Below, piece by piece: positions 1 through 64,000 of a stretch of DNA of 64,000 nt. The stretch spans positions 3,833 through 67,832 of the forward strand of contig CAZIPM010000001.1 of the NCBI GenBank assembly GCA_964541395.1, in the 5' to 3' direction. The translations under genes and the position numbers were made by a program. The stretch is from an uncultured Gammaproteobacteria bacterium (GTDB taxonomy: Bacteria; Patescibacteriota; Microgenomatia; UBA8517). The notes under the pieces are model-generated. The model was given only the letters and a program-made list of their open reading frames with translations, searched no databases and had not been told where the DNA came from. Position 1 is the first letter of the stretch, and every line of letters begins with the position of its first letter.

Positions 1-1038
1 ATTGGCCCATTCGGATATTCTCAAATCGTCAATGTTTTTGTAAATGCCGATTCCTGCTATGTTGTATAGCATGTCTATCTTGTTGTATTTGGAGCTAATT
101 TCTTTAACTAATTTTGTTACTTCTTTTTCTTTTGAAAAATCGCATTCAAAATATGGTTTATTAAGAAGTTCATTTTGCCTGTCAACTCGTATACAAATAA
201 CCCCTTCTTTTTCAAGTTGATTTGCCAAAACATTTCCTATTCCTCCGCCTGCGCCAGTAATAACAGCAATTTTTCCTTTTAGATTTGCCTCGGCAAGTTG
301 CTCAGGAGTATTTACCCCAAACCAAACTGATTCGTCGTTCCATTTAAAACCATTTATTTTACATTGGTTTTGATAGGCAATTTTAACTATATCTGTAAGA
401 TAATACTCGTTTGATAATTCGTTTTTTTGTATTAAATTTATATATTTTTTTATAAATTTTGTTGAGAAACAATATAATCCTGAATTAATTTCAGTAATTA
501 ATTTTTGTTCATCTGTGGCATTTTTTTCTTCAATAATTGTATAAATAACACCTTTTTCATCCCTTGCTATTCTTCCTAAACCAAAAGGGTCACTTTTTGT
601 AATAGTTAATATGCTTAAGTCTGCATATGTATTTAGGTGTGAGGCCAGTAATCCTTTTAGCAATTCTGGAGTATAAAACGCGGAATCATCTCCACACATA
701 ACAATAACATACTCTATATCATCTGAGATTTTTGTTAATCCACATTTAACTGCGTCTGCAGTTCCTCTTCGTTCAGGTTGTTCAGCGTATATTACTGAAT
801 TTTTTAAAACTTTCTTGACTGATTCTTTTGCGTGCCCAACAACAGTTATAACAGTTTGAATACCTGCCCTTTTTATTATTTCTTTTGTATACCAAATCAT
901 TGGCTTACCTTTAAGTTTAAAGGTAACTTTGTTTTTATCGGCTGGAGCTTTCATCCTAGTTCCATTCCCTGCAGCCAAAATAATAACACCTACTTTAGAT
1001 AAATCAGGTATACTGGGTGCGAATGTAGAGTTTACCAT
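1..1038 (-). CDS. bifunctional sugar-phosphate nucleotidyltransferase (MobA/GlmU-like N-domain) fused to an SDR-family reductase (Bcs1/CDP-ribitol-synthase-like); the 3' end of the gene lies beyond the window start
   Basis: I translated the minus strand from the ATG at 1036-1038: MVNSTFAPSIPDLSKVGVIILAAGNGTRMK (nucleotidyltransferase G-rich loop) ... YAEQPERRGTADAV ... KIAVITGAGGGIGNVLANQ (SDR Rossmann TGxxxGIG motif). It is absent from the ORF track because it is truncated by the window edge. Confidence 0.6.
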   Translation of the reverse strand, partial: MVNSTFAPSIPDLSKVGVIILAAGNGTRMKAPADKNKVTFKLKGKPMIWYTKEIIKRAGIQTVITVVGHAKESVKKVLKNSVIYAEQPERRGTADAVKCGLTKISDDIEYVIVMCGDDSAFYTPELLKGLLASHLNTYADLSILTITKSDPFGLGRIARDEKGVIYTIIEEKNATDEQKLITEINSGLYCFSTKFIKKYINLIQKNELSNEYYLTDIVKIAYQNQCKINGFKWNDESVWFGVNTPEQLAEANLKGKIAVITGAGGGIGNVLANQLEKEGVICIRVDRQNELLNKPYFECDFSKEKEVTKLVKEISSKYNKIDMLYNIAGIGIYKNIDDLRISEWAN

Positions 1039-1264
1039 CGTGGGGTATTATAGTCCTATAATTATATATTTACAACTATGGGTTATAAAAGTCTCTATTT
1101 ATTATATACAGTATCCCAATTCATTATATTTAGCCACAGTATAAAGAAAAATATATAAAAATACATCTTTTGTTAATCGGTGTGACAACACTTCTAGAAA
1201 CGCGTTATATGTCTTGTGATATGCGTAATACTAAGACATAAAATTGTTTTAGTTGAAAAGGTGA

Positions 1265-1786
1265 TCTTTATACCTTGCTAACATCAACCTCGTTCAGTTT
1301 ATTATAGAACTCTTTGCTGAGGCGATTGCCGTAGCAGAGGATGACGCATTCTTTACAGGAACTGGTGTAGGACAACCTACCGGTATTACTACTTACAATA
1401 TTGCTAATGCGCAAATTGCAGGTGCAACTTTAACATTTGATGACATTATTCATCTTTTGGATTTAGTTCCACAAAGAGTAACACAGTCTCCAAGAGCAGC
1501 TTTCGTTGGGCATCGTTACGCAAAAAGAATAGCAAGGGGATTGAAAGATACTAATAACAATTTTATCTGGAGGGATTCTTCGCAGGGTCGTATGAGTGGT
1601 CAGACTGAAAAGTTGTCTGACATGTTATACGGATATCCGTTCTACGAACAGAATGACTTACCTCAATCTGAGTTGTACTTCGGTGACTGGAGCTATTACA
1701 TAATTGGTGACCGACAGACCATGACAGTAAAAACCACGACAGAGGGATTGAACTTCAAATTACAATCGGGTTATTTTTTTTATTGA
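1265..1786 (+). pseudogene. C-terminal fragment of an HK97-family phage major capsid protein (prophage remnant)
   Basis: The frame opens straight after a TGA at 1262-1264 with no plausible N-terminus. The translation ...ELFAEAIAVAEDDAFFTGTGVGQPTGITTYN... matches the conserved E..AF..G.G.g.P.GI block of HK97-type capsids. The track ORF 1457..1786 'starts' at a TTG. Local GC is visibly higher than the flanks. Confidence 0.55.
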
Positions 1787-1961
1787 CTTCATGCGTTATA
1801 TTCTGGTCATGTTATTTCAGAAAGACCATACAATCAATAAAGGCAGAGTTCCTTGTGAATATTTATTATTGTACGAAATCAAGTTTTTGGAGATAGCTTC
1901 TTTGGACATCAACCAACTACTTCACAATTTGCATAATTGACAACCGATGTAGAATGAGAAT

Positions 1962-2468
1962 GTGAATATTATATTGGTTGTTGTTTCTTTAGTGTTTTTT
2001 ATTAGCGGTGTATATATTAACCTAAAGGACAATAAAAATCCGGAAAACTTAAACAGTTGGATAGAAAATTCTCCATCATCAACTCCATTTCCAACCGGAT
2101 CGAGAAATGCTATCTCTTCACCCTCTGCTATTGTAAAAGGATCTGTTTCCTCAATTACTGTTCCCGAAGCATCAAAGCCCGCTTCAGACATACTTGGATC
2201 ATTTCAATATCCTAGGTCAAATATAATTTCTAAGACTGAAAGTGAAATGGTGTTGGAAAATTCCGGACAGGAGAACATTGTTACAAATTGGTACAAAAAT
2301 AAAATTGAAAGTCAGAGATATTCGTCAAAAAGTTATGCACTAACAAATACAAATGGGAATATATTAAATAAACTGTCAGCCGCAAAAAATGGAAGTAAGG
2401 TAGAGATTGAAATAAAAAAAGACAGCTCTGAATCAAAAATCCATATAATCATTCGCTTGACAAACTAA
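1962..2468 (+). CDS. hypothetical membrane-anchored protein (N-terminal TM helix, Ser/Asn-rich ectodomain)
   Basis: ORF with an N-terminal hydrophobic helix, IILVVVSLVFFISGVYI. I recognise no family. Confidence 0.35.
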   Translation: MNIILVVVSLVFFISGVYINLKDNKNPENLNSWIENSPSSTPFPTGSRNAISSPSAIVKGSVSSITVPEASKPASDILGSFQYPRSNIISKTESEMVLENSGQENIVTNWYKNKIESQRYSSKSYALTNTNGNILNKLSAAKNGSKVEIEIKKDSSESKIHIIIRLTN

Positions 2469-2520
2469 AAATCCTTCTGTAACATTCCAAGAAGTCAAGC
2501 CTGCCTGATGAAAAGTTCAA

Positions 2521-3159
2521 ATGCGTAATTTAAAAATTATACTCGGCAGGATAGTTGAAAACTTCAATAGAATAAACTTTAAAAATTTGCTGGGTAACAA
2601 TGAGTTTGCATTTAATAACCATTCATATAAAAAGATTGTTCCAGTTGTTATCCTTGTTGTTTTCGTTTTGATTACAATAATTCTTGTTTTCTATCTTGTT
2701 AGAAATTCAAAAAACCCTAGCGAAATAATCATTAAAGATGCTAAGGATGTTTATAACGTAGAGAAAGAGTTTTTATTTCCTATTTTTGATGATAAAGGTA
2801 AAGAAGTCTATAAGTTGAAATACATTATTCAGAATGTGGAGAAGAGGGATGAAATTGTAGTTAAAGGTCAAAGAGCAAGATCGGTTAAGGGAAGAACATT
2901 TCTTATTGTTAATATAAAAATAGTAAATGATTTCAATCAACCAATTACAATTCAGTCAAGGGATTATGTCAGATTTTCCCTAAATGGAGATAAAAATCAA
3001 TGGTTGGCTCCGGATATTCACAATGATCCGATTGAGATTCAGGCAATCTCCACAAAACTAATAAGAGTAGGTTTGGCTGTGAATGATTCCGACAATAATA
3101 TAGTCCTTCGTGTTGGAGAAATAAATGGAAATAAAACTGAAATTGAGGTAAAGATTTAA
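2521..3159 (+). CDS. membrane-anchored DUF4352-like beta-domain protein
   Basis: A TM helix (VPVVILVVFVLITIILVFYLV) is followed by ...KGRTFLIVNIKIVNDFNQPITIQSRDYVRFSLNGDKNQW..., the pattern typical of the DUF4352 family. Confidence 0.45.
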   Translation: MRNLKIILGRIVENFNRINFKNLLGNNEFAFNNHSYKKIVPVVILVVFVLITIILVFYLVRNSKNPSEIIIKDAKDVYNVEKEFLFPIFDDKGKEVYKLKYIIQNVEKRDEIVVKGQRARSVKGRTFLIVNIKIVNDFNQPITIQSRDYVRFSLNGDKNQWLAPDIHNDPIEIQAISTKLIRVGLAVNDSDNNIVLRVGEINGNKTEIEVKI

Positions 3160-3160
3160 A

Positions 3161-3346
3161 ATGAGTGATCCATATGCAACAAATAATGTCTCTCCACTAT
3201 TAATCGCAGAATTAACCAGGGCTTTGGAAAGTGTCAACGATTATGGCAGCGTGGAAATAATAATACAGGGTGGTATCGTTACTCAGATCAGTACCAGAAA
3301 AATTAGAAAGACCAGTGCCCAGGCTAAGTCAAATAATAACTCTTGA
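3161..3346 (+). CDS. small YezD/DUF2292-like protein
   Basis: 61 aa. ...YGSVEIIIQGGIVTQISTRKIRK resembles the DUF2292 core (GSV.i..qdGkVvqIe.tekir). The start overlaps the stop of the upstream gene (TAAAATG). Confidence 0.4.
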   Translation: MSDPYATNNVSPLLIAELTRALESVNDYGSVEIIIQGGIVTQISTRKIRKTSAQAKSNNNS

Positions 3347-3419
3347 CAAGCCTAAAATATTTAGCTATAAGTTATTATTACATTAACATTATAAGCTAAG
3401 GATTTATAAGCTGACCGCG

Positions 3420-3476
3420 AACGGAGGCTTTCTTCCCTCAATTGATTTTGGGGAAAGGAAGCCTCCGTTTTCGTTT
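3420..3476 (+). terminator. rho-independent terminator downstream of the YezD-like gene
   Basis: An imperfect stem of about 15 bp, aacggaggctttcttccc / gggaaaggaagcctccgtt, followed by ttttcgttt. Confidence 0.5.
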
Positions 3477-3563
3477 GTAACGGAAACGGTTTTAAAGTGC
3501 TCTCTTAAACCAGGTACTGAAAAGTAGCTGGGGAGAACAAATGAAAGGGGGTGAATAATATAA

Positions 3564-4823
3564 ATGAATAAATACCAAAAAGCAGTAACAGCTGCTGTAG
3601 CGGCTGGAACATTATTACTTCAAAGTTTTATGCCCATTTTTGCGGCAACGATAATAATTTCTGGAAACGGAACTGATTCCGACAATACAGCAGATGTAGA
3701 ATTAAATCACTCAGTAAGTGTTACTCAATCAAATTATGCGGACGTTAAAAACGATGTTGACGCATCAGCGACAACAGGTAAAAACGAAGCCGAGGGTAAT
3801 ACCGGAGGCGATGTTTCTATCGAAACAGGTAGCGCAGATACAACAGTAAATGTAAGCAACGATTTGAATAAAAACGTAGCTAATGTAGACTGCTGTGGAG
3901 CAACTGATTTTGAAGTCGAAATTTCCGGAAACGGAAAAGACTCAGATAATAAAGTTGACCTGGATTATAACGAAAAAACTTCTGCAGTAACAGTTTCACA
4001 AGAAAATTATGCAGATGTTGAAAACGATATAGATGCAACCTCTTCTACTGGTAAAAACGAAGCTGAAGACAACACGGGTGGAAATGTTTCTATTGAAACC
4101 GGTGCTGCAACAACTGAAGTTACCGTAGGAACGGCAGCTAATGTCAACTCCGCAAGAGTAGGAGGTGGCTCATCACAAGGTGGGTCAGTTTCAGCTCTAA
4201 TCTTGGGTAACGGCAAGGACAGCGACAACAAGATCGACCTAGATCTTAGTAGCTGGGTAGCCTTATACCAGGATAATTATGCAGATGTTGATAATGATAT
4301 CGACGCTGCAGCTTACACAGGTAAAAACGAAGCAGAAGACAATACCGGAGGTGAAGTATCCATAGAGACCGGAAAAGCAGACGTAACCGTTGAAGTAGAC
4401 AATTCAGTAAACTTCAACTTTGCAGATGCCAATTGTGGATGCTTATTAGAAGATCTTTTGGCTAAAATCGCTGGAAACGGAGTAGACTCCGAAAACAAGA
4501 TTGAAGCTGAAATAGGATCAGGACTTTCTGTAGATCAAAGCAACTGTGGAAGTGAAGAGAAAAAGTCTGAAGATTGTGAGTTAGACAACGATGTTGATGC
4601 ATTTGCAGGTACTGGCTTGAACGAGGCAGAGGATAATACCGGAGAACCGGGCGATGATCCTTCAATCGAAACTGGCGCAGCGGCTTCGACCGTTGAGTTA
4701 GGCAATTCAGGCAATACAAATGTATACGGTGCGAGTGATGACTGGGAATTACCAGGATTCGATTTCAATCTAAACTTTTCTTTCAGTTTATCTGAACTGT
4801 TAGATTTGTTAGGACTGAACTAA
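3564..4823 (+). CDS. secreted repeat protein with four tandem modules of about 100 aa each (novel family; module core GNGxDSDN...NYADVxNDxDAxxxTGKNEAEDNTGGxVSIETG)
   Basis: Signal peptide MNKYQKAVTAAVAAGTLLLQSFMPIFAAT. Four recognisable internal repeats, with CC/CGC motifs between modules. A strong SD (aaagggggtg) lies upstream of the ATG. Confidence 0.7.
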   Translation: MNKYQKAVTAAVAAGTLLLQSFMPIFAATIIISGNGTDSDNTADVELNHSVSVTQSNYADVKNDVDASATTGKNEAEGNTGGDVSIETGSADTTVNVSNDLNKNVANVDCCGATDFEVEISGNGKDSDNKVDLDYNEKTSAVTVSQENYADVENDIDATSSTGKNEAEDNTGGNVSIETGAATTEVTVGTAANVNSARVGGGSSQGGSVSALILGNGKDSDNKIDLDLSSWVALYQDNYADVDNDIDAAAYTGKNEAEDNTGGEVSIETGKADVTVEVDNSVNFNFADANCGCLLEDLLAKIAGNGVDSENKIEAEIGSGLSVDQSNCGSEEKKSEDCELDNDVDAFAGTGLNEAEDNTGEPGDDPSIETGAAASTVELGNSGNTNVYGASDDWELPGFDFNLNFSFSLSELLDLLGLN

Positions 4824-4927
4824 ACCGTACTTTTGGGATCTGGAGGGATTAAGCTTGCACTTAGCTAATCTCTCCGGAACCAGAAGACGAAAGTAAAAAA
4901 AATAAGAAGTTAAAAAAGAATAACAAA

Positions 4928-7213
4928 ATGACGGAAATTAAAAGAATATTTACGGGGTTACTTATTGGAATATTATTAATAGCCAATAATTCGTTTGTGC
5001 TGGCAATTGAACCTCCACCTGCAGCAACTCCACCACCTGCAGCAACTCCTCCGCCAGCGGCGACACCACCGTCTTCCACTATTAATCCTGTGGCAACTAT
5101 TACTCCACCACCTGCAGCAACTCCACCGCCAGCCTGGACACCTGCTGCAACAACAACAAATTCTCCGCAAGCATCCGGAGCGGGAGCTACAGCTACACCA
5201 AAACCAACCAAAACGCCAAAACCGGCAACTCCGACTCCTGCTCCTGCAGCGATTACATCAGGACAACCAACTCCTTCAAGTTCAACAAATGAACTAGTGG
5301 CACCCGTTAACAGTGAAGATACAGGAGGTCAGGATGGGGATGGAGGATTTGGTGCAACAATTACTACCTCTGATGCAAATAATACCGGAGCAATTGCCAA
5401 TAATGTTAATAGTAATCTTGCCGTAGTCTCAGGTGACGGCAGTAGTGGAGCGACGGTTGTAAATTCCGGAAATGGAAGTAATTCCACCAATTCAGGATCA
5501 TTATCTATTACAGGAGGAGACAATACAAATCAAATAAATAGCGCTGTAGTTAATAATAATTTGGCTTTAGTTTCGGACAGCGGAGACAATTCCGCTTCAG
5601 GTAATACCGGAGGAGATTCCGTAATATCAACCGGGAATGCAAATGTCACAGGTACAATAATCAATTCAGTTAATACAAATGTTTCTGGGATAAATGTGGC
5701 TGAATTTAACATAGTTGAGGATCACATGGGTGATCTTATCTTGGATTTTTCAGGAGCTTGCCCAATAAGTGGTTGTATCGGGTCAATTTACAATGTTGCA
5801 AACATTGATAATGGGTCAGGGTCAACGAACACAGCCTCCATTGATTCGGTAATTGATAATACAACTTTCCAGAATAATGACGCTACTGTTGAGAATAATA
5901 TGACTTTAGTTGCCGAAAGCGGTGAAAATAAAACGAACTATAATACGGGAGGCGATTCGTCTATAACAACAGGTGACGCAAACGTATCTGCAAATATTAT
6001 GAATTTTGTCAACAATAACATAGCAGGAGGAGTAGTCTATGCAGTTGTAAATATTTTCGGAGAATTGATCGGCGATATAATATTACCAGGTGGTATTTCA
6101 ATACCATGTTGTTTAGGGAGCAGCGATATTAATGCAATTAATTCGGATAACGGTTCAAATTCAACCAATAATATTAATTTGGATATTACCGATAACACAA
6201 ATTATGATCAATTTAACTCGGTAGACATAACCAATAACCTTATCTTTGATGCCAACTCAGGAAGAAATGAAACAAGTGATAATACTGCCGGAAGTTCGTC
6301 TGTAAAAACAGGGAATACTTCAGTTGACGCGCAGGTATTAAATATTGCCAATACGAATATAATCGGGGGAAATTGGTGGTTGGTACTGGTTAATGAGGCA
6401 GGAAACTGGGTAGGAAAAATATTAGGTGCTGACGGGCAATCTTTCGGAGGTTCCGACGGATTTAACTTTACTGTCAATGAATCAGGAGAGATTACAGTTA
6501 TGAATTCAGGTAACGGCAGTGACACAAATAATACTGTAAATGTTAGCGAAACTACAAATAATTCAGTTACTCAAAACAACACTGCAACTTTGGTAAATAA
6601 TGTAAATCTGACTGCTGACAGCGGACACAACTCAGCTTCGAGTAACACCGGAGGTAATTCATCAATCCAAACTGGTGATGCAAATATAGTCGCCAACATC
6701 GTAAACTTTGTGAATAATAATATTATTGGATCGGGTAAACTATTCGTAACAGTTGTTAACGTATTTGGAAATTGGATTGGTGATTTCAAAGGACCGGGTT
6801 TTGAAGAAAATATTGAAGATAATTCTGATTTGGCAATCGGAGGAGCGGAAGTTAATAATTCGGCGTCTAATGAAAATTTAAATGAAAATAGCAATCAAGA
6901 TAATAATATTCCATCTACAACCAACAGTCTCTCAAGATTTGTTAATGACCCGGTTAATGCGTGGAATAGTGCTAATAATGATGTCATCTCAAATTCAACA
7001 AACGAGTCCCTTACATCCGCCGGTCAGAAAGTTGCTAAGATATTAGGTTCATCTACAGTTACGAAAGATTCAAATGGAAAAAAGAAAGTTACCATAAATC
7101 TTGCCTGGCTACTGTTAGGTTTGTTCCCATTGGGATTAACAACAGGAGTATTAAGAAGAAGACAGTATATAAAAAATATAATCCTTAAATACAGGAGTAA
7201 TGGGAAAACTTAG
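4928..7213 (+). CDS. large cell-surface repeat protein (Pro/Ala/Thr linker, NTGG...S(I/V)xTGxAN modules, C-terminal hydrophobic anchor plus basic tail)
   Basis: Signal peptide; PPPAATPPPAATPPPAAT linker; multiple modules SGDNSASGNTGGDSVISTGNANV / SGENKTNYNTGGDSSITTGDANV / SGHNSASSNTGGNSSIQTGDANI; C-terminus ...LAWLLLGLFPLGLTTGVLRRRQY. Confidence 0.7.
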   Translation: MTEIKRIFTGLLIGILLIANNSFVLAIEPPPAATPPPAATPPPAATPPSSTINPVATITPPPAATPPPAWTPAATTTNSPQASGAGATATPKPTKTPKPATPTPAPAAITSGQPTPSSSTNELVAPVNSEDTGGQDGDGGFGATITTSDANNTGAIANNVNSNLAVVSGDGSSGATVVNSGNGSNSTNSGSLSITGGDNTNQINSAVVNNNLALVSDSGDNSASGNTGGDSVISTGNANVTGTIINSVNTNVSGINVAEFNIVEDHMGDLILDFSGACPISGCIGSIYNVANIDNGSGSTNTASIDSVIDNTTFQNNDATVENNMTLVAESGENKTNYNTGGDSSITTGDANVSANIMNFVNNNIAGGVVYAVVNIFGELIGDIILPGGISIPCCLGSSDINAINSDNGSNSTNNINLDITDNTNYDQFNSVDITNNLIFDANSGRNETSDNTAGSSSVKTGNTSVDAQVLNIANTNIIGGNWWLVLVNEAGNWVGKILGADGQSFGGSDGFNFTVNESGEITVMNSGNGSDTNNTVNVSETTNNSVTQNNTATLVNNVNLTADSGHNSASSNTGGNSSIQTGDANIVANIVNFVNNNIIGSGKLFVTVVNVFGNWIGDFKGPGFEENIEDNSDLAIGGAEVNNSASNENLNENSNQDNNIPSTTNSLSRFVNDPVNAWNSANNDVISNSTNESLTSAGQKVAKILGSSTVTKDSNGKKKVTINLAWLLLGLFPLGLTTGVLRRRQYIKNIILKYRSNGKT
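5012..5068 (+). repeat. 18-bp tandem repeat x3 encoding (PPPAAT)3, with a partial fourth copy near 5104-5136
   Basis: cctccacctgcagcaact / ccaccacctgcagcaact / cctccgccagcggcgaca, read directly from the sequence. Confidence 0.7.
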
Positions 7214-8381
7214 AAAAGTCCTAATCATCCTGCCTCAAATAACCTTAATTTTAGCCGGGATGTTTTCTCCGTTCACACGTGTTGCATACGCAACAGAAAT
7301 AATAGTAACTGGAAACGGTGACGGTTCAACCAGTGAAGTCAACACTGCAATTAATTCTACAACTTCCATAACTCAGAACAATGATGCTAATGTTAATAAC
7401 GATATTAATTCATCAGCATCAACAGGGGGAAACGAAGCAAATGGCAATGTCCAAGCAGTAAGTATTCAAACCGGAAATATAAATAATAGTGTTGAAGTAA
7501 ACAATAACTTAAATAATTCAATTGCAACAATTGACTGCTGCCCATCCAATGGAAGCACTTTTACAATCTCAGCTAACGGAACCGAAAGTGTAAATTCAAT
7601 TGAGGTTAATAGTGAATCGACAAATACGTATTCAATCAATCAAACCGCAATCATCAGAAATAATATCTTGGGATATTCCAACACCGGTGGTAATTCGGCA
7701 AATAACAATAGCGGTAGTGTGTCGATAGAAACCGGAAATATAGATTCAAAAAGTAAAATCATAAATGATCCGATAAACCAGTATTATTTAAAAGCTGGGG
7801 TTATTAAACCCAATTTTTCAGCATTAGTTTCTGAAAATGGCGCGGGTAGCGAAAACTATGTATCTTTAAATATTTTACACAATAATTCTATAACAATTAA
7901 CAATTTTTTTAGTGTTGACAACAATCTTGATTGGCAGCTAGTGACAGGTGATAATACTGCGAACAATAACTTAGGAAATGTTTTTATAAAAACAGGAAAT
8001 ATAATGTTTGATACAGTTATTAGAAATGCTGCCAATATTGGTGGAGTTAATTTAACTTGTTGCAAGGCCTTCAGAGACGATCAAGATCCCCCAGATGATG
8101 AAGAAATACCAGATGATAAAGAAGTACCAGATGATGAAAGAGAGGCTACCCCTACTCCTAAACCTACAAATGGAATAGGCGGAAGCTCGGTTTTAAACTC
8201 AGCTTCATCAGATAGTGGAGGTGTCAGTCCATCGGTACTTGGTCTTTCGGACACTTCAAGTCCGGCAATGAGCCTTATTAGATTATTAGTCGGAACTTTA
8301 ACTGCTCTATTGGGATTTATTATAGTTAGCCAAAAATTGTATGCTTACAAAAAAGCTCTTCAAATATATATTAAAGTTTAA
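7200..8381 (+). CDS. cell-surface repeat protein, paralog of 3564 and 4928, with an acidic PDDxEx repeat and a C-terminal membrane anchor
   Basis: Signal peptide. Modules ...STGGNEANGNVQAVSIQTGNINN..., IDCCPSNGS, LTCCKAF. C-terminus ...LIRLLVGTLTALLGFIIVSQKLYAYKK. AGGAG lies 3 nt upstream of the ATG at 7200. Confidence 0.65.
   Translation: MGKLRKVLIILPQITLILAGMFSPFTRVAYATEIIVTGNGDGSTSEVNTAINSTTSITQNNDANVNNDINSSASTGGNEANGNVQAVSIQTGNINNSVEVNNNLNNSIATIDCCPSNGSTFTISANGTESVNSIEVNSESTNTYSINQTAIIRNNILGYSNTGGNSANNNSGSVSIETGNIDSKSKIINDPINQYYLKAGVIKPNFSALVSENGAGSENYVSLNILHNNSITINNFFSVDNNLDWQLVTGDNTANNNLGNVFIKTGNIMFDTVIRNAANIGGVNLTCCKAFRDDQDPPDDEEIPDDKEVPDDEREATPTPKPTNGIGGSSVLNSASSDSGGVSPSVLGLSDTSSPAMSLIRLLVGTLTALLGFIIVSQKLYAYKKALQIYIKV
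8091..8144 (+). repeat. 18-bp tandem repeat x3 encoding PDDEEI/PDDKEV/PDDERE
   Basis: ccagatgatgaagaaata / ccagatgataaagaagta / ccagatgatgaaagagag. Confidence 0.65.
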
Positions 8382-8988
8382 AAAACTCGTTTCTAAACCA
8401 AAATTTAAGATTAGGTTAAAAAAACTTAAGGTTGGGAAATACCCATTTTCTTTAGGTTTAGCCCTTCTGATTTTTGGTGGATTTTTATTAGTTGGAAATG
8501 GAGTTAATAAAAATAAAGCAGCATATACATTTGCAACAGAACCTGTGAAGATTGAAGGGTTTAACCAAATTAAGAATCAAGAAGGTACTGAAGAACCTGT
8601 CAAGATTATTATACCGAAAGCTGGTATTGATCTTCCTGTAAAAAGATCAGAGGTAATTAACGGTTATTGGGAAGTATTTCAGGATACTGCTGGATGGGGG
8701 ATAGGGTCAGGTTTTCCGGGAAAAATCGGCAATCAGGTAATTTTTGCCCATGCAAGGGAAGGTTTGTTTTTACCTCTTAATAAATTGAAAAAAAATGACA
8801 GAATATATGTCCATACCAAAAGTTCTTGGTTTTCATATTATGTTATCGATATTAAAAGTGTAGCTCCTAACCAATTGGAAGTAATTGCACCCACCCAAGA
8901 TGAAACTCTGACACTTTATACATGTAGCGGTTATAAAGACTCGTACAGACTTATAATTGTTGCAAAACGTGAGGACCCCTTGTTCTAA
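8341..8988 (+). CDS. sortase-family transpeptidase (N-terminal TM anchor)
   Basis: Conserved His (VIFAHAREG), the TLxTC catalytic Cys motif (ETLTLYTCSGY) and an Arg (YRLIIVAKRE) in the canonical order and spacing. The N-terminal helix is FSLGLALLIFGGFLLV. The start is uncertain, because the track start overlaps the previous gene by 41 nt. Confidence 0.7.
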   Translation: MLTKKLFKYILKFKKLVSKPKFKIRLKKLKVGKYPFSLGLALLIFGGFLLVGNGVNKNKAAYTFATEPVKIEGFNQIKNQEGTEEPVKIIIPKAGIDLPVKRSEVINGYWEVFQDTAGWGIGSGFPGKIGNQVIFAHAREGLFLPLNKLKKNDRIYVHTKSSWFSYYVIDIKSVAPNQLEVIAPTQDETLTLYTCSGYKDSYRLIIVAKREDPLF

Positions 8989-9001
8989 TCAAGGGGTCCT
9001 C
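8971..9001. terminator. bidirectional intrinsic terminator between the convergent sortase and 9029..9637 genes
   Basis: Perfect 12-bp inverted repeat gaggaccccttg-ttctaat-caaggggtcctc. The sortase stop codon lies within the loop. Confidence 0.6.
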
Positions 9002-9028
9002 TAGACAAAACGACTACACTTTATACGA

Positions 9029-9637
9029 TTAAAGTGTGTTTGTACCTCCTGTAACGTCAAGAGTAGACGTGCTATCTGCACTATCGGTTGTTATACCGAC
9101 ATTTCCGCCACCGGTATTGTCTTTAACTTTATTTCTTCCAGTCCTAGATTTTGCTTTAACTTTAGCAAAAACTCCAGTAAAAGATTCCTGCTCAATAGTT
9201 GAGCTGGATGATTTATTAACCGTTACCTTATTGGTGGATTTTTTTGCGTTACCAGAAATATCAACAGTGCTTCCGTTTGGTTCACTGTTTGGTTGGCAGC
9301 AACATGGATTTGACATGTTATTGCTTCCGCCAGTAACTGTCAGAGATGCATTCGATGTGGCACTTCCAGTATCGATTGTTTTATCTCCTGCTCCTGTATT
9401 TCCAGATACTATATTTCCACCAGTTGATGATGTTGCAGATACGCTGGCTAGAACCAATGTATTTGTTTCTTGCTCAACTGTACAATCGCTAGTGTTATTG
9501 TAAATAATAGTGTTTGTTGATTTTTTAGCGTTACCTGTGATTGTCAGATTCTCGGCAAATACTGATGGAGCAAACGATCCAAATAATATCGCAGCTGTTG
9601 ATACCGCAACAGAAACTTTATATGCTAGTTTATTCAT
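9029..9637 (-). CDS. secreted repeat protein (two modules), paralog of the 3564 family
   Basis: Signal peptide MNKLAYKVSVAVSTAAILFGSFAPSVFA, similar to the 3564 N-terminus. Modules ITGNAKKSTN...STGGNIVSGNTGAGDKTIDTGSA. A CCC motif (NPCCCQPN). A strong SD, aggaggtg, on the minus strand. Confidence 0.65.
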   Translation of the reverse strand: MNKLAYKVSVAVSTAAILFGSFAPSVFAENLTITGNAKKSTNTIIYNNTSDCTVEQETNTLVLASVSATSSTGGNIVSGNTGAGDKTIDTGSATSNASLTVTGGSNNMSNPCCCQPNSEPNGSTVDISGNAKKSTNKVTVNKSSSSTIEQESFTGVFAKVKAKSRTGRNKVKDNTGGGNVGITTDSADSTSTLDVTGGTNTL

Positions 9638-9942
9638 TTAATTATCACCTCCTTTCTAATTTAAAATAAATTATTGATTTAGATTCATGAAAATGGAGAT
9701 TTAATCGAATGAAGTTATGAAATGATCTTAAACTAATTGTATTACTCATATAATGCCTCCGGTGGCGGTCAGCAAAATGTATCCAATAGTTTATCAAGTT
9801 ATTACACTATAGTGTCAACTGTATCTTTCACAATATTTTTAGTAACTAAATGTGTCAATAATATAAAAGCTAGGTTATCAAAAAAAGTAAGATAAATAGG
9901 TAATGATTGTAAATCACATTGTAAAATAATATGATGATATAA

Positions 9943-10932
9943 ATGATAATGATTCAGCAACTTTTACATTTATTATTGCCTCGGGAAAGTAATAATCATA
10001 AGGCAAAACTTCTGCATACAAGTAGTTTTCTAATAATTTCAGTACTATTGGTTATCAGTCAGGCAGTTTTATCAATTCTACCGAAACTTGGACCGTCAAT
10101 TTTGGGCTACACCGCCAATATATCACCGGAGGAAGTTGTACGCCTAACCAATGAGAAAAGGATTGCTGCAGGGCTTTCTACCCTTACATATAATAGTACT
10201 CTTGCAGGAGCAGCTTACAGCAAAGGGATGGATATGATAAACAGGGATTATTGGGCACATGTTGCTCCGGACGGAACACAGCCCTGGAAGTTTTTTTCTG
10301 ATTTCGGTTATAGGTACCGGTATGCCGGGGAAAACTTAGCCCGTGATTTTACCAATGCGCCAGCGGCTGTTGATGCCTGGATGAATTCACCGACACATAG
10401 GGACAATATATTGAATTCCAAGTATAAAGAAATTGGAATAGGTGTGGTTGAGGGAGATTTGGCAGGTGTTGATACCACGATAATAGTACAATTCTTCGGT
10501 TCCACCTATCAGGATAAGATAATCCAGCCTGTTGCCCAGGCTGAAAATACCGAAAATTCGCCTACTCTAAAACCTGTTGTAAGTTCGGAGCCTATTCTTC
10601 AGGTAACTCCAGTTGCAACTTTGACTCCACTTGTAGTTGTATCCCCAAGTCCATTTGCTGCACCGACAACTTTTACTCAAGTCTTGCAGGCAGATAAATC
10701 AGACACAGGGGGATTTGGCAAAGAACAGAAAGTGTTGATATCACCATTTACTACCACAAAAACAATATCTCTGGCAGTAGTCGGTCTTCTGGTGGTGGTA
10801 TTTTTGATTGACGGAGTATTAGTCAGCAGGCGAAAGATAGCCAGGATAGGGGGCAGGACGGTAGCCCACCTTGCATTTTTTGGGATGATTCTAACTATAG
10901 TACTTATTTTAAAGTCAGGAAAAATACTTTAA
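9943..10932 (+). CDS. CAP/SCP/PR-1 (YkwD-like) domain protein with N- and C-terminal hydrophobic segments
   Basis: ...SPEEVVRLTNEKRIAAGLSTL...WAHVAPDG...GENLAR...AWMNSPTHRDNIL...IGIGVV matches the bacterial CAP-domain signature. The C-terminus has hydrophobic stretches plus SRRK. The exact start is uncertain. Confidence 0.7.
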   Translation: MIMIQQLLHLLLPRESNNHKAKLLHTSSFLIISVLLVISQAVLSILPKLGPSILGYTANISPEEVVRLTNEKRIAAGLSTLTYNSTLAGAAYSKGMDMINRDYWAHVAPDGTQPWKFFSDFGYRYRYAGENLARDFTNAPAAVDAWMNSPTHRDNILNSKYKEIGIGVVEGDLAGVDTTIIVQFFGSTYQDKIIQPVAQAENTENSPTLKPVVSSEPILQVTPVATLTPLVVVSPSPFAAPTTFTQVLQADKSDTGGFGKEQKVLISPFTTTKTISLAVVGLLVVVFLIDGVLVSRRKIARIGGRTVAHLAFFGMILTIVLILKSGKIL

Positions 10933-10952
10933 AAAAATAAAGGATTAACAAT

Positions 10953-11216
10953 ATGAAAAAAATAGCTAAACACTTACCGCACTATATTAGCCTGATAGGT
11001 ATCTTGGTAGCCTCAATTTTTGCCTTTATACTTTTTTCATATGACCAAGTTTTTTTACTGGGAATTGCAGTTGCCACTTCAACTTCTTATTTTTCTTGGG
11101 GAATAATTCACCATTTACTGCATGGAGATTTAAATTTTAGTGTGGTTTTAGAATATATGGCGATTTCGGTTCTCGGAGCTGTCCTTCTGATTTCATTGCT
11201 TTTTAGAGCTGTATAA
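10953..11216 (+). CDS. small integral membrane protein (2-3 TM), hypothetical
   Basis: 87-aa hydrophobic ORF directly downstream of the CAP gene. Confidence 0.35.
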   Translation: MKKIAKHLPHYISLIGILVASIFAFILFSYDQVFLLGIAVATSTSYFSWGIIHHLLHGDLNFSVVLEYMAISVLGAVLLISLLFRAV

Positions 11217-11275
11217 GGGTATAATTTCAGGTGCTTTGGGATTAGTATAGTCGAAAGACAAAGTATTTAATTATT

Positions 11276-12169
11276 ATGAAAAAAGTCAGAAAGGCAGTCA
11301 TACCAGCAGCTGGTTTTGGTACGCGCTTTTTACCCCAGACCAAGGCTATGCCCAAAGAAATGCTCCCCATTGTCGATAAACCGGTTATTCAATATGTGGT
11401 TGAAGAATTGGTAGATGCAGGTATAAAAGATATTTTTATAGTCACCGGTTACCACAAAAGGGGAATTGAGGACCATTTCGACGCTCCAAACCTGGATCTG
11501 ATTGAAAATCTTAGAATGGGTGGTGAGAAGAAAAAACACTTATTGGAGGAAGTTGAAAAGATCTCCAATATGGCCAACTTTGTCTATGTCAGACAAAAAG
11601 GACCGTATGGAAACGGAACTCCTCTTTTAAATGTTAAGCATCTCATAGGTGACGAACCCTTTATTTATACCTGGAGCGATGATTTTATTGTGTCTGAGCC
11701 AAATAGGTTTAAGCAATTAATAGCTGCATATGAAAAATACGGTGTCAGTTGTCTGGCAGGGTTAAGAGTCAAAAATGATGAAGACTATAGCCGTTATGGT
11801 TTTGCCGGTGGAGAGGAAATTGAACCGGGAATCATTGATTCGAAAGTGATTATAGAGAAACCAGGTAAAGAAAATGCACCATCAGACTTAGCTACAGTAT
11901 CCGGTTATTTATTTACTCCGGATATTTTTAATTATTTGGATGAAGTTTTGAAAAATCTGCAGGAAGGGGATGAGTTTTACTACAATGATGCCCTTAAGCT
12001 GATGCTGAAGGATCACAAGAAAGTTTTGGCTGTGGAGATAAAAGACGGAAAATACTACGATACAGGCAATAAAATGGAATATCTTAAAACAGTAGTCGAA
12101 TTTGCCTTAAAACATAAAAGTTTAAACGGAGAGTTTAAAAAATATTTGGCTTCACTTGATCTGTCATAA
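11276..12169 (+). CDS. galU: UTP--glucose-1-phosphate uridylyltransferase
   Basis: N-terminus KAVIPAAGFGTRFLPQTKAMPKEMLPIVDKPVIQYVVEE is near-identical to the GalU consensus. Confidence 0.9.
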   Translation: MKKVRKAVIPAAGFGTRFLPQTKAMPKEMLPIVDKPVIQYVVEELVDAGIKDIFIVTGYHKRGIEDHFDAPNLDLIENLRMGGEKKKHLLEEVEKISNMANFVYVRQKGPYGNGTPLLNVKHLIGDEPFIYTWSDDFIVSEPNRFKQLIAAYEKYGVSCLAGLRVKNDEDYSRYGFAGGEEIEPGIIDSKVIIEKPGKENAPSDLATVSGYLFTPDIFNYLDEVLKNLQEGDEFYYNDALKLMLKDHKKVLAVEIKDGKYYDTGNKMEYLKTVVEFALKHKSLNGEFKKYLASLDLS

Positions 12170-12193
12170 TATTATATTAATCCAGTCCTTCTG

Positions 12194-12223
12194 TTGCCGA
12201 TAAATACATTTAACCTGTATAAT
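12194..12223 (+). promoter_or_regulatory. candidate sigma70-like promoter for rfbB (TTGCCG-N18-TATAAT, TG immediately upstream of the -10)
   Basis: Read directly from the sequence. Only about 14 nt separate the -10 from the ATG and there is no SD, so the transcript may be leaderless or short-leader. Confidence 0.3.
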
Positions 12224-12237
12224 ACAAAGCGCTTACT

Positions 12238-15219
12238 ATGAAAGTACTCATTACCGGTGGAGCAGGATTTATAGGGTCAAACTTCATTTACTATTGGTTA
12301 AAAAACCACCCCAAAGATAAAATACGAGTTTTAGATGCTTTGACGTTTGCCGGTAATAAAGATAATTTAAAACCTGTTCTTAAAAAATTAGAATTTATTG
12401 AAGGAGATATAACCAATAGGGATCAGGTAAAATCTGCAATGAAAGGTATTGATACTGTTGTCCATTTTGCCGCAGAAAGCCATGTGGACAGATCAATTTT
12501 TGAACCCGGCAAGTTTTGGAAGACCAATGTAGAAGGTACAAGAATTTTACTCGAAGAAGCTCATTATGCAAAAATACCAAGATTCCATCATGTGTCCTGC
12601 TATGACACGCAAACCAGGGCATTTACAAAAGAAGGTCTCAAAACTTATGATCAGATGAAAATTGGAGATTTGGTATTAAGCATTAATCTAAAGACTCAAG
12701 ATGTTGAATGGAAACCGGTTGAAAAGGTCATCATTCAGGACTACAAAGGAAAAATGATTCGGATGAAAAGTAAAGTTGTTGACTTTTTTGTGACTCCAAA
12801 TCACAGGATGCTTGTTCAGGCAAAAAGAAGCAGGGATTTATCTTTTAAGGATGCAAATTTTGTAAAAGATCAGGCTAGGAATTTCCTTCCTTATTACTAC
12901 CAGTGGAAAGGCAAATCTTCCAAAATTATTAAACAATTCGGTACTTGCCAAAAAGAATTTATGTATCTGCTGGGAATTTTTATCGGTGACGGATTTACTG
13001 CATATCAGGAAAAAAAACAAATCAACAAAACAGGATTGTCAAAACAGATGTATTGTCAGTTAGCCAGAGACAGTATGGGTAGGTTTATGCAAGTCTGTCA
13101 GATTGGGGATCAAAAATATACGATATCAAAATCATGGAGGATATTTTTGGATATTCCTGAAAAGGATGAGTGTAGAACCATGTGTGAATCCGCACTAACA
13201 AGACTAGGTATAAATTGGCATGCCCACAAAGGTAAGGCGGGAACTCATTTGTATATGACCTCAAAAAAGTTATTTGATATTTTTTCTGATTGTGGGAAAT
13301 ATGCAAAAAATAAACAAATTCCCGATTGGGCAGTGGATGCGCCACTGGAACTGTTGATGAATTTATGGAATGGATTGATGGATTCGGACGGAAGCAATCA
13401 TCGGGTGTTTTTTACCATTTCGCCTAAACTAGCCTATCAGTTTATGGAGCTAAGCGTAAAACTTGGTTACACTCCCACATTGAGTAAGCGATACACAAAA
13501 TCAATTTATGAAGGTCGAAATATTGAAGGTTGGTCATATGTCATATCGGTCGGATCAAGGCAAAGGATTTTAAGGAAAGAAATTTCTGAGGAAGTTGATT
13601 ACGATGGGAAGATTTGGTGTCTTAAAGTCAAAAACAACAAAAATTTCTTAATTGAAAGAAATGGAAGAACCGCTTTCTGTGGAAATACCGATGAGGTTTA
13701 TGGTGAACTGCCTTTGGATTCTAACGAACGCTTTAGTGAAAAAACTCCATATGCTCCCAGACCAGACAATTTGTATGCAATCAGTAAAGCTGAAGCAGAT
13801 AGGGTGGTTAGGGAGTTCTACAAAAGTACGGGAATGTATTTGACCATTTCTAACTGCTCCAATAATTATGGTCCATTTCAATTTCCTGAAAAATTTGTAC
13901 CCATTCTGGTTACCAACTTGATCGACGGACTTAAAGCTCCCGTTCACGGAGATGGGAAAAATGTCAGAGATTGGATACACACGGATGATCACGCAAAGGC
14001 TGTTGATTTAATTTTGGAAAAAGGAAAAGCTGGTGAAACTTACTTGGTTGGGAGTAATGTAGATGTTGCCAATATATACATTGCAAAACATATAGTAAAT
14101 CTGTATGGCAAAGATGAAAGCTGGATCCGTTATGTCCCTGACAGACACAGTAATGACAGAAGGTATGCAATCGATTCAAGAAAAATAATTCAGGAACTTG
14201 GTTGGAAGCCGGCTATAACCCGAGACAATTTTGATGATGGTTTAATGGATACTATCTCCTGGTATAAAAAGAATAAAGATTGGTGGAAGCCGCTTCTTTC
14301 CAGACAAACAGTAGTAGTTGACGGTGACAGTAAAATTTATGCATTTATAGAAATTGATAGGGAGTTAGGTAAAACCAAATTTAATTATGGTGAACCTGAA
14401 GAACACAACAAAGTTTCTAAACTTGCCGAAAAGATGATGGAGGAAGATCCCAGGAAAATATCTCTAATTAAAAAGAAAATCAAAAGTCACTATTGGTTTA
14501 AAAATTCTAAACCTGCTATACAAGACTCACTATTGGAACTTATTAAAATATCCAGAACATCAGGGTTTATTGAAGATCTGGCCAACAGACCGGAGGTTGT
14601 TGGTGGGTACACACAAAATAAAGTAGTTAAATTTGAACATTCACCAGACAAAAAACAAATCTATGGTGTAGCTATCTGGTTTGAAGTTGAAAACACTAAA
14701 GGTGAGAAACACATAGAAGGCTTTTATTCATGGGCTATGGGGGTTAAATCGGGAGCCAAAATGTTGGTTTTAATCCGTTACAAAAACGAAATAACCCATT
14801 TAGCCCTGACTAAGGAACAAAAATTTGCAATAGGTTCAGAAATCTACAATATGCCGGGAGGATTTCCAAAAATAAATGAAAGTGTTTTTGATTTGATACA
14901 CAGAAAACTTGAAGATGATTTGGGAGTGGATGTTAAAGACGGACATATTAAAGTCGGTGATATCATAGGTTTGGGTAGGATCATGCCTGATCCAGGTATG
15001 ACCAATAACCATCCATTTCTTTATGCCATAGTTTTAGATCTGACTGAAAACATCTTTCCCCCAATTAGAATCGGAGAGGTCTATGAAACAGGGGGAAAAT
15101 TGGTACTATGGCCTATTGAGAGATTATCTGAGCTGGTAAATAAAGTAGACGACTCATATTTCCTATCCTCACTTACAAGACTAATGCTTTCAGGGGTTAC
15201 TAGTCTAAAGTTAAATTAA
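12238..15219 (+). CDS. rfbB: dTDP-glucose 4,6-dehydratase interrupted by an intein, with a C-terminal Nudix-hydrolase-like domain fused
   Basis: Extein N: MKVLITGGAGFIGSNF...RFHHVS. Extein C: TDEVYGELPLD...YAPRPDNLYAISKAEAD...NYGPFQFPEKFVPI... (RmlB signatures). After about residue 700 comes an extra 300-aa domain with a degenerate Nudix box, PGGFPKINESVFDLIHRKLEDDLGV. Confidence 0.85.
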   Translation: MKVLITGGAGFIGSNFIYYWLKNHPKDKIRVLDALTFAGNKDNLKPVLKKLEFIEGDITNRDQVKSAMKGIDTVVHFAAESHVDRSIFEPGKFWKTNVEGTRILLEEAHYAKIPRFHHVSCYDTQTRAFTKEGLKTYDQMKIGDLVLSINLKTQDVEWKPVEKVIIQDYKGKMIRMKSKVVDFFVTPNHRMLVQAKRSRDLSFKDANFVKDQARNFLPYYYQWKGKSSKIIKQFGTCQKEFMYLLGIFIGDGFTAYQEKKQINKTGLSKQMYCQLARDSMGRFMQVCQIGDQKYTISKSWRIFLDIPEKDECRTMCESALTRLGINWHAHKGKAGTHLYMTSKKLFDIFSDCGKYAKNKQIPDWAVDAPLELLMNLWNGLMDSDGSNHRVFFTISPKLAYQFMELSVKLGYTPTLSKRYTKSIYEGRNIEGWSYVISVGSRQRILRKEISEEVDYDGKIWCLKVKNNKNFLIERNGRTAFCGNTDEVYGELPLDSNERFSEKTPYAPRPDNLYAISKAEADRVVREFYKSTGMYLTISNCSNNYGPFQFPEKFVPILVTNLIDGLKAPVHGDGKNVRDWIHTDDHAKAVDLILEKGKAGETYLVGSNVDVANIYIAKHIVNLYGKDESWIRYVPDRHSNDRRYAIDSRKIIQELGWKPAITRDNFDDGLMDTISWYKKNKDWWKPLLSRQTVVVDGDSKIYAFIEIDRELGKTKFNYGEPEEHNKVSKLAEKMMEEDPRKISLIKKKIKSHYWFKNSKPAIQDSLLELIKISRTSGFIEDLANRPEVVGGYTQNKVVKFEHSPDKKQIYGVAIWFEVENTKGEKHIEGFYSWAMGVKSGAKMLVLIRYKNEITHLALTKEQKFAIGSEIYNMPGGFPKINESVFDLIHRKLEDDLGVDVKDGHIKVGDIIGLGRIMPDPGMTNNHPFLYAIVLDLTENIFPPIRIGEVYETGGKLVLWPIERLSELVNKVDDSYFLSSLTRLMLSGVTSLKLN
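12598..13686 (+). mobile_element. intein (363 aa) with a LAGLIDADG homing endonuclease, inserted between Ser and the catalytic Thr of the RmlB 'TDE' motif
   Basis: It begins with C (CYDTQTRAF, block A) and has block B VTPNH. Two LAGLIDADG motifs are present (LLGIFIGDGFT and LWNGLMDSDGSN). It ends ...NFLIERNGRTAFCGN followed by T(+1)DEVYG. The host motif FHHVS|TDEVYG is perfectly restored once the insert is removed. Confidence 0.8.
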
Positions 15220-15226
15220 TATATTT

Positions 15227-15553
15227 ATGGACGTTATAAAATTAGATGGTGAAAATGGAGAAAGAAGGCCTTGGAATGGTAATGTAGTCGTAGAGCTTTC
15301 TAAGATTATCTCAGACCTACGATCCAAAAACGTACCCACTAAAAAGATAGTCAAAGAATTAAATAAAGAAGATAAATGGCACCCTCAAGATGTAATGGTG
15401 GCATTTGCAAGCAATGGTATTCGTTCAATTGTAGAGCGGGATGGAGAGGAAGTTTTTTTCCATATAGATACTGTTGGCGGAGGGAATGTTAATGGTCCAC
15501 GCGAAGAGTTGTTAAAATTACCTTCAATCAAGTGGGAAACCTTCAAAGACTAG
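15227..15553 (+). CDS. hypothetical protein
   Basis: 108-aa ORF tightly following rfbB. No recognised motifs. Confidence 0.35.
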   Translation: MDVIKLDGENGERRPWNGNVVVELSKIISDLRSKNVPTKKIVKELNKEDKWHPQDVMVAFASNGIRSIVERDGEEVFFHIDTVGGGNVNGPREELLKLPSIKWETFKD

Positions 15554-15708
15554 ATACCCTGTAGTAATTGTTTGTTTAGCTTCAATTTGATATAATACAC
15601 CCAGGTTTGAAGTACTTTGAAAACCTAAAGAAAGAGGCATAAGGCGGTAGGATTGGACACCCTATTTGCGAACAGCCTAATATAGTCATCAGCTTTGAAA
15701 GGAAAAAA

Positions 15709-17088
15709 ATGAACATCCAAAGCATGAATGAACTACCAGAAAGCGTGTTAAAACGCCTTCCTCGGAGTGCAACATTTCCGATCAAGGGCAGTCAGCAGGC
15801 GCTGGTAGGCAGAATCGACTGGGCGAAACAGGTGATAACCCGCGCAGTCGTTACGACCGAATGGCAAAAGTCGGCCACATTCGAGGGACGAGTTCCCGAA
15901 GAGTTTATGGCCAGTTTGCCGAAAGATTTCACCTTCTCGGTAGATTCTCCCGAGGATCACTGGCAAATTCATCTGACGGGTCTGAACCCCAGAACTTTTG
16001 AGGTTGAAGATCTTAAGGTGATCCGCGATGATGCAAAGTTTTGGTACTACATCATGGCGGCAGAGAATCAAATGGCGGTGCAGGAATATGAGCTTGTTTT
16101 CGCGCGCGTGTGGGGCTATCTTGCTCCCATTTTGCGCATCCGCGAAGGCTCTGCACAGCCGATGACTGGTCGAAGGTTAATTACCGTTGAAACAGCAGGA
16201 CCGGGTGGATACATTGGTGCTGTAGTGCCGAGCCTCCAACTGACTGATCAGTGGAGACTGCTGGTGCAAAAAGCAAACAATGTCTCTCCAGACCTGACAG
16301 CAATCCCAACGATGCGGTCAGTGCGCTTCTCCGTCCAAAATCCGGACAGACCTCAACCTAGGGAAAAAGCCATGGGCTTCTCCTTGTATGAGGTGGATTT
16401 GTTCCCCGAGCTAATCGCTTCGGGAGCAGCGGAGGAAAAAGGCAGAGTAAAGAATAACTTCTATTGGTGCTTGCCGGATTTTGAAGCACCGGAAGGACAG
16501 TCTTTCATGCCTCTGGGAGACTACCTTCGATACTCAGACGGCCCAGGAATGGCAGCGCTTTATCAGGCCATTGTTTTCCTGTTTCGTGCAATCGTGGGTG
16601 GTGAGCTCCCCGGCCAGCGTGATGAGGTAGCAAATTTCCCAGTTGACCCGAAAGAGTCATATGGGACGCCGATTCGCGTTGGTATTATTCGTCACAGAAA
16701 AGTGACCTTCGTGGTTTGCAAGACCAAAAACCAAGGTCGCTTCCGGCGGAGTGGCGAAACACTAGCAGCATCACAAGTTGCATGTGAGTTTGATCCGTCA
16801 ACACTTCCTGTCCCACCCAGGAAGGTTCACAAGTTTTGGGCAATCAACCCAAATAACCAGCGTCACACTGGTACAAACACCGCCGCAGGTCTCTATCCTG
16901 TGGAGGTCTATGAGTACCATAGCTGGGAAGTGGACAAAGGGGAACTGGAAATGGTGAACTTGTGCGATTTCGCACGATCTGGCGATGCCAGAGCACAAGC
17001 AGCACTACTTCAGTGGATCTGGTGGGTGTATCCAGGATTTGCAACTTTGAATCCGGATACTGACAGTATTCCTTCGTCCGAGGAATAG
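15709..17088 (+). CDS. hypothetical protein encoded in a GC-rich (about 50%) compositional island; likely horizontally acquired
   Basis: A long uninterrupted 459-aa ORF whose codon usage and GC are strikingly different from the about 33% GC surroundings. I recognise no family. Flanked by hairpins. Confidence 0.55.
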   Translation: MNIQSMNELPESVLKRLPRSATFPIKGSQQALVGRIDWAKQVITRAVVTTEWQKSATFEGRVPEEFMASLPKDFTFSVDSPEDHWQIHLTGLNPRTFEVEDLKVIRDDAKFWYYIMAAENQMAVQEYELVFARVWGYLAPILRIREGSAQPMTGRRLITVETAGPGGYIGAVVPSLQLTDQWRLLVQKANNVSPDLTAIPTMRSVRFSVQNPDRPQPREKAMGFSLYEVDLFPELIASGAAEEKGRVKNNFYWCLPDFEAPEGQSFMPLGDYLRYSDGPGMAALYQAIVFLFRAIVGGELPGQRDEVANFPVDPKESYGTPIRVGIIRHRKVTFVVCKTKNQGRFRRSGETLAASQVACEFDPSTLPVPPRKVHKFWAINPNNQRHTGTNTAAGLYPVEVYEYHSWEVDKGELEMVNLCDFARSGDARAQAALLQWIWWVYPGFATLNPDTDSIPSSEE

Positions 17089-17445
17089 AAAATACTGTCT
17101 AGTACTTCAGACTTAACACTTTGTTCTATACACCCCGAATTTGGGAAATATTATAAACCCTGTTCGGGGTGTATGAAGTGAAGGTAAGTGTTTGCCACAG
17201 TTTCCAATGCGGAAACTGATTGAGGCGAGCGCTAGCCTTTAAATTTGAATCGGGTGCTTATTGTATAGCATTCGAAAGGATAGATGGAATGCTTCCATCT
17301 GGGACTTCCGGGGAAATACCTGGAAACAAACCCAAAACCCTTTCGAAAAAATAAAAACAATAAGTACCCGCCCAAATATATGATTTTAAATCTTGTTGAA
17401 ATCATGTATTTGGGATGAATATGTTTATGCTATAATCAACTTAAC

Positions 17446-18207
17446 TTGGACGATTCACACAAGAATTATGAAGGGTATTTAGCCTTCGTAAATAAATATA
17501 AATCTTCATTAGGATATAAAGGCAATTACTCCAAAAACGAAATTGAAATTGTTGACGATATCTCATTATTTCCTACTTGTGAAGAATCTGCAGTTGGTCA
17601 AATGGTAAAGCAGGGAACCCCGCGTGAAGATGCAGTGAAAAGGGCAAGGATAGGAATTAGGGAAGAAAACAGATGGGGAGTTTCAATTTGTGAACCTGTA
17701 AAACTACCAACGGGGACATACGGAACTTTTATCAGATTTATTTCTTGGGGACAATTGGATTCTGGATTTGCGGGTATGATAATTATTCCTGTATTGACAG
17801 ATGGCAAGTTGATTTTTACTAAAGCATTCAGAAACGCCACCCGAAATTGGTGTTTGGAATTTCCAAGAGGTACAAGAGATCCGGGGGATTCCATATTAAA
17901 AACTTTAAATAGCGAATTAAAAGAGGAAGTCGGAGCTAAAGTTTTAAAAGACCCTGTTAAAATAGGAGAAGTCTTTCCTGACTCAGGTATCTTAACCTCA
18001 ATAGTTGAAATATATAAAGCAGAAATTGAGATTGTAGGTGAGGCTACACCTGGCGTGACTGAAGCCATAAAAGGCTTAGTATTTTTGACTCCCGAAGAAG
18101 TAAAGGCGTTACTTAAATCACAGCTTTATATAGATGAAGATGGAAAAGGGTATGAATTTAAGGATAGTTTTACACTGGTTGCATTAACGCTATTTAATAT
18201 ACGATAA
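17446..18207 (+). CDS. Nudix-hydrolase-like protein with a degenerate Nudix box; paralog of the C-terminal domain of the rfbB fusion
   Basis: ...LIFTKAFRNATRNWCLEFPRGTRDPGDSILKTLNSELKEEVGAKV aligns with ...LALTKEQKFAIGSEIYNMPGGFPKINESVFDLIHRKLEDDLGVDV of the rfbB C-terminal domain. It starts at a TTG; the true start is uncertain. Confidence 0.5.
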   Translation: MDDSHKNYEGYLAFVNKYKSSLGYKGNYSKNEIEIVDDISLFPTCEESAVGQMVKQGTPREDAVKRARIGIREENRWGVSICEPVKLPTGTYGTFIRFISWGQLDSGFAGMIIIPVLTDGKLIFTKAFRNATRNWCLEFPRGTRDPGDSILKTLNSELKEEVGAKVLKDPVKIGEVFPDSGILTSIVEIYKAEIEIVGEATPGVTEAIKGLVFLTPEEVKALLKSQLYIDEDGKGYEFKDSFTLVALTLFNIR

Positions 18208-18481
18208 GTTTATCTATACGAAGTTATGAACCTCATTTAAACATGAACCTCTTGGATGAAAAAGATAGAAAAAAAAGAAAAGGCCTAATAAAATTGAGTA
18301 CAAAATTATCTAATTTAAATAATGACAAAAAAATTGTACACCCAGAGAATTAGCAGACATACTGAAAAATAGAATTAATAGACTTAAACTAAATAAAAGG
18401 TTAATGTTTGAGACTGTTTTTTATCTTGTTATCCCGAAATTTCAACTTGACAAATTGAAATTTAAGGGTCATACTATCTCT

Positions 18482-19696
18482 ATGAAGCCAAGAACAATCT
18501 CGAAATTGATTCATAAGGTGATTAAAACTTTTCCTGCGATTGTTTTAACAGGCCCGAGACAGTCAGGTAAAACAACCCTGTTAAAACATGAATTTCCCAA
18601 CTATCAATATGCAAGTCTGGAGGATCCTGATGTAAGAATCAGAGCCAAAGATGATCCAAACGGATTTTTGAATCAGTTTGAAAAACAGGTTATTTTAGAT
18701 GAAATTCAATATGTTCCAGAACTCTTATCATATATAAAATCAAAAATAGATGAAAATAGAATGCCGGGAAAATGGATTTTATCCGGATCCCAAAATTTTT
18801 CTTTGATGAAGAATGTAAGTCAATCATTGGCAGGAAGAGCTGCCATCTTGACACTCCTACCCTTTTCCGTTGCTGAAAGAATTGGGAACGGGAACGGCTC
18901 ATTATTGGTAGATAAAGTTTTAAGTTTAAGTAGCGAAAGTAATTTAAAATCAAAATTTGATTTAAACGAAATTATTCTCCGTGGTAATTACCCTGAAGTG
19001 GCTAGTAATACAAAAGTTGATCGTCAAATCTGGGATGGATCTTATATCAATACATATCTTGAAAGAGATATTAGAAACTTGAAACAAGTAGGTGATTTAG
19101 GTCAATTTGAAATATTCCTGCGTGCTTGTGCAATTCGTACAGGACAGATATTGGATTTAAGTTCAATATCTAGAGAGATTGGAATTACCTTTACAACGGC
19201 TAAAAGATGGCTTTCACTTCTGGAAACTGGTTACCAAATATTTCTTTTACATCCATATTATCGAAATATCGGAAAGAGATTGGTTAAAAGACCAAAAATT
19301 TACTTTGCTGATACCGGGCTTGCCACTTATTTAATGGGTATAAATTCTGTTAACAGTTTAGTTTCTAGTTACCTTTATGGGGCAATTTTTGAAACATTGA
19401 TAGTTACTGATTTTTGGAAAAGATACTTTCATCATGGTCAAATTCCTCAGATGTACTTTCTACGAACGCATGATGATTTAGAGGTTGACTTATTAATCGA
19501 GAATCAAAATAAGCTGAATTTGATTGAAGTTAAATTAACATCAACAGTTAGAAAAGAGAATATCCAATCTCTTATCAAAGCGAGGACAGACATCAGAGGT
19601 GTTGATAAAACATTGGTTATCTCAAATACTAAGGAAAAGTTTTCTGTTGTTGAAGGGATAACCAATATTCCTGCGGAGTCGGTGTTAACTGTCTAG
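18482..19696 (+). CDS. AAA-family ATPase with DUF4143 C-terminal domain
   Basis: MKPRTISK...VLTGPRQSGKTTLL (Walker A) ...QVILDEIQYVPEL (Walker B-like), the typical AAA_14/DUF4143 architecture. The track start at 18404 adds 26 residues that are probably not translated. A TTGACA lies upstream at about 18446. Confidence 0.65.
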   Translation: MKPRTISKLIHKVIKTFPAIVLTGPRQSGKTTLLKHEFPNYQYASLEDPDVRIRAKDDPNGFLNQFEKQVILDEIQYVPELLSYIKSKIDENRMPGKWILSGSQNFSLMKNVSQSLAGRAAILTLLPFSVAERIGNGNGSLLVDKVLSLSSESNLKSKFDLNEIILRGNYPEVASNTKVDRQIWDGSYINTYLERDIRNLKQVGDLGQFEIFLRACAIRTGQILDLSSISREIGITFTTAKRWLSLLETGYQIFLLHPYYRNIGKRLVKRPKIYFADTGLATYLMGINSVNSLVSSYLYGAIFETLIVTDFWKRYFHHGQIPQMYFLRTHDDLEVDLLIENQNKLNLIEVKLTSTVRKENIQSLIKARTDIRGVDKTLVISNTKEKFSVVEGITNIPAESVLTV

Positions 19697-19730
19697 TTTC
19701 TAAAGGAATAATGGTATAATTATTCTTAAT

Positions 19731-20315
19731 ATGATGCGTTTTGACCCTGATAAACATGTTAAAAAAACTTCAATTGCAGGAGTTGTTTTAATTGAAAGAC
19801 CAATCATAGGTGATGCCAGGGGATTTTTACATGAACCGTACAATAGGGAAGAATTAAAAGCAGCAACAGGTGTGGAATTTAACCCTGTCCAGTGGACTCA
19901 TGCATACATAAAGCCCGGAGTTATAAAAGCTGTTCATAGTGAAGACTGGAATAAACTAATTTATCCTGTAACTGGAATTTTATACGCTCCTATTGTAGAT
20001 CTAAGGCCAGAATCTGAGACTTTCGGTAAAGTAGAATACATTACAATAGACAACACTAAAGATGATTCTCCAAGGCAGGCATTGTTTTTACCCTCGGGAG
20101 GTATCGGGAATTCAATTTGTACACCAGGTACTGAAATGATGCATTATTTTTATTTGATAGATGAATATTGGGATGATGCCAAAGCCAGGGGAATTGCCTG
20201 GGACGATCCAGATCTTAATATCAAATGGCCAATAGAAAACCCAATTCTTTCCGAAAGAGATAAAACCAATCCGACATTAAGGGAGGCTTTTCCCCAGAAA
20301 TTTAAAGACAAATGA
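19731..20315 (+). CDS. rmlC: dTDP-4-dehydrorhamnose 3,5-epimerase
   Basis: Cupin-fold RmlC signatures: GDARGFLHE, YAPIVDLRPESETFGKVEYI, FLPSGGIGNS, IAWDDPDLNIKWP. Confidence 0.85.
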   Translation: MMRFDPDKHVKKTSIAGVVLIERPIIGDARGFLHEPYNREELKAATGVEFNPVQWTHAYIKPGVIKAVHSEDWNKLIYPVTGILYAPIVDLRPESETFGKVEYITIDNTKDDSPRQALFLPSGGIGNSICTPGTEMMHYFYLIDEYWDDAKARGIAWDDPDLNIKWPIENPILSERDKTNPTLREAFPQKFKDK

Positions 20316-21217
20316 AAAAGATTTTAGTTGTAGGAGCAACTGGATTAGTGGGATCAAGATTTGTTTCTTTGGCTAAAGATAAAGTTGGAATAATCCCCGT
20401 TGATGAAAATACACTGGATATAACATCTGCTGAAGCTGTTGATAATTACTTTTCCGAAAATGAATTTGATTCAGTATTAAATTTTGCAGCAATTACAAAT
20501 GTAGATGCAGCAGAGAAAGAAAAAGGAGATGAAAATGGAATTACCTGGAGATTAAATGTGGTTGGTGTTGAGAATTTAACCAAAGCTTGTATTAAATATA
20601 ATAAATTTATAGTTCAGATTTCTACCGACTTTATTTTTAAAGGAGATCAGAACAATCCAGGACCGTACAGTGAAGATGCAGAAATTCCCGATAGTATGGA
20701 TGGAATTGGTTGGTATGGATGGACAAAGAATAGGGCAGAAAATTTACTCCGCAATTCCGAGTGTCGTAATGTGATTGTCAGGATCGCCTACCCTTTTTAT
20801 TCGGCTGAGTTTACACCAAAATTGGATTATGCAAAAAATTATTTAAAACTTCACGATGATGGAAAATTATTCCCTATTTTTACCGACCAGACATTATCAG
20901 TTATTAATGTAGATGAATTGGTAGAACCACTTCTCAAAATCTTAACAGAAGAACTTATAGGCACTTTTCATATTGTTTCAAGCAATACCACAACACCATT
21001 TGATTTTGTGGAATATTTACTTAGAAAAGCAAGAAATGTAGAAGGTGTTGTTCAGAAAGGGTTAATGGAAGAATTCTTAAAAGCAGAAGGAAGAACACCA
21101 AGACCAAGATTGGGAGGGTTTAAGACTAAATTTACTGAAAAAAACTTAAATATGAAATTTAAAACTTGGCAGGAAATGGTGGATGAATTTGTTATCAGGC
21201 TCCAAAATAAGAAGTAA
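20312..21217 (+). CDS. rmlD: dTDP-4-dehydrorhamnose reductase
   Basis: N-terminal Rossmann MKKILVVGATGLVGSRF; ISTDFIFKGD...PYSEDAEIP...YGWTKNRAENLL follows the RmlD pattern (STDYVFDG..PY.E.D...P...YG.SK..GE). It overlaps rmlC by ATGA. Confidence 0.8.
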   Translation: MKKILVVGATGLVGSRFVSLAKDKVGIIPVDENTLDITSAEAVDNYFSENEFDSVLNFAAITNVDAAEKEKGDENGITWRLNVVGVENLTKACIKYNKFIVQISTDFIFKGDQNNPGPYSEDAEIPDSMDGIGWYGWTKNRAENLLRNSECRNVIVRIAYPFYSAEFTPKLDYAKNYLKLHDDGKLFPIFTDQTLSVINVDELVEPLLKILTEELIGTFHIVSSNTTTPFDFVEYLLRKARNVEGVVQKGLMEEFLKAEGRTPRPRLGGFKTKFTEKNLNMKFKTWQEMVDEFVIRLQNKK

Positions 21218-21461
21218 CTCCGTTCTCAATTAATTGAAAATCTTTATCTACATCTGAAATTTGTTCTTCCATTGAAAATATTGGTCTTACTAGTTTTATC
21301 ACAATCCCTTCATCGTTTCGGCCAACACCAAATATTCCACCAGGTAAGTCTTTAATTCCCATATCTTGAAGTTGTCTTGTTCTAAATTCTTGGACCTCAC
21401 TATGTGTAACTTCGGTGCCACCTATTGGAGCAGTACGGGCCATTACTAGTTCTAATTCCAT
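21195..21461 (-). CDS. hypothetical small protein (possibly PRC-barrel-like), immediately downstream of trmD
   Basis: 88-aa ORF 15 nt after the trmD stop. It is not ribosomal protein L19, which is the usual trmD neighbour. The assignment is weak. Confidence 0.3.
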   Translation of the reverse strand: MELELVMARTAPIGGTEVTHSEVQEFRTRQLQDMGIKDLPGGIFGVGRNDEGIVIKLVRPIFSMEEQISDVDKDFQLIENGVTSYFGA

Positions 21462-21475
21462 ATTTTGTTAGGAGT

Positions 21476-22117
21476 TTATGTCCGTTTTCTCCAAATGTCA
21501 ATATTTTTATGATTACCCGTAAGAAGAATTTCAGGTACTCCCCATTTTTTATAAAGTGGAGGTCTGGTGTATTGGGGATACTCAGTCTCAATCTCTTCCA
21601 TGGAATGTGACTCTTCCAGAAGCGATTCTTTTTTAATAACTCCAGGGATCAAACGTGTTACGGTGTCAGTTATCACCATTGCAGGAATTTCACCACCTGT
21701 TAGAACATAATCTCCTATGGATATAATCTCATCAACTATATGGTCATGAACCCTGTGATCAATTCCTTCATAATGGCCACAAATAAGAACCAAGCGTTTT
21801 AAGCTTGAATACTCATATGCTTTTTTTTGAGTAAACTTCTCTCCTCCTGCATCCAAAAGTATTATTTTACTGTTTTTGGATTTTGGTTTTGCTTTAATGG
21901 AAGTTAAGGCATTATCTATGACATCGATTCTTAAAATCATTCCCGCACCACCTCCATATGGCCTGTCGTCAACTGTTTTTCTTTCGGTAATCCCAAATTG
22001 TCTTAAGTCATGAAAGTTAATTTCTACTAAACCTTTTTCTTTTGCCTTTTTTAAAATTGACATGTCAAATGGACCGCTAAACATGTCAGGAAAGAGGGTA
22101 ATAATATCAACGATCAT
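21476..22117 (-). CDS. trmD: tRNA (guanine37-N1)-methyltransferase
   Basis: MIVDIITLFPDMF...RPYGGGAGMIL...LICGHYEGIDHRV...GDYVLTGGEIPAMV: canonical TrmD SPOUT motifs. Confidence 0.9.
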   Translation of the reverse strand: MIVDIITLFPDMFSGPFDMSILKKAKEKGLVEINFHDLRQFGITERKTVDDRPYGGGAGMILRIDVIDNALTSIKAKPKSKNSKIILLDAGGEKFTQKKAYEYSSLKRLVLICGHYEGIDHRVHDHIVDEIISIGDYVLTGGEIPAMVITDTVTRLIPGVIKKESLLEESHSMEEIETEYPQYTRPPLYKKWGVPEILLTGNHKNIDIWRKRT

Positions 22118-22217
22118 AGACTGTATTTTAACATAGTAAACATCGATTTATTAGAAATATCAAAGTAATTGATTCCCCATATTGTTTTCTTTATATATTA
22201 AGTGTTTAATTAGGAAT

Positions 22218-23372
22218 ATGGACAAAGTTATTATTGTTATGCCCGCCTACAATGAGGCTGATAATATTGGCAAAATGATTGAGGTTTTATTTGAAGTAGA
22301 ATTTCCCAAAATAAAAGGTGTTGAAATGCATCTTTTTGTCGTAGATGACAAATCTCCTGATGGAACGGGAGATATTGTTAAAAAATACCAGAGTAAATAT
22401 TCCAAACTTCACCTTCTTCAAAAAGATAAGTCGGGATTGGGTTATGCTTATATCGCAGGATTTAAAAGGGCAATGGAAACATTAAAAGCCGATGCGGTTA
22501 TGGAAATGGATGCAGACTTTCAGCACCCACCAAGATTTGTCAAACCGATGGTTGAAGCATATCTAGCTGGTGCCGACTATGTTATAGGTAGCAGATATAT
22601 CAAAGGAGGATCTGTTCCTAAAGAATGGGCACTTTTCAGAAAAGCGATCAGTTATTTCGGCAATTTGTTTATTAGAATAGTTCTATTAAAGCCAAAATTG
22701 CATGATTTAACTACGGGCTTCAGACTTACCAGAGTTAAGGGAGTATTAGATCAAATTGATCTCAATAAACTAATGGAACCTGAAAGATTTGCATACAAAG
22801 TCGACCTTTTGTACAAGTCAATTAAAAACTCGAAAAAAGTTGTGGAGGTTCCTCTTGAGTTTGCTTCAAGAACAAAGGAAAAATCTAAATTTAATCCCAA
22901 AGAAATGGTCTCCACTTTCAAAGTAGCAATAATCTTGGGAATTAAAGACAAACAAAAAATAATTAAATTTGGAATAGTAGGCTTTACTGGATATCTTATA
23001 AATGCTTTCTTTTTAAATTTCTTTTCAAAATCAGGATTCCCAGAATGGTCATCTTGGGCACTCTCAACTGAACTGGCAATAGTCAACAATTTTACTTGGA
23101 ACAATTTATGGACCTTTAAAACTGATGAGATAAAAGGAATTGCTAATGTAATTAAAAAATTCCTACAGTTTAACTTGACATCAGCTGGCGCTCTTCTGAT
23201 ACAAACAGTTCTTGGAACTTTGGGAGTATATTTCTTCGGTTCTACATCAAGACAACTACTTCTTCCTTTCATAATTCTCTTTGTTGTTCTTCCATATAAC
23301 TATTTTATGTACACCAAAGTGATTTGGAAGAATAAATCGAAACCTGCAGTAAATCCTTCGATAGCCAAGTAA
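22218..23372 (+). CDS. GT2 polyprenyl-phosphate glycosyltransferase (Dpm1/ArnC/GtrB-like) fused to a C-terminal GtrA-like 4-TM domain
   Basis: MDKVIIVMPAYNEADNI...VVDDKSPDGTGDI...MDADFQHPP (GT2 DxD). The C-terminal third is hydrophobic (GtrA-like). I chose the ATG at 22218 with AGGAA upstream over the track's TTG at 22182. Confidence 0.7.
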   Translation: MDKVIIVMPAYNEADNIGKMIEVLFEVEFPKIKGVEMHLFVVDDKSPDGTGDIVKKYQSKYSKLHLLQKDKSGLGYAYIAGFKRAMETLKADAVMEMDADFQHPPRFVKPMVEAYLAGADYVIGSRYIKGGSVPKEWALFRKAISYFGNLFIRIVLLKPKLHDLTTGFRLTRVKGVLDQIDLNKLMEPERFAYKVDLLYKSIKNSKKVVEVPLEFASRTKEKSKFNPKEMVSTFKVAIILGIKDKQKIIKFGIVGFTGYLINAFFLNFFSKSGFPEWSSWALSTELAIVNNFTWNNLWTFKTDEIKGIANVIKKFLQFNLTSAGALLIQTVLGTLGVYFFGSTSRQLLLPFIILFVVLPYNYFMYTKVIWKNKSKPAVNPSIAK

Positions 23373-23378
23373 AAAAAT

Positions 23379-24212
23379 ATGCTATTTCAAGAAAGCCAAA
23401 TACGGGAGCGTGAGGATAATTTCTACAAAAACATTATCAGGTTGTATTTGAAATACGGTTCTGTTGATGAAGTAATAAGAAGAACAAATTATTCTCTTCC
23501 GATGTCCTATCCCGGAATGCACCACTTGATCAAAAGATGGGGAATAATAAAATCTGCAGGCCCTAACAGTAAACTATCAGAAGCATTAACTGTTTTGACT
23601 CAATTGTCTGACTCAAAAATTCCATTAGAAAGACTGTATAAAAATCTTCCACCTTCTTTTAAAACTTCACTTTCCACAATGCACAGGATTTTACATAACG
23701 TTAAAGAAGGTGTGATAAGAAGGTATGGAACCGCTTTGGTGGTAACCCGTGAGGGAGAAGAAAATAATGTTTTAACAGGTATTGATAAAGATCATAATAA
23801 AAACTTGACTCTTCCTATGACCTACTCAATTTACAAAGAAAACCCAAAAGCGTCTATTTTGAGAGTACTGCAGCAGGAAGTGTTTACGGAATTAGCAGTT
23901 GAAAAAAAGTTCCCATTTAAAGTTATTCCGAAAAATCCCAAGCCTTTTATGTTTTTAAATATAGCGGATATAAAAGTAGCAGTTTATCTGATTAAATTAA
24001 ATAAGGATATTATTGAAAATTACCAATTTACAAGCCAAAAAATATACAACCACGCATTTATCTCCTGTAGAGAAATAAAGTCATTAAATTACGGAGTCAG
24101 AGCGGGTGTTGAAAATATTGTTTCCGGTTATGAGAGGTATTTAAAAAACCAAAGTTCGGTAGTATTAGAAACCAGTGATATTAATCTTGCCTTGCTGCAA
24201 GTCTGGAGATAA
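23379..24212 (+). CDS. hypothetical protein
   Basis: 277-aa ORF. No confident family. Confidence 0.4.
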   Translation: MLFQESQIREREDNFYKNIIRLYLKYGSVDEVIRRTNYSLPMSYPGMHHLIKRWGIIKSAGPNSKLSEALTVLTQLSDSKIPLERLYKNLPPSFKTSLSTMHRILHNVKEGVIRRYGTALVVTREGEENNVLTGIDKDHNKNLTLPMTYSIYKENPKASILRVLQQEVFTELAVEKKFPFKVIPKNPKPFMFLNIADIKVAVYLIKLNKDIIENYQFTSQKIYNHAFISCREIKSLNYGVRAGVENIVSGYERYLKNQSSVVLETSDINLALLQVWR

Positions 24213-24416
24213 ACTTACTTCAAACATTCCATCCGATAACTTTCTTACTTCAAATGCCGATAACCCTCTTCTCCTCCTATTCAATTCTTCCAATTGTTCT
24301 CCGTTCAGCAGTACTCCATTATCGGTCTGGTCTGCCCAACCAATTTTACCTCCAAGATTAACCTGTATATAACTTTCTTCTGCTTTGAAAATTTCCCTTA
24401 ACATAGATAAATTCAT
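24165..24416 (-). CDS. hypothetical ORF; distal half of a reading frame interrupted by an in-frame TAA (see findings)
   Basis: It is in the same frame as 24423..24638, separated only by TAA plus two sense codons. It overlaps the 3' end of 23379..24212 by 48 nt. Confidence 0.2.
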   Translation of the reverse strand: MNLSMLREIFKAEESYIQVNLGGKIGWADQTDNGVLLNGEQLEELNRRRRGLSAFEVRKLSDGMFEVSLSPDLQQGKINITGF

Positions 24417-24422
24417 AATTTG

Positions 24423-24638
24423 TTATCTTTCTATTTGTTGAAATTCTCTTTCAAATAAAGCAATCTCTGGTTGTGAAACTTCGACCGTAAGAGGTTCTAT
24501 CTTACTCTTTTCCCTTAGATGTTCGGCAATATGATTGGAACCATCCTTAAAGGCATCTAATCCGTATACATTAGCAATTGGACCACTCGATGCTCTCCAT
24601 CTCATGGCTGGACTGGATGAATATATATTTACAGGCAT
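24423..24638 (-). CDS. hypothetical ORF; proximal half of the interrupted frame
   Basis: 71-aa ORF. No recognised motif. Confidence 0.2.
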   Translation of the reverse strand: MPVNIYSSSPAMRWRASSGPIANVYGLDAFKDGSNHIAEHLREKSKIEPLTVEVSQPEIALFEREFQQIER

Positions 24639-24687
24639 GAGAATATATTGTGAAGCAATTTAACTTTCAAACCCTATCAGGCTAACG

Positions 24688-25845
24688 TTATAAAAATGGA
24701 GCCCAATTGGATATTGGCATGGCATTTTGGGAGATAAAAGCCAAGGCAAAAAGATAAATAGGAATAATTGCAACTCCTAAGGCAATTTTAAATTCCTTGG
24801 AATTAATTAAATCTTTAAAGGCCAATATTAAAAGAGGCGTGATAGGTAAAGCATATCTAAGTAAATCCCTATGAGCAACAAAAAGAAGCGAGATGAAATA
24901 AACAAGTGAGTAATAGTAGAATGTGTCTTGATTTTGGACTTTAAGTTTATAAATTCCTATTGCACCAATGATATATAAAAAAATAATTTCTTCCAGCCAG
25001 AATGTTCCTACCCAAGGTGCTGAAAAGTTGAAAATTTGAAATGGCGGGAAGAAAAGATGAATATTGTCTCCGGATTTAAAATACACCCAGAAGTCACCCA
25101 TTCTAATCGAGTAAAAAATAAAAACAAATATAACCCCGATAGGAATTAATAAAAGAGGATAAACTTTTTTCAAATCTAATTTGCTTAAAAATTGTCTGGT
25201 TTTATTGGTTGCCAAATCCTTTAAATTGGGAAGAAATACTGATGCTCCGTAAGCCACAAACAAAAGAATTCCAGGTGATTTTGTCATAGCGGAAAGAGCT
25301 CCAAATATCCCTGCCCAGATGTATTTTTTTTGATTAAAGAAATAAATTGAAGTCAGTGTAAGGGCGATAAAGAGCGGCTCTGCTGATCCCACAGACCTGA
25401 CAATAAGCCATCTTGCAGGGAATAATGCAAAGACTAGAGTCATCCATAATGCATTTTCTTTATCCAAGGACTCTGCCAGTTTATAGAAGATAAAAAGTGC
25501 AAAGAATGAAGATATCACGGTTACGAAGAGCATAGAATAAGGAAATCCAAAAATAGCTGCAAAGAATTTAATCAGAACCGGGAAAAGTGGAAAATGTGCT
25601 GAATAATATTCATTTGAAAGGGGAAATTGGTAGTTGGATCCTATTTCAATGGGGTTGTAAAGTGTTTTGGCAGCCACCAAGTAGAGAGGTCCGTCATAAT
25701 TGGCAACAACTGTGGCCATTCCTTGACTTGGAATTGGGATTGTCCAAAATGACTTAATCCTACCGAAAAACGGCAACCAAACAAGAAGTGTAGGGATTAT
25801 TGTTAAAAGTAAGATAGGAAGAATGTTTTTAAATTTTTCCTTCAT
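24688..25845 (-). CDS. polytopic membrane protein, putative GT-C-fold glycosyltransferase
   Basis: 385 aa with about 10 predicted TM helices and conserved Arg/Asp in the loops. Divergent from the GT2 gene at 25913. Confidence 0.5.
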   Translation of the reverse strand: MKEKFKNILPILLLTIIPTLLVWLPFFGRIKSFWTIPIPSQGMATVVANYDGPLYLVAAKTLYNPIEIGSNYQFPLSNEYYSAHFPLFPVLIKFFAAIFGFPYSMLFVTVISSFFALFIFYKLAESLDKENALWMTLVFALFPARWLIVRSVGSAEPLFIALTLTSIYFFNQKKYIWAGIFGALSAMTKSPGILLFVAYGASVFLPNLKDLATNKTRQFLSKLDLKKVYPLLLIPIGVIFVFIFYSIRMGDFWVYFKSGDNIHLFFPPFQIFNFSAPWVGTFWLEEIIFLYIIGAIGIYKLKVQNQDTFYYYSLVYFISLLFVAHRDLLRYALPITPLLILAFKDLINSKEFKIALGVAIIPIYLFALAFISQNAMPISNWAPFL

Positions 25846-25912
25846 ATTTTGATCATATCACAAGTGAGGCTGTATGTGCGAGTTTCACTGAGACTGTGCT
25901 TATGGTAGACTT

Positions 25913-26632
25913 TTGATAATGGATAAATTTAAAATAGAGTCTTTATCAGTCTTTTTTCCGACATTTAACGAAGAAGAAAGTATAAAATCCACTGTCGAAT
26001 CAGCAAAGGAAATTCTTGAAAAGATAGCAAAAAACTGGGAAATTTTAATTATTAATGACGGCTCGAAAGATTCAACGGGAGGAATTGCAGATAATCTTGC
26101 AAAAACAGATTCGAGGATAAAGCATATTAAACATGTTGTGAACAGAGGATATGGTGCTGCTTTTAAATCAGGTTTTTATTCAGCTCAATATCCTTGGATA
26201 GCTTTTACTGATTCTGACGGGCAGTTTGTTTTTTCTGAAGTTGAAAACTTTATCGAGAAACAAAAAAATACAGGAGCTGATCTTGTTATCGGTTATTATA
26301 AAAAAAGACAAGTATCCCGATTTAAAATTATAACCAGCAGACTTTGGGAACTTGCAGTAATGATACTTTTTGGTTTATATGTTCACGATATTGATTGTGG
26401 TTTTAAGTTAGTCAACAAGAAAGTGATTGAGGGAATAGAAAAATTAGAGTCAGAAAGGGGAGCATTTATTTCCAGTGAATTTTTAATTAAAGCCAAGAAA
26501 AAAGGATTTAAGATTGTCGAAGTACCGGTGACCCATTTACCACGTACCAAAGGAAAAGGCACAGGCAGACATATCAGAGTAATAATTCAAAGTTTTGTTG
26601 ACCTGTTTAAGTTGTGGAGAAAATTATTATGA
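25913..26632 (+). CDS. GT2 glycosyltransferase (Dpm1-like polyprenyl-phosphate sugar synthase)
   Basis: LSVFFPTFNEEESI...IINDGSKDSTGGI...FTDSDGQF (DxD). Confidence 0.7.
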   Translation: MIMDKFKIESLSVFFPTFNEEESIKSTVESAKEILEKIAKNWEILIINDGSKDSTGGIADNLAKTDSRIKHIKHVVNRGYGAAFKSGFYSAQYPWIAFTDSDGQFVFSEVENFIEKQKNTGADLVIGYYKKRQVSRFKIITSRLWELAVMILFGLYVHDIDCGFKLVNKKVIEGIEKLESERGAFISSEFLIKAKKKGFKIVEVPVTHLPRTKGKGTGRHIRVIIQSFVDLFKLWRKLL

Positions 26633-28113
26633 TCAAAAAAGCCGGGCAAAATAAAATAATAACTTTTATCAAAAACAACTGGCCGTTGCTCATAATTTTA
26701 TTAATAGGAGCATTTTTGCGGCTTTATAGAATAGGGGAGTATATGACTTTTTTAGGAGATGAAGGCAGAGATGCAATTATAGTCAGAAGGTTATTGGTTT
26801 ATGGAGATCCGATACTAATAGGACCAGGCACTTCTGTCGGGAGTATGTATTTGGGTCCTTTATATTACTATTTTATGGCTCCTTTTCTTTTTCTGTCTAA
26901 TTTTTCTCCCATTGGGCCCGCTATCGGAGTTACTTTGTTGGGAGTAGCCACAATATATCTGGTTTATCTTTCCGGTAAAAACTGGTTTTCAAAAAAAGTT
27001 GGGTTAATCTCTGCCGTTCTTTTTGCCACAGCACCCGTGGTTATTATTTATTCCAGATCTTCCTGGAATCCAAACATCATGCCTTTTTTTGCACTCTTAT
27101 CTATTTATTCAATTTGGAAAGTATTTAAAGAAAAAAAGTATAAATGGCTTTTAATTACTGCTGTTTCATTTGCCTTTGTAATGCAGTCACACTACTTAGG
27201 TCTACTTCTGGCGCCTGTTCTTATTGTTTTTTGGTTATTAGCCAAAGTACCTTTAAAATATACTTTTTTTTCGTTGGCTCTATTTTTATTTCTAATGTCA
27301 CCACTATTAATTTTTGATATTCGTCACAATTACATCAATACAAATGCTTTATATAAATTTTTTACAGTCAGACAAGAAACAATTTCCATACGACCTTGGA
27401 ACGCAATTCCGAAAAGTTATCCCATTTTCGAACAAATAAACACAAGCTTATTATCTGCGAATAACCTACTGGTAGGTAAATATATAACAATTGCAATTAC
27501 CCTTTTTATTATTTGGGTTTTTGCCTTCAAAAAGAAAAATATTTTGGGTCCTAATTACTATTTACTTATATTATGGTTGGCATTTTCTTTGATTGGTTTT
27601 GGACTGTATAAACAACACATCTATGATCACTATTTCGGATTTCTTTTTCCTGTATCGTTTATTTTAACGGCACTTTTATTGCAGGAAATATTAAAAAGTA
27701 AATTAAAATATATAGGTACAATTGCACTTTTATTTTTAGTTTTCAATAATTTATCAAAAAGTCCCATCAGATCTAGTCCCAATAAACAGATGCAAAGAGC
27801 AGAAATGGTGGCTGAAAAAATAAAGATAGAATCAAATGGAGAACCTCTTAATTTGGCTGTTTTGGCAGAGAGAAACTATGAAGACGGTTATCAATATTTT
27901 TTGGAAAAAGACAATGTTAAAGTTGTGGAAATTGATGCCCAGATAGAGGAAAGTGTCGTGGATCAGTTGTTTGTTGCCTGTGAACTATCGCTTGAAAAAT
28001 GCGACCCAACTCATTCTCCCAAAACTGAAGTTGCCAATTTCGGTTGGAGTAAAATCGAAAATCAATGGGAGGTAGATGGAGTATTTGTCTTTAAACTGAT
28101 ACACTCACAATAA
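26614..28113 (+). CDS. GT-C family membrane glycosyltransferase (PMT_2/ArnT-like), subfamily A
   Basis: The N-terminus LRLYRIGEYMTFLGDEGRDAIIVRRLLVYGDPILIGPGTSVGSMYLGPLYYY is shared with 29098 and 33605. Multi-TM. Confidence 0.6.
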   Translation: MEKIIMIKKAGQNKIITFIKNNWPLLIILLIGAFLRLYRIGEYMTFLGDEGRDAIIVRRLLVYGDPILIGPGTSVGSMYLGPLYYYFMAPFLFLSNFSPIGPAIGVTLLGVATIYLVYLSGKNWFSKKVGLISAVLFATAPVVIIYSRSSWNPNIMPFFALLSIYSIWKVFKEKKYKWLLITAVSFAFVMQSHYLGLLLAPVLIVFWLLAKVPLKYTFFSLALFLFLMSPLLIFDIRHNYINTNALYKFFTVRQETISIRPWNAIPKSYPIFEQINTSLLSANNLLVGKYITIAITLFIIWVFAFKKKNILGPNYYLLILWLAFSLIGFGLYKQHIYDHYFGFLFPVSFILTALLLQEILKSKLKYIGTIALLFLVFNNLSKSPIRSSPNKQMQRAEMVAEKIKIESNGEPLNLAVLAERNYEDGYQYFLEKDNVKVVEIDAQIEESVVDQLFVACELSLEKCDPTHSPKTEVANFGWSKIENQWEVDGVFVFKLIHSQ

Positions 28114-28115
28114 AC

Positions 28116-29114
28116 ATGAATTACCCACAATCTCAACTTATTTTAGATGAAATTAAAAAAGCAAATAAAATTCTTCTGAATTGTCACAGAAATCCCGATC
28201 CCGACTCAATTGGAAGTGCTTTGGCAGTTAAGTGCGTATTAAAAGAAATGGGAAAGGAAACAACGGTTGTTTGTCCCACTGATGAACTTTACGAAAATGT
28301 AAATTTTCTAAAAGGGTATGATGAGATAAAAATAAATTTTAATTTTAAGGCAGCTGATTATTCACTTTATGATTTGTTTATAGTAGTCGATTCAGCCAGC
28401 TGGTCTCAAGTAAGCGGGTTTAACAATCCCAATATTGAAGCGGAAAAACTGATAGTGATAGATCATCATTTAACCAACGAAGGATTTGGCAATATTAATT
28501 TAGTAGATAGTGATGTAACATCGACCGCTGAGATTTTATATTCGATATTTGAAGATTGGGGAGTTAAATTGGATAGTGAAACCGCTGATTGTTTGATGGC
28601 AGGAATTGTTGGTGATACAGGTGCTTTTAGATATCCCGGAGCTGGACAACGAACTTTTTTTATTGCTGGTAAACTTATGGAATTAGGGGCAGATAAGGAT
28701 AGAGCAATCCATCAGCTATACAGAAGTGAACCATATGAACTTATTAAGTTTTATGGTGAAGTATTGTCTAAAGTCGAAATTGACCGCGATAGGCGATTTG
28801 TTTGGGCCGCGATCTCATATGAAACTTATGAAAAGTTGGGAAAGCCAGTCATGGCTAAAGAATCATCCGCCTCGATGTTTACTCAAGTCGTTAAAGGAAC
28901 TGATTTTGGTTTTGTTGCTTTGGAACAGGAAAAAAACAAACTTTCCATAAGTTTAAGATCCAGAAACGGTTTTGATACATCTAAAATTGCCGTCGAATTG
29001 GGTGGAGGTGGTCATATATACGCTTCAGGAGCAAGAATAGATTTGCCATTTGAGCAAGCCGTAGAAAAACTACTACAAACTGTCAGGAGAATCGCCGATG
29101 AAAACAAGTCTTAA
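28116..29114 (+). CDS. nrnA: DHH/DHHA1 phosphoesterase (NrnA-like nanoRNase/pAp phosphatase)
   Basis: NCHRNPDPDSIGSALA, VIDHHLTNEGFG (DHH), GGGGHIYASGA (DHHA1). Confidence 0.75.
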   Translation: MNYPQSQLILDEIKKANKILLNCHRNPDPDSIGSALAVKCVLKEMGKETTVVCPTDELYENVNFLKGYDEIKINFNFKAADYSLYDLFIVVDSASWSQVSGFNNPNIEAEKLIVIDHHLTNEGFGNINLVDSDVTSTAEILYSIFEDWGVKLDSETADCLMAGIVGDTGAFRYPGAGQRTFFIAGKLMELGADKDRAIHQLYRSEPYELIKFYGEVLSKVEIDRDRRFVWAAISYETYEKLGKPVMAKESSASMFTQVVKGTDFGFVALEQEKNKLSISLRSRNGFDTSKIAVELGGGGHIYASGARIDLPFEQAVEKLLQTVRRIADENKS

Positions 29115-30597
29115 AAAAAAACTTTCTTCATTTGAAAAACTTACAAACCGATGGAATTTACTTATTTTAATAATTCTTTTAGTAGCTTTAATTTTAAGGA
29201 TTTATAGGATAGGGGAAATACTTGATTTTCATTATGACCAAGGTAGAGATGCAATGGTTATTTGGAATTTATGGCATCAGGGAAAACTATTTCTGATAGG
29301 ACCGGTAACCGGTCTTCCAGGAATATTTCTTGGACCTTTTTATTATTATCTCATTGCGCCTTTTTATTTAATATCAGGAGGTAATCCTGCAATTCCTTCC
29401 ATATTTTTATCCGTTTTGGTTGTCACATCACTTTATATTTTGTATTTGACGGGAAAGGAGATAGGAGGTAAAAAACTTGGCTTGATAGCACTTTTGATTG
29501 GAGTCTTTTCCTATTACTTAATTATGTCATCCAGATGGCTTTCTAATCCAACTCCGATATATTTAACCTCAATTTTAATATTTTATTTCTTTGTCAAAAT
29601 AATAAGGTCTAAAACACCCAATCCTATTTGCTGGTACCTTGCATACCTATTGGTAGGAGTGTCTTTGCATTTTGAATCCGCCAGTGCTGCATTTTATATT
29701 CCGGCTCTTTTGGCTTTTACGGTTTGGAACAGAAAGAAAATGACTTTTAAAAGTCATATAATTTCAAGTCTATTATTATTTTTTACATTTATACCTCAAC
29801 TTATATTTAATTTTAGACACGACAATATTCTTTTAAATAATTTAATTACGGAATTCTCTGGAAGACAAAACTTTCCTTCTGATTTTACGATTCAAATAAT
29901 TTCAAGATTTAAAACTTTCTGGGATGTGTTTTCAAATAAAATATTTTATTCAAATAGACTAATAGCTGGTATTTTTAGTATTATCTCAGCGACAGGACTG
30001 TACTTATATTCAAAAGATGAAGAAAATAAAAATCTTTTAAAACTTTTTTTACTGTTTTTGGGAATTTCGGCAATCTGTTATTTAATTTACCAGGGAAACT
30101 ACGGTAATTTATATGATTATTATTTTACCGGTTACTATCTGATTCTTATTCTTTTGTTTTCTGTTGGGCTTTGGAGAATTGCACAGTTAAGAAGATTTGG
30201 AAATATAATCCTGATCTCTTTTTTTATTTTATTTTCATTCTTTAATCTACCTCCGACTATTAATAAATTAACGGACGGAGTTTATGAAGGAAACAATATT
30301 TATTTAACAACCCAGTTATCGGCAATAAGTTGGATATATGAAGATACCAAGGAAATTCCATTTAATGTTGATATTTATGTCCCTCCGGTAATACCATATT
30401 CATATGATTATTTATTTATATATGTTGGAGATAAAAGGTCGCAAAATTTGACCAAAAGGTTATATACTCTATATGAGATTGATCCACCTCATCCGGAAAG
30501 GTTGGAGGCATGGCTCAAGAGGCAGGAAGGAATAGGAACGGTTCAATCGGAGATGAAATTCGGCGGTATTGTAGTTCAAAAAAGAGAAAGAAAATAA
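29098..30597 (+). CDS. GT-C family membrane glycosyltransferase (PMT_2/ArnT-like), subfamily A
   Basis: LRIYRIGEILDFHYDQGRDAMVIWNLWHQGKLFLIGPVTGLPGIFLGPFYYY. An A9 tract sits at 29113-29121 in the N-terminus. Confidence 0.6.
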   Translation: MKTSLKKKLSSFEKLTNRWNLLILIILLVALILRIYRIGEILDFHYDQGRDAMVIWNLWHQGKLFLIGPVTGLPGIFLGPFYYYLIAPFYLISGGNPAIPSIFLSVLVVTSLYILYLTGKEIGGKKLGLIALLIGVFSYYLIMSSRWLSNPTPIYLTSILIFYFFVKIIRSKTPNPICWYLAYLLVGVSLHFESASAAFYIPALLAFTVWNRKKMTFKSHIISSLLLFFTFIPQLIFNFRHDNILLNNLITEFSGRQNFPSDFTIQIISRFKTFWDVFSNKIFYSNRLIAGIFSIISATGLYLYSKDEENKNLLKLFLLFLGISAICYLIYQGNYGNLYDYYFTGYYLILILLFSVGLWRIAQLRRFGNIILISFFILFSFFNLPPTINKLTDGVYEGNNIYLTTQLSAISWIYEDTKEIPFNVDIYVPPVIPYSYDYLFIYVGDKRSQNLTKRLYTLYEIDPPHPERLEAWLKRQEGIGTVQSEMKFGGIVVQKRERK

Positions 30598-30603
30598 TTA
30601 ATA

Positions 30604-31350
30604 ATGAAACCATATTTAAGTATAGTCATTCCTTCATATAACGAGGAAAACAACGTCAGAACCGGTGCATTATCCGGTATGGTTGATTATCTGAAAGAAC
30701 AACCATATTCCTGGGAAATGGTGGTAGTTGATGACGGATCAACTGACCAGACGGGTGATTTAGCCGAGAAATTTGCTAAAAACCATGAAAATGTCAGAGT
30801 ATTAAGGGAACCACATCGGGGAAAAGGAGGGGCGGTAATTGCAGGCATGTTACAAGCCAAGGGAGAAATAGTTGTGTTTGATGACATGGATCAGGCTACC
30901 CCGATTGACCAATTAGAAAGGGTGTTACCCAAATTTACCGAAGGATACGATGTGGTTATAGGATCACGAATTGGACGTGAAGGGGCTCCTTTAATAAGAA
31001 AAACAATGGCTTATGGCTATGCAATTTTGCGGAACATTGTACTGCAGTTACCCTTTAAAGATACTCAATGTGGATTTAAAGCTTTTTCCAAGTCGGCTTC
31101 AGATAGGATATTTAAGCGACTTCAAATTTTTAAAGAAAGCCAGAAATCAGAAGGAGCTTCTGTCTCCGCCGGATTTGATTTAGAAATACTTTACGTTGCC
31201 AGAAAATTAAATTTAAAAATATGCGAAGTTTCTGTTGTTTGGCATCACAAAGAAGGTACTAAAGTAAATCCCATAAAAGACTCTTGGGAAGGACTTAGAG
31301 ATTTGATCAAAGTCAGGATTAACGCGATTCAAGGAAAGTATAAAGTGTAA
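30604..31350 (+). CDS. GT2 glycosyltransferase (Dpm1-like polyprenyl-phosphate sugar synthase)
   Basis: LSIVIPSYNEENNV...VVDDGSTDQTGDL...DDMDQATP. Confidence 0.7.
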   Translation: MKPYLSIVIPSYNEENNVRTGALSGMVDYLKEQPYSWEMVVVDDGSTDQTGDLAEKFAKNHENVRVLREPHRGKGGAVIAGMLQAKGEIVVFDDMDQATPIDQLERVLPKFTEGYDVVIGSRIGREGAPLIRKTMAYGYAILRNIVLQLPFKDTQCGFKAFSKSASDRIFKRLQIFKESQKSEGASVSAGFDLEILYVARKLNLKICEVSVVWHHKEGTKVNPIKDSWEGLRDLIKVRINAIQGKYKV

Positions 31351-31359
31351 GAACAAAAA

Positions 31360-32079
31360 TTGATTAAACTTAATCAAATAAAAGATAAATTATCTAATAA
31401 GGGAAAGTATTGGATTGCGTTTACCGGTGATTCTATAACCTCGACTGAGTGGGTCCATCCAAACTGGAGAGAAATTATCCAGTATGTCTTGCAGGAGGAA
31501 ATGACTAGTTTATTACACGGTGACTGGAAAACTTCGGAGTGGGGAATTAAAGGTTTTAATTTCGGATATGACGGTTCAACTACAAAAGATATTTTAAATA
31601 AAGTAGACTCAATAAAAATAATAAACCCAGATTTAGTTATTGGATTGATGGGAGGAAATGATGCTCCTTTGGGAGTAAGTGTTTCTGAAAGCGTTGAAAA
31701 TATTTCCAAAATAGTCGAAAAATTAAATACTGAAGTTGTTTGGTGTAATTCTACTCCAGCTGGATTCGGATCTAATAAAAATGCAGAATATAAACCTTAT
31801 GCAAAGGCGTTTATGGAAATGAATCAAATGAAAAATCTTCAAAAAATAAATATGTTTGAAGTGTATCAAAAATATCCCACCGAACAATTCTTCACTTTTG
31901 TTTCGGAAGAAAATATTGTTGAAGGAGTTAAAGAGGGAGAGACAGATTTAATTCATCCAAACCAATTGGGGAATGCATATATTGCAAAGATTATATTAAA
32001 CGAAGTATTTGATATTGAATTTGATCCGCAAGGATACTGGCAAAGTACGTTACAAGGTGAAAAATACCCAAAATACTAA
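31360..32079 (+). CDS. SGNH/GDSL-family hydrolase (putative glycan O-acetyl esterase/acyltransferase-like)
   Basis: Block I FTGDSITS; block V DLIHPNQLG (DxxH). TTG start. Confidence 0.6.
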   Translation: MIKLNQIKDKLSNKGKYWIAFTGDSITSTEWVHPNWREIIQYVLQEEMTSLLHGDWKTSEWGIKGFNFGYDGSTTKDILNKVDSIKIINPDLVIGLMGGNDAPLGVSVSESVENISKIVEKLNTEVVWCNSTPAGFGSNKNAEYKPYAKAFMEMNQMKNLQKINMFEVYQKYPTEQFFTFVSEENIVEGVKEGETDLIHPNQLGNAYIAKIILNEVFDIEFDPQGYWQSTLQGEKYPKY

Positions 32080-32099
32080 TAAAGTAATAAACTATTTAA

Positions 32100-33608
32100 A
32101 TGATGAAGTATTGGAATGAATGGAGATGGTGGATAATAAGTTTAATTGGTATTTTGATTTTGGCCTTTTTTGTTAGGTACATAAATCTGACTTCATTACC
32201 AATATTTGCAGACGAAGCAATATATATCAGATGGGCACAGGTAATGAGGGCAGAATCTACATTAAGGTTTTTACCACTATCAGACGGAAAACAACCTCTT
32301 TTTATGTGGTTGATAATTCCTTTTTTAAAAATAATAAATGATCCGTTGATAGCTGGTCGAATGACATCCGTTTTTTCAGGATTGGGAACAATAGTTGGAA
32401 TATTTATTGCCAGTTATCTGCTTTTTAGTTCCAAAAAAATTGCATTGATCTCGGCGTTTGTTTATACTCTCGTTCCCTTTGCCGTTTTTTTTGAAAGAAT
32501 GGCTTTGTCGGATTCTCTATTAACAATGTTTGGTGTCTGGGTATTTACTGTGGGAATTCTATTGGTAAAAACCTTACGGCTTGATGTGGCTATGATTCTT
32601 GGGTTTGCATTAGGAGGTGCTCTTTTGACAAAATCTCCGGCATTATATTTTTCTCTTCTTTTACCTATATTATTAATTTTATTAAAAAATAAGAGAGAGA
32701 TCGTAAGGTATTTAATCCTATTAATTCCCACTTATATAATCGGTTACGGAATGTACAATATCTTAAGATTAGGACCTAATTTTCATTTATTAGCCAGTAG
32801 AAATATGGATTATGTCTGGCCTCTTAGTCACATATTAACGTCTCCATTTGATCCGTTCAAACCGTTTTTGAACAGAAGTCGCCAATTTTATTGGATAATG
32901 GGAACAGCTGGATTGTTTGCATCTTTTCTTTTGGCTTACTATGCAAATTATAAAACTAAGACAAAAGAATTGTTGATTCTAACCATATGGTTTCTATTTC
33001 CGATCTTGGTCTCTTCCGAATTCAGTAAGACAATGACGGCCAGATACGTATTTTTCAGTCTACCTTATTTTGTAATAATTGCATCTTCCTTCTTTTTAAC
33101 AAAAATAAAATGGTTCAAATTCGATATTTATATTTTGGGTTCCCTGTTTTTAATACAAAGTCTTGTTTTTCATTATAATCTGATTTCCAATCCGACAAAC
33201 GCATTTTTACCCAGAAGTGAACGGTCAGGATATTTAGAAGAATGGACAGCGGGGCAGGGCATCAGAGAAATTGCTAAATTTTTAAATGATGAAAGTAAAA
33301 ATAATCCTAATACAAATATAATTGTCGGAACTGAAGGATATTTTGGGACATTACCGGACGGGTTGCAAATTTATTTTGATAAAAATCCTAAAATAAACGT
33401 AATTGGAATAGGTTTGGAATTGGATAAAATCCCTGCATCTTTGGTATCTGCAAAAAAAGCCGGTAATAAGGTTTATTTAATGGCCAACAACGAAAGAATG
33501 AATACAGATTTTGATAAGCTGAATACCAAAAAAATAGGGGAGTATCCAAAAGAAACCAGACCCAATGGAACTATGCAGTCGCTTATGTTTTATGAAATTT
33601 TAAAATGA
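32100..33608 (+). CDS. GT-C family membrane glycosyltransferase (PMT_2/ArnT-like)
   Basis: N-terminal loop ...PIFADEAIYIRWAQ... carries the DE motif; about 12 TM helices; soluble C-terminal domain. Confidence 0.65.
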   Translation: MMKYWNEWRWWIISLIGILILAFFVRYINLTSLPIFADEAIYIRWAQVMRAESTLRFLPLSDGKQPLFMWLIIPFLKIINDPLIAGRMTSVFSGLGTIVGIFIASYLLFSSKKIALISAFVYTLVPFAVFFERMALSDSLLTMFGVWVFTVGILLVKTLRLDVAMILGFALGGALLTKSPALYFSLLLPILLILLKNKREIVRYLILLIPTYIIGYGMYNILRLGPNFHLLASRNMDYVWPLSHILTSPFDPFKPFLNRSRQFYWIMGTAGLFASFLLAYYANYKTKTKELLILTIWFLFPILVSSEFSKTMTARYVFFSLPYFVIIASSFFLTKIKWFKFDIYILGSLFLIQSLVFHYNLISNPTNAFLPRSERSGYLEEWTAGQGIREIAKFLNDESKNNPNTNIIVGTEGYFGTLPDGLQIYFDKNPKINVIGIGLELDKIPASLVSAKKAGNKVYLMANNERMNTDFDKLNTKKIGEYPKETRPNGTMQSLMFYEILK

Positions 33609-34993
33609 AAATAAAAGTTCCAAAAATATTTCGAAATATAAATTTTTGGGTGATTGCCATTCTTCTTTTGGGAGCATTTCTTCGATTTTATAATTTAGGG
33701 ACGAGGACGTATTTTGATGCCGATCAGGAATGGATGGCATTTAGATCCAGAGATTTATTAAATGGTGATTTGGCACTCATAGGACCTGTTACCTCTATTG
33801 GTTCATTTTCAATTGGTCCAGGATTTATTTATTTAAATAGCATATTCAGTTTTATATTTTCCAAAAATCCGATTTCGGGGAGCATTTTATCTGTATTGTT
33901 GGGGCTTTTAACTTGTTTGTCTTTGTATCTGTTTGCAAAAAATTTTGTCAATCAAAAATTTGCTTTGATATTATTGTTTTTAGTTTCCACCTCCTGGATG
34001 TTTATTAATTGGGACCAAATCCCGTGGACTCCCTCACTATTTTACCTGGCTCAGGTAATCGTTTTGGCAGGTGCTTATCTGGCATCAATTAAAAAAGATT
34101 TTGGGTGGGTACTTTTAACATTTGGTTTTGTAGTAGGTTTTCAGGCACACGTGGGAATTATAATTAGTATTTTTTGTGCATTTATATACTTGTTCATTAC
34201 AAGGTCCAAAATTCCTAAAATTAAATATGTCATTTATAGTATTGTTGTTTTACTATTCGGACTTCTTCCCAACATTGTTTTTGATGTTTTTAACAATTTT
34301 GTAAATTTTCAAAGATTTATGTCAATATTTTCAGATACTAATAATAACTATCTAAGTTTTTCAAAGGTGATTGGGGCTATGGCCAGATCTACTTCTTCAA
34401 TTATTTACCCGAGGCAGATTAATGCTATTGATACTGTTATTACCAGAGTCATACTAGCGGCAGCAATTGCTAATGGTTTGTCAATGCTTTTTGATAAAAA
34501 ACTAAGGAAATTGTCGCTTCTTTTTTTAATTACTGCAATTGTTCCCCCTGCACTGTTTTATTTACAGCAGGGTAAATTTTCGGAATATTACATCATGATG
34601 AGTGTGCCTTCTCTTCTTTTTCTAACGATGTTTCTGGTATATAAAGTCTTTAGTAACAAGTATCTTTTGTTTGTAATTTTATTGGTTACCACAATTATAA
34701 ATTATACATATTGGAAAAAACTGGACAGGAACTTAACTCTCCAGCACAAAATAAATATTGTAAGCAAAATTGTTGAAATGGGGGGAAAGGAGGGATATGG
34801 TGTTTCTTTGACAACAGCTCCTGGTATGAATTTTGGCTATAATTATTTATTTGATTATTACAAAGCAAAACCTAACCTCCCTCCTCTTAAAGATCAGAAA
34901 AAGATTTTTACAATTTTGGTGCCTGATGGGTTTGACGGAATACAGGGAATCAAAGATTTTGGTGGAATTGGGCTATTGTGGCAGGGGATTTGA
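33605..34993 (+). CDS. GT-C family membrane glycosyltransferase, subfamily A
   Basis: LRFYNLGTRTYFDADQEWMAFRSRDLLNGDLALIGPVTSIGSFSIGPGFIY. ATGA overlap with the upstream gene. Confidence 0.55.
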   Translation: MKIKVPKIFRNINFWVIAILLLGAFLRFYNLGTRTYFDADQEWMAFRSRDLLNGDLALIGPVTSIGSFSIGPGFIYLNSIFSFIFSKNPISGSILSVLLGLLTCLSLYLFAKNFVNQKFALILLFLVSTSWMFINWDQIPWTPSLFYLAQVIVLAGAYLASIKKDFGWVLLTFGFVVGFQAHVGIIISIFCAFIYLFITRSKIPKIKYVIYSIVVLLFGLLPNIVFDVFNNFVNFQRFMSIFSDTNNNYLSFSKVIGAMARSTSSIIYPRQINAIDTVITRVILAAAIANGLSMLFDKKLRKLSLLFLITAIVPPALFYLQQGKFSEYYIMMSVPSLLFLTMFLVYKVFSNKYLLFVILLVTTIINYTYWKKLDRNLTLQHKINIVSKIVEMGGKEGYGVSLTTAPGMNFGYNYLFDYYKAKPNLPPLKDQKKIFTILVPDGFDGIQGIKDFGGIGLLWQGI

Positions 34994-35009
34994 TTTAACT
35001 ATTTAAATT

Positions 35010-35282
35010 ATGGCAGAAATAGATTTACTTGGAAGATATGTTGTGACCGTGACTACTATGGATTTATATGAAAATTTACCACTCCCTGCATTTATTAAAA
35101 GTAAATTGATTAAAAGATCAGAAGATCCCAATACTGAAGTTATAGTCTATGGTTCATATGACGACGCCCTAAAAACTGCTGAAAATGAAACATGTGATAG
35201 ATACATACCTGTAAACGGTAGGCCAACTGCTTCAAAAGGTCAAGTTACCTCGTTTGAACCATACGGTAAAATACACTACTAA
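35010..35282 (+). CDS. hypothetical small soluble protein
   Basis: 90-aa ORF between glycosyltransferase genes. Confidence 0.35.
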   Translation: MAEIDLLGRYVVTVTTMDLYENLPLPAFIKSKLIKRSEDPNTEVIVYGSYDDALKTAENETCDRYIPVNGRPTASKGQVTSFEPYGKIHY

Positions 35283-35321
35283 TCATTTATTGTTTAATAG
35301 AATTTTGATAAGATTATATTT

Positions 35322-37076
35322 GTGAAATTTCTGAAAGCACTTTCTAAAAAAGAGAATTTTTGGCCTTTACTTCTGGTAATGATAGCTGGGATTTTAGCGT
35401 CGCGCACTCTTATTTTTCAGAAAGGTTACTTTAATATGCATGATGACTTGCAGATGATGAGGCAGCTTCAGATGGAGAAGTGCTTTTTAGATCTCCAAAT
35501 TCCCTGCAGATGGGTGCCTGATATGGGTTATGGTTTTGGATTTCCTCTTTTCAATTTTTATCCACCTCTCCCCTATCTGATAGGGGAGTTGTTTAGACTT
35601 ATTGGTTTATCATTTGTGGTTACTGCTAAATTAACATTTGCCCTGTCATTTATTGTCAGTGGGGTAGGGATGTACTACTTGGCCAAAGAGTTTTTTGGCC
35701 GTGTCGGAGGAATTGTGTCCGCTATCTTTTACGTTTGGGCACCTTATCATGCTGTAGATGTCTACGTCAGAGGAGCCATGAATGAATCTTGGGGTTTGGT
35801 CTTTTTTCCTTTTATCTTCTACTTTGGTTACAAACTTATATCTGAAAAAAAGAATATTAATAAATGGCTGATTGGCTTGATGCTTGCCTATTTTGGACTG
35901 TTTACGTCGCACAATCTAATGATACTGATCTTTACCCCTGTCTTTATTTTTTGGTCTTTGATGTGGATGAAACTCAAAAACTCTTGGAATAGAATCCCCC
36001 ATTTGGCTTTAGCAGGAATTGGATCTTTGGGTCTTTCTGCTTATTTTACGATTCCTGCAATAGCAGAGAATAAACTTACTTGGCTTAAGTCCCAGCTAAT
36101 TGGTTACTATGATTACACGGCTCATTTTGTAACCCTTAAACAACTTTTGATCTCCAGGTTTTGGGATTATGGACCCTCAGTCTGGTTGGAGTATGACAGG
36201 ATGTCTTTTCAAGCAGGTCATGTTCACTGGCTTTTATCGTTAGTTATTTTTGCATTAGTTTTGGCTGCAATTTTGAAAAACAGAAAGAAAGGTAAAAAAT
36301 TAAAGATAGATTCAGCCTATTTGATTATTATCTTTCTTTTTGTAATAGGTTGGATTGCTGCGTTTATGACACATGTCAGATCAACCCCTATTTATCAGGC
36401 TATACCGATTTTGGCTCTGGTACAGTTCTCCTGGAGATTTTTGACTTTGGTTACATTTGCTTTTTCTTTCATGGCAGGAGCGGTTGTGCTATTCATAAAC
36501 AAACTTGGAAATAAATACTTAATTTTGATTACTTCTGCACTTACAGTAGGACTAATTATTTTCAATTGGAATTACTTTTTACCTGAACATGGCAAAATGG
36601 GAAAACTTACTGATCAGGATAAATTCAGCGCAGCCGCCTGGGATCTGCAACAGACTGCAGGTATATATGATTACCTTCCAGGTACAGCCAAGGAGGCTCC
36701 AAAAGGTCCTCAAAAGGTCTTAGCAGAAATCATGGCAGGTGGCGGAAATGCTGCCAAAAGGCAGGATCAGGTTTCAAAAATGGAACAGGGAACAGATTGG
36801 GCAAGGTTTAGTGTAAATTCCGATAAACCTTTAAAAATAAGAATTGGAATTTTCCAATTTCCAAATTGGGAAGTAACTGTAGATGATAAAAAAATAGAGA
36901 CTTTTATGCCTGTTGAAGAAAGATGGGGAAGAATGTGGATTGAAGTACCAGAAGGAGAACATGTGGTAGTTGCAGAGTTCAAAGATACTCCAATCAGAAC
37001 CTTTTCTAATATTTTGTCGTTGCTATCTTGGTTGGGATTAGTAGGGTATTTAATTGCGATCAAAAAGAAGAAATGA
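35322..37076 (+). CDS. large polytopic membrane protein, putative GT-C-type glycosyltransferase/polymerase
   Basis: 584 aa with many TM helices and a soluble C-terminal domain with a final TM. GTG start. Confidence 0.5.
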
Positions 37077-37612
37077 AACTGACTTTTTTGACTGGTAACA
37101 AAGGTAAATTTGAAGAAGCTTCAAAAATTATTCCAGGTTTGCTACAAAACGACAATGATTTGCCAGAAATACAAAGTTTAGATTCCCATGATGTTATTAG
37201 CTCAAAACTTGAGTGGGCTAGGAATAATACAAAAGGATTCATAATTGTTGAAGATGGTTCATTAAGTATTGACTGCTTAAATGGATTACCAGGACCATTA
37301 ATAAAATGGTTTTCTAAGGCACTTGGGAATGAAGGTATTTATAATATTGTCAGTAAATTTGATAACCCAAACGCCCAGGCAAAAGTTGTTGTTGGCCTTT
37401 TGGAAGATCACAGTAAAATCAGTTATTTCGAAGGTGTTGTTAAGGGTAGAATTGTTGCACCTCGCGGAGAACAGGGTTTTGGCTGGGATCCAATATTCCA
37501 ACCTAATGGGTATGAAAAAACATTTGCCGAAATGGATCAGAACGAAAAAAACATTATAAGTATGCGAAAAATTGCACTTGAGAAATTAAATAGTTATTTA
37601 AAAATTTTGTAA
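37073..37612 (+). CDS. rdgB: non-canonical purine NTP pyrophosphatase (RdgB/Ham1/ITPase)
   Basis: [16 protein letters not shown] ... [19 protein letters not shown]...[14 protein letters not shown]. The start overlaps the upstream stop (ATGA). Confidence 0.8.
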
Positions 37613-37620
37613 AAATGAAT

Positions 37621-37968
37621 CTACCTACGATTGATTTTTATGGATGATTCAATGTGGGGAATATGTTCTATTATTTGATCATCTGCAAAAATTCTAACTA
37701 TTAGAGTTCCACTTCCGTTTTGGGTAACTGACTTAATGGGGGCTAAAAGCGACTCCCCGTCTCCATCTGGAAACTCGAGAAGCGGTGTTTGATTATTAAG
37801 CACAACTTCCTTTACTTGTTGTGCACGAGTTGAGGCTAATGTTTCTATTTCCAACTCTATTCCAAAAGTTCGAGGACCCAACTTGTCAAAACAAATAACT
37901 TCATCAGAATTTACCCTTAATGTTTTTACTCCGGTTTTTCCTGCAAAAAAGAATCTTTTTCCCTCCAT
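37621..37968 (-). CDS. hypothetical protein
   Basis: 115-aa ORF convergent with rdgB. Confidence 0.35.
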   Translation of the reverse strand: MEGKRFFFAGKTGVKTLRVNSDEVICFDKLGPRTFGIELEIETLASTRAQQVKEVVLNNQTPLLEFPDGDGESLLAPIKSVTQNGSGTLIVRIFADDQIIEHIPHIESSIKINRR

Positions 37969-38023
37969 ATAGTAATTATAGGGTATAAATTAGATTAATT
38001 CAAAAAAATGTTACAATTTAAGA

Positions 38024-39487
38024 GTGGAAGAAGATATTATTGCTGTTGAAACTGTCAAACAAAGATCAGTTCGTGGAGTCTTGGTTTTAACAGGTAGAAC
38101 CTTTTTACTTCAGGCTGTATCTTTGATTGCCCAACTTTTCTTATTTGCTTATTTGGGTCAATATGAATTTGGAGTTTTTGCTATTGTTTCTGCAGTTGTT
38201 AGCTTTTTGACCTACTTCTCTGATATAGGACTGGCAGCAGCATTAATACAGAAAAAAGAAACTCCCAGTGAAACAGATCTTCGTACTACTTTTACGATTC
38301 AACAGCTTCTGATTTTTACTCTTGTAGGAATTCTGTTTATATTTTCAAAACCAATTGCAAATCACTTCAATTTGTCAAATGACGGTAGAATTTTAATCTT
38401 CGCATTGGGTACATCCTTGATTCTATCCTCACTTAAAAGTATCCCCTCCGTGTTATTAGAAAGAAAGTTAGACTTTGTGAAACTGGTTTTTCCACAAATA
38501 CTGGAAACAGTTGTCTATAATATTGTTTTGGTAATTCTGGCGATGAAAGGTATGGGACTTGCCAGTTTTAGCTTTGCGGTTGTTTTAAGGGGAATAATCG
38601 GACTGGCTGCAATTTATTACCTTCAACCATGGAAAATTGGCTTTTCATTATCTATTAAAACTTTAAAAGATTTATTTAAATTTGGTATTCCATACCAGAT
38701 AAATTCTCTTTTGGCGACATTCAAAGATGATGGAATAACTTTAGTTTTAGGAAGTATTCTGGGTCCCGGAGGTGTGGGAATATTAACCTTTGCTCAAAAA
38801 GTTGCCAGATATCCCCTGACTTTCTTTATGGACAACGTTACCCGAGTTACATTTCCTGCTTTTTCCAGGTTACAGGATAAACCTCAAGATTTGGAAAGAA
38901 GCGTTACCAGGTCTATATTTTTTATAACACTTTTGGTATTCCCGTCCTTAGCTGGGATAGTACTTTTAATGCCGTGGGTTGTGGAGATAGTACCCAAGTA
39001 TTCGAAGTGGAGTGCTGCACTTTTACCTTTGATGTTTGTCAGTATCAACTTCGCCTTTGCGGCCGCAACTACTCAATTAACCAATCTTTTAAACGCAATC
39101 GGTAAAATTAAAATTACTTTTTACCTAATGATTATGTGGACAATACTTACTTGGGTTTTTATTCCATTTTTAGCACTTCGCTATGGAGTGGACGGAGCAT
39201 CGGTAGGATATAGTTTGGTTGGAGTTTCATCAATAATTGCTATTTATATAGCCAATAAATATGTGAATTTTTCAATTACAGATTCGATAATTAAACCACT
39301 TCTGGCAACAATATTTATGTTTATCGTTCTTTTATTTGCCAGAAATACAATGGAGGTCAATATTCTAAACTTACAACTCTTGGTTATTTTGGGAATTGTT
39401 GTTTATTCCGTTTCAATTATTTCAATGGTGGGAATGAGTCTATTGGAAGATGCTAAAAGAAGCTTTAAAACAATTTTTTCAAAATAA
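38024..39487 (+). CDS. Wzx-like oligosaccharide flippase (MOP superfamily polysaccharide biosynthesis protein)
   Basis: 487 aa and about 12-14 TM helices, with the typical Wzx/RfbX hydrophobic profile. GTG start. Confidence 0.65.
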   Translation: MEEDIIAVETVKQRSVRGVLVLTGRTFLLQAVSLIAQLFLFAYLGQYEFGVFAIVSAVVSFLTYFSDIGLAAALIQKKETPSETDLRTTFTIQQLLIFTLVGILFIFSKPIANHFNLSNDGRILIFALGTSLILSSLKSIPSVLLERKLDFVKLVFPQILETVVYNIVLVILAMKGMGLASFSFAVVLRGIIGLAAIYYLQPWKIGFSLSIKTLKDLFKFGIPYQINSLLATFKDDGITLVLGSILGPGGVGILTFAQKVARYPLTFFMDNVTRVTFPAFSRLQDKPQDLERSVTRSIFFITLLVFPSLAGIVLLMPWVVEIVPKYSKWSAALLPLMFVSINFAFAAATTQLTNLLNAIGKIKITFYLMIMWTILTWVFIPFLALRYGVDGASVGYSLVGVSSIIAIYIANKYVNFSITDSIIKPLLATIFMFIVLLFARNTMEVNILNLQLLVILGIVVYSVSIISMVGMSLLEDAKRSFKTIFSK

Positions 39488-41225
39488 CAGTCAATTTCTT
39501 CAAAAAAATAAACTATTAAGTATCTTGCTTGTTATAATAGCGTTTGCTTCAATTTGCTTTAGATTTTTATGGTTAGACAAATTTCCTGGAGGAATGGATG
39601 CTGACCAGATAGAGGTTGCATTAAGTATTAAAACCTTCCATTTATTTGGTACAGATTCGTCTGGGGTCAAATTTTACAACTCAATATTTAGTAATAATAC
39701 CAAAGCAGGTATAGCAGCTTTACCTTCTATTATTCTTGCGCCATTTGCTTTTTTTAATCTCAACTTAACTAACATCAGAACAATTTTCGTATTGGTAAAT
39801 ATTTTAACTATTATTTTACTTGCTTTGTTAGTTAATGATTTTACAAATGATAAAAGATTATCGTATATTACATTTTTTGTCGGAATATTAAATCCCTGGC
39901 TTTATAGCTATTCCAGGATGCCGACTGAAGCACCGTTTGCACTTCTTATTTTGGTATTTGCAATATATTTACTTTTTAAAAAGAAAAGAAAAAATATTTT
40001 TATCTCACTCCCCTTTTTCATTTTAAGTTTTTATTCGTATTTTGGTTTCAAACCATTACTTTATTTGCTTGTGCCGTGGTTATTGTCACTTCATTACTTA
40101 TTTAATTCAAAAAAAGACTTAAGAAAATATATTATATTCACCTTAATATTTATAGCTTTTAGCAGTATATATTTTATTTTCTCAAGATTATCAGGATCCG
40201 ACACTTTTAGCAGAAGAAGCGCGGAAGAATTAGTACTTCTAAATCCGGAATCTGTATCAGTAAGAGTAGATGAATACAGACGGGCTTCAATTAACTTTCC
40301 GTACAAAGATGTATTAATCAATAAGTATACTTTTACTGCACTTGAATTTGTCAGGAAATATACATCATGGATCTCGTCGGACTTTCTTTTTTGGAAAGGT
40401 GATATGCGGGGAATATATATCTTTGGAGATCATGGTTTATTTTATTTAATCGATTTTGTGTTTATGATTGTAGGAATTTTAGCACTAAATAAGTTTAAGA
40501 AATTAAAAAGTGTACTTTTTAGCTTGTTTATTATTGCGCCAATACCTACAGCCTTAAGCCTTAACGGAGACTCATTCTACTATCGGGGTGTTCTATTTAT
40601 ACCCGTATTTATTATCCTAATATCATTGGGGATAAATTACTCTTATAAAAAGGTAAATAATCAGATCAGATTATATTACTTTCCGTTTTTGTTATTTGTG
40701 TATATGGTTTTCTTTTTAATATTCCTAATGTTTTACTTTTTCAGGTATCCTGTCAAACAGCATGACAATAATTTTTTATCAGGTAGAATAATTTCCAGTT
40801 ATTTAAATAGAAATAGTAATTCAAATAATATTAAAGTTATTACCACTTCCCCATATTCATTAATTAATGAATATATTTTTTATAATAATTTAACAGAGGA
40901 ATCTCTATATCAGTTATCTAAAGAAAAAAATAAGTACATTATGAATAATATTACTATTACCAATGAATGCAAAACTGAATATAATTCTGATGTATTACTT
41001 TATGATACCCGTGTTAATTGCAATCAAAACTTCGGTGAAGAATTTTTGGTTATACAAAACCAAAGTGATTCCGGGGTTAGTTTTAAAATCTTTAACGATT
41101 CTCTATGTAAATCTTTTGTGACAACGAGTTATAGAAGATCCCATTTGATCAGTGACTACAATATAGAAATGATGGATAATGAAATGTTTTGTAATAGATG
41201 GATACAAAATGGCAAAACAAATTAA
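39450..41225 (+). CDS. GT-C family membrane glycosyltransferase (PMT_2-like)
   Basis: ...DKFPGGMDADQIEVALS... N-terminal loop, multi-TM, Asn-rich soluble C-terminal domain. Confidence 0.55.
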   Translation: MLKEALKQFFQNNSQFLQKNKLLSILLVIIAFASICFRFLWLDKFPGGMDADQIEVALSIKTFHLFGTDSSGVKFYNSIFSNNTKAGIAALPSIILAPFAFFNLNLTNIRTIFVLVNILTIILLALLVNDFTNDKRLSYITFFVGILNPWLYSYSRMPTEAPFALLILVFAIYLLFKKKRKNIFISLPFFILSFYSYFGFKPLLYLLVPWLLSLHYLFNSKKDLRKYIIFTLIFIAFSSIYFIFSRLSGSDTFSRRSAEELVLLNPESVSVRVDEYRRASINFPYKDVLINKYTFTALEFVRKYTSWISSDFLFWKGDMRGIYIFGDHGLFYLIDFVFMIVGILALNKFKKLKSVLFSLFIIAPIPTALSLNGDSFYYRGVLFIPVFIILISLGINYSYKKVNNQIRLYYFPFLLFVYMVFFLIFLMFYFFRYPVKQHDNNFLSGRIISSYLNRNSNSNNIKVITTSPYSLINEYIFYNNLTEESLYQLSKEKNKYIMNNITITNECKTEYNSDVLLYDTRVNCNQNFGEEFLVIQNQSDSGVSFKIFNDSLCKSFVTTSYRRSHLISDYNIEMMDNEMFCNRWIQNGKTN

Positions 41226-42075
41226 ACATAAATGTCCGATTTGTACAAGTTCAAAAACTTCTGAGTATTGGGCAATGCATGGATATAGGCTTGTTAAATG
41301 TCTAGAGTGTTCTATGGTATGGGATCCATATCATGCTGAAAACGTTCTAGCACAATATGACAAGAATTACTTTCAAAATGAAAACCCCAAAGGAGGCTAT
41401 TCTAATTATTATGAAGGAATGAGGGTTAACAGGAGAACTTTTTCCGAACGACTTTCAAGGATAGCAAATAAGACAAATGAAAAAACAAAACTTTTAGATG
41501 TTGGCTCGGCATTAGGAGATTGTTTATTGGAGGCCAAAAAAATGGGATGGAAAGAAACAATGGGATTGGAGGTTTCCAAATTTGCCAATGATTTTGCCCG
41601 AAAACGTGGCTTAAATGTAAAAAATACTACTCTTCAAAAGTCAGGAATAAAACCAGATTCGTTTAACGTAATTACCTATCAAGATGTTATCGAACATGTT
41701 GAAGATCCTGTAGAAGAATTGAAACTGGTAAATAAAAAATTAAAATCTAAAGGTTATGTTTATTTGGTTACTCCTGACATCGGTGGATTTTGGCATAGAC
41801 TTCTTAAAGGAATGTGGTATCACTACAAGCCGGGTGAACATATCATGTACTTCTCACAACAATCGTTAAGACTTGCACTTGAAAAGTCTGGTTTCAAAAA
41901 TGTAGAAACCAGAAAAACTTATCATGTTTTAAGTTTGGAATATGTTTTTGACCGACTAAAATATTATTCCCCATTAATTTTTGAAAACCTGTCTAATATG
42001 ATTGCTAAAACTAAAATTAAAGATTATTCCTTTAGGGCATATACAGGAGAAATAGAAGCATGGGGACAAAAGTAA
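41209..42075 (+). CDS. class I SAM-dependent methyltransferase with N-terminal Zn-ribbon
   Basis: CPICTSS...CLECSMVW; LLDVGSALGDCLLEA (motif I); VIEHVEDP (motif II-like). Confidence 0.65.
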   Translation: MAKQIKHKCPICTSSKTSEYWAMHGYRLVKCLECSMVWDPYHAENVLAQYDKNYFQNENPKGGYSNYYEGMRVNRRTFSERLSRIANKTNEKTKLLDVGSALGDCLLEAKKMGWKETMGLEVSKFANDFARKRGLNVKNTTLQKSGIKPDSFNVITYQDVIEHVEDPVEELKLVNKKLKSKGYVYLVTPDIGGFWHRLLKGMWYHYKPGEHIMYFSQQSLRLALEKSGFKNVETRKTYHVLSLEYVFDRLKYYSPLIFENLSNMIAKTKIKDYSFRAYTGEIEAWGQK

Positions 42076-43673
42076 CCTTAATTATTCTTTTTTTATTTGC
42101 ACTCTTATTGCGTACCTGGCAACTCCAAAAATATCCTGATGCAGTTGATGAAGATGAAATGGCAATGGGTTATTATGGATATTCACTAGCTACAAATGGT
42201 ACTGATGAATATGGTAACAAATACCCAATCTATTTTAAATCTGTAGGAGATTATAAATATGGACTTCCTTTCTATTTTGCAACATTACCTGTAAAAATAT
42301 TTGGGTTAAATACTTTTTCAACCAGAGTTACCTCAGCGTTTTTTGGCTCACTTTCTGTAATTGCAATTTACTTTTTAGTGATGGAACTTTTTAAAATGCG
42401 AAAATTGTCTTTAATCTCATCTTTTATGATAGCCATCTCTCCAATGCACATACATTTTTCTAGAATCGCATATACCAACATCTTTGGTTCATTTTGGGCA
42501 ATATTAACAATAATATTTTTTATTAAAATAATAAAAAAGTTCGATTATAAAATTTTCATTTTTGGGATAATATCATTAATATCCTCCATCTATTCATATC
42601 AGGCGTTTAGAGTTATTCTTCCGTTGGTATTTTTAACTCTCCCCCTTTTCTTATTCAAAGAATTTAAAAAGGATTTGAAAAAGAAAATAATATTACCTCT
42701 ACTTGGAACAATAATTGTATTATTATCGTTTATTAACCCTGTATCACGCGCCAGATCAAGTAATAACACGTCATTGATAAATACCCCTGCTTTAGTTGAA
42801 AACTTTTCTGAAGATAACATTGCAGGAACTAAACTTCTGGTAACCAGAATATTTCACAATAAATTGGAAATTGCTGGATTAGACTTTGCAAAAAGATATT
42901 TGTGGTATTTTGATCCAAAGACAATATTTATTGAACAGAGTTCGTCATCAGGAAGACATTTTATTCCCGGTATAGGATTAGTGTATTTAGTTGAGCTACC
43001 CTTTTTTATCTATGGACTTCTGAAAATGAAAAAATCATTTGTGCCGCTTCTTCTTTTGGCGATTGCACCAATTCCGGGAGCAATGGTGGCCGATTCGGTC
43101 AGTTTCACTAGATCTGTATTTTTAATCTACCCCATTTCTATAATTTCAGCTTATGGAATTTACCAATTAACAGAAAAGTTTAAATTAAATATATTATTAC
43201 AAATCTTAATTGTTGGATTGTTTGCTGCCAACTTTTCTTTTTTTGTTCATCAATATATCGTTCATAAAACTTTTCACCACCCCTGGTATTCTGATGTCGG
43301 TTTGGTTGAAATGGTTGAGGGGGTTAAAAAAAAGATTGACAACTATGATAAGGTGGTAATTTCGAAAGGCCACTATATACCCTTTTTGTTTGTTAATAAA
43401 AAACTTGATGAAAAATTGATTTTTAATATGCCTCACGACTGCCCTGCTCTAGGTCAAAAGAAAGTTTTATATGTTTGTTTCGGTTATAAAGTGCCAAAAT
43501 CAGCCAGAGTTTTAGAAGTTTATCGTTTTAAAGACGGATTACCTGCGATCTTTTTGGTTGACTTTAATCAAAAGCAAGAAGGCTCTCTTCCTGATAGACT
43601 TGAATGGGGAGAAGAAATACCTACATATAAATTGGATGAAAAAGATTATTGGCCTACTGATAACCGTAGGTAG
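42060..43673 (+). CDS. GT-C family membrane glycosyltransferase (PMT_2/ArnT-like), subfamily B
   Basis: LRTWQLQKYPDAVDEDEMAMGYYGYSL...GNKYPIYFKSVGDYKYGLPFY. The DE motif and the first periplasmic loop pattern are shared with 54533, 57435(-), 59797, 61855 and 63432. Confidence 0.65.
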   Translation: MGTKVTLIILFLFALLLRTWQLQKYPDAVDEDEMAMGYYGYSLATNGTDEYGNKYPIYFKSVGDYKYGLPFYFATLPVKIFGLNTFSTRVTSAFFGSLSVIAIYFLVMELFKMRKLSLISSFMIAISPMHIHFSRIAYTNIFGSFWAILTIIFFIKIIKKFDYKIFIFGIISLISSIYSYQAFRVILPLVFLTLPLFLFKEFKKDLKKKIILPLLGTIIVLLSFINPVSRARSSNNTSLINTPALVENFSEDNIAGTKLLVTRIFHNKLEIAGLDFAKRYLWYFDPKTIFIEQSSSSGRHFIPGIGLVYLVELPFFIYGLLKMKKSFVPLLLLAIAPIPGAMVADSVSFTRSVFLIYPISIISAYGIYQLTEKFKLNILLQILIVGLFAANFSFFVHQYIVHKTFHHPWYSDVGLVEMVEGVKKKIDNYDKVVISKGHYIPFLFVNKKLDEKLIFNMPHDCPALGQKKVLYVCFGYKVPKSARVLEVYRFKDGLPAIFLVDFNQKQEGSLPDRLEWGEEIPTYKLDEKDYWPTDNRR

Positions 43674-45261
43674 TTTAAGTTGGGTGATAACTATGGTTAA
43701 AAGTGGTTGGTTGTATCCTTTTGGACTTGGGTTTTGGGGAGCAAACGGTCATGACGGTATTTGGCATATCGCCCTAGCCAAAGGATTGGTCAGGGGAAGT
43801 ATGGAAAACCCTGTCTTTTCAGGAGAGGTTTTAAAAAATTATCACTTTGGTTTCGATCTTTTTCTTGCAGCTTTACATAAAATTACGGCTATTCCTATTG
43901 AAAATTTTTACTTTCAGGTCTTACCCCCCGCATTTGCATTATTGATTGGTTTACTGACATATGTTTTGGTTATCAACTGGACCAAATCAAAAAATTCAGC
44001 TTTGTTTTCAGTACTTTTTGTTTATTTTGGTGGATCAGCAGGATGGTTAATAGGTCGGGGAGAGTCTACGTTTTGGGCGGCGCAATCTATTTCCAGTTTA
44101 ATTAATCCACCCTTCGCATTTTCATTAATTTTTATTCTATTGGGATTGATTTGTTTACTACGTAATAAAAAAATAGCCGCAATAATATTTTTTGGCCTGT
44201 TATTACAATTGAAAGCGTATGCAGCGGTACTTATTTTGGTAGGACTATTAGTTACCGGAATCTTTTCATTTATATCACAGAAAAAAACAGATCTCTTAAA
44301 AATATTTTTAGGATCATTGGCTTTAAATATGGTGTTATTTTTGTTATTTAAATCCGACAGCCTTGGATCTATCTTTGTCTGGCAGCCGTTTTGGTTTTTG
44401 GAAACAATGATGGGGTATACGGACAGATTGGGATGGCAGAGGTTTTATTCAGCCATGACCACATATAAGATGGGTAATGTTTACCTCAAGCAAATTTTAG
44501 CATACAACCTGGCTCTTGCGATTTTTGTCATTGGTAATTTTTGGACCAGACTTTTGTTTCTAAAAGATTTATTCAAAAAATTAGATAACTTAAAGATTTT
44601 ACTTCTTTGTGTAATCGCGGCAGGTATTGTTATACCAACTTTCTTTGTGCAAACCGGTACCCCTTGGAATACTATCCAATTTCTATATTATTCACTATTT
44701 TTTTCAGGTATATTAGCTGGAGTATCGTTATCAAATTTTAAAACAAGTTTCATAAAGCCTCTAACAATACTTTTTATTTTATTAACAATTCCCACAACTG
44801 TGATCACTTTAAAAGATGTGTATATACCAGGTAGACCTCCCGCAAAGTTGTCAATTGATGAAAACGAAGCTTTAGAATTCTTAAGCAGACAACCGGATGG
44901 TGTTGTGTTGACTTTTCCTTTTGATAAAAATAAAGCAAAAGAAGCTGAGAATAATCCACCGAGACCTTTGTATCTTTACGAATCAACAGCCTATGTCTCT
45001 GCATTTGGCGGTAAAGCCGTATTTTTGGAAGATGAAGTTAATTTAAATATAATGGGTTATGATTACCTTCAAAGAAGGAACGACATTGAAACTTGGTATA
45101 AAGAGAGTGATCCGGATAAAGCAAAAGATTTTTTAACCAAAAATAAAATAAGTTATGTCTATTGGGTTAAGCCTCAACGTGGTAATTTAAGTGAAGATGA
45201 GTTGGGACTAAATAAGATTTTTGAAAATAAAGAAGCCGTTATATACAAAGTGGTAAAATAA
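43636..45261 (+). CDS. polytopic membrane protein, putative glycosyltransferase/polymerase (GT-C-like)
   Basis: About 14 TM helices and a soluble C-terminal domain. The start is uncertain: the track start at 43558 overlaps the previous gene by 116 nt. Confidence 0.45.
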   Translation: MKKIIGLLITVGSLSWVITMVKSGWLYPFGLGFWGANGHDGIWHIALAKGLVRGSMENPVFSGEVLKNYHFGFDLFLAALHKITAIPIENFYFQVLPPAFALLIGLLTYVLVINWTKSKNSALFSVLFVYFGGSAGWLIGRGESTFWAAQSISSLINPPFAFSLIFILLGLICLLRNKKIAAIIFFGLLLQLKAYAAVLILVGLLVTGIFSFISQKKTDLLKIFLGSLALNMVLFLLFKSDSLGSIFVWQPFWFLETMMGYTDRLGWQRFYSAMTTYKMGNVYLKQILAYNLALAIFVIGNFWTRLLFLKDLFKKLDNLKILLLCVIAAGIVIPTFFVQTGTPWNTIQFLYYSLFFSGILAGVSLSNFKTSFIKPLTILFILLTIPTTVITLKDVYIPGRPPAKLSIDENEALEFLSRQPDGVVLTFPFDKNKAKEAENNPPRPLYLYESTAYVSAFGGKAVFLEDEVNLNIMGYDYLQRRNDIETWYKESDPDKAKDFLTKNKISYVYWVKPQRGNLSEDELGLNKIFENKEAVIYKVVK

Positions 45262-45266
45262 TAATT

Positions 45267-45470
45267 ATGGTGGACAGAAGGAAACGTCAAATACCTGCAA
45301 GTTTTCGTGAAGTGCTAACCACTTTTACTGATGATCAATTTAATCAAATGGAAGATGGTAAATCTGGACAATTAGGATCAGGATTTAGACAAGTTTTAAG
45401 AGATATAGTTCTAGAAGAGCTTGATGTTAAAGATGGCAAGGGAGCAAAGGGGAAAGAACAGAAAACTTAA
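45267..45470 (+). CDS. hypothetical small protein
   Basis: 67-aa ORF. Confidence 0.3.
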   Translation: MVDRRKRQIPASFREVLTTFTDDQFNQMEDGKSGQLGSGFRQVLRDIVLEELDVKDGKGAKGKEQKT

Positions 45471-45519
45471 TAGGGAAATTATTTACTTCTTAACTTAGTT
45501 TCATGATAAAATTCAAGGT

Positions 45520-46428
45520 ATGGCTAAGATATCAGTAGTAATTAATACACTTAATGAAGAAAAAAGATTAACCAAAACTTTAGCCTCAATTAAGGATTTT
45601 GCTAATGAAATTATAGTTGTAGACATGGCCTCAACAGATTCTACAGTAGAAATTGCTCAGAAGGCTGGAGCTAAAGTATTCAAACATAAAAGGATAAACT
45701 ATGTTGAACCTGCCAGAAACTTTGGAATTGAAAAGGCAAAATACGATTGGATACTTATTATTGATGCAGATGAAAGGCTACCCCAGAATTTAAAGGATTA
45801 TCTAAAAAAACAGATTAAAAAAACAGAATACAGTTTTTTTAGAATACCCAGAAAAAATATTATTTTCGGAAAATGGATGCTACACACAGGGTGGTGGCCG
45901 GATTATAATATTCGTTTTTTCAGAAAAGGAACGGTTTCTTGGAGTGAGATAATTCACTCGGTTCCTACCACAACAGGACAGGGATATGACGTACCTGCAG
46001 AAAAAGAGATGGCAATTATCCACAATAGCTATTCGTCAGTTGAAGAATATTTACTTAGAATGAACCGCTATACCACGGTTCAGGCTAAAGAATTAAACAA
46101 AAATGGAATGGACTTCAACTGGAGGCTTTTAATTTCCAAGCCTTTTTCTCAATTTCTAACCAGGTATTTTGCTCAAGAAGGGTTTAAAGACGGGATTCAT
46201 GGTCTTGCCCTGTCACTTCTTCAGGCATTTTCCGAATTAATCCTCTATATTAAATTATGGCAGAAAAATAATTTTTCCAAGAAAAAAGTATCTTTAGAAT
46301 CGATCAACCAAGAAATAAATGAAGCAGGCACACAAATTATGTGGTGGTTATACCAAACAAAAATGACTCAGGAAAAAAATATGTTTAAAAAAATATGGCT
46401 AAAACTAACCAGAAAAATAACAGGTTAA
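45520..46428 (+). CDS. GT2 glycosyltransferase
   Basis: ISVVINTLNEEKRL...IVVDMASTDSTVEI...IIDADERL. Confidence 0.7.
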   Translation: MAKISVVINTLNEEKRLTKTLASIKDFANEIIVVDMASTDSTVEIAQKAGAKVFKHKRINYVEPARNFGIEKAKYDWILIIDADERLPQNLKDYLKKQIKKTEYSFFRIPRKNIIFGKWMLHTGWWPDYNIRFFRKGTVSWSEIIHSVPTTTGQGYDVPAEKEMAIIHNSYSSVEEYLLRMNRYTTVQAKELNKNGMDFNWRLLISKPFSQFLTRYFAQEGFKDGIHGLALSLLQAFSELILYIKLWQKNNFSKKKVSLESINQEINEAGTQIMWWLYQTKMTQEKNMFKKIWLKLTRKITG

Positions 46429-46436
46429 AAATAAAT

Positions 46437-47375
46437 ATGAAATCAAAAAAAATAAAAGTTTCAATAATCATACTTACCACCAATGCACGGGATATGACCA
46501 AAGAGCAGCTTCTTAATGTAGCAAAATTGAAAACAGGGAATCTTTTTATTGAATGCTTGGTTGTAGACAATGGATCCAAAGACGGAACAGAGGAAGCATT
46601 AAAAAATTACAAACTTCCCAATATGGAATATAAATTCATCCAAAGTGGGGCAAATTTAGGTTTTGCAGGCGGAAACAATGTAGGTATTCAAGATGCTATA
46701 AAAAGGAATTTCGATTATATCATTCTTATGAATAACGATCTTATATTGCCTTCCGATATTGTAATTAAACTTGTTGCTTTCATGGAAAAACAAAAAAATG
46801 TTGGAGTTGCCTCACCAAAAATGTATTTTGCAAAAGGATTTGAATTTCATAAAGACAGATATAAAGAGAAAGAATTGGGAAATGTATTTTGGTATGCAGG
46901 TGGGATTATTGACAGAGATAATGTCTATACAGTACATCGGGGTGTGGACGAAGTAGATAAGGGTCAATATAATAAGATTGAAGAAACTAATGTTGCCAAC
47001 GGAGCCTGTGTTATTATTAGGCGAGAAGTTTTTGAAAAGATAGGCCTGCTTGATCATACCTTTTTTCTCTACTGGGAGGATGCAGATTTCAGTGAAAGAG
47101 CAAAAAGAGCAGGTTATAAAGTAATGTATTATCCGGAAACTTGTATGTGGCACAAAGTTTCAGCGTCTACAGGTGGCTCAGGTAGTCCCACAAATGACTA
47201 TTTCTTGACAAGAAACAGATTTTATTATTCCATGAGATATTCTTCACTTCGTACCAAATTTGCAGTAATAAGAGACACGATCAAATTGATATTTATTGGG
47301 AGAACTTGGCAAAAGTGGGGTGCAATTGATGCACTTTTGGGTAGAGTAGGAATGGGACAATGGGCAAAAAGATAA
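46437..47375 (+). CDS. GT2 glycosyltransferase (WbbL/rhamnosyltransferase-like)
   Basis: VSIIILTTNARD...VVDNGSKDGTEEA...MNNDLIL...YWEDADFS. ATG at 46437; the track start at 46395 overlaps the previous gene. Confidence 0.7.
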   Translation: MKSKKIKVSIIILTTNARDMTKEQLLNVAKLKTGNLFIECLVVDNGSKDGTEEALKNYKLPNMEYKFIQSGANLGFAGGNNVGIQDAIKRNFDYIILMNNDLILPSDIVIKLVAFMEKQKNVGVASPKMYFAKGFEFHKDRYKEKELGNVFWYAGGIIDRDNVYTVHRGVDEVDKGQYNKIEETNVANGACVIIRREVFEKIGLLDHTFFLYWEDADFSERAKRAGYKVMYYPETCMWHKVSASTGGSGSPTNDYFLTRNRFYYSMRYSSLRTKFAVIRDTIKLIFIGRTWQKWGAIDALLGRVGMGQWAKR

Positions 47376-48076
47376 AAATATCGGTTATTATTCTTTCGGG
47401 TGGGGATATAATTCAAAAAAATTATAAAAAATGTCTAACCTCTGTTGGTACATTTGATGAAATTATTAAGATAGACACTTCCAAACTAAAGGGCAGTTTT
47501 TCTGAATGGAGAAATGAGGGCGATCGTAAATCAACGGGAGATTGGATATTTTATGTTGATTTGGATGAGGAAGTTACAAATGAAGTTAAGGAAGAAATCA
47601 AAACTGTTGTTGAAGATAATAATCAAAAAAATGCTGCCTTCGCAATTCCCAGAAGGAATTTTATTTTTGGAAAAGAATTTAAACATGGAGGACAATGGCC
47701 GGATTACCAAGTAAGATTGTTTAAAAAAGAAGCATTTATTAAGTGGGAAGGTAATCTTCATGAGCAACCAAAATATAAAGATGAATTGGGTTATTTAAAA
47801 AACCCTTTAATTCATCACAAGGATATTACAGTCGGACAGATGATAGATAAAACAAATATTTGGTCAGAAATAGAAGCAGACCTTTTGTTTCAAAGTAATC
47901 ATCCCAAGATGAACGGTTTTCGTTTCGCTTCAGTGGCTATACGTGAATTTTGGCTTAGATTTGTTAAACAGCTTTCATTTTTGGACGGAAGGGAAGGAAT
48001 AATTTACGGTATCTACCAAATTTACAGCAAACTAATAACTTATTCTAAATTGTGGGAAAGGCAATTGAAAGCATAA
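47360..48076 (+). CDS. GT2-like glycosyltransferase, paralog of 45520
   Basis: FAIPRRNFIFGKEFKHGGQWPDYQVRLFKK aligns with FRIPRKNIIFGKWMLHTGWWPDYNIRFFRK of 45520..46428. Confidence 0.5.
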   Translation: MGKKIKISVIILSGGDIIQKNYKKCLTSVGTFDEIIKIDTSKLKGSFSEWRNEGDRKSTGDWIFYVDLDEEVTNEVKEEIKTVVEDNNQKNAAFAIPRRNFIFGKEFKHGGQWPDYQVRLFKKEAFIKWEGNLHEQPKYKDELGYLKNPLIHHKDITVGQMIDKTNIWSEIEADLLFQSNHPKMNGFRFASVAIREFWLRFVKQLSFLDGREGIIYGIYQIYSKLITYSKLWERQLKA

Positions 48077-49110
48077 TGCGGGCAGCTATTTATAATCCAT
48101 ATTTGGATACTTTGGGTGGTGGTGAACGTTACACACTTGGTTTTGCCTATGTTTTGGCTAAAAACGGATATGATGTTGATATCAATTGGATAGATAAATC
48201 CATTTTAAGTACTTTGTATGACCGTTTTGGGTTAAAGTCTATACCAAACATCAACATAGTTTCTGATGTCAAGCGTGGTGAAGATTATGATCTTTGTTTT
48301 TGGGTAAGTGATGGTAGTATTCCAACCCTACGCGCTAAAAGGAACTTCTTACATTTTCAAGTCCCTTTTAAAAATGTGAATGGTAAATCACTTCTTAATA
48401 AAATGAAACTTTTCAGAGTAGAAAAAGTTATAGTTAATTCTAATTTTACCAAGAAAGTTATAGATAAAGAGTATGGAATTGATAGTTTAGTTATTTATCC
48501 TCCTGTTGACACCTTTTGTATTAAAAGAAAACGAAAGGAAGATATTATCTTATATGTTGGTAGATTTTCAGATCTGATACAGAATAAAAGACAAGACTTG
48601 TTGATTAATAGTTTTAAAAAACTGATAAAGGATGAAAAATTCAGAAGTTGGAAGTTAATACTTGCCGGAGGTGTAGAAGTAGGTGCTGATCAATATGTTT
48701 CTATACTTGAAAAACAAAGTTTGGAATCCCCGATCGAAATTATTAAAAGTCCTTCATTTAGCCAACTTCAGAATCTTTATGGTACCGCCAAAATATTTTG
48801 GTCGGCAGCCGGAAAAGGAGAAAATGAATCAGTTAATCCACAGAAATTTGAACACTTTGGCATTACACTCGTTGAAGCAATGGCGGGCGGGTGTATACCA
48901 GTGGTTTTTGCAGGCGGAGGATATTTAGAAATAATCAATTCCGGGGTAGACGGTTATTTATGGCAAGAAAAAGATGATCTTATTAAAATTACAAAAAGTC
49001 TTTTGTTAGAGAAAAAGAAAATGATAGAGATTTCAAATAATGCCATTGAAAAAAGTAAAAATTTTTCTCAAGAAGTATTTGAAAATAAAGTAACAAACTT
49101 ACTTCTGTGA
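48076..49110 (+). CDS. GT4 (GT-B fold) glycosyltransferase
   Basis: EHFGITLVEAMAGGCIPVV...GG (E-x7-E motif). Confidence 0.7.
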   Translation: MRAAIYNPYLDTLGGGERYTLGFAYVLAKNGYDVDINWIDKSILSTLYDRFGLKSIPNINIVSDVKRGEDYDLCFWVSDGSIPTLRAKRNFLHFQVPFKNVNGKSLLNKMKLFRVEKVIVNSNFTKKVIDKEYGIDSLVIYPPVDTFCIKRKRKEDIILYVGRFSDLIQNKRQDLLINSFKKLIKDEKFRSWKLILAGGVEVGADQYVSILEKQSLESPIEIIKSPSFSQLQNLYGTAKIFWSAAGKGENESVNPQKFEHFGITLVEAMAGGCIPVVFAGGGYLEIINSGVDGYLWQEKDDLIKITKSLLLEKKKMIEISNNAIEKSKNFSQEVFENKVTNLLL

Positions 49111-51425
49111 AAAAATACTTTCCGTTTATATTTATACTAATTCTAGTTGTATTGTTTTTTTGGAAGTTTTTCTTAAAAGGACTTATTCCAATTCCTGCCG
49201 ATTTAGTTGTTGGTGCCTATTTTCCTTGGCTTGATTACAAGTGGGGATATGAAATTGGAGTTCCTGTAAAAAATCCGATTACTTCTGACGTAGTATCTCA
49301 AATATATCCTATGAAAAGCTATCTTGTAGACCAACTTCATAGAGGAGGATCATCTTTATGGAATCCGACTATGTTTGGAGGATATCCGCTATTGGCAAAT
49401 CCAATACTTGCAGCTTTTTCGCCGACGTTTATTTTGTATTTTATACTTCCGAAAATTACAGCTTGGTCATTACAAATAATTATCCAACCGATCTTGGCTG
49501 CGGTATTTACATATCTTTTACTGAGACATTTTAAATTATCAAAAATAGCCAGTACCTTTGGAGGTTTATTTTTTGCATTCTCTGGTTTCAATTTAATTTG
49601 GTTAGAATGGAACATTCACTCATTGACTTCTGCTTGGATACCACTTTTGTTTTTATTAATTGATAAATATATTTATAAAAAAGAAATAAAGTATCTGATA
49701 TATTTCTCAATTGTGCTTGCTTTACAAATACTTTCCGGATATCCCCAAATCGTTTTATATACATTATTAGCCTTAGGTGTTTTTGTTTTAATAAGGAGAA
49801 AAGTTTTAATCGATAAATATAACTTAAAGATTTTAATATTTGTTGTAGTTGGTATTTTATTGTCTTCAATTCAGGTAATACCAATGGTAGAAATGTATTT
49901 AAGATCTCAAAGAGTAAGTGAAACCATATCTTCCGATATTATGTTCTTACCGTTTAAGCATCTTATTGCCCTTTTTGCCCCCGATTATTTTGGAAATCAT
50001 GCTACATATAATTTCTGGGGTAAAGGTAATTACACTAACAACGTAATATATTGCGGATTAGTTGTATTTGTGTTAGCGACAATCGGCTTGGCCAATAAAT
50101 GGAAAAACATCGAAATAAAATATTATTTTTGGTTATTTTTAGTTACTTTATTTGTAGCTCTACCTTTTACATTATCCAAAATATTATTCAACTTCTGGTT
50201 ACACGGATCAACAGCTGCTTCGGCAACCAGAATACTCATAATGACAAACTTCAGCATGGCAGTTGTCGCTGCATATGGAATTGAAGCTTTAACTTATAAA
50301 GGATTCAAGTGGATTTATAAATCACTTCTAATTCCATTTGCGACTTTATTAATGGTATTTGTTTATTCAATAAACAAAATTCATACAAGTAGAGATGAAT
50401 TAATTATCAGAAACATGAATGTTGGAATAAGAAATTTTATTTTTCCTACTATTTTATTATTTTCTTTATTAATTCTATTTTACAGTTTTAAATATTTAAA
50501 AAGTTTTAAAACAAGACTTCTTATCATTTTTATTATTTGTTTTCTAGCTACAATTGAGCTTTTCAGATTTGGTTGGAAATATACACCGTTTTCCAAAAAT
50601 GAATTAATCTTTCCGGAAACTCCTGTCATTACGTTTTTAAAAGAACAAAAAAAACCATTTAGAGTTATCGGTGGAGATGTAATCCCAAAAAATATGTGGA
50701 CGCCATACTTCTTGGAATCTTTAGAGGGCTATGATCCTGTTTATCCTAAATCAGTCTCAAAGTTTTTAGGTGTATTGGATAAAGGAAACGAAAACGCAGA
50801 ACCTCTTGACCGCTACGGATTTATCAGTAATTATGATAGTCCATTAATTAACTTAATTAATGTTAAGTATATTTTAGTTAATGTTTCCAACATAGAGTTG
50901 ATAAAAAAACTAATAAATAAAGGGTATAAACAAGCATTTACTGATAAAAGTGTCATTATCTATGAAAACACTAATTTCATTCCCCGCGCATTTTTAACTT
51001 TTGACTGGGAAGTCTCATCTGATAATAACTATATCTTTAAAAACCTTTTAGAAAGTAAATCGGAACTTAACGAAAAAGTATATTTAGAAAAAGATCCAAA
51101 AATAGAGAAAAGTAAAAAAGATATGTATCTATTAAATTTCGAAAAATATGATTCTGGAAAAATAATATTATCTACAAATTCAACGAAAGACGGTATTCTG
51201 TTTATTTCCAATGTATATTTTCCGGGATGGAAGGCGTCAATTGATAATAATCAAACCGAAATAATTAAAGCGGATGCAACTTTTCAGTCGATTGTTGTAC
51301 CAAAAGGTGAACATAAAATAGAGTTTATTTATGATCCGAAATCATTTAAAATAGGAAAGCTGGTTACAATTTCTATATTTGTAACACTGATATTGTTTTA
51401 TTATTATGAAAAAAGAAGAAAGTAG
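49107..51425 (+). CDS. YfhO-family membrane protein (GT-C-like glycan transferase)
   Basis: 772 aa. N-terminus ...DLVVGAYFPWLDYKWGYEIGVPVKNPITSDVVSQIYP...LWNPTMFGGYPLLANP. C-terminus ...FPGWKASIDNNQTEIIKADATFQSIVVPKGEHKIEFIYDP follows the YfhO pattern. Confidence 0.6.
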   Translation: MKKYFPFIFILILVVLFFWKFFLKGLIPIPADLVVGAYFPWLDYKWGYEIGVPVKNPITSDVVSQIYPMKSYLVDQLHRGGSSLWNPTMFGGYPLLANPILAAFSPTFILYFILPKITAWSLQIIIQPILAAVFTYLLLRHFKLSKIASTFGGLFFAFSGFNLIWLEWNIHSLTSAWIPLLFLLIDKYIYKKEIKYLIYFSIVLALQILSGYPQIVLYTLLALGVFVLIRRKVLIDKYNLKILIFVVVGILLSSIQVIPMVEMYLRSQRVSETISSDIMFLPFKHLIALFAPDYFGNHATYNFWGKGNYTNNVIYCGLVVFVLATIGLANKWKNIEIKYYFWLFLVTLFVALPFTLSKILFNFWLHGSTAASATRILIMTNFSMAVVAAYGIEALTYKGFKWIYKSLLIPFATLLMVFVYSINKIHTSRDELIIRNMNVGIRNFIFPTILLFSLLILFYSFKYLKSFKTRLLIIFIICFLATIELFRFGWKYTPFSKNELIFPETPVITFLKEQKKPFRVIGGDVIPKNMWTPYFLESLEGYDPVYPKSVSKFLGVLDKGNENAEPLDRYGFISNYDSPLINLINVKYILVNVSNIELIKKLINKGYKQAFTDKSVIIYENTNFIPRAFLTFDWEVSSDNNYIFKNLLESKSELNEKVYLEKDPKIEKSKKDMYLLNFEKYDSGKIILSTNSTKDGILFISNVYFPGWKASIDNNQTEIIKADATFQSIVVPKGEHKIEFIYDPKSFKIGKLVTISIFVTLILFYYYEKRRK

Positions 51426-52062
51426 AGCGCTTAAATTACATGAACATGTTCCGCCCAATTGGTATTACGAATCATTGAAGGTGGATCCATTACAAAAAAT
51501 ATGGCACCGAACAAGATTCGATCAGGTTAAAAAAATATCGGAGCCTGCAGAAAAAATATTGGATGTAGGAAGTGCTGACGGAATGTTTTCTAAAGTTATT
51601 CTGGATGCAACCCGAGCAAAATCTCTAATTGGAGTTGATATAGTTAAAACTTCGGTCGATTGGGCAAAAAAACACTGGAAGAAAAATCAAAAGATGAAGT
51701 TTAAAGTTGGCGATGCCCATGACCTGAAGTTTAATAGTAACTCATTTGATGCAGTTTATAGTATGGAAGTCTTAGAACATGTAGAAAATCCTGTTAAAGT
51801 TCTGAAAGACATCAAAAGAGTGATGAAGCCTGGTGGCTTTGGCGTTTTCATGGTACCTTCGGACAATAATTTGTTTAAAATAGTTTGGTGGCTTTGGCTT
51901 CACTTTTACCCCAGAGGGTGGGTCTGGAGAGATACACACATTCAAACCTATAGGGGTAACTTTCTTCCTGTAATATGTAAAAAAGCCGGATTTAAAATCG
52001 AAGTAGCTAAAACTTTTAATTTTGGTATGCTTAGTATAGTTAAGGTTAGGAAAGTAAAATAA
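51406..52062 (+). CDS. class I SAM-dependent methyltransferase
   Basis: ILDVGSADGMF (motif I) ... MEVLEHVENP ... MKPGGFGVF. Confidence 0.65.
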   Translation: MKKEESRALKLHEHVPPNWYYESLKVDPLQKIWHRTRFDQVKKISEPAEKILDVGSADGMFSKVILDATRAKSLIGVDIVKTSVDWAKKHWKKNQKMKFKVGDAHDLKFNSNSFDAVYSMEVLEHVENPVKVLKDIKRVMKPGGFGVFMVPSDNNLFKIVWWLWLHFYPRGWVWRDTHIQTYRGNFLPVICKKAGFKIEVAKTFNFGMLSIVKVRKVK

Positions 52063-52064
52063 TC

Positions 52065-52955
52065 ATGAAGGTTTCAGTAATAATGCCCAATATCAATGGT
52101 AAAAGTATATTGGAAAAGAATTTACCTAAACTTTTTGAAGCCGTAGATAATCCCAATAACAAAATTCATGAAGTTATTATTGTCGATGATGGAAGCTGGG
52201 ATGACAGTATAGGATTTATAAATAAAAACTATAGCAAAAAAGTTAAGTTGATTAAACACAAAAAGAATCGTGGATTTTCGGCAGCAATAAATACCGGTGT
52301 TAGGGCTTCATCAGGAGATCTTCTTCTTTTGATAAATACTGACGTAATACCCGAAAAGAATTTTTTAACTTGGGTGTTGCCACATTTTAAAGACCCAAAA
52401 GTATTTGCAGTTTCCATTCATGAAAAAGGCTACGGATCAGCAGTCGGTTATTTTGGTGAAGGATATATTCAACTCGCAATGGGCAAAGAAAATGATAAAT
52501 TCCACAAAAGCTTCTATGTCAGCGGAGGCAGTGGAGTTTTTAGAAAAAGTATCTGGCGAGAATTAAATGGAATGGATGAAGAATTACTGTCTCCGTTTTA
52601 TTGGGAAGATATTGATCTCTGTTACAGAGCCGCTAAAAGAGGCTATATAAACCTTTGGGAACCGAAGGGTAATGTGGTTCACCAACACGAATCTACAATC
52701 TCCAAATTTCCCAGAAATTATGTTAATAGAGTCAAGGAAAGAAATCAACTTCTTTGCATCTGGAAAAATATCCAAAGTAAAAATTTAATCAAAAAACATA
52801 TTGTGGGAGTTTTAAACAGATTAATTCATCACCCCGGTTATATTAAAGTTGTTGTCATGGCGCTTTTTAGGATTCGAATCGCTTTAAAACAAAAAAGAAA
52901 AGAGATTAAAGAAAGTATTGTTTCCGATGAAGCTGTCTTTGCCCAATATAAATAA
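52065..52955 (+). CDS. GT2 glycosyltransferase
   Basis: VSVIMPNINGKSI...IIVDDGSWDDSI...INTDVIP...YWEDIDLCYR. Confidence 0.7.
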   Translation: MKVSVIMPNINGKSILEKNLPKLFEAVDNPNNKIHEVIIVDDGSWDDSIGFINKNYSKKVKLIKHKKNRGFSAAINTGVRASSGDLLLLINTDVIPEKNFLTWVLPHFKDPKVFAVSIHEKGYGSAVGYFGEGYIQLAMGKENDKFHKSFYVSGGSGVFRKSIWRELNGMDEELLSPFYWEDIDLCYRAAKRGYINLWEPKGNVVHQHESTISKFPRNYVNRVKERNQLLCIWKNIQSKNLIKKHIVGVLNRLIHHPGYIKVVVMALFRIRIALKQKRKEIKESIVSDEAVFAQYK

Positions 52956-52959
52956 GTAT

Positions 52960-53802
52960 ATGAAAACTCAAAAAGAAAAAATTACCTTATCCATTGTGAT
53001 TGTTAACCTGAACACGGTTGATTTGACACGGGGTTGTATAGAATCTATTTACAAACACAAACCAAAGTTTTCATTTGAAGTTATGGTAACGGACAATGGA
53101 TCAAATGATGGATCGGTTGAAATGTTAAAAATCTTTGACAAGAAATATGATAATTTCACCCTTATTTTAAATGACACTAATACCGGTTATGGTAAAGCGA
53201 ATAATCAAGGAATTAATAAATCAAATGGGGAATACATTCTTCTTCTAAATAACGACACAATAGTCTATAAAGACTCATTGGATAAACTCGTAGAATTTGC
53301 CGAAAAAACTCCGGATGCAGGAGTTGTCGGTAGCCGGTTGTTAAACATTGATGGGACACTTCAAATGTCCTGTTACCATTTTCCGACAATAACCAATGCA
53401 ATTAAAGAATATTGGTTTGGAAAAAAAGGATTATTTGAAAAATTTGCGCCTCTTGGGAAAAAGCCAGTTACTGTAGATAGTGTGGTAGGTGCTGCGTTTT
53501 TAATAACCCCAGAAGCCAGAAAGAGAGTTGGAATTTTGGACGAAAGATACTTTGCTTATTTTGAAGACGTTGATTATTGCAGACAAACTTGGAAAAAGGG
53601 ATTGAAAGTCTATTATCTGCCTGAATCAGTAATTAAACATTATCACGGAGCGACATTCAAAAAACTTGCAGATGACGGAAATAGGTGGAGAAAACTTATA
53701 CCAAGCAGCATTATTTACCATGGCCTTCTTAAACACTACATTCTATTTGTCATACTTTGGACAGGACAAAAGTGGCAGAAAGTCTTAAAATTATTGGGTT
53801 AG
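52960..53802 (+). CDS. GT2 glycosyltransferase
   Basis: LSIVIVNLNTVDLT...VTDNGSNDGS...LNNDTIV...YFEDVDYCRQ. ATG at 52960. Confidence 0.7.
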   Translation: MKTQKEKITLSIVIVNLNTVDLTRGCIESIYKHKPKFSFEVMVTDNGSNDGSVEMLKIFDKKYDNFTLILNDTNTGYGKANNQGINKSNGEYILLLNNDTIVYKDSLDKLVEFAEKTPDAGVVGSRLLNIDGTLQMSCYHFPTITNAIKEYWFGKKGLFEKFAPLGKKPVTVDSVVGAAFLITPEARKRVGILDERYFAYFEDVDYCRQTWKKGLKVYYLPESVIKHYHGATFKKLADDGNRWRKLIPSSIIYHGLLKHYILFVILWTGQKWQKVLKLLG

Positions 53803-53818
53803 CTAGGTAAACTATCCG

Positions 53819-54061
53819 CTATCTTCTATTAAACCTGGCGATAAGATTCTTTTCAGCTACTGCTGCAGCCATAATTATCTCGGCAGCAGTTGTTCTAGTT
53901 TGAGGAGTTGAATCACTTTCATTAAGGATAATTGCACTTTCTACCATTATTTCCTCTATCCTTTCTGATATTTTAGATCTTGCAAGTTTATGTTTATTAA
54001 CAGCGCCAGCTATACCTTCTTCAAGAGTTTCAGCTACTGTTTTTATTCTCCCCAACTCCAT
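53819..54061 (-). CDS. hypothetical small protein in an opposite-strand two-gene cassette
   Basis: 80-aa ORF, inverted relative to the surrounding operons. Confidence 0.3.
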   Translation of the reverse strand: MELGRIKTVAETLEEGIAGAVNKHKLARSKISERIEEIMVESAIILNESDSTPQTRTTAAEIIMAAAVAEKNLIARFNRR

Positions 54062-54193
54062 GCGTGTAGTTTACCACTGTTGTACTTTAAATCAATCTAT
54101 TTACTGTTACTAACAACATATTTTTGTTAATATCAAAACTAATAACGAAATTTATTTATTCAAAAATTATGTAATTTATTCTGAAGACAAGAT

Positions 54194-54460
54194 CTATTCA
54201 CAATCTTTATCATTATTAATATTAAGTTTAAAATATTTTAATAGTCGGTCTTCTACAACTGAAATAGCGAATACTGATTTTATGGCTTCACCTTTCGTTT
54301 TTAATGGAAATTTTGAGTTAGCGATGAGTTTAGTCGGAATTGCTGTTAATAAGGTAGCTTCATATTCTATATCATGAATTGTGACAGGTACTTTCTTCTT
54401 TCCAATATTGTCAAACCAAGCCTCTTCAATTTCTTGAATTAGTTTTTGGTACTCATTCAT
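54194..54460 (-). CDS. hypothetical small protein in an opposite-strand two-gene cassette
   Basis: 88-aa ORF. Confidence 0.3.
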   Translation of the reverse strand: MNEYQKLIQEIEEAWFDNIGKKKVPVTIHDIEYEATLLTAIPTKLIANSKFPLKTKGEAIKSVFAISVVEDRLLKYFKLNINNDKDCE

Positions 54461-54532
54461 ATGGAATTATAAAATAAATTGACAAAACTTCATAATTATT
54501 TAGATAAAAAGTGTTATTATTAAAAGAAGTTT

Positions 54533-56233
54533 ATGAAAAAGTTTTTTTTGAAAAATTGGTTATTAATTGTTATTTTGGTTACCGCTTCATTTTTAAGAAC
54601 ATATAAATTAAACCAAGTTCCAATATCACTTTTTGGTGATGAATTGGATGTAGACTATCATGCTCTCTCGATATTAAAAACTAGTCGTGATTACTCAGGT
54701 AATTTTATACCTTTTCACTTTCAGAGTCTGGCAGAATGGAGAACTCCTTTGTATTTATATTCAGCAGTTCCAACAGTAAGTCTTTTTGGAATTAGTCCTC
54801 TGGGGGTCAGATTACCTGCTGCTATTTATGGCATATTGGGAGTTTTTGGCATTTATCTTTTAGTTAAACAACTAACAAAAAAAGAATCTCTGGGTTTAAT
54901 AACCGGTTTTTTACTAGCGGTGAATCCTTGGCATTTGCAGTATTCAAGAGCCGGTTTTGAAGTAACTATGCTTCTTTGTTTTCTGCTATTTGGTTTATAT
55001 TTCTTTTTTAAATCTTTCGAAAAACCTAAGTTACTTTGGTTGTCTACCAGTTTACTTGTTATAACTCCACTTATTTATTCAACTGCCAAACTCTTTACTC
55101 CGATACTTTTTGTCTTTTTGTTTTTTGCTTACAGGAAAGAAATATTATCTCTGCCTAAAAAATACCTTAACTATGCTGTGGCATCCTTAATAATTTTGGG
55201 TGGAATAACAACATATGCCACACTTTTTTCTGGTGGTAGTCAGAGATTCGGTTACATTGGTGTTTTTACAGATCCAATCATTGAGCCTGAAGTTGGTGTT
55301 GATAGATTGAGAGATTCACTAATGCGGGGTGAGAAAGGTGTAGGTTTACAACCAAAATTCATTGACAGAGCCATCCATAATAAATTCACATTTGTGGGTG
55401 AGAGAATAGTAAATAATTACATCACTTCTTTATCTTTTGATTTCCTTTTTGTAAATGGAGATCCTAACCCAAGGCATATGATTGATGGAATGGGAATGTT
55501 TTATAAAGTAGAAGTTATTACTCTTCTTTTTGGTTTGTTACTCTTTTTTACGGATAAAAATGTTGATATCAAAATAAAACGATTGATAGCAGTTTGGATT
55601 TTAGCAGGAATATTACCTGCATCCATAACGCGCGACGGAGGAAATCATGCATCAAGATTAATATTAATTTTACCACCCCTTATTTTTCTTATGTCTTATG
55701 GATTTTCAAAATTTTATGATTTATCCAAAAAAATGACTGCTGTTTACTTATTGGTACTATTCGCTTTTATCGGTCTTTATTTACACAACTATTATGTACA
55801 TTACCCATGGGACAGTGAAAGATGGTGGCATGCAGGCTGGTGTGATGCAGTAGGTGAAGTAAAGAAAGTTGATGAAAGTTATGAAAAGATAATCATATCA
55901 ATGGCTGATGAACCAGCCTGGATCTTTTTTGCAGGGTGTTACCAGTATGATCCCTTTATATGGCAAAAAGAATTTCCTTTAGGAAATGATGTGGAAGTCA
56001 AAGGATTCGGAAAAATATCACACACTGATAAATTCTATTTTGGCAAACCGGAAGGTGGAATATACTCTTTAAAGGATAATTTGGATGAAAAAAGCCTGTA
56101 CCTTGCCTCCGCTAAAGAGATACCTTGGAATCTTATTATGGAACCGACCAGGGTTCCGGATGGGCTAAATTTAGTTAAAGCAATACCATTTCCATCAGGG
56201 GAACCTGCTTTTTATCTATTGACTAAAAAGTAA
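54533..56233 (+). CDS. GT-C family membrane glycosyltransferase (PMT_2/ArnT-like), subfamily B
   Basis: LRTYKLNQVPISLFGDELDVDYHALSIL..., multi-TM, soluble C-terminal domain. A T8 tract sits at 54542-54549. Confidence 0.65.
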   Translation: MKKFFLKNWLLIVILVTASFLRTYKLNQVPISLFGDELDVDYHALSILKTSRDYSGNFIPFHFQSLAEWRTPLYLYSAVPTVSLFGISPLGVRLPAAIYGILGVFGIYLLVKQLTKKESLGLITGFLLAVNPWHLQYSRAGFEVTMLLCFLLFGLYFFFKSFEKPKLLWLSTSLLVITPLIYSTAKLFTPILFVFLFFAYRKEILSLPKKYLNYAVASLIILGGITTYATLFSGGSQRFGYIGVFTDPIIEPEVGVDRLRDSLMRGEKGVGLQPKFIDRAIHNKFTFVGERIVNNYITSLSFDFLFVNGDPNPRHMIDGMGMFYKVEVITLLFGLLLFFTDKNVDIKIKRLIAVWILAGILPASITRDGGNHASRLILILPPLIFLMSYGFSKFYDLSKKMTAVYLLVLFAFIGLYLHNYYVHYPWDSERWWHAGWCDAVGEVKKVDESYEKIIISMADEPAWIFFAGCYQYDPFIWQKEFPLGNDVEVKGFGKISHTDKFYFGKPEGGIYSLKDNLDEKSLYLASAKEIPWNLIMEPTRVPDGLNLVKAIPFPSGEPAFYLLTKK

Positions 56234-57483
56234 TGAAAAAATTCTTTTTGATTGTAATTTTTGCTTTAGTATTTAGATTAGTCCTCTCTTTTATCGTTTG
56301 GCATCCGGATCTTAATAATCATTCGGATTGGGGAATTAGGTTTTTTGAATATAGAGCATCAAGGTTTTATTCACCTGAGACTAATGTCTGGAGTTTTACC
56401 TGGCCTAATCAGCCTCCCGGATCAATTTATATGTTTGCTGGTGTCAGGAAATTGTTTGAATTTGTATTTAATGTATTCTGGCTGATAAACGTTAAAATTC
56501 CAGCTTTTCCTTCAATAATTGTTTCCTACTTCGAAACTAATTTATATCCAGCCCTTTTAAAACTACCCGCAATACTTTCCGACTTTGGAATTGCTTATTT
56601 AATTTACAAGATGTGTGGTAAAAAATGGGCTAGTGTTGTTTGGCTTCTAAATCCTTTAGTTTGGTACAATTCCGCAGTTTGGGGGCAATATGATGCGGTA
56701 ATAAATTTCCTGGCACTTTTGTCATTTTATTTACTAACCAAAAAGAAATTGATTTTAGGTGCACTTTTTCTTGCTCTAAGTCTTTTTACCAAAGCCTCCC
56801 TTTTGATATTTGCACCAATTTGGATAATTTATTCACTAACTCAAAAATACAAAACCTCCGAATTCGTTAAAGCATTGACAATAACTTTAATTGTTATAGT
56901 TTTACTGACACTTCCTTTTTCCAACGGAAATCCAATTATTTGGCTTTATGAGCTTTATCAAAAGAAAGTGTTTACGCAACAACTTCATGTAATTACCGCT
57001 AATGCCTTTAATTTATGGGCAGGAGTAGCGGGCATCCATGAACGACCTGACACGCTTCCGTTTCTTGGTTTAACTTATCAACTGTGGGGTTATATTCTTT
57101 TTGCTTTGGTATATATTCCGTTACTGTTCCGTGTAGCCAAGAACGATAATGTAAAAACACTAGTTTGGATGTTGGCTCTTGCTGCATTTGCCAGTTTTAC
57201 TCTCTTAACAAATATGCATGAAAGATATCTTTATCCACTTTTCCCATACTTAACAATTCTTTTAGGATTGGGTTTGGTTAAGCATTGGTATTACTGGCTG
57301 ATTACCATAATTAGTTTATTGGGGATGTATAATTTTTGGTTTACACCGAAAATAGATACGATTATAAATTTTCTTTCTTTTGGAGATAGGCTTACACCAA
57401 GAGTTTTAGGATTTGTACTTACGATTATGTTTTTCTATTTAGTTTCTTTGGGATTGGTTTCAAAACCGCGTAAAATTACCTGA
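56233..57483 (+). CDS. polytopic membrane protein, DUF2029/GT87-like mannosyltransferase family (GT-C)
   Basis: 416 aa, about 10 TM helices, N-terminal loop ...HPDLNNHSDWGIRF.... TAATG overlap with the upstream gene. Confidence 0.5.
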   Translation: MKKFFLIVIFALVFRLVLSFIVWHPDLNNHSDWGIRFFEYRASRFYSPETNVWSFTWPNQPPGSIYMFAGVRKLFEFVFNVFWLINVKIPAFPSIIVSYFETNLYPALLKLPAILSDFGIAYLIYKMCGKKWASVVWLLNPLVWYNSAVWGQYDAVINFLALLSFYLLTKKKLILGALFLALSLFTKASLLIFAPIWIIYSLTQKYKTSEFVKALTITLIVIVLLTLPFSNGNPIIWLYELYQKKVFTQQLHVITANAFNLWAGVAGIHERPDTLPFLGLTYQLWGYILFALVYIPLLFRVAKNDNVKTLVWMLALAAFASFTLLTNMHERYLYPLFPYLTILLGLGLVKHWYYWLITIISLLGMYNFWFTPKIDTIINFLSFGDRLTPRVLGFVLTIMFFYLVSLGLVSKPRKIT

Positions 57484-59117
57484 CCATCGGAGTCGTTAAC
57501 CTCAAAAACTTTTGTTAAATTATGAAGCGCCACTTCATTGTCTGAAATGGTGACAGTGTCTCCTACTAAAACAACTTTTCGGTAGTTTGTTTCCCCCCAC
57601 TCTATTGGTCTGAATTCAAGGTTGTTAAAATTATGGGTAAAGTTAAATTTCTTATCATAATAATAATTTTTAACAATATCTTTATCTTGGTCTTTTTGCA
57701 AAATTTGCGGAGGTATTTTCAGGTAGAATGCCATTTGGATATAGGCGATGTCTTGTGGTTTTACCCTTTTTGTCTGGTCTATAATAAAAGTCTGGTTTGG
57801 GTGATCTTTAATATACTGAGCCAGTTGTGGATACTGAATTCCCCAAACATATTTTTTTTGATTTGGAAGAAAATTAAAATATGATCTGTAGAAAACTATT
57901 AATGAAAACATGAGTACTAACAGAACAGTTGGAATAACAAATTTATTTGGTCTTTTCAGGATCATTTTATCAATACCTACTGCTATCAGAAAAGAGACGG
58001 GAAGAAGCAGGGAATATGTTCTTTGGATATGAAACGGGTCTTGTGTTAATGCTCCTGTTAATGGGGTTATTAAAAACAGTGTCAATAAAAAAATACTAAT
58101 TTCTGATTTTTTGTTCTTAATTATTAAATAAAGACCTGTAAGATAAGGAATAATCATCCAGGAATAAAAAACGGAAAGATTCGGTATAGACCTTTGAGGA
58201 TCCGGGTCAGGTAGAAAAAACAAAGATCGGGGAGACAAATAAGTTATGTATTTTGCCAGGAAGTCTCTGGTGAAAGCAAGAATTACTGAAATTTGATAAG
58301 GTAAATAATTTTGCAATTTATCTATTTGATCGACTGAAATGTTGGATAGTAGATAATTGGATTTAGTATAAAAAGATGGTGTGGTGGCCATAAAAAGATT
58401 AGGGATCTGGATAATTGCAGCAATTATAAATCCAAGAACAATATGTCTTATATCTTTTTTAAAATTAATCTTTTTAAAAAATATAAACAAAAATGCAATT
58501 AAAAGTAAGGGACTGATAATTTTTTGTGAATAATCTGTGTATGTAGCCAGTGATATTAAAGGTAAAGACAACATAAAAAGTTTATTATTGGATATGGACT
58601 TCAAAAGCATTAAGACACAGGTTATAAAAAAGAGAAAAGCTAAGTTTTGTTCATAGCCTATACGACTGAAAAATATAAGCCAGGGAGTAATGGCGAAAAA
58701 TAAGGTGGATATGAATAAAGTGTATTTGGATTTAAAAATATTAAGCTCTTTAAGTAGAAAATAGTAAATATATATCGATGCAACACCACACAATACAGAT
58801 AAGAATCTTGCCGAAAACACGTTCAATCCTAAAAGAGCAATTATAGGTACATTAAAATATATGTATAATGGCGGCGTGTAAGACCCGAAAAGTTTGAACG
58901 CCATAGGGAATGCTTTACCATACTCATCTTTACCTGTCATTAAGATTGAATAGCTGTTATAGGCACTTCCTGCTTCATCGATATACAGACCCGGTGGATT
59001 ACTGTCAAGTCTAAACATATAAATGAAAGCTCCCAAGAAAATTATAGCCAGAAGAATAGTGCCTTTAAGATATTTAGATTTAATCAGTCGATTATATAAT
59101 TGATTTAGCATAGGCAA
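57435..59117 (-). CDS. GT-C family membrane glycosyltransferase (PMT_2/ArnT-like), subfamily B
   Basis: FRLDSNPPGLYIDEAGSAYNSYSILMTGKDEYGKAFPMAFKLFGSYTPPLYIY. Confidence 0.65.
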   Translation of the reverse strand: MPMLNQLYNRLIKSKYLKGTILLAIIFLGAFIYMFRLDSNPPGLYIDEAGSAYNSYSILMTGKDEYGKAFPMAFKLFGSYTPPLYIYFNVPIIALLGLNVFSARFLSVLCGVASIYIYYFLLKELNIFKSKYTLFISTLFFAITPWLIFFSRIGYEQNLAFLFFITCVLMLLKSISNNKLFMLSLPLISLATYTDYSQKIISPLLLIAFLFIFFKKINFKKDIRHIVLGFIIAAIIQIPNLFMATTPSFYTKSNYLLSNISVDQIDKLQNYLPYQISVILAFTRDFLAKYITYLSPRSLFFLPDPDPQRSIPNLSVFYSWMIIPYLTGLYLIIKNKKSEISIFLLTLFLITPLTGALTQDPFHIQRTYSLLLPVSFLIAVGIDKMILKRPNKFVIPTVLLVLMFSLIVFYRSYFNFLPNQKKYVWGIQYPQLAQYIKDHPNQTFIIDQTKRVKPQDIAYIQMAFYLKIPPQILQKDQDKDIVKNYYYDKKFNFTHNFNNLEFRPIEWGETNYRKVVLVGDTVTISDNEVALHNLTKVFEVNDSDGQVILRGFETNPKETK

Positions 59118-59766
59118 TTGATTGAATTAAAGAAAAAACAAACAAAAGCAAAAAAGGGATTATAAATTTCTTGTTTTCTATTACTTTTAATGTCCCAAGA
59201 TAAATAAGGATTACCATTAAAGGAAACAGGGTAAAAGGACCGAGGGGGTTATTGTTTCCGATAACACTAAGAAGAATAATCGGAGAAAGTGCTGTCAATA
59301 AAGCAATTATATGATCCTTCTTTACTTGGAAGATACCGATTAGAAAGAGGGGTAGTAAACCATAGGGAAATTTTTCAAATTCCTGAAACCAAAATCTGCC
59401 TCTGGGGAAATTTGAAAAGAAAAACAGATTTAGATCAAATACTTCAGAAAAGTTAAATTTTATTTTATTAAAAGTCGTATCATAAAGATTCAAGATAAAT
59501 TGTTTGATGAAGTTTATTCCAAATCCGTTTAATTTAGGAAATGTTAAATCACTCATAATAGTGGTTTTTATTTGCAGCAATAACGCTATAAGAAAAACTA
59601 CTCTTAATAAGTTTTGGTATTTATTGGTATTTTTTTGAAATGTAAGCCATAAAAGAAAGGTAGCCAAAATTGTTAAAAATGCTATATAGAAATTATCGCT
59701 AAAAAGTTTCCAAATCCAGAGATTTGAGAACAGGGAAAATATCAAAATCAGGGACTTTTTAATCAT
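59092..59766 (-). CDS. GT-C-associated accessory membrane protein of about 220 aa (paralog of 61274..61870)
   Basis: ...NFPRGRFWFQEFEKFPYGLLPLFLIGIFQVKKDHIIALLTALSPIILLSVIG aligns with ...FMPRSYFQAGDGTKFSPKGVEPIAGILFPFWIMGLISIIKDKYFKPLYLVLGTSLFAFLLG of 61274. Confidence 0.45.
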   Translation of the reverse strand: MIKKSLILIFSLFSNLWIWKLFSDNFYIAFLTILATFLLWLTFQKNTNKYQNLLRVVFLIALLLQIKTTIMSDLTFPKLNGFGINFIKQFILNLYDTTFNKIKFNFSEVFDLNLFFFSNFPRGRFWFQEFEKFPYGLLPLFLIGIFQVKKDHIIALLTALSPIILLSVIGNNNPLGPFTLFPLMVILIYLGTLKVIENKKFIIPFLLLFVFSLIQSIAYAKSII

Positions 59767-59796
59767 ATCAATATATTAACATTTTTAAGGTATAAT

Positions 59797-61284
59797 TTGG
59801 TTATGTTGAAATCATTAATGACGGTTAAAATTCTTCTTGTTATGGTACTACTCCTGGCTGCAATTCTCAGATTAATAGGTTTAACTCAATATCCGGTAGG
59901 TTTCACTCCTGACGAAGCATCTTTTGGTTATGACGCTTACAGCATTTTGTTGACAGGAAAGGACCAGTGGGGAAATACGCTTCCTTTAATCCTGAAATCA
60001 TTTGGTGATTACAAAGCACCCATCTATGCGTATTTGACAGTTCCTTCCGTCTTTATATTTGGTTTAAACAAATTTGCAGTCAGACTTCCTAACGCCATCT
60101 TGGGTGTACTGGCCGTCTACGTTGTTTATCTTTTGGTAACAAAACTGTTTAAAAACAAAAATATAGGTTTAATTACAGCTTTTCTGGTAGCAATTTCACC
60201 CTGGCATATAATGATGAGCAGAGGTGCTTTTGAGGCTAATCTGATAACTTTATTTATACCGTTGGGGATTTATTTGTATTTACAGGAAAAATACTATCTG
60301 TCCGCAATTACTTTTGGTCTAACCATGTTTACTTATCACACGGGTAAGTTTTTGGCACCATTAATTTTTGTTTTGCTGGTATTTCTTTATCATAAAAATA
60401 TAAAAAAACTTATCAAACCAACAATGGTATTTTTATTTTTTATAGCACTGACTATTTTTACCATTCTAGGAGGAGCAGGGGGTAGAGTTATCGAAAGAAG
60501 TATCACGCAGGGAGCATTGGAAGACGGAGCAAAAGTAAAAATAGAAAATATAAATAATGGAATGAACCCGATTGTGGCACGTTTACTACATAACAAATAC
60601 CAAATTGTAGCCAGCCGCTTTGTCTATAATTATCGTCAATACTTTTCATTAAAATTTTTGCTGTTTGAAGGACCGGCCGAAACCACCTACGGGATGATGA
60701 AAGGTCTGGGTGTATTGACTTATCTTGAGATGTTAGGATTTTTAACCGGTTTATATTTTTTAATAAGATCCAAGAATATTGATCCTAAAATAAAATATTT
60801 GATACTGCTCTGGCTTTTAATTGCACCTGTTCCTGCCAGTTTGGCAACCGGGGTTGGTTATGCAGCCAATCGTTCAGTTTCAATGATACCGGTTATCCAA
60901 GTAATATCAGGATTTGGTTTATTCAATTTAATAGACAAAAGAATTTATCTAAAGTATATTGCATTGATAATAGCCTTAGTAGGATTAACGGTGTTTATCA
61001 AAAAGTACTTAATTGAATCACCAATTACTTCTGCTCAGGGAATGCTTTCGAAGAATTTGATGATTGCAAACGAATATGTTGCCAAGTCAGCGGGAAACGA
61101 TACCGTAATTGTGCCAAGGACTTTATCTGAACCGCAGATTTATATCGCCTTTGTTTCTAAGATGGATCCGAGGTTTTATCAAAATGAGAGTAGAGGTTGG
61201 AATTTTGAGGAATTGGGTGTTAATTGGGTAGATCAAATACCGGAATATAGATTGGGAAAGTATTTATTTAAAAATGAAGAATAA
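59797..61284 (+). CDS. GT-C family membrane glycosyltransferase (PMT_2/ArnT-like), subfamily B
   Basis: LRLIGLTQYPVGFTPDEASFGYDAYSILLTGKDQWGNTLPLILKSFGDYKAPIYAY. The likely ATG is at 59803. Confidence 0.65.
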   Translation: MVMLKSLMTVKILLVMVLLLAAILRLIGLTQYPVGFTPDEASFGYDAYSILLTGKDQWGNTLPLILKSFGDYKAPIYAYLTVPSVFIFGLNKFAVRLPNAILGVLAVYVVYLLVTKLFKNKNIGLITAFLVAISPWHIMMSRGAFEANLITLFIPLGIYLYLQEKYYLSAITFGLTMFTYHTGKFLAPLIFVLLVFLYHKNIKKLIKPTMVFLFFIALTIFTILGGAGGRVIERSITQGALEDGAKVKIENINNGMNPIVARLLHNKYQIVASRFVYNYRQYFSLKFLLFEGPAETTYGMMKGLGVLTYLEMLGFLTGLYFLIRSKNIDPKIKYLILLWLLIAPVPASLATGVGYAANRSVSMIPVIQVISGFGLFNLIDKRIYLKYIALIIALVGLTVFIKKYLIESPITSAQGMLSKNLMIANEYVAKSAGNDTVIVPRTLSEPQIYIAFVSKMDPRFYQNESRGWNFEELGVNWVDQIPEYRLGKYLFKNEE

Positions 61285-61870
61285 TAAATTAATTTTAATA
61301 GTATTTTTATTGACTGCGGGAATCTGGTGGAACTTTTTTAACTTAAAGGAGATGGTGGTTCAATGGTCTCAAGCTCCAGATTATTTTAGTAAGAATATGA
61401 GATCTTTTTTTTCGGATGAAAATCTGATGAAAATTCAGGAAGTCAGATGGAATGCATTCGGGGAAAAAAGAGAAGACAACTTATCCAAAATTTATTACAA
61501 CAAAGGCTATATTTTGGTAGACAATTTCTTTTCCTATGTTAGTTATTTCATGCCCAGATCATATTTCCAAGCAGGAGACGGTACGAAATTTTCACCCAAA
61601 GGAGTGGAACCAATTGCTGGCATTCTCTTTCCATTTTGGATAATGGGATTAATTTCGATAATAAAAGATAAATATTTTAAGCCATTATATTTGGTTCTGG
61701 GGACTTCATTGTTTGCCTTTTTATTAGGACAACGGAATTTAGCTTTCCTTTTCCCTGTGATGTTGGTTTATATTTACATCGCTTCTAAATCTTTAGGTAA
61801 AAAACAATTTATATTTGTTTTGCTCTACACTCTATTTATCATAGGAAGGGTAATATGGCTAAAAAGTTAG
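61274..61870 (+). CDS. GT-C-associated accessory membrane protein of about 200 aa (paralog of 59092..59766)
   Basis: See 59092..59766. It sits between two PMT_2-like genes with overlapping junctions. Confidence 0.45.
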   Translation: MKNNKLILIVFLLTAGIWWNFFNLKEMVVQWSQAPDYFSKNMRSFFSDENLMKIQEVRWNAFGEKREDNLSKIYYNKGYILVDNFFSYVSYFMPRSYFQAGDGTKFSPKGVEPIAGILFPFWIMGLISIIKDKYFKPLYLVLGTSLFAFLLGQRNLAFLFPVMLVYIYIASKSLGKKQFIFVLLYTLFIIGRVIWLKS

Positions 61871-63435
61871 TAATTGTTTTAATATTTTTACTCGCATTCT
61901 TCTTAAGAACCTGGAATTTGTCAAAATATCCTGTTTCTTTGTCAATGGATGAAGCCGCCATCGGATACAATGCCTATTCTATTTTAAAAACAGGTCATGA
62001 CGAATATAAAGAATTCCTACCATTAACATTTAGATCAGCCGGAGACTACAAACCACCTGTTGATTTTTATCTTACAGTACCTTCAATTTTTCTTTTTGGA
62101 TTAACCGAATTCAGTATCCGACTACCTGTTGCATTAGTTGGTTCATTAACAGCTGTTGCCTTTATCTATCTGCTTATTAATTTAGGACTTTCTTTTAAAG
62201 CATCTGCCTTCGGAGGTTTTTGGCTGGCAGTACTTCCTTGGCATATTCATTTTTCCAGGGCATCTTTCGAGGCAGTAACAGCCCTCTTCTTTCTTATATC
62301 CGGTTCAGCACTTTTTATTTCCTGGGTAAAAAACAAAAAAACGTTGTATGCGTTTCTTACAGCCCTATCCTTCGGTTTGTCTGTTTGGTCATATCATGCA
62401 GAGAGACTATTTGTTCCAATGTTGGTTGTCTTTCTTTTTATAATTTTTAAACCAAAAAAGAACCTAGTCATCTTCTTTTTGGTCACGGCAATTCTGGCAA
62501 TTCCGTTTTTAAGATTGGCACTTTTTACTCCGGCAATTAGAGAGAGAGCTTCGTCTACCTCCATCTTAAGAGAGCAGTCATTAGTATTGGGACTGCATAC
62601 CTCAAATTATGAGAATTTTGTTGAAAAAGTATTTGATAATGACATTTATCTTGTTTATAGTCATTGGTTGGGAAAGTATCTTAACTATTTTGATATTCGT
62701 TTCTGGTTTTGGAAAGGCATGCAATTTACCCCACCGGGTTATCCTGATCTGGGACTTCTATATCTTGTTGATTTACCTGTATTTTTACTAGGTTTATATG
62801 TCTTGGTCAGATCAAAAAATAAAAATCTGAAAGCATTATCGGTATTTTGGTTTTTTGCAGGACCGTTTCCTGCATCACTAACAATGAATGAACAACATCC
62901 ATTAAGAGCTTTAACTTGGCTACCCTTTTTTGGAATTGTAGTTGCCATGGGTTTTGAATACATAACCGCTAAATATAAAACTTTTAAAATTTATTTGATT
63001 TATATAGCACTATTTTTGTTTAACTTCATTTACTTTTTTGATATTTATACGCATCAATCTCCAAGATTTTTTTCAGAGTATTGGTCTTACGGATATAAAG
63101 AATCCACAATATATGCTTGTGAAAACAGGGACAAATACGACGAAATAGTTGTTACCGATACTTTCGGAAGTGACGGACCATTAAACACAGGTCTTCCTTA
63201 TCTTTACTGGTTGGTTTATTGTGATTGGGATCGAGACAGTTTTTTAAGTACCGGAAAACATCCGGAAAAACTTAGATTTAGACGACCAAACAAAGAAGAT
63301 TTTTCGGATGGTAAAAAGAAACTGTTAATCGGATCCTCTTGGGATTTTTTGGAAGGCCTGTGTGACAAAGGAAAAATAGTTAAAACAATTTATTATTTAA
63401 ATGGTAAAGAAGGGTTTCTTTTAATAGAACCATGA
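61855..63435 (+). CDS. GT-C family membrane glycosyltransferase (PMT_2/ArnT-like), subfamily B
   Basis: LRTWNLSKYPVSLSMDEAAIGYNAYSILKTGHDEYKEFLPLTFRSAGDYKPPVDFY. Confidence 0.65.
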   Translation: MAKKLVIVLIFLLAFFLRTWNLSKYPVSLSMDEAAIGYNAYSILKTGHDEYKEFLPLTFRSAGDYKPPVDFYLTVPSIFLFGLTEFSIRLPVALVGSLTAVAFIYLLINLGLSFKASAFGGFWLAVLPWHIHFSRASFEAVTALFFLISGSALFISWVKNKKTLYAFLTALSFGLSVWSYHAERLFVPMLVVFLFIIFKPKKNLVIFFLVTAILAIPFLRLALFTPAIRERASSTSILREQSLVLGLHTSNYENFVEKVFDNDIYLVYSHWLGKYLNYFDIRFWFWKGMQFTPPGYPDLGLLYLVDLPVFLLGLYVLVRSKNKNLKALSVFWFFAGPFPASLTMNEQHPLRALTWLPFFGIVVAMGFEYITAKYKTFKIYLIYIALFLFNFIYFFDIYTHQSPRFFSEYWSYGYKESTIYACENRDKYDEIVVTDTFGSDGPLNTGLPYLYWLVYCDWDRDSFLSTGKHPEKLRFRRPNKEDFSDGKKKLLIGSSWDFLEGLCDKGKIVKTIYYLNGKEGFLLIEP

Positions 63436-64000
63436 TCTATCTAATTTTATTTTTAACAATTGTTCTTAGATTTTTATTTACATCGGAAATGCCCCCGTCT
63501 CTTAATTGGGACGAGATAAGTCACGGTTATAATGCTTATTCAATTTTAAAAACAGGTAGTGACGAATGGGGTAATTTTCTACCATCCATCTTTCGGGCAT
63601 ATGGTGATTACAAATTACCTGTTTATATTTACCTGACCTCAATCTCCGAATTATTTTTTGGTCTAACTCCCTTTGCTGTCAGATTACCCAATATACTAGC
63701 GGGGATAGGTACTGTTTATTTTACTTACTTATTGGTTTTAAGACTTTTCAAAGAGAATAAACAACTGGCTCTTTTGTCAGCTTTCCTTGTAGCAGTTGAA
63801 CCGTGGACTTTTTTTATAGGAAGACCTGCGTTTGAAGCCAACTTGGCGTCATTTTTCTTTGTAGCTGCAACTTATTTATTTTTAAAAGGTGTTCAAGAAA
63901 ATAAATCATCTTTACCAAGTATTATTTTGTATGGACTTACGGTCTGGACTTATAATTCATACCGCATTTTTACACCCTTGTTTTTAATTACACTGCATAT
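63432..64000 (+). CDS. GT-C family membrane glycosyltransferase (PMT_2/ArnT-like), subfamily B; 3' end off window
   Basis: ATG at 63432 overlaps the upstream TGA. MIYLILFLTIVLRFLFTSEMPPSLNWDEISHGYNAYSILKTGSDEWGNFLPSIFRAYGDYKLPVYIY. Confidence 0.6.
   Translation, partial: MIYLILFLTIVLRFLFTSEMPPSLNWDEISHGYNAYSILKTGSDEWGNFLPSIFRAYGDYKLPVYIYLTSISELFFGLTPFAVRLPNILAGIGTVYFTYLLVLRLFKENKQLALLSAFLVAVEPWTFFIGRPAFEANLASFFFVAATYLFLKGVQENKSSLPSIILYGLTVWTYNSYRIFTPLFLITLH

Follow-up and report, generated by a model that had tools for sequence, protein, structure and literature searches.

A conserved GT-C-rich gene cluster of Candidatus Woesebacteria that probably builds a large surface glycan

A large surface glycan is the probable product of a conserved cluster dominated by GT-C membrane glycosyltransferases, whose route, to judge by analogy, resembles archaeal and eukaryotic protein glycosylation in its layout. 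The reading preferred here, with a probability of roughly 0.45, is that of a conserved envelope-glycan cluster whose product, a single large defined glycan or a small number of them, is assembled in two topologically distinct stages. The cluster lies in a stretch of 64,000 nucleotides (the window) from a CPR/Patescibacteria bacterium near Candidatus Woesebacteria GW2011_GWF1_31_35 (819-kb genome). About 6% of the DNA of this tiny-genome groundwater bacterium is spent on one conserved GT-C cluster. Within a 42.5-kb span, 16 GT-C genes occupy about 24.4 kb, or 57% (Table 1), and housekeeping genes are scattered among them, namely TrmD at 21476(-), a DHH/DHHA1 protein at 28116, and Ham1 at 37028. 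Locus L001 matches the window at 100% identity and reaches past its end, where further cluster genes follow (two of PMT_2 type, a GtrC-like GT-C, and a GT2), so that the GT-C total rises to 19.

All 16 genes listed in the original prediction as GT-C enzymes proved to be of the GT-C fold. Twelve were recognized by Pfam scans with family thresholds, one by BLASTP, two by structure prediction, and one through its homologs. Matches to PMT_2 or PMT above threshold were obtained for 26614, 29098, 32100, 33605, 42060, 54533, 57435(-), 59797, 61855, and 63432. A simple hydropathy scan gave 7–13 TM helices in the 15 full-length genes and four in the 189 aa of 63432 that precede the window end. One Asp just past TM1 is invariant in the PMT_2-type paralogs (11/11), and it is retained in 39450, which has no Pfam match. 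Pfam scans returned no MIR or PMT_4TMC domain in the window. The PTPS_related protein 35322 aligns with the array profile A1 at an hhalign probability of 96.5%, and the C-terminus of the YfhO protein matches PgfM1 and PgfM2 below threshold. Two small membrane proteins weakly resemble part of the same fold: 59092(-) (hhalign 80% to A1; hmmsearch match at profile positions 183–402) and 61274 (positions 244–400), the latter a conserved neighbor of GT-C genes with a 67% ortholog in L004.

Table 1. Features of the glycan cluster and the adjoining Rml genes (window positions; L numbers denote loci).
Feature	Coordinates	Strand	Evidence
RmlA-like glucose-1-phosphate nucleotidyltransferase (dTDP-rhamnose supply)	11276..12169	+	Pfam NTP_transferase, E 8e-28
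RmlB-like dTDP-glucose 4,6-dehydratase	12238..15219	+	Pfam GDP_Man_Dehyd/Epimerase, two stretches
RmlC, dTDP-4-dehydrorhamnose 3,5-epimerase	19731..20315	+	Pfam dTDP_sugar_isom, E 2e-34
RmlD, dTDP-4-dehydrorhamnose reductase	20312..21217	+	Pfam RmlD_sub_bind, E 2e-43
Polyprenyl-phosphate sugar synthase, archaeal DPMS type	22182..23372	+	Pfam Glycos_transf_2 + GtrA_DPMS_TM; ATG at 22218
GT-C, Gpi18/PMT_2-like	24688..25845	-	8 TM; identified through homologs; widely conserved in Patescibacteria
Short Dpm1/ArnC-like GT2, candidate polyprenyl-phosphate sugar synthase	25913..26632	+	Pfam GT2 E 2e-30
GT-C, PMT_2 type (group A)	26614..28113	+	Pfam PMT_2 E 3e-12, PMT E 7e-8; invariant Asp49 after TM1
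GT-C, PMT_2 type (group A)	29098..30597	+	Pfam PMT_2 E 2e-10; 42% ortholog in L051
Short Dpm1-like GT2, candidate polyprenyl-phosphate sugar synthase	30604..31350	+	Pfam GT2 E 1e-30
GDSL/SGNH esterase or acyl-hydrolase	31360..32079	+	Pfam Lipase_GDSL_2, E 2e-11
GT-C, PMT_2 type (deep branch)	32100..33608	+	Pfam PMT_2 E 4e-9; orthologs 57–61% in L050, L051
GT-C, PMT_2 type (group A)	33605..34993	+	Pfam PMT_2 E 1e-7; 52% ortholog in L050
GT-C, PTPS_related type	35322..37076	+	Pfam PF10131 33.9 bits vs cut-off 26.4; orthologs 61–64%
Wzx/MOP-family flippase	38024..39487	+	Pfam Polysacc_synt_3 E 4e-53; 13 TM
GT-C, divergent PMT_2-array member (group B)	39450..41225	+	BLASTP to 59797 E 1e-17; 55% ortholog in L050
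SAM-dependent methyltransferase	41179..42075	+	Pfam Methyltransf_23, E 3e-23
GT-C, PMT/PMT_2 type (group B)	42060..43673	+	Pfam PMT E 2e-10, PMT_2 E 5e-8
Sequence-orphan GT-C, candidate transferase for flipped lipid-linked glycan	43636..45261	+	ArnT/STT3/AglB-like predicted fold
GT2 (cytoplasmic)	45520..46428	+	Pfam GT2 E 2e-22; best PDB GmaR E 2e-16, SunS E 2e-11
GT2 (cytoplasmic)	46395..47375	+	Pfam GT2 E 2e-18; best PDB GlfT2-type galactofuranosyltransferases E 1.5e-11
GT2-like paralog of 45520	47360..48076	+	BLASTP to 45520 E 3e-25
GT4 (GT-B fold) glycosyltransferase	48052..49110	+	Pfam Glycos_transf_1, E 2e-21
GT-C, YfhO family	49107..51425	+	Pfam YfhO 82.8 bits, E 3e-23
SAM-dependent methyltransferase	51406..52062	+	Pfam Methyltransf_11, E 3e-24
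GT2 (cytoplasmic)	52065..52955	+	Pfam GT2, E 6e-23
GT2 (cytoplasmic)	52918..53802	+	Pfam GT2, E 9e-27
GT-C, PMT_2 type (group B), conserved orthogroup	54533..56233	+	Pfam PMT_2 E 3e-12; orthologs 51–67% in 9 loci
GT-C, ALG6/Gpi18-like class	56233..57483	+	Predicted fold; no Pfam match
GT-C, PMT_2 type (group B), patchy orthogroup	57435..59117	-	Pfam PMT_2 E 1e-6
Small 6-TM protein	59092..59766	-	Weak likeness to C-terminal half of GT-C membrane domain
GT-C, PMT/PMT_2 type (group B), conserved orthogroup	59797..61284	+	Pfam PMT_2 E 5e-10; orthologs 40–64%
Small 4-TM protein	61274..61870	+	Weak likeness to C-terminal half of GT-C membrane domain
GT-C, PMT/PMT_2 type (group B)	61855..63435	+	Pfam PMT, PMT_2; orthologs 71–72% in L004, 53% in L007
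GT-C, PMT/PMT_2 type (group B), cut at window end	63432..64000	+	Pfam

Two of these genes belong near the ALG6/Gpi18 enzymes. The AF2 model of 56233 (pLDDT 86) matches yeast ALG6 in Foldseek (E 2e-6, TM 0.75), and among the best 120 of its 540 homologs (53–86% identity, one sequence identical) some match Alg6_Alg8, PIG-U, ALG3, or GT87. The gene 24688(-) has 2408 homologs, of which the best 120 lie at 59–76% identity, include one identical sequence, and in some cases carry PMT_2 (PF13231). JGI names homologs of 24688(-) 'Gpi18-like mannosyltransferase'; the protein itself matches NF046093 below threshold (E 8e-15) and aligns with A3 at 67% in hhalign.

The whole cluster is collinear across Woesebacteria, with 1:1 orthologs at 40–74% identity and a gene order strictly kept over about 45 kb. 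In a neighbor-joining tree, which carries no support values, the array splits into at least nine orthogroups, several of which have Shapirobacteria sequences at their base. This pattern argues for an old, fixed set of enzymes, whose duplications appear from the tree to predate the split from Shapirobacteria. Variation between genomes is limited to a few members: the YfhO gene, 57435(-)/59092(-), and 39450–42060. At the position of 49107, YfhO is missing in L050, L051, L052, and L054 and present in L053, while 57435(-) has orthologs at 33–39% in L008, L011, and L051 and none in L004. The collinearity and the 1:1 orthologs speak against a strain-specific or combinatorial expansion. The combinatorial or variable decoration that had been read from the paralog count accordingly gives way to fixed orthogroups, and the paralog phylogeny, with its basal Shapirobacteria, likewise points to ancient lineages rather than a variable set.

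The proposed pairing of GT-C enzymes with Dpm1-like polyprenyl-phosphate-sugar synthases agrees with the gene families found, and the three predicted synthases match DPMS, ArnC, and GtrB. The match of 22182/22218 to Pyrococcus furiosus DPMS (5mlz) is full-length (E 2e-47); 25913 has ArnC as its best PDB match (E 3e-17), and 30604, with a 74% ortholog in L051, matches DPMS, GtrB, and ArnC (E 3e-15 to 7e-13). Pfam also confirmed the Wzx flippase, the GT4, both methyltransferases, the GDSL esterase, and YfhO. Six further GT2 genes had been claimed; five lie in the window (45520, 46395, 47360, 52065, and 52918) and the sixth just beyond, with 47360 just below the Pfam GT2 threshold (22.5 vs 23.3 bits). 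The absence of WecA/WbaP and Wzy/ligase noted originally holds in the window and in 5–6 related loci, WaaL/LCP included; Pfam found no Glycos_transf_4, Bac_transf, Wzy, or LCP match in window ORFs of at least 120 aa. The locus thus does not qualify as a classic Wzy-dependent O-antigen cluster.

The original prediction overlooked a conserved module formed by Wzx, five GT2, one GT4, two methyltransferases, and the orphan GT-C 43636. The arrangement 'Wzx, orphan GT-C, GT2 x3, GT4, methyltransferase, GT2, PMT_2' is kept in six genomes, where the 43636 family has as neighbors Wzx and a group of cytoplasmic glycosyltransferases, five or six in number. Wzx directly overlaps the orphan GT-C in three of these six, and one database protein (P0401) is a fusion of Wzx with an orphan GT-C domain. 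Such conservation suggests a lipid-linked oligosaccharide route besides single-sugar additions. Because 43636 is highly conserved and always next to Wzx and cytoplasmic glycosyltransferases, it may, given its modeled fold, be the "missing" transferase or ligase. Its predicted C-terminal domain is AglB-like. ArnT, as Petrou et al. reportedly described in 2016, likewise has an OST-like periplasmic domain, so this feature is not diagnostic. No sequence similarity of 43636 to STT3, AglB, or PglB was found, and the WWDYG motif occurs in 0 of 39 family members.

Beyond the gene families, folds, synteny, and orthology established above, we infer donors, order of steps, and acceptor as follows. At the cytoplasmic face, the five GT2 and one GT4 would assemble an oligosaccharide on a polyprenyl-phosphate carrier, which the two SAM methyltransferases would methylate, while the adjoining Rml genes would provide dTDP-rhamnose among other sugars. 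Since the cluster lacks a WecA/WbaP-type enzyme, initiation would fall to a Dpm1-like GT2 with polyprenyl monophosphate as its substrate, for which Haloferax AglJ is the model, or to an enzyme encoded elsewhere. That the genome may carry a phosphoglycosyl transferase outside the cluster counts against this explanation. Wzx (38024) would then flip the lipid-linked glycan. At the outer face, synthases 22182, 25913, and 30604 would make polyprenyl-phosphate monosaccharides, whose sugars about 15–18 GT-C enzymes would then attach one by one in a set sequence. GT-C orthogroups far outnumber donor synthases, so the main differences among the paralogs would lie in which acceptor they use and which linkage they form, as with ALG3/9/12/6/8/10 of the ER lumen, Haloferax AglS, and the mycobacterial LM/LAM/arabinogalactan GT-Cs. 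Finally, 43636 would move the flipped glycan onto its acceptor. Components of the same classes make up the Agl pathway of Haloferax (AglJ and AglD, AglG/I/E, AglP, AglR, AglB, AglS; PMC3871713), besides the Rml-type Agl11–14 (PMC4022621).

A secreted or surface protein is the favored acceptor and a wall polymer nearly as likely. Wzx and the cytoplasmic glycosyltransferases suit a wall polysaccharide equally well. A somewhat unlikely alternative to the two-stage reading as a whole assigns the same machinery to a wall-linked or lipid-anchored heteropolysaccharide instead of a glycoprotein. The product would then be a secondary cell-wall polymer containing rhamnose, or else a lipoglycan, in the style of mycobacterial LM/LAM/arabinogalactan, lengthened and branched by GT-Cs outside the membrane, with 43636 as polymerase, ligase, or elongating GT-C. 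The adjoining Rml genes fit this proposal, as do the galactan polymerase GlfT2 type of the best solved relative of 46395, the presence of AftA, AftB, AftD, and PimE among structural neighbors of 43636, and the NCBIfam name 'cell surface glycopolymer formation protein' of the family nearest 24688 and 56233. Many fixed orthogroups against few donors would also suit sequential polymer assembly. However, the cluster contains no LCP ligase, Wzy, ABC exporter, or Glf mutase, and the Emb, AftA, and AftB Pfam families found no match. Outside CPR, moreover, PMT_2 relatives number 1–2 per locus examined, and one Firmicutes-type relative glycosylates proteins (PMC6151902).

Direct, stepwise O-glycosylation of different surface proteins by PMT-like enzymes, with paralog number reflecting variable decoration, was the original prediction and is now improbable. 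Its proposed acceptors were sortase-associated repeat proteins and a CAP protein, which adjacency makes candidates. A sortase is encoded at 8341; (PPPAAT)n repeats in 4928 and linkers rich in Pro/Ser/Thr in 7200 and 9943 make these proteins plausible O-glycosylation targets. GT39 of C. bescii glycosylates Thr/Pro linkers (PMC6151902). PMT and PMT_2 matches with a loop-1 Asp-Glu type motif, and the likeness of the YfhO C-terminus to PgfM1 and PgfM2, from the system that glycosylates adhesins in S. mutans, point the same way. Yet the orthogroups and their order stay constant throughout the class, MIR and PMT_4TMC are missing, and the Wzx and cytoplasmic glycosyltransferase module is left unexplained. 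The surface-protein genes also lie at least 11 kb upstream of the cluster behind unrelated genes, their products lack LPXTG, and N-X-S/T sites in them are as frequent as composition predicts. Least probable is that several three-component decoration systems (GtrB-like synthase, flippase, GT-C), modeled on Gtr, CsbB/YfhO, or GacI-L, work independently of one another, each attaching a single sugar to its own pre-existing polymer (peptidoglycan, teichoic-acid-like polymers, pili), and stand together only because of genome streamlining. Three synthases with many GT-C genes, 25913 directly before 26614, 30604 between 29098 and 32100, and the scattered TrmD, DHH, and Ham1 genes, suggestive of loose organization, would accord with it. 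Against this stand the ratio of 16–19 GT-C genes to three synthases, far from one-to-one, the strict gene order, and a window in which no teichoic-acid genes were seen.

A minor observation concerns the RmlB-like gene. It is split by an intein (Pfam Intein_splicing, Hint_2, LAGLIDADG_3) and, as read from the sequence, bears a C-terminal extension of about 300 aa.

The 16 genes that the original prediction listed as membrane glycosyltransferases can all be placed in the GT-C class. Twelve of them pass Pfam thresholds, ten for PMT_2/PMT, 35322 for PTPS_related and 49107 for YfhO, and PF02366 (PMT) is above threshold in 26614, 42060, 59797, 61855 and 63432. The other four (39450, 56233, 24688(-) and 43636) carry no Pfam match. 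BLASTP links 39450 to the array of PMT_2-type paralogs (E 1e-17), whose conserved Asp it retains. For 56233, some of the 540 homologs match Alg6_Alg8, PIG-U, ALG3 or GT87 (the best 120 of the 540 are 53-86% identical), and the AF2 model (pLDDT 86) matches yeast ALG6 with a TM score of 0.75. Structure comparison of 56233 and of the orphan GT-C 43636 returned the GT-C fold for both. The weakest case is 24688(-), which is a probable GT-C through homologs that match PMT_2; the best 120 of its 2,408 homologs are 59-76% identical.

Shared features extend beyond profile matches. A hydropathy scan, which is a crude predictor and not a topology model, gives 7-13 transmembrane (TM) helices in the 15 full-length GT-C genes and four in 63432, truncated to 189 aa by the window end. 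In the alignment, one Asp just after TM1 is invariant across the 11 PMT_2-type paralogs, at the position of the GT-C catalytic acid. Acidic residues after TM1 were also read by eye elsewhere, as HDD in 35322, as an invariant D40 in the family of 43636 and as D26 and D32, both invariant, in that of 56233. The Pfam matches, the tests of the four Pfam-less genes and the shared Asp thus support GT-C identity for 16/16 genes, which together occupy ~57% of the 42.5-kb span. All 11 PMT_2-type paralogs show a DE or DQ motif in loop 1, and no paralog has a MIR or PMT_4TMC Pfam domain. Against solved structures, the array profile matched only ArnT (5ezm), weakly (E 4e-5) and over the N-terminal 185 residues. 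A misreading of unrelated transporters as GT-C enzymes, an outcome that the original prediction had itself envisaged, is rejected because MFS and other transporters appeared in fold searches only at E >0.05. The co-encoded DPMS/ArnC-like synthases, three in number, indirectly support the use of polyprenyl-phosphate or -diphosphate sugar donors by these enzymes.

The expansion appears to be old. Paralogs inside the window are 25-46% identical (BLASTP), whereas orthologs in other genomes reach 40-74%, which excludes a recent or strain-specific paralog expansion. Best-hit analysis recovers 1:1 orthologs in conserved order, with identities of 51-67% for 54533, 40-64% for 59797 and 44-65% for 63432 and the next two genes. 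Between 32100 and 59797, the window and a locus from a genome like GW2011_GWF1_31_35 (L050) are collinear, with identities of 52-74%, and the more distant L051 keeps the same gene order. In 12 of 14 Microgenomates-type loci the array profile detects 4-8 GT-C genes (one to seven in the other two), versus 1-2 per locus outside CPR, in Firmicutes, Chloroflexi, Atribacterota and Methanoperedens. In a midpoint-rooted neighbour-joining tree without support values (128 sequences, 550 columns), the non-CPR homologs form one clade, and the CPR paralogs of group B, a subgroup of the array, form its sister clade. The latter divides into at least nine orthogroups, with Shapirobacteria sequences basal in several; hence, the expansion is best described as ancient and fixed, not variable. 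The idea that the paralog count reflects combinatorial or variable decoration is not supported, since the ortholog set is fixed, collinear and 1:1. Differences between loci are local. The YfhO gene is found in the window and L053 and is absent in L050, L051, L052 and L054. L004 lacks the pair 57435(-)/59092(-), L051 lacks the block 39450-41179-42060, and an extra 56233 paralog occurs in L004 and L050.

Judged by protein similarity, the host of the window is a CPR bacterium of the Woesebacteria lineage. The best public relative of a window GT-C protein (64% identity) belongs to Candidatus Woesebacteria bacterium GW2011_GWF1_31_35, whose genome is complete at 819,458 bp, and the next-best relatives of that protein come from MAGs of other Woesebacteria, Microgenomates and Patescibacteria. 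The window has a GC content of ~33% and no tRNA genes, and contigs with its exact proteins derive from the Rifle aquifer and another metagenome. A contig 100% identical to the window (L001) adds 9.6 kb past its end, where two further PMT_2 genes, one GtrC-like gene (GT_STM0557_N) and another GT2 are encoded. With these the GT-C total rises to 19 and the span to about 48 kb, which would amount to ~6% of the genome if its size is like that of GW2011_GWF1_31_35. Housekeeping genes lie amid the glycosylation genes (see table).

The three Dpm1-like synthases that had been proposed are borne out by PDB sequence matches. The product of 22182 shows a full-length match to archaeal DPMS (E 2e-47), 25913 is nearest to ArnC, and 30604 is nearest to DPMS, GtrB and ArnC. 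Because the DPMS match is full length, the part of 22182 described as GtrA-like corresponds to the DPMS membrane domain and gives no evidence of a separate flippase. GtrA_DPMS_TM occurs in the window only in this context, and no free-standing GtrA, teichoic-acid gene or ABC exporter was found. Pfam confirms the Wzx flippase 38024 (Polysacc_synt_3, E 4e-53), the GT4, both methyltransferases, the GDSL esterase and the YfhO 49107; the further GT2 genes in the window number five, not six as first counted.

The orphan GT-C 43636 defines a family that sequence profiles do not reach. A 39-sequence profile has no Pfam, NCBIfam or PDB sequence match: neither STT3 (PF02516) nor any other Pfam family appears in the 39 members even at E 5, and the PDB search returns none at E 10. 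The family comprises 1,558 representatives at 50% clustering, and the best 120 homologs listed, from Woesebacteria, Microgenomates and Dojkabacteria, are 54-65% identical, with one at 83%. The AF2 model (pLDDT 84, pTM 0.88) is clearly GT-C, with a predicted ~13-TM membrane domain followed by a C-terminal alpha/beta globular domain, as in GT66 oligosaccharyltransferases. Foldseek places STT3, AglB and PglB on top (E 7e-9 to 1e-5), then DPY19 and AftA. Membership in the STT3/PglB family is nevertheless rejected, given the missing Pfam and PDB sequence matches and a WWD-type motif (WWDYG) count of 0/39 members, although the likeness in fold remains. Without this motif, 43636 is not a canonical oligosaccharyltransferase.

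Genomic context is conserved around this gene, which sits in the same module in 6/6 genomes examined. The order is Wzx, 0-3 inserted genes, the orphan GT-C, GT2, GT2, a GT2-like gene, GT4 and further genes. After GT4 come YfhO in some genomes, a methyltransferase in 5/6, a GT2 and at times another GT2, and a PMT_2 gene closes the module where the locus extends far enough. Wzx directly overlaps the orphan GT-C in three of the six genomes. In one database protein (P0401, 1,639 aa), Wzx, an N-terminal domain without Pfam match and the orphan GT-C are joined, a fusion that could be a gene-calling artefact. The adjacency to Wzx and cytoplasmic glycosyltransferases, together with this one fusion, suggests en bloc transfer by 43636 from a lipid-linked oligosaccharide. 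Many family members (among P0363-P0432) reach 1,000-1,160 aa and carry an N-terminal signal anchor plus an extracytoplasmic domain of ~430-590 aa, which has no Pfam match and no relative in the window.

On the observed gene families, folds and synteny we place a tentative model, to which we assign a probability of about 0.45: a two-stage assembly line in which the orphan GT-C serves as the transfer enzyme, and for which we infer the donors, the order of steps and the acceptor. Since cytoplasmic glycosyltransferases co-occur with a MOP-family flippase, an oligosaccharide would be assembled on a lipid carrier by the former and then flipped by the latter. At the outer face, three polyprenyl-phosphate monosaccharide synthases would supply the GT-C enzymes, and sugars would be added singly, as the combination of three synthases and many GT-C enzymes implies. 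The finished glycan would be transferred by 43636. GT-C orthogroups outnumber donor synthases by about six to one, so what distinguishes the paralogs must be their acceptor or linkage and not their donor, a pattern that follows the logic of stepwise elongation. The lack of a WecA/WbaP-type enzyme would be explained as well, since glycan synthesis in Haloferax begins with a Dpm1-like GT2 acting on dolichol monophosphate.

Several characterized systems resemble parts of this architecture. The Haloferax volcanii Agl pathway shares Dpm1-like GT2 enzymes for the loading of polyprenyl phosphate (AglJ, AglD), soluble GT2/GT4 elongators (AglG/I/E), a SAM methyltransferase (AglP), a GT-C taking a sugar from Dol-P-Man and adding it outside the membrane (AglS) and an OST-fold GT-C (AglB) (PMC3871713), along with a Wzx-like flippase (AglR, Agl15) (PMC3871713, PMC4022621) and an Rml set (Agl11-14) (PMC4022621). 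From the cluster side, the likeness to ALG and archaeal systems lies in the ALG6 fold of 56233 and the full-length archaeal DPMS match of 22182. Components of the ER lipid-linked oligosaccharide pathway, namely ALG5/DPM1, Rft1, the lumenal ALG GT-C enzymes and STT3, also match the cluster. In contrast to both, the host here is a bacterium with peptidoglycan, and the OST-fold protein lacks an STT3 Pfam match and the WWDYG motif. The cluster holds 16-19 GT-C genes, whereas the Haloferax pentasaccharide pathway has two and the ALG pathway six lumenal enzymes.

Mycobacterial and corynebacterial assembly of LM, LAM and arabinogalactan (Emb, AftA-D, PimE, MptA-C) uses decaprenyl-phosphate sugars and likewise combines many GT-C paralogs with few lipid-phosphate sugar donors and linkage-specific outer-face enzymes. 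The structural neighbours of 43636 include AftA, AftB, AftD and PimE, and the GT2 46395 has its best solved match among GlfT2-type enzymes. However, GT53, GT85 and GT89 have no match in the cluster, where PMT_2 is the main family; arabinose donor genes of the DprE or UbiA type were not found, and the genome is ~five times smaller. In monoderm bacteria, three-component systems (GtrA/B/C; CsbB-YfhO and GtlA/B acting on teichoic acids; GacI-L acting on streptococcal rhamnose polysaccharide) and S. mutans Pgf combine a GT2 polyprenyl-phosphate sugar synthase with a YfhO/PMT_2-type GT-C. The cluster resembles them in its YfhO, whose C-terminus is like PgfM1/PgfM2, and in the nearby rhamnose genes, but they employ one GT-C per synthase for a single side-chain sugar, against a ratio of about six to one here. 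Bacterial GT39 O-mannosyltransferases (actinobacterial Pmt; C. bescii Cbes_1864) share with the array the PMT/PMT_2 matches, the loop-1 acidic motif and a length of ~500-560 aa. A bacterial genome normally carries one GT39-type gene, whereas the window alone has 11 of the PMT_2 type and the whole cluster 13. Known GT39 targets are Pro/Thr-rich linkers (PMC6151902), and the upstream surface protein 4928 has one.

The flippase would suit a classic Wzy-dependent O-antigen or capsule cluster, but the partners of Wzx are absent: phosphoglycosyl transferase, Wzy, chain-length regulator, ligase and LCP gave 0 matches among window ORFs of at least 120 aa, and phosphoglycosyl transferase, Wzy, Wzz and ligase gave 0 in six related loci (L001, L050-L054). 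The original prediction, which noted no WecA/WbaP, Wzy or ligase, is thus upheld beyond the window, and the complete O-antigen cluster that it named as the competing explanation is rejected for the window and these loci. ArnT-type lipid A modification is rejected too, as its sole link is the weak similarity to 5ezm and no Arn genes (ArnA, B, D, E, F) accompany the ArnC-like GT2 in the window. CPR bacteria are generally described as monoderm.

The acceptor of the proposed assembly line may be a protein or a polysaccharide or lipoglycan. A protein acceptor is favoured by the PMT/PMT_2 relationship of the array, by the weak similarity of the YfhO C-terminus to PgfM1 and PgfM2, and by the nearest solved relatives of 45520, GmaR (a flagellin O-GlcNAc transferase) and SunS (a peptide S-glycosyltransferase). 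One Firmicutes GT39 enzyme glycosylates Thr/Pro linkers (PMC6151902), and candidate Pro/Thr-rich substrates for PMT-type enzymes lie upstream of the cluster, with the (PPPAAT)n stretch that opens 4928 and Pro/Ser/Thr linkers in 7200 and 9943. These upstream surface proteins show no LPXTG sorting signals and no enrichment of N-glycosylation sequons, which occur as often as composition predicts; the sortase is linked to the cluster by adjacency only. For a polysaccharide or lipoglycan speak the adjoining Rml genes, the GlfT2-type galactofuranosyltransferases as nearest solved relatives of 46395, the Aft enzymes and PimE among the structural neighbours of 43636, and the NCBIfam family nearest to 24688 and 56233, named 'cell surface glycopolymer formation protein'. 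The hints from 45520 and 46395 are weak and conflicting. A more far-reaching version, which we regard as unlikely, is that Microgenomates glycosylate proteins in archaeal/eukaryotic style, with a polyprenyl-phosphate glycan made without WecA/WbaP, flipping by Wzx, outer-face extension by at least 12 GT-C enzymes including one of ALG6 fold, and en bloc transfer by the orphan OST-fold GT-C. If true, this orphan family, not recognised before and with ~1,500 clusters at 50% identity, would join PglB and PglL as a third type of bacterial oligosaccharyltransferase, and the GT-C gene density would be the highest known in any genome.

Most CPR bacteria (Patescibacteria) remain uncultured; they are ultra-small, and an attached life on host cells is assumed for many of them, so that their biology plays out at the surface. 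That a ~0.8-Mb genome keeps a cluster of 50 kb or more with 19 GT-C genes intact and collinear across the whole class implies a product essential to this lifestyle, and the glycan could serve in attachment, in defence against grazers or phage, or in the integrity of the envelope. Every component class is already known, and the system is not categorically new. What look new are the scale and conservation of the GT-C array in an ultra-small genome, the three conserved GT-C families (43636, 56233 and 24688) largely missed by current profile libraries, and an Agl/ALG-like architecture in a bacterium. As these three are invisible or nearly so to Pfam yet among the more conserved genes of the system, annotation pipelines undercount it. 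No description of GT-C, mannosyltransferase, oligosaccharyltransferase or glycosyltransferase systems of CPR, Patescibacteria or Microgenomates was found in open-access papers, which is weak evidence of absence, and glycosyltransferases are not mentioned in Meheust 2019. Should the orphan GT-C prove to be an oligosaccharide transferase, it would widen the range of bacterial protein and glycan transferases and provide a new enzyme for glycoengineering. The parts-list match with archaeal and eukaryotic N-glycosylation bears on the spread of pathway modules across the tree of life.

Coordinates of genes in and around the cluster (window positions, except the last line)
Position	Strand	Gene or product	Observation
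3564-4823	+	Repeat surface protein	Asn/Ser/Thr/Gly-rich family, flanks sortase 8341
4928-7213	+	Repeat surface protein	Same family; C-terminal TM helix and basic tail, without LPXTG
7200-8381	+	Repeat surface protein	Same family; C-terminal TM helix and basic tail, without LPXTG
9029-9637	-	Repeat surface protein	Same family
12238-15219	+	RmlB	ORF of 993 aa
15709-17088	+	459-aa protein	No family; in rmlB-rmlC gap
17446-18207	+	NUDIX protein	In rmlB-rmlC gap
18404-19696	+	AAA_14/DUF4143 ATPase	In rmlB-rmlC gap
21476	-	TrmD	Housekeeping
23379-24212	+	Soluble 277-aa protein	Between DPMS-like gene and divergent GT-C 24688(-); no Pfam or NCBIfam match
28116		DHH/DHHA1 protein	Housekeeping
37028		Ham1	Housekeeping
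43636-45261		Orphan GT-C	
45520-47375	+	GT2 genes 45520 and 46395	Nearest solved relatives GmaR and SunS (45520), GlfT2 type (46395)
59092-59766	-	Small membrane protein	6 TM; adjoins GT-C gene
61274-61870	+	Small membrane protein	4 TM; adjoins GT-C gene
18765-21536 (L001)		Shikimate_DH-like protein, two short-chain dehydrogenases, PNPOx-like flavoprotein	After last GT2; followed by an AbiEii-like gene

Some of these neighbours have features of their own. The surface proteins share a repeat unit like 'GNGxDSxN...NTGGxVSIxTG'. An intein carrying a LAGLIDADG homing-endonuclease domain (~aa 121-480) interrupts the RmlB gene, whose product has a C-terminal extension of ~300 aa that contains a degenerate Nudix box, GGFPKINESVFDLIHRKLEDDLGV. 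Past the window end, the Shikimate_DH-like, dehydrogenase and PNPOx-like products are candidates for modifying sugars or lipid-linked sugars. No family could be found for the small membrane proteins 59092(-) and 61274, which are weakly alike (E 8e-4) and both weakly resemble the C-terminal half of a GT-C membrane domain; in L004, conservation of 61274 reaches 67%. The two proteins may represent 'half GT-C' accessory subunits or remnants.

Follow-up and report, generated by a model that had tools for sequence, protein, structure and literature searches.

All ORFs of the initial annotation of this locus, which belongs to a Woesebacteria-like genome, were present at their coordinates in the window, that is, the whole 64-kb stretch of DNA analysed. 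Two of them, referred to here as acc1 and acc2, encode small membrane proteins. The sequence comparisons used a mixed alignment (A1), an alignment of GT-Cs (A2) and alignments of the acc1-like (A3) and acc2 (A4) families; a further alignment, A5, includes sequences found with a joint acc profile. The features of the locus are as follows.

57435..59117, minus strand: partner GT-C of acc1, 560 aa, clade P1 (Pfam PMT_2, alignment A2, NJ tree)
59092-59766, minus strand: acc1, 224 aa, 7 TM helices, a predicted non-catalytic, truncated GT-C paralogue
59359..59436, minus strand: periplasmic motif of acc1, DLNLFFFSNFPRGRFWFQEFEKFPYG, aa 111-136 (conserved columns of A3 and A5, hhalign register)
59767..59796, no strand: 30-bp spacer between the divergent starts of acc1 and GT-C 59797 (direct sequence reading)
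59797..61284, plus strand: non-partner GT-C, 495 aa (Pfam PMT_2 and PMT; non-partner NJ clade)
61274-61870, plus strand: acc2, 198 aa, 5 TM helices, a predicted non-catalytic, truncated GT-C paralogue
61493..61612, plus strand: EL4-like motif of acc2, YYNKGYILVDNFFSYVSYFMPRSYFQAGDGTKFSPKGVEP, aa 74-113 (invariant columns in A4, hhalign)
61855..63435, plus strand: partner GT-C of acc2, 526 aa, clade P2 (Pfam PMT_2 and PMT)
63432..64000, plus strand: next GT-C of the tandem array, running past the end of the window, with the catalytic loop NWDEISHGYNAYSIL in its translation

Sequence coordinates place each acc gene directly 5' to a GT-C gene with which it overlaps, as had been proposed. The stop of acc1 (59092) overlaps the start of its GT-C by 26 nt if translation begins at TTG 59117 and by 20 nt if it begins at ATG 59111. 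The end of acc2 (61870) overlaps the ATG of its partner (61855) by 16 nt, and a Shine-Dalgarno-like sequence, GGAAGGG, lies directly 5' to this ATG. The start of acc2 is itself overlapped by 11 nt by the upstream gene, GT-C 59797 (end 61284), which adjoins acc2 without being its conserved partner. The three plus-strand genes at 59797, 61855 and 63432 are PMT_2-type GT-C genes, as annotated, judging by Pfam, translation and HMM; the last matches the window GT-C HMM with an E value of 3e-62. The divergent arrangement described initially holds for the starts, with the 30 bp of the spacer between them, but it is asymmetric, in that acc1 faces the non-partner GT-C 59797 and not acc2. A TATAAT sequence (59791-59796) adjoins TTG 59797, with an in-frame ATG at 59803. 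The promoter and terminator scan was uninformative because it found fewer sites than in shuffled sequence, and scans with Rfam and for tRNAs gave no matches. Between 26 and 64 kb there are 12 matches to the window GT-C profile. The window also holds further GT-C-like genes (PTPS_related, YfhO and Alg6/8-like), a GT2 fused to a GtrA-like TM domain (22182-23372) and a Wzx-like flippase (38024-39487).

acc1 corresponds to GT-C TM5-7, external loop 4 (EL4) and TM8-11, without the EL1 catalytic loop and the C-terminal periplasmic domain; in acc2, one N-terminal TM helix takes the place of TM5-7, ahead of the EL4-like loop and another four TM helices. When acc profiles were compared with real GT-Cs, E values of 4e-13 to 1.8e-10 were obtained, as against at least 0.035 with a reversed GT-C alignment and at least 0.09 with a Wzx alignment. 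Since these controls were weak and the matches to real GT-Cs strong, the similarity is not an artefact of TM composition. The hhalign comparison also reproduced the pairing of LIAPVPASLATGVGY and LSPIILLSVIGNNNPLGPF noted earlier, and the likeness to the C-terminal TM region remarked on there is best understood as homology: by profile, the acc proteins are homologous to the GT-C EL4 and C-terminal TM region. The invariant and near-invariant columns of A3 and A5 give an acc1-family consensus, DPNLYFFANHPRERVGxxEFEKFPY, which hhalign equates with the GT-C EL4 motif YFSPxFLFxxGDPNPRH; the acc2 motif falls in register with GT-C HNK...NY..YFSPxFLFxxGD.

The alignment with GT-Cs begins at about GT-C residue 155 for acc1 and 240 for acc2. 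TM1-4 are missing altogether from acc1 and TM1-6 from acc2, with no mutated EL1 in either; D47-E48 of the EL1 loop, invariant in the window GT-Cs, has no counterpart in acc, and in acc1 just 2-3 residues link TM1 to TM2. An Arg in EL5 (R366 in 57435m) is likewise invariant in the window GT-Cs. We infer by position, not by alignment, that it corresponds to the donor-phosphate Arg of PMTs (MtPMT R441, PMC12331936). Proteins of the acc1 type have IGNNNPLGPF at EL5, with no Arg, and those of the acc2 type have GxRN, with the Arg two residues off. All neighbouring GT-Cs matched PMT_2 or PMT; acc1 and acc2 did not, even at E <= 1. Because the EL1 Asp-Glu and a PMT_2 match are absent, and the EL5 Arg is absent from the acc1 type, both proteins are predicted to be non-catalytic. 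A catalytic PMT_2/GT39-like GT-C was accordingly rejected as an identity for acc, there being no N-terminal module (TM1-7) with the EL1 Asp/Glu.

The positive-inside rule, hydropathy and the helices place the conserved polar motif of acc in the periplasm, like EL4, and the predicted topology is compatible with half of a GT-C. Neither acc protein matched PF16192 (PMT_4TMC) or any other Pfam model at E <= 1. The window GT-Cs also gave no PMT_4TMC match, in scans at E <= 1 and E <= 0.01, and the resemblance of acc to this module is architectural only. Small flippases of the GtrA or ArnE-ArnF type were considered and rejected: there was no match to GtrA_DPMS_TM, EamA or SMR in Pfam and NCBIfam, and such flippases have about 4 TM helices in 110-130 aa, as opposed to 5-7 TM helices and a periplasmic loop of about 65-85 aa in acc. 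No Pfam or NCBIfam model was found for the family in scans of acc1 and acc2, which returned sub-threshold noise only (DUF6328, DUF3267 and a kinase model). A Foldseek search of the PDB gave no significant result, with STT3 chains ranking first, and PDB sequence searches with the GT-C and acc profiles returned nothing meaningful.

The joint acc profile finds about 505 clusters (50% identity), and nearly all of the 150 matches listed are 170-260 aa long. Length is conserved in homologs down to about 28-45% identity, and intact reading frames, length and motifs are kept to about 28% identity across about 500 clusters. The dN/dS ratios of the acc genes are 0.05-0.16, the same as in the flanking GT-Cs; acc1 and acc2 are thus real genes under purifying selection. 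The named genomes carrying acc are all Woesebacteria, Blackburnbacteria or unclassified Patescibacteria assemblies. One relative, P0167, is fused to a cytoplasmic GT2 domain. No fusion of acc to a GT-C was seen among the matches listed in an A5 homolog search with 8000 candidates; this is uninformative because it is expected from a topology in which the C-terminus of acc is outside and the N-terminus of the GT-C inside. By the same topology (periplasmic acc C-terminus, cytoplasmic GT-C N-terminus), a programmed frameshift fusion of acc with its partner was rejected.

Formal alignment detected significant similarity between acc1 and acc2, both by BLASTP (27% identity over 138 aa, E 1e-5), which paired exactly the motifs quoted in the initial annotation, and between the subfamily-only profiles A4 and A3 (82% probability, E 1e-5, register unchanged). 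The comparison of A4 with A5 gave an E value of 1.8e-20, which, like the recovery of the acc2 family by the A5 search, is not independent, since A5 contains sequences found with the joint profile. The two proteins are therefore related, if remotely so by these alignments, and "clear paralogs", as they had been called, is too strong. A duplicated acc/GT-C module, also proposed, finds no support. The partner clades P1 and P2 are not sisters in the NJ tree, acc1 and acc2 grouped together in only 19 of 60 bootstraps, and the match of each acc family to full-length non-partner GT-Cs is no poorer than its match to the other acc family. For these reasons, one truncation followed by duplication of the pair and two independent truncations appear indistinguishable from the sequences.

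Co-occurrence with GT-C genes was scored at loci found with A3 that had enough downstream DNA. At every one (32/32), the next gene 3' to acc on the same strand was a GT-C, of 526-578 aa, with junctions ranging from an 80-nt overlap to a 4-nt gap. The same order of acc and then GT-C was seen at L017 and L036. The upstream neighbour of acc differs between loci, and an acc/GT-C pair can stand alone on the strand opposite to its neighbours, including beside non-GT-C genes. Gene order varies among the relatives. In the NJ tree all partner GT-Cs fall within just two clades, P1 and P2, the latter joining GT-C 61855 with orthologues at L001, L002, L007 and L008; only these two of roughly ten GT-C clades have acc, although the fold is common to all. 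One P1-clade GT-C (L031, 9219-10838) lacks an acc gene of its own. A split gene, in which acc would supply a C-terminus lacking from the GT-C before it, was rejected: no gene precedes acc1 on its strand, GT-C 59797 has its own TM8-11, and the upstream neighbours vary.

These data also bear on whether acc1 and acc2 are decaying GT-C remnants in a rearranging tandem array, adjacent to GT-Cs merely through GT-C density. With so many GT-C profile matches and GT-C-like genes in this part of the window, any gene is likely to border a GT-C, and the variable gene order among relatives is in keeping with rearrangement. Decay is, however, at odds with the low dN/dS, with frames, lengths and motifs kept across the family, and with clade-specific partners at all scorable loci, isolated opposite-strand pairs among them. 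The decay reading is extremely improbable, since the data on selection and synteny in effect refute it.

Given the homology of acc to GT-Cs and its strict linkage to them, a role as subunit or helper is the most economical reading. Because relatives always encode acc directly 5' to particular GT-C lineages, the acc proteins are probably dedicated helper subunits of a type not described before. Specifically, acc1 and acc2 would be separate polypeptides derived from the rear half of a PMT_2-type GT-C and devoid of catalytic activity, each made from one transcript with the complete GT-C encoded downstream and probably translationally coupled to it. Most likely, acc would then sit beside its partner enzyme in the membrane as a dedicated subunit, or pseudo-protomer, where it could supply a second EL4-like periplasmic element that helps to hold the polyprenyl-phosphate-sugar donor or the acceptor; alternatively, it might stabilise the enzyme. 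We infer both the physical association and the contribution of acc, and we give a GT-C-derived, non-catalytic partner subunit of the downstream enzyme about an even chance of being correct.

Several observations weigh against a subunit. Both partners appear from their sequences to be complete, with EL4, four-TM module and catalytic residues and no obvious missing part. The GT-C at 57435..59117 is full length, with the catalytic Asp-Glu in IDEAGS (aa 46-51), an EL4 motif of its own at aa 293-310 and, at aa 366, the Arg of EL5; that at 61855..63435 is also full length, with the catalytic MDEAAI (aa 31-36). In addition, a P1-clade enzyme without acc exists at L031, and linkage alone also fits a role in the same pathway without a complex. 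The completeness of the partners would suit a transient chaperone for assembly or insertion of the 11 TM helices of the GT-C, absent from the mature enzyme. Such an acc would be made just before the GT-C and might, for example, pair temporarily with its conserved N-terminal module; the universal order of acc then GT-C, with overlapping junctions, fits this, and acc mimics the C-terminal module of the enzyme, as a surrogate for intramolecular packing would. Even so, the conserved polar NHPRER..EFEKFPY looks more like an element that binds a ligand or lies near the active site than like a surface for generic packing, and a helper confined to two of roughly ten clades is hard to reconcile with a fold common to all. 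We know of no precedent for such a GT-C assembly chaperone, and regard it as rather unlikely.

The partner enzymes do differ from their paralogues in EL4. In the motif table, GT-C 57435..59117 lacks the H-N-K motif of the non-partner paralogues, and 61855..63435 has FDNDIY in place of HNK; the non-partner GT-C 59797 retains LHNKYQ (aa 264-269). Of 55 non-partner paralogues, 42 have the basic residue of H-N-K (Lys or Arg), as against only 3 of 27 members of clade P1 and none of 5 in P2. A Lys in register with it is kept in both acc families (YNK in acc2, GRK in the acc1 type), and both resemble unpartnered GT-Cs more than their own partners. The loss of the basic residue from the partners, the Lys retained in acc and this resemblance led us to consider that acc completes the donor or acceptor site of its partner in trans, forming a composite active site, an unlikely arrangement on our assessment. 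If, in addition, acc1 and acc2 were truncated independently, a split, two-chain GT-C would have evolved convergently.

acc might instead act as an independent handler of the lipid carrier, its EL4-like motif binding polyprenyl-phosphate(-sugar) outside any fixed complex, and would flip, deliver or recycle the carrier for the downstream GT-C. In PMTs, both the donor groove and the phosphate site are made up by the homologous region, EL4 HH3 and four TM helices (PMC12331936, PMC12586580), acc retains conserved basic and acidic residues in this region, and the GT2 fusion of P0167 points the same way. On the other hand, the EL5 Arg, the putative donor-phosphate residue, is not conserved in the acc1 type, the window already has the GT2-GtrA-like protein and the Wzx-like flippase, and a general handler is not expected to track just two GT-C clades. 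We consider such a handler rather unlikely as well.

As a partner subunit, acc has precedents in known systems, with which it can be compared. The variable C-terminal module of PMTs (EL4/HH3 and PMT_4TMC, PF16192), where EL4 and HH3 border the donor groove and the four-TM module bears donor-phosphate ligands (PMC12331936), is a domain of the enzyme, whereas acc is a separate polypeptide, and acc further differs from it in having no PF16192 match and, in the acc1 type, no EL5 Arg. PMT-type GT-Cs are obligate dimers (PMC12586580). In the Pmt1-Pmt2 heterodimer and the Pmt4 homodimer, both protomers are full length and catalytic, unlike acc, which is without the catalytic half. Pseudoenzymes and accessory subunits connected with the GT-C fold are known, among them PIGU and Pbn1 (PMC12653191). 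Like acc, PIGU (Gab1) of GPI transamidase is a GT-C relative without the catalytic acidic motif of EL1; its role is that of a non-catalytic membrane subunit within a larger complex (PMC12653191). However, it is eukaryotic, has the full GT-C fold and partners a protease complex, whereas acc is half that size, occurs in CPR bacteria and is encoded beside an active-type GT-C; the only property in common is that of a non-catalytic GT-C derivative. Pbn1/PIG-X is a dedicated non-catalytic partner needed by the GT-C mannosyltransferase Gpi14/PIG-M, which it touches at TM8, TM12 and the EL4 helix (PMC12653191); by linkage, the role of acc would be analogous. Pbn1 is unrelated to GT-Cs and consists of one TM helix with a large, beta-rich luminal domain, in contrast to acc, which is polytopic, lies almost wholly within the membrane and is GT-C-derived.

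Every domain of life uses GT-C enzymes to make cell-surface glycans, and the donor supply and acceptor choice of these enzymes, and the need of many to oligomerise, are still being pieced together from a few structures. A natural, free-standing EL4 and four-helix module, under selection beside particular GT-C lineages, would offer a simple system for studying the function of that module itself. If the partner subunit reading is true, acc would be, as far as could be found, the first bacterial example of a dedicated partner protein derived from a GT-C, and a likely role would be provided for about 500 hypothetical-protein clusters of Woesebacteria and related Patescibacteria. The genomes of these bacteria contain unusually large GT-C islands.

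The final 6.5 kb of the window contain two genes for small transmembrane proteins, acc1 and acc2, each followed by a PMT_2-type membrane glycosyltransferase (GT-C) gene. All of the ORFs named in the initial annotation were present:

57435-59117, minus strand, GT-C, partner of acc1
59092-59766, minus strand, acc1, 224 aa
59797-61284, plus strand, GT-C, non-partner
61274-61870, plus strand, acc2, 198 aa
61855-63435, plus strand, GT-C, partner of acc2
63432 to beyond the window end, plus strand, further GT-C gene

The junctions overlap as first described: acc1 extends 20-26 nt into the start of its partner, and acc2 16 nt into that of 61855-63435, whose ATG is preceded by a ribosome-binding-like GGAAGGG. 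The GT-C 59797-61284 overlaps the start of acc2 by 11 nt. The similarity claimed for the two small proteins was recovered by BLASTP (E 1e-5, with 27% identity across 138 residues), and the alignment runs through the same motifs that were originally quoted. The divergent starts of acc1 and GT-C 59797 are indeed 30 bp apart, too close to accommodate two promoters of the conventional kind. The spacer ends in a perfect TATAAT (59791-59796), immediately followed by the TTG annotated as the start of GT-C 59797; an ATG in the same frame lies at 59803. The mRNA may have little or no leader.

Both accessory families mapped to the same GT-C region in profile-profile comparisons. An alignment of both families matched the five window GT-Cs with 96.6% probability (E 5.9e-10), pairing accessory columns 68-221 with GT-C residues 238-395; the acc1-like family alone gave 89.5% (E 2e-6) and the acc2 family alone 54.5% (E 1.2e-4). 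Against an alignment of 55 non-partner GT-Cs the values were 97.1% (E 7e-11) and 96.9% (E 1.8e-10), respectively, and 97.9% (E 4.4e-13) for an 82-sequence accessory alignment. Probabilities stayed below 2% when the accessory profiles were compared with a reversed GT-C alignment (E 0.035-0.2) or with aligned Wzx-like polytopic proteins (E 0.09-0.49). These scores and clean controls uphold the likeness to the GT-C C-terminal transmembrane region noted earlier. The acc1-type profile aligned with the partners of acc1-type genes (clade P1, below) over 193 columns (acc 11-227 with GT-C 155-384), and thus the three N-terminal helices of acc1 correspond to GT-C TM5-7; acc2 has one helix in place of three. 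The accessory proteins have no counterpart of GT-C TM1-4 or of the catalytic Asp-Glu pair in external loop 1, which is invariant in the window GT-Cs. The periplasmic C-terminal domain (about 150 aa) is also absent, as is, in the acc1 type, the TM9-TM10 loop Arg that is invariant in GT-Cs; the defining tests for a catalytic GT-C were negative. In the terms of PMT structures, what is present is external loop 4 (EL4), its horizontal helix and the four-helix C-terminal module. In PMTs, EL4/HH3 borders the groove that accommodates the lipid-linked donor, and the phosphate of the donor is bound by EL5 of the C-terminal module (PMC12331936; PMC12586580). An N-in, C-out topology fits the positive-inside rule for both proteins and places their polar motif, which is strongly conserved (acc1 type, DPNLYFFANHPRERVGxxEFEKFPY; acc2, YYNKGY...SPRxYFQAGDGTxFSPKGVEP), on the periplasmic face, as in GT-C enzymes.

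The two ORFs are real genes. Homologues retain their length (197-207 aa for acc2, 221-263 aa for acc1) down to 28-47% identity. Relative to the closest related locus, L007, dN/dS is 0.157 for acc1 and 0.052 for acc2, and relative to locus L001 it is 0.107 for acc2; the flanking GT-Cs have values that cannot be told apart from these (0.05-0.12). Together, dN/dS, the homologue set and synteny all but rule out decaying fragments. With a joint profile, 505 cluster representatives (clustering at 50% identity) matched at E <= 1e-3, 347 of them at E <= 1e-10, and nearly all of the 150 matches listed are 170-260 aa long. The homologues carry no Pfam domain and are annotated as hypothetical proteins in their source records; neither Pfam nor NCBIfam has a model for them. 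They form a new, sizeable family outside all curated families, derived from the variable half of GT-C enzymes. The family has so far been encountered only in Patescibacteria-type assemblies. A search of species-representative genomes located the acc1-type motif at 26 loci; the named assemblies are all Woesebacteria, Blackburnbacteria or 'Patescibacteria group', and the remainder are MAGs labelled 'uncultured Gammaproteobacteria', a label in conflict with the rest of the set. The window itself has low G+C (about 0.33), and its nearest protein relatives are in Candidatus Woesebacteria and other Patescibacteria assemblies. It holds only two accessory copies. One Woesebacteria MAG, MGGS01, has two diverged acc1-type modules on separate contigs, which share 48% and 31% identity with the query, so several pairs per genome are not unique to the window.

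Gene neighbourhoods in 36 related loci were scored with HMMs built in this analysis. A GT-C of 526-578 aa lies directly 3' to the accessory gene, on the same strand, in all 32 loci with enough downstream sequence, a co-occurrence that the initial annotation put up for testing in other genomes; three loci were unscorable at contig ends, and the gene order is the same in L017 and in the fusion locus L036. At the junction the two genes overlap by up to 80 nt (measured with the longest ORF) or are separated by up to 4 nt; overlaps of 8-20 nt are the commonest. The upstream neighbour varies: a GT-C on either strand, in five loci a Wzx-like flippase on the opposite strand, or unrelated genes. In L005 and L006 the two genes form a unit by themselves on one strand, with all surrounding genes on the other. 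In a neighbor-joining tree of 96 GT-Cs from the related loci and the window, the partners are confined to two clades, P1 (including 57435-59117), paired with acc1-type genes, and P2 (including 61855-63435), paired with acc2-type genes. The accessory gene never precedes members of about ten other clades, including those of GT-Cs 54533 and 59797; the lone P1 member without its own (L031, 9219-10838) shares an operon with an accessory-partner pair. Constant downstream partners, varying upstream genes and restriction to two clades argue that the adjacency is not mere GT-C density. The pair is a conserved, clade-specific two-gene unit.

Several of these loci have further features. In L005/L006, at 1-3952, the GT-C island adjoins genes for a relaxase (Replic_Relax), a TraG/TrwB-like coupling ATPase and Fic proteins, which suggests that a mobile or conjugative element is nearby. 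In L010, L013, L016, L018 and L024 (about 4.4-5.96 kb, minus strand) the acc1-type pair is transcribed away from a conserved gene whose product, about 495 aa long, looks by eye like a putative Wzx/MOP-family flippase, which hints that the pair may act on a flipped lipid-linked glycan. In L036 (1018-2888) a 486-aa protein, P0167, has a cytoplasmic GT2 domain, resembling window 52918-53802, fused to the N-terminus of an acc1-type domain (aa 268-479); a GT-C with a NIDEAS catalytic loop follows with a 4-nt overlap. This fusion is a single example on a 2.9-kb contig. Fusions of accessory protein to GT-C were not found among the homologue matches listed, and none is expected because the accessory C-terminus is outside and the GT-C N-terminus inside.

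Judged by sequence, the partner GT-Cs are catalytically complete, so the accessory proteins do not rescue a dead enzyme. The observation itself is solid; from it we infer the mechanism. A dedicated non-catalytic partner for the downstream GT-C is the reading favoured jointly by stoichiometric co-expression, clade-specific co-inheritance, a fold derived from GT-Cs and the conserved periplasmic polar motif, and we give it roughly an even chance. Parallels for such a role would be the second protomer in PMTs that are obligate dimers (PMC12586580), or the auxiliary/pseudoenzyme subunits Pbn1 and PIGU (PMC12653191). We think it improbable that the protein is instead a transient assembly chaperone. 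An independent handler of polyprenyl phosphate seems just as doubtful; it is weakened by the GT2-GtrA fusion 22182-23372 and the Wzx-like protein 38024-39487, to which flipping roles can already be assigned. Non-catalytic GT-C partners are known as a general idea; for a truncated GT-C paralogue tied to an active GT-C, the curated libraries and literature searched show no precedent.

EL4 offers a lead on mechanism. Most non-partner subfamily-B GT-Cs have an H-N-K motif there, about 16 residues before the YFSP helix (Lys/Arg in 42/55, His or Asn in 50/55). Clade P1 has lost it (3/27 and 1/27), and P2 has D-N-D at the site (Lys in 0/5). A Lys in register is found in acc2 (YNK) and, in our own reading of the alignments, in the acc1 type (GRK), and both accessory profiles match non-partner GT-Cs better than their own partners. 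The accessory proteins may retain an ancestral EL4 element lost by the partner, a hypothesis drawn from only two evolutionary events and a variable-loop alignment.

The 'duplicated module' of the initial annotation is unsupported. P1 and P2 are not sisters in the neighbor-joining tree, in which deep nodes are weak. Bootstrapping of the shared module region recovered each of acc1 and acc2 as monophyletic in 60/60 replicates but the two together in only 19/60, with distances near saturation. Subfamily-only profiles gave E 1e-5 against each other and about 1e-10 against full-length non-partner GT-Cs. The much stronger score of the acc2 alignment against a larger accessory set, and the recovery of acc2-family members by the profile of that set, are not independent evidence because the set includes sequences collected with the joint profile. 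The accessory genes could have arisen by a single ancient truncation with later duplication of the pair, or by two truncations independent of each other. The window arrangement is lineage-specific: in L001 and L008/L009, acc2 and its partner belong to an array that lies wholly on the plus strand. At 56233-57483 (plus strand) the window encodes a 416-aa polytopic protein with weak resemblance to Alg6/Alg8 and the AZOBR_p60025 family. This gene is a tandem pair (second copy 418 aa) in L001 (6044-8540), L008 and L009; in L007, as in the window, the inverted acc1-GT-C pair sits in place of the second copy.

From about 25.9 kb to its end the window is a single long glycan-biosynthesis island with GT2 and GT4 enzymes, methyltransferases, a Wzx-like flippase and a YfhO-like protein. 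Twelve island genes match a profile made from the window's own GT-Cs, the majority also with Pfam PMT_2 matches. The 591-aa ORF 39450-41225 (plus strand) has no Pfam match; its E of 1e-46 to the window GT-C profile marks it as a divergent GT-C. The 567-aa ORF 43558-45261 (plus strand) matched neither Pfam nor anything else tried. The otherwise gap-free plus-strand operon is broken for 730 bp (53802-54533) by two small minus-strand ORFs without Pfam matches. Other features are:

11276-12169, rmlA
12238-15219, plus strand, RmlB-like dTDP-glucose 4,6-dehydratase, 993 aa
19731-20315, rmlC
20312-21217, rmlD
22182-23372, plus strand, GT2 domain fused to a GtrA/DPMS transmembrane domain, 396 aa
38024-39487, Wzx-like gene
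53819-54061, minus strand, small ORF, 80 aa
54194-54460, minus strand, small ORF, 88 aa

The 22182-23372 protein, the sole GtrA-like element among window ORFs of at least 100 aa, is likely a polyprenyl-phosphate-sugar synthase with a built-in GtrA-like module. Since rmlA, rmlC and rmlD lie near the RmlB-like gene, the island probably makes rhamnose-containing glycans. An intein appears to split the RmlB-like gene: dehydratase halves flank a sub-threshold Pfam Intein_splicing match (28.1 bits against a 35.8-bit cut-off) at aa 140-472.
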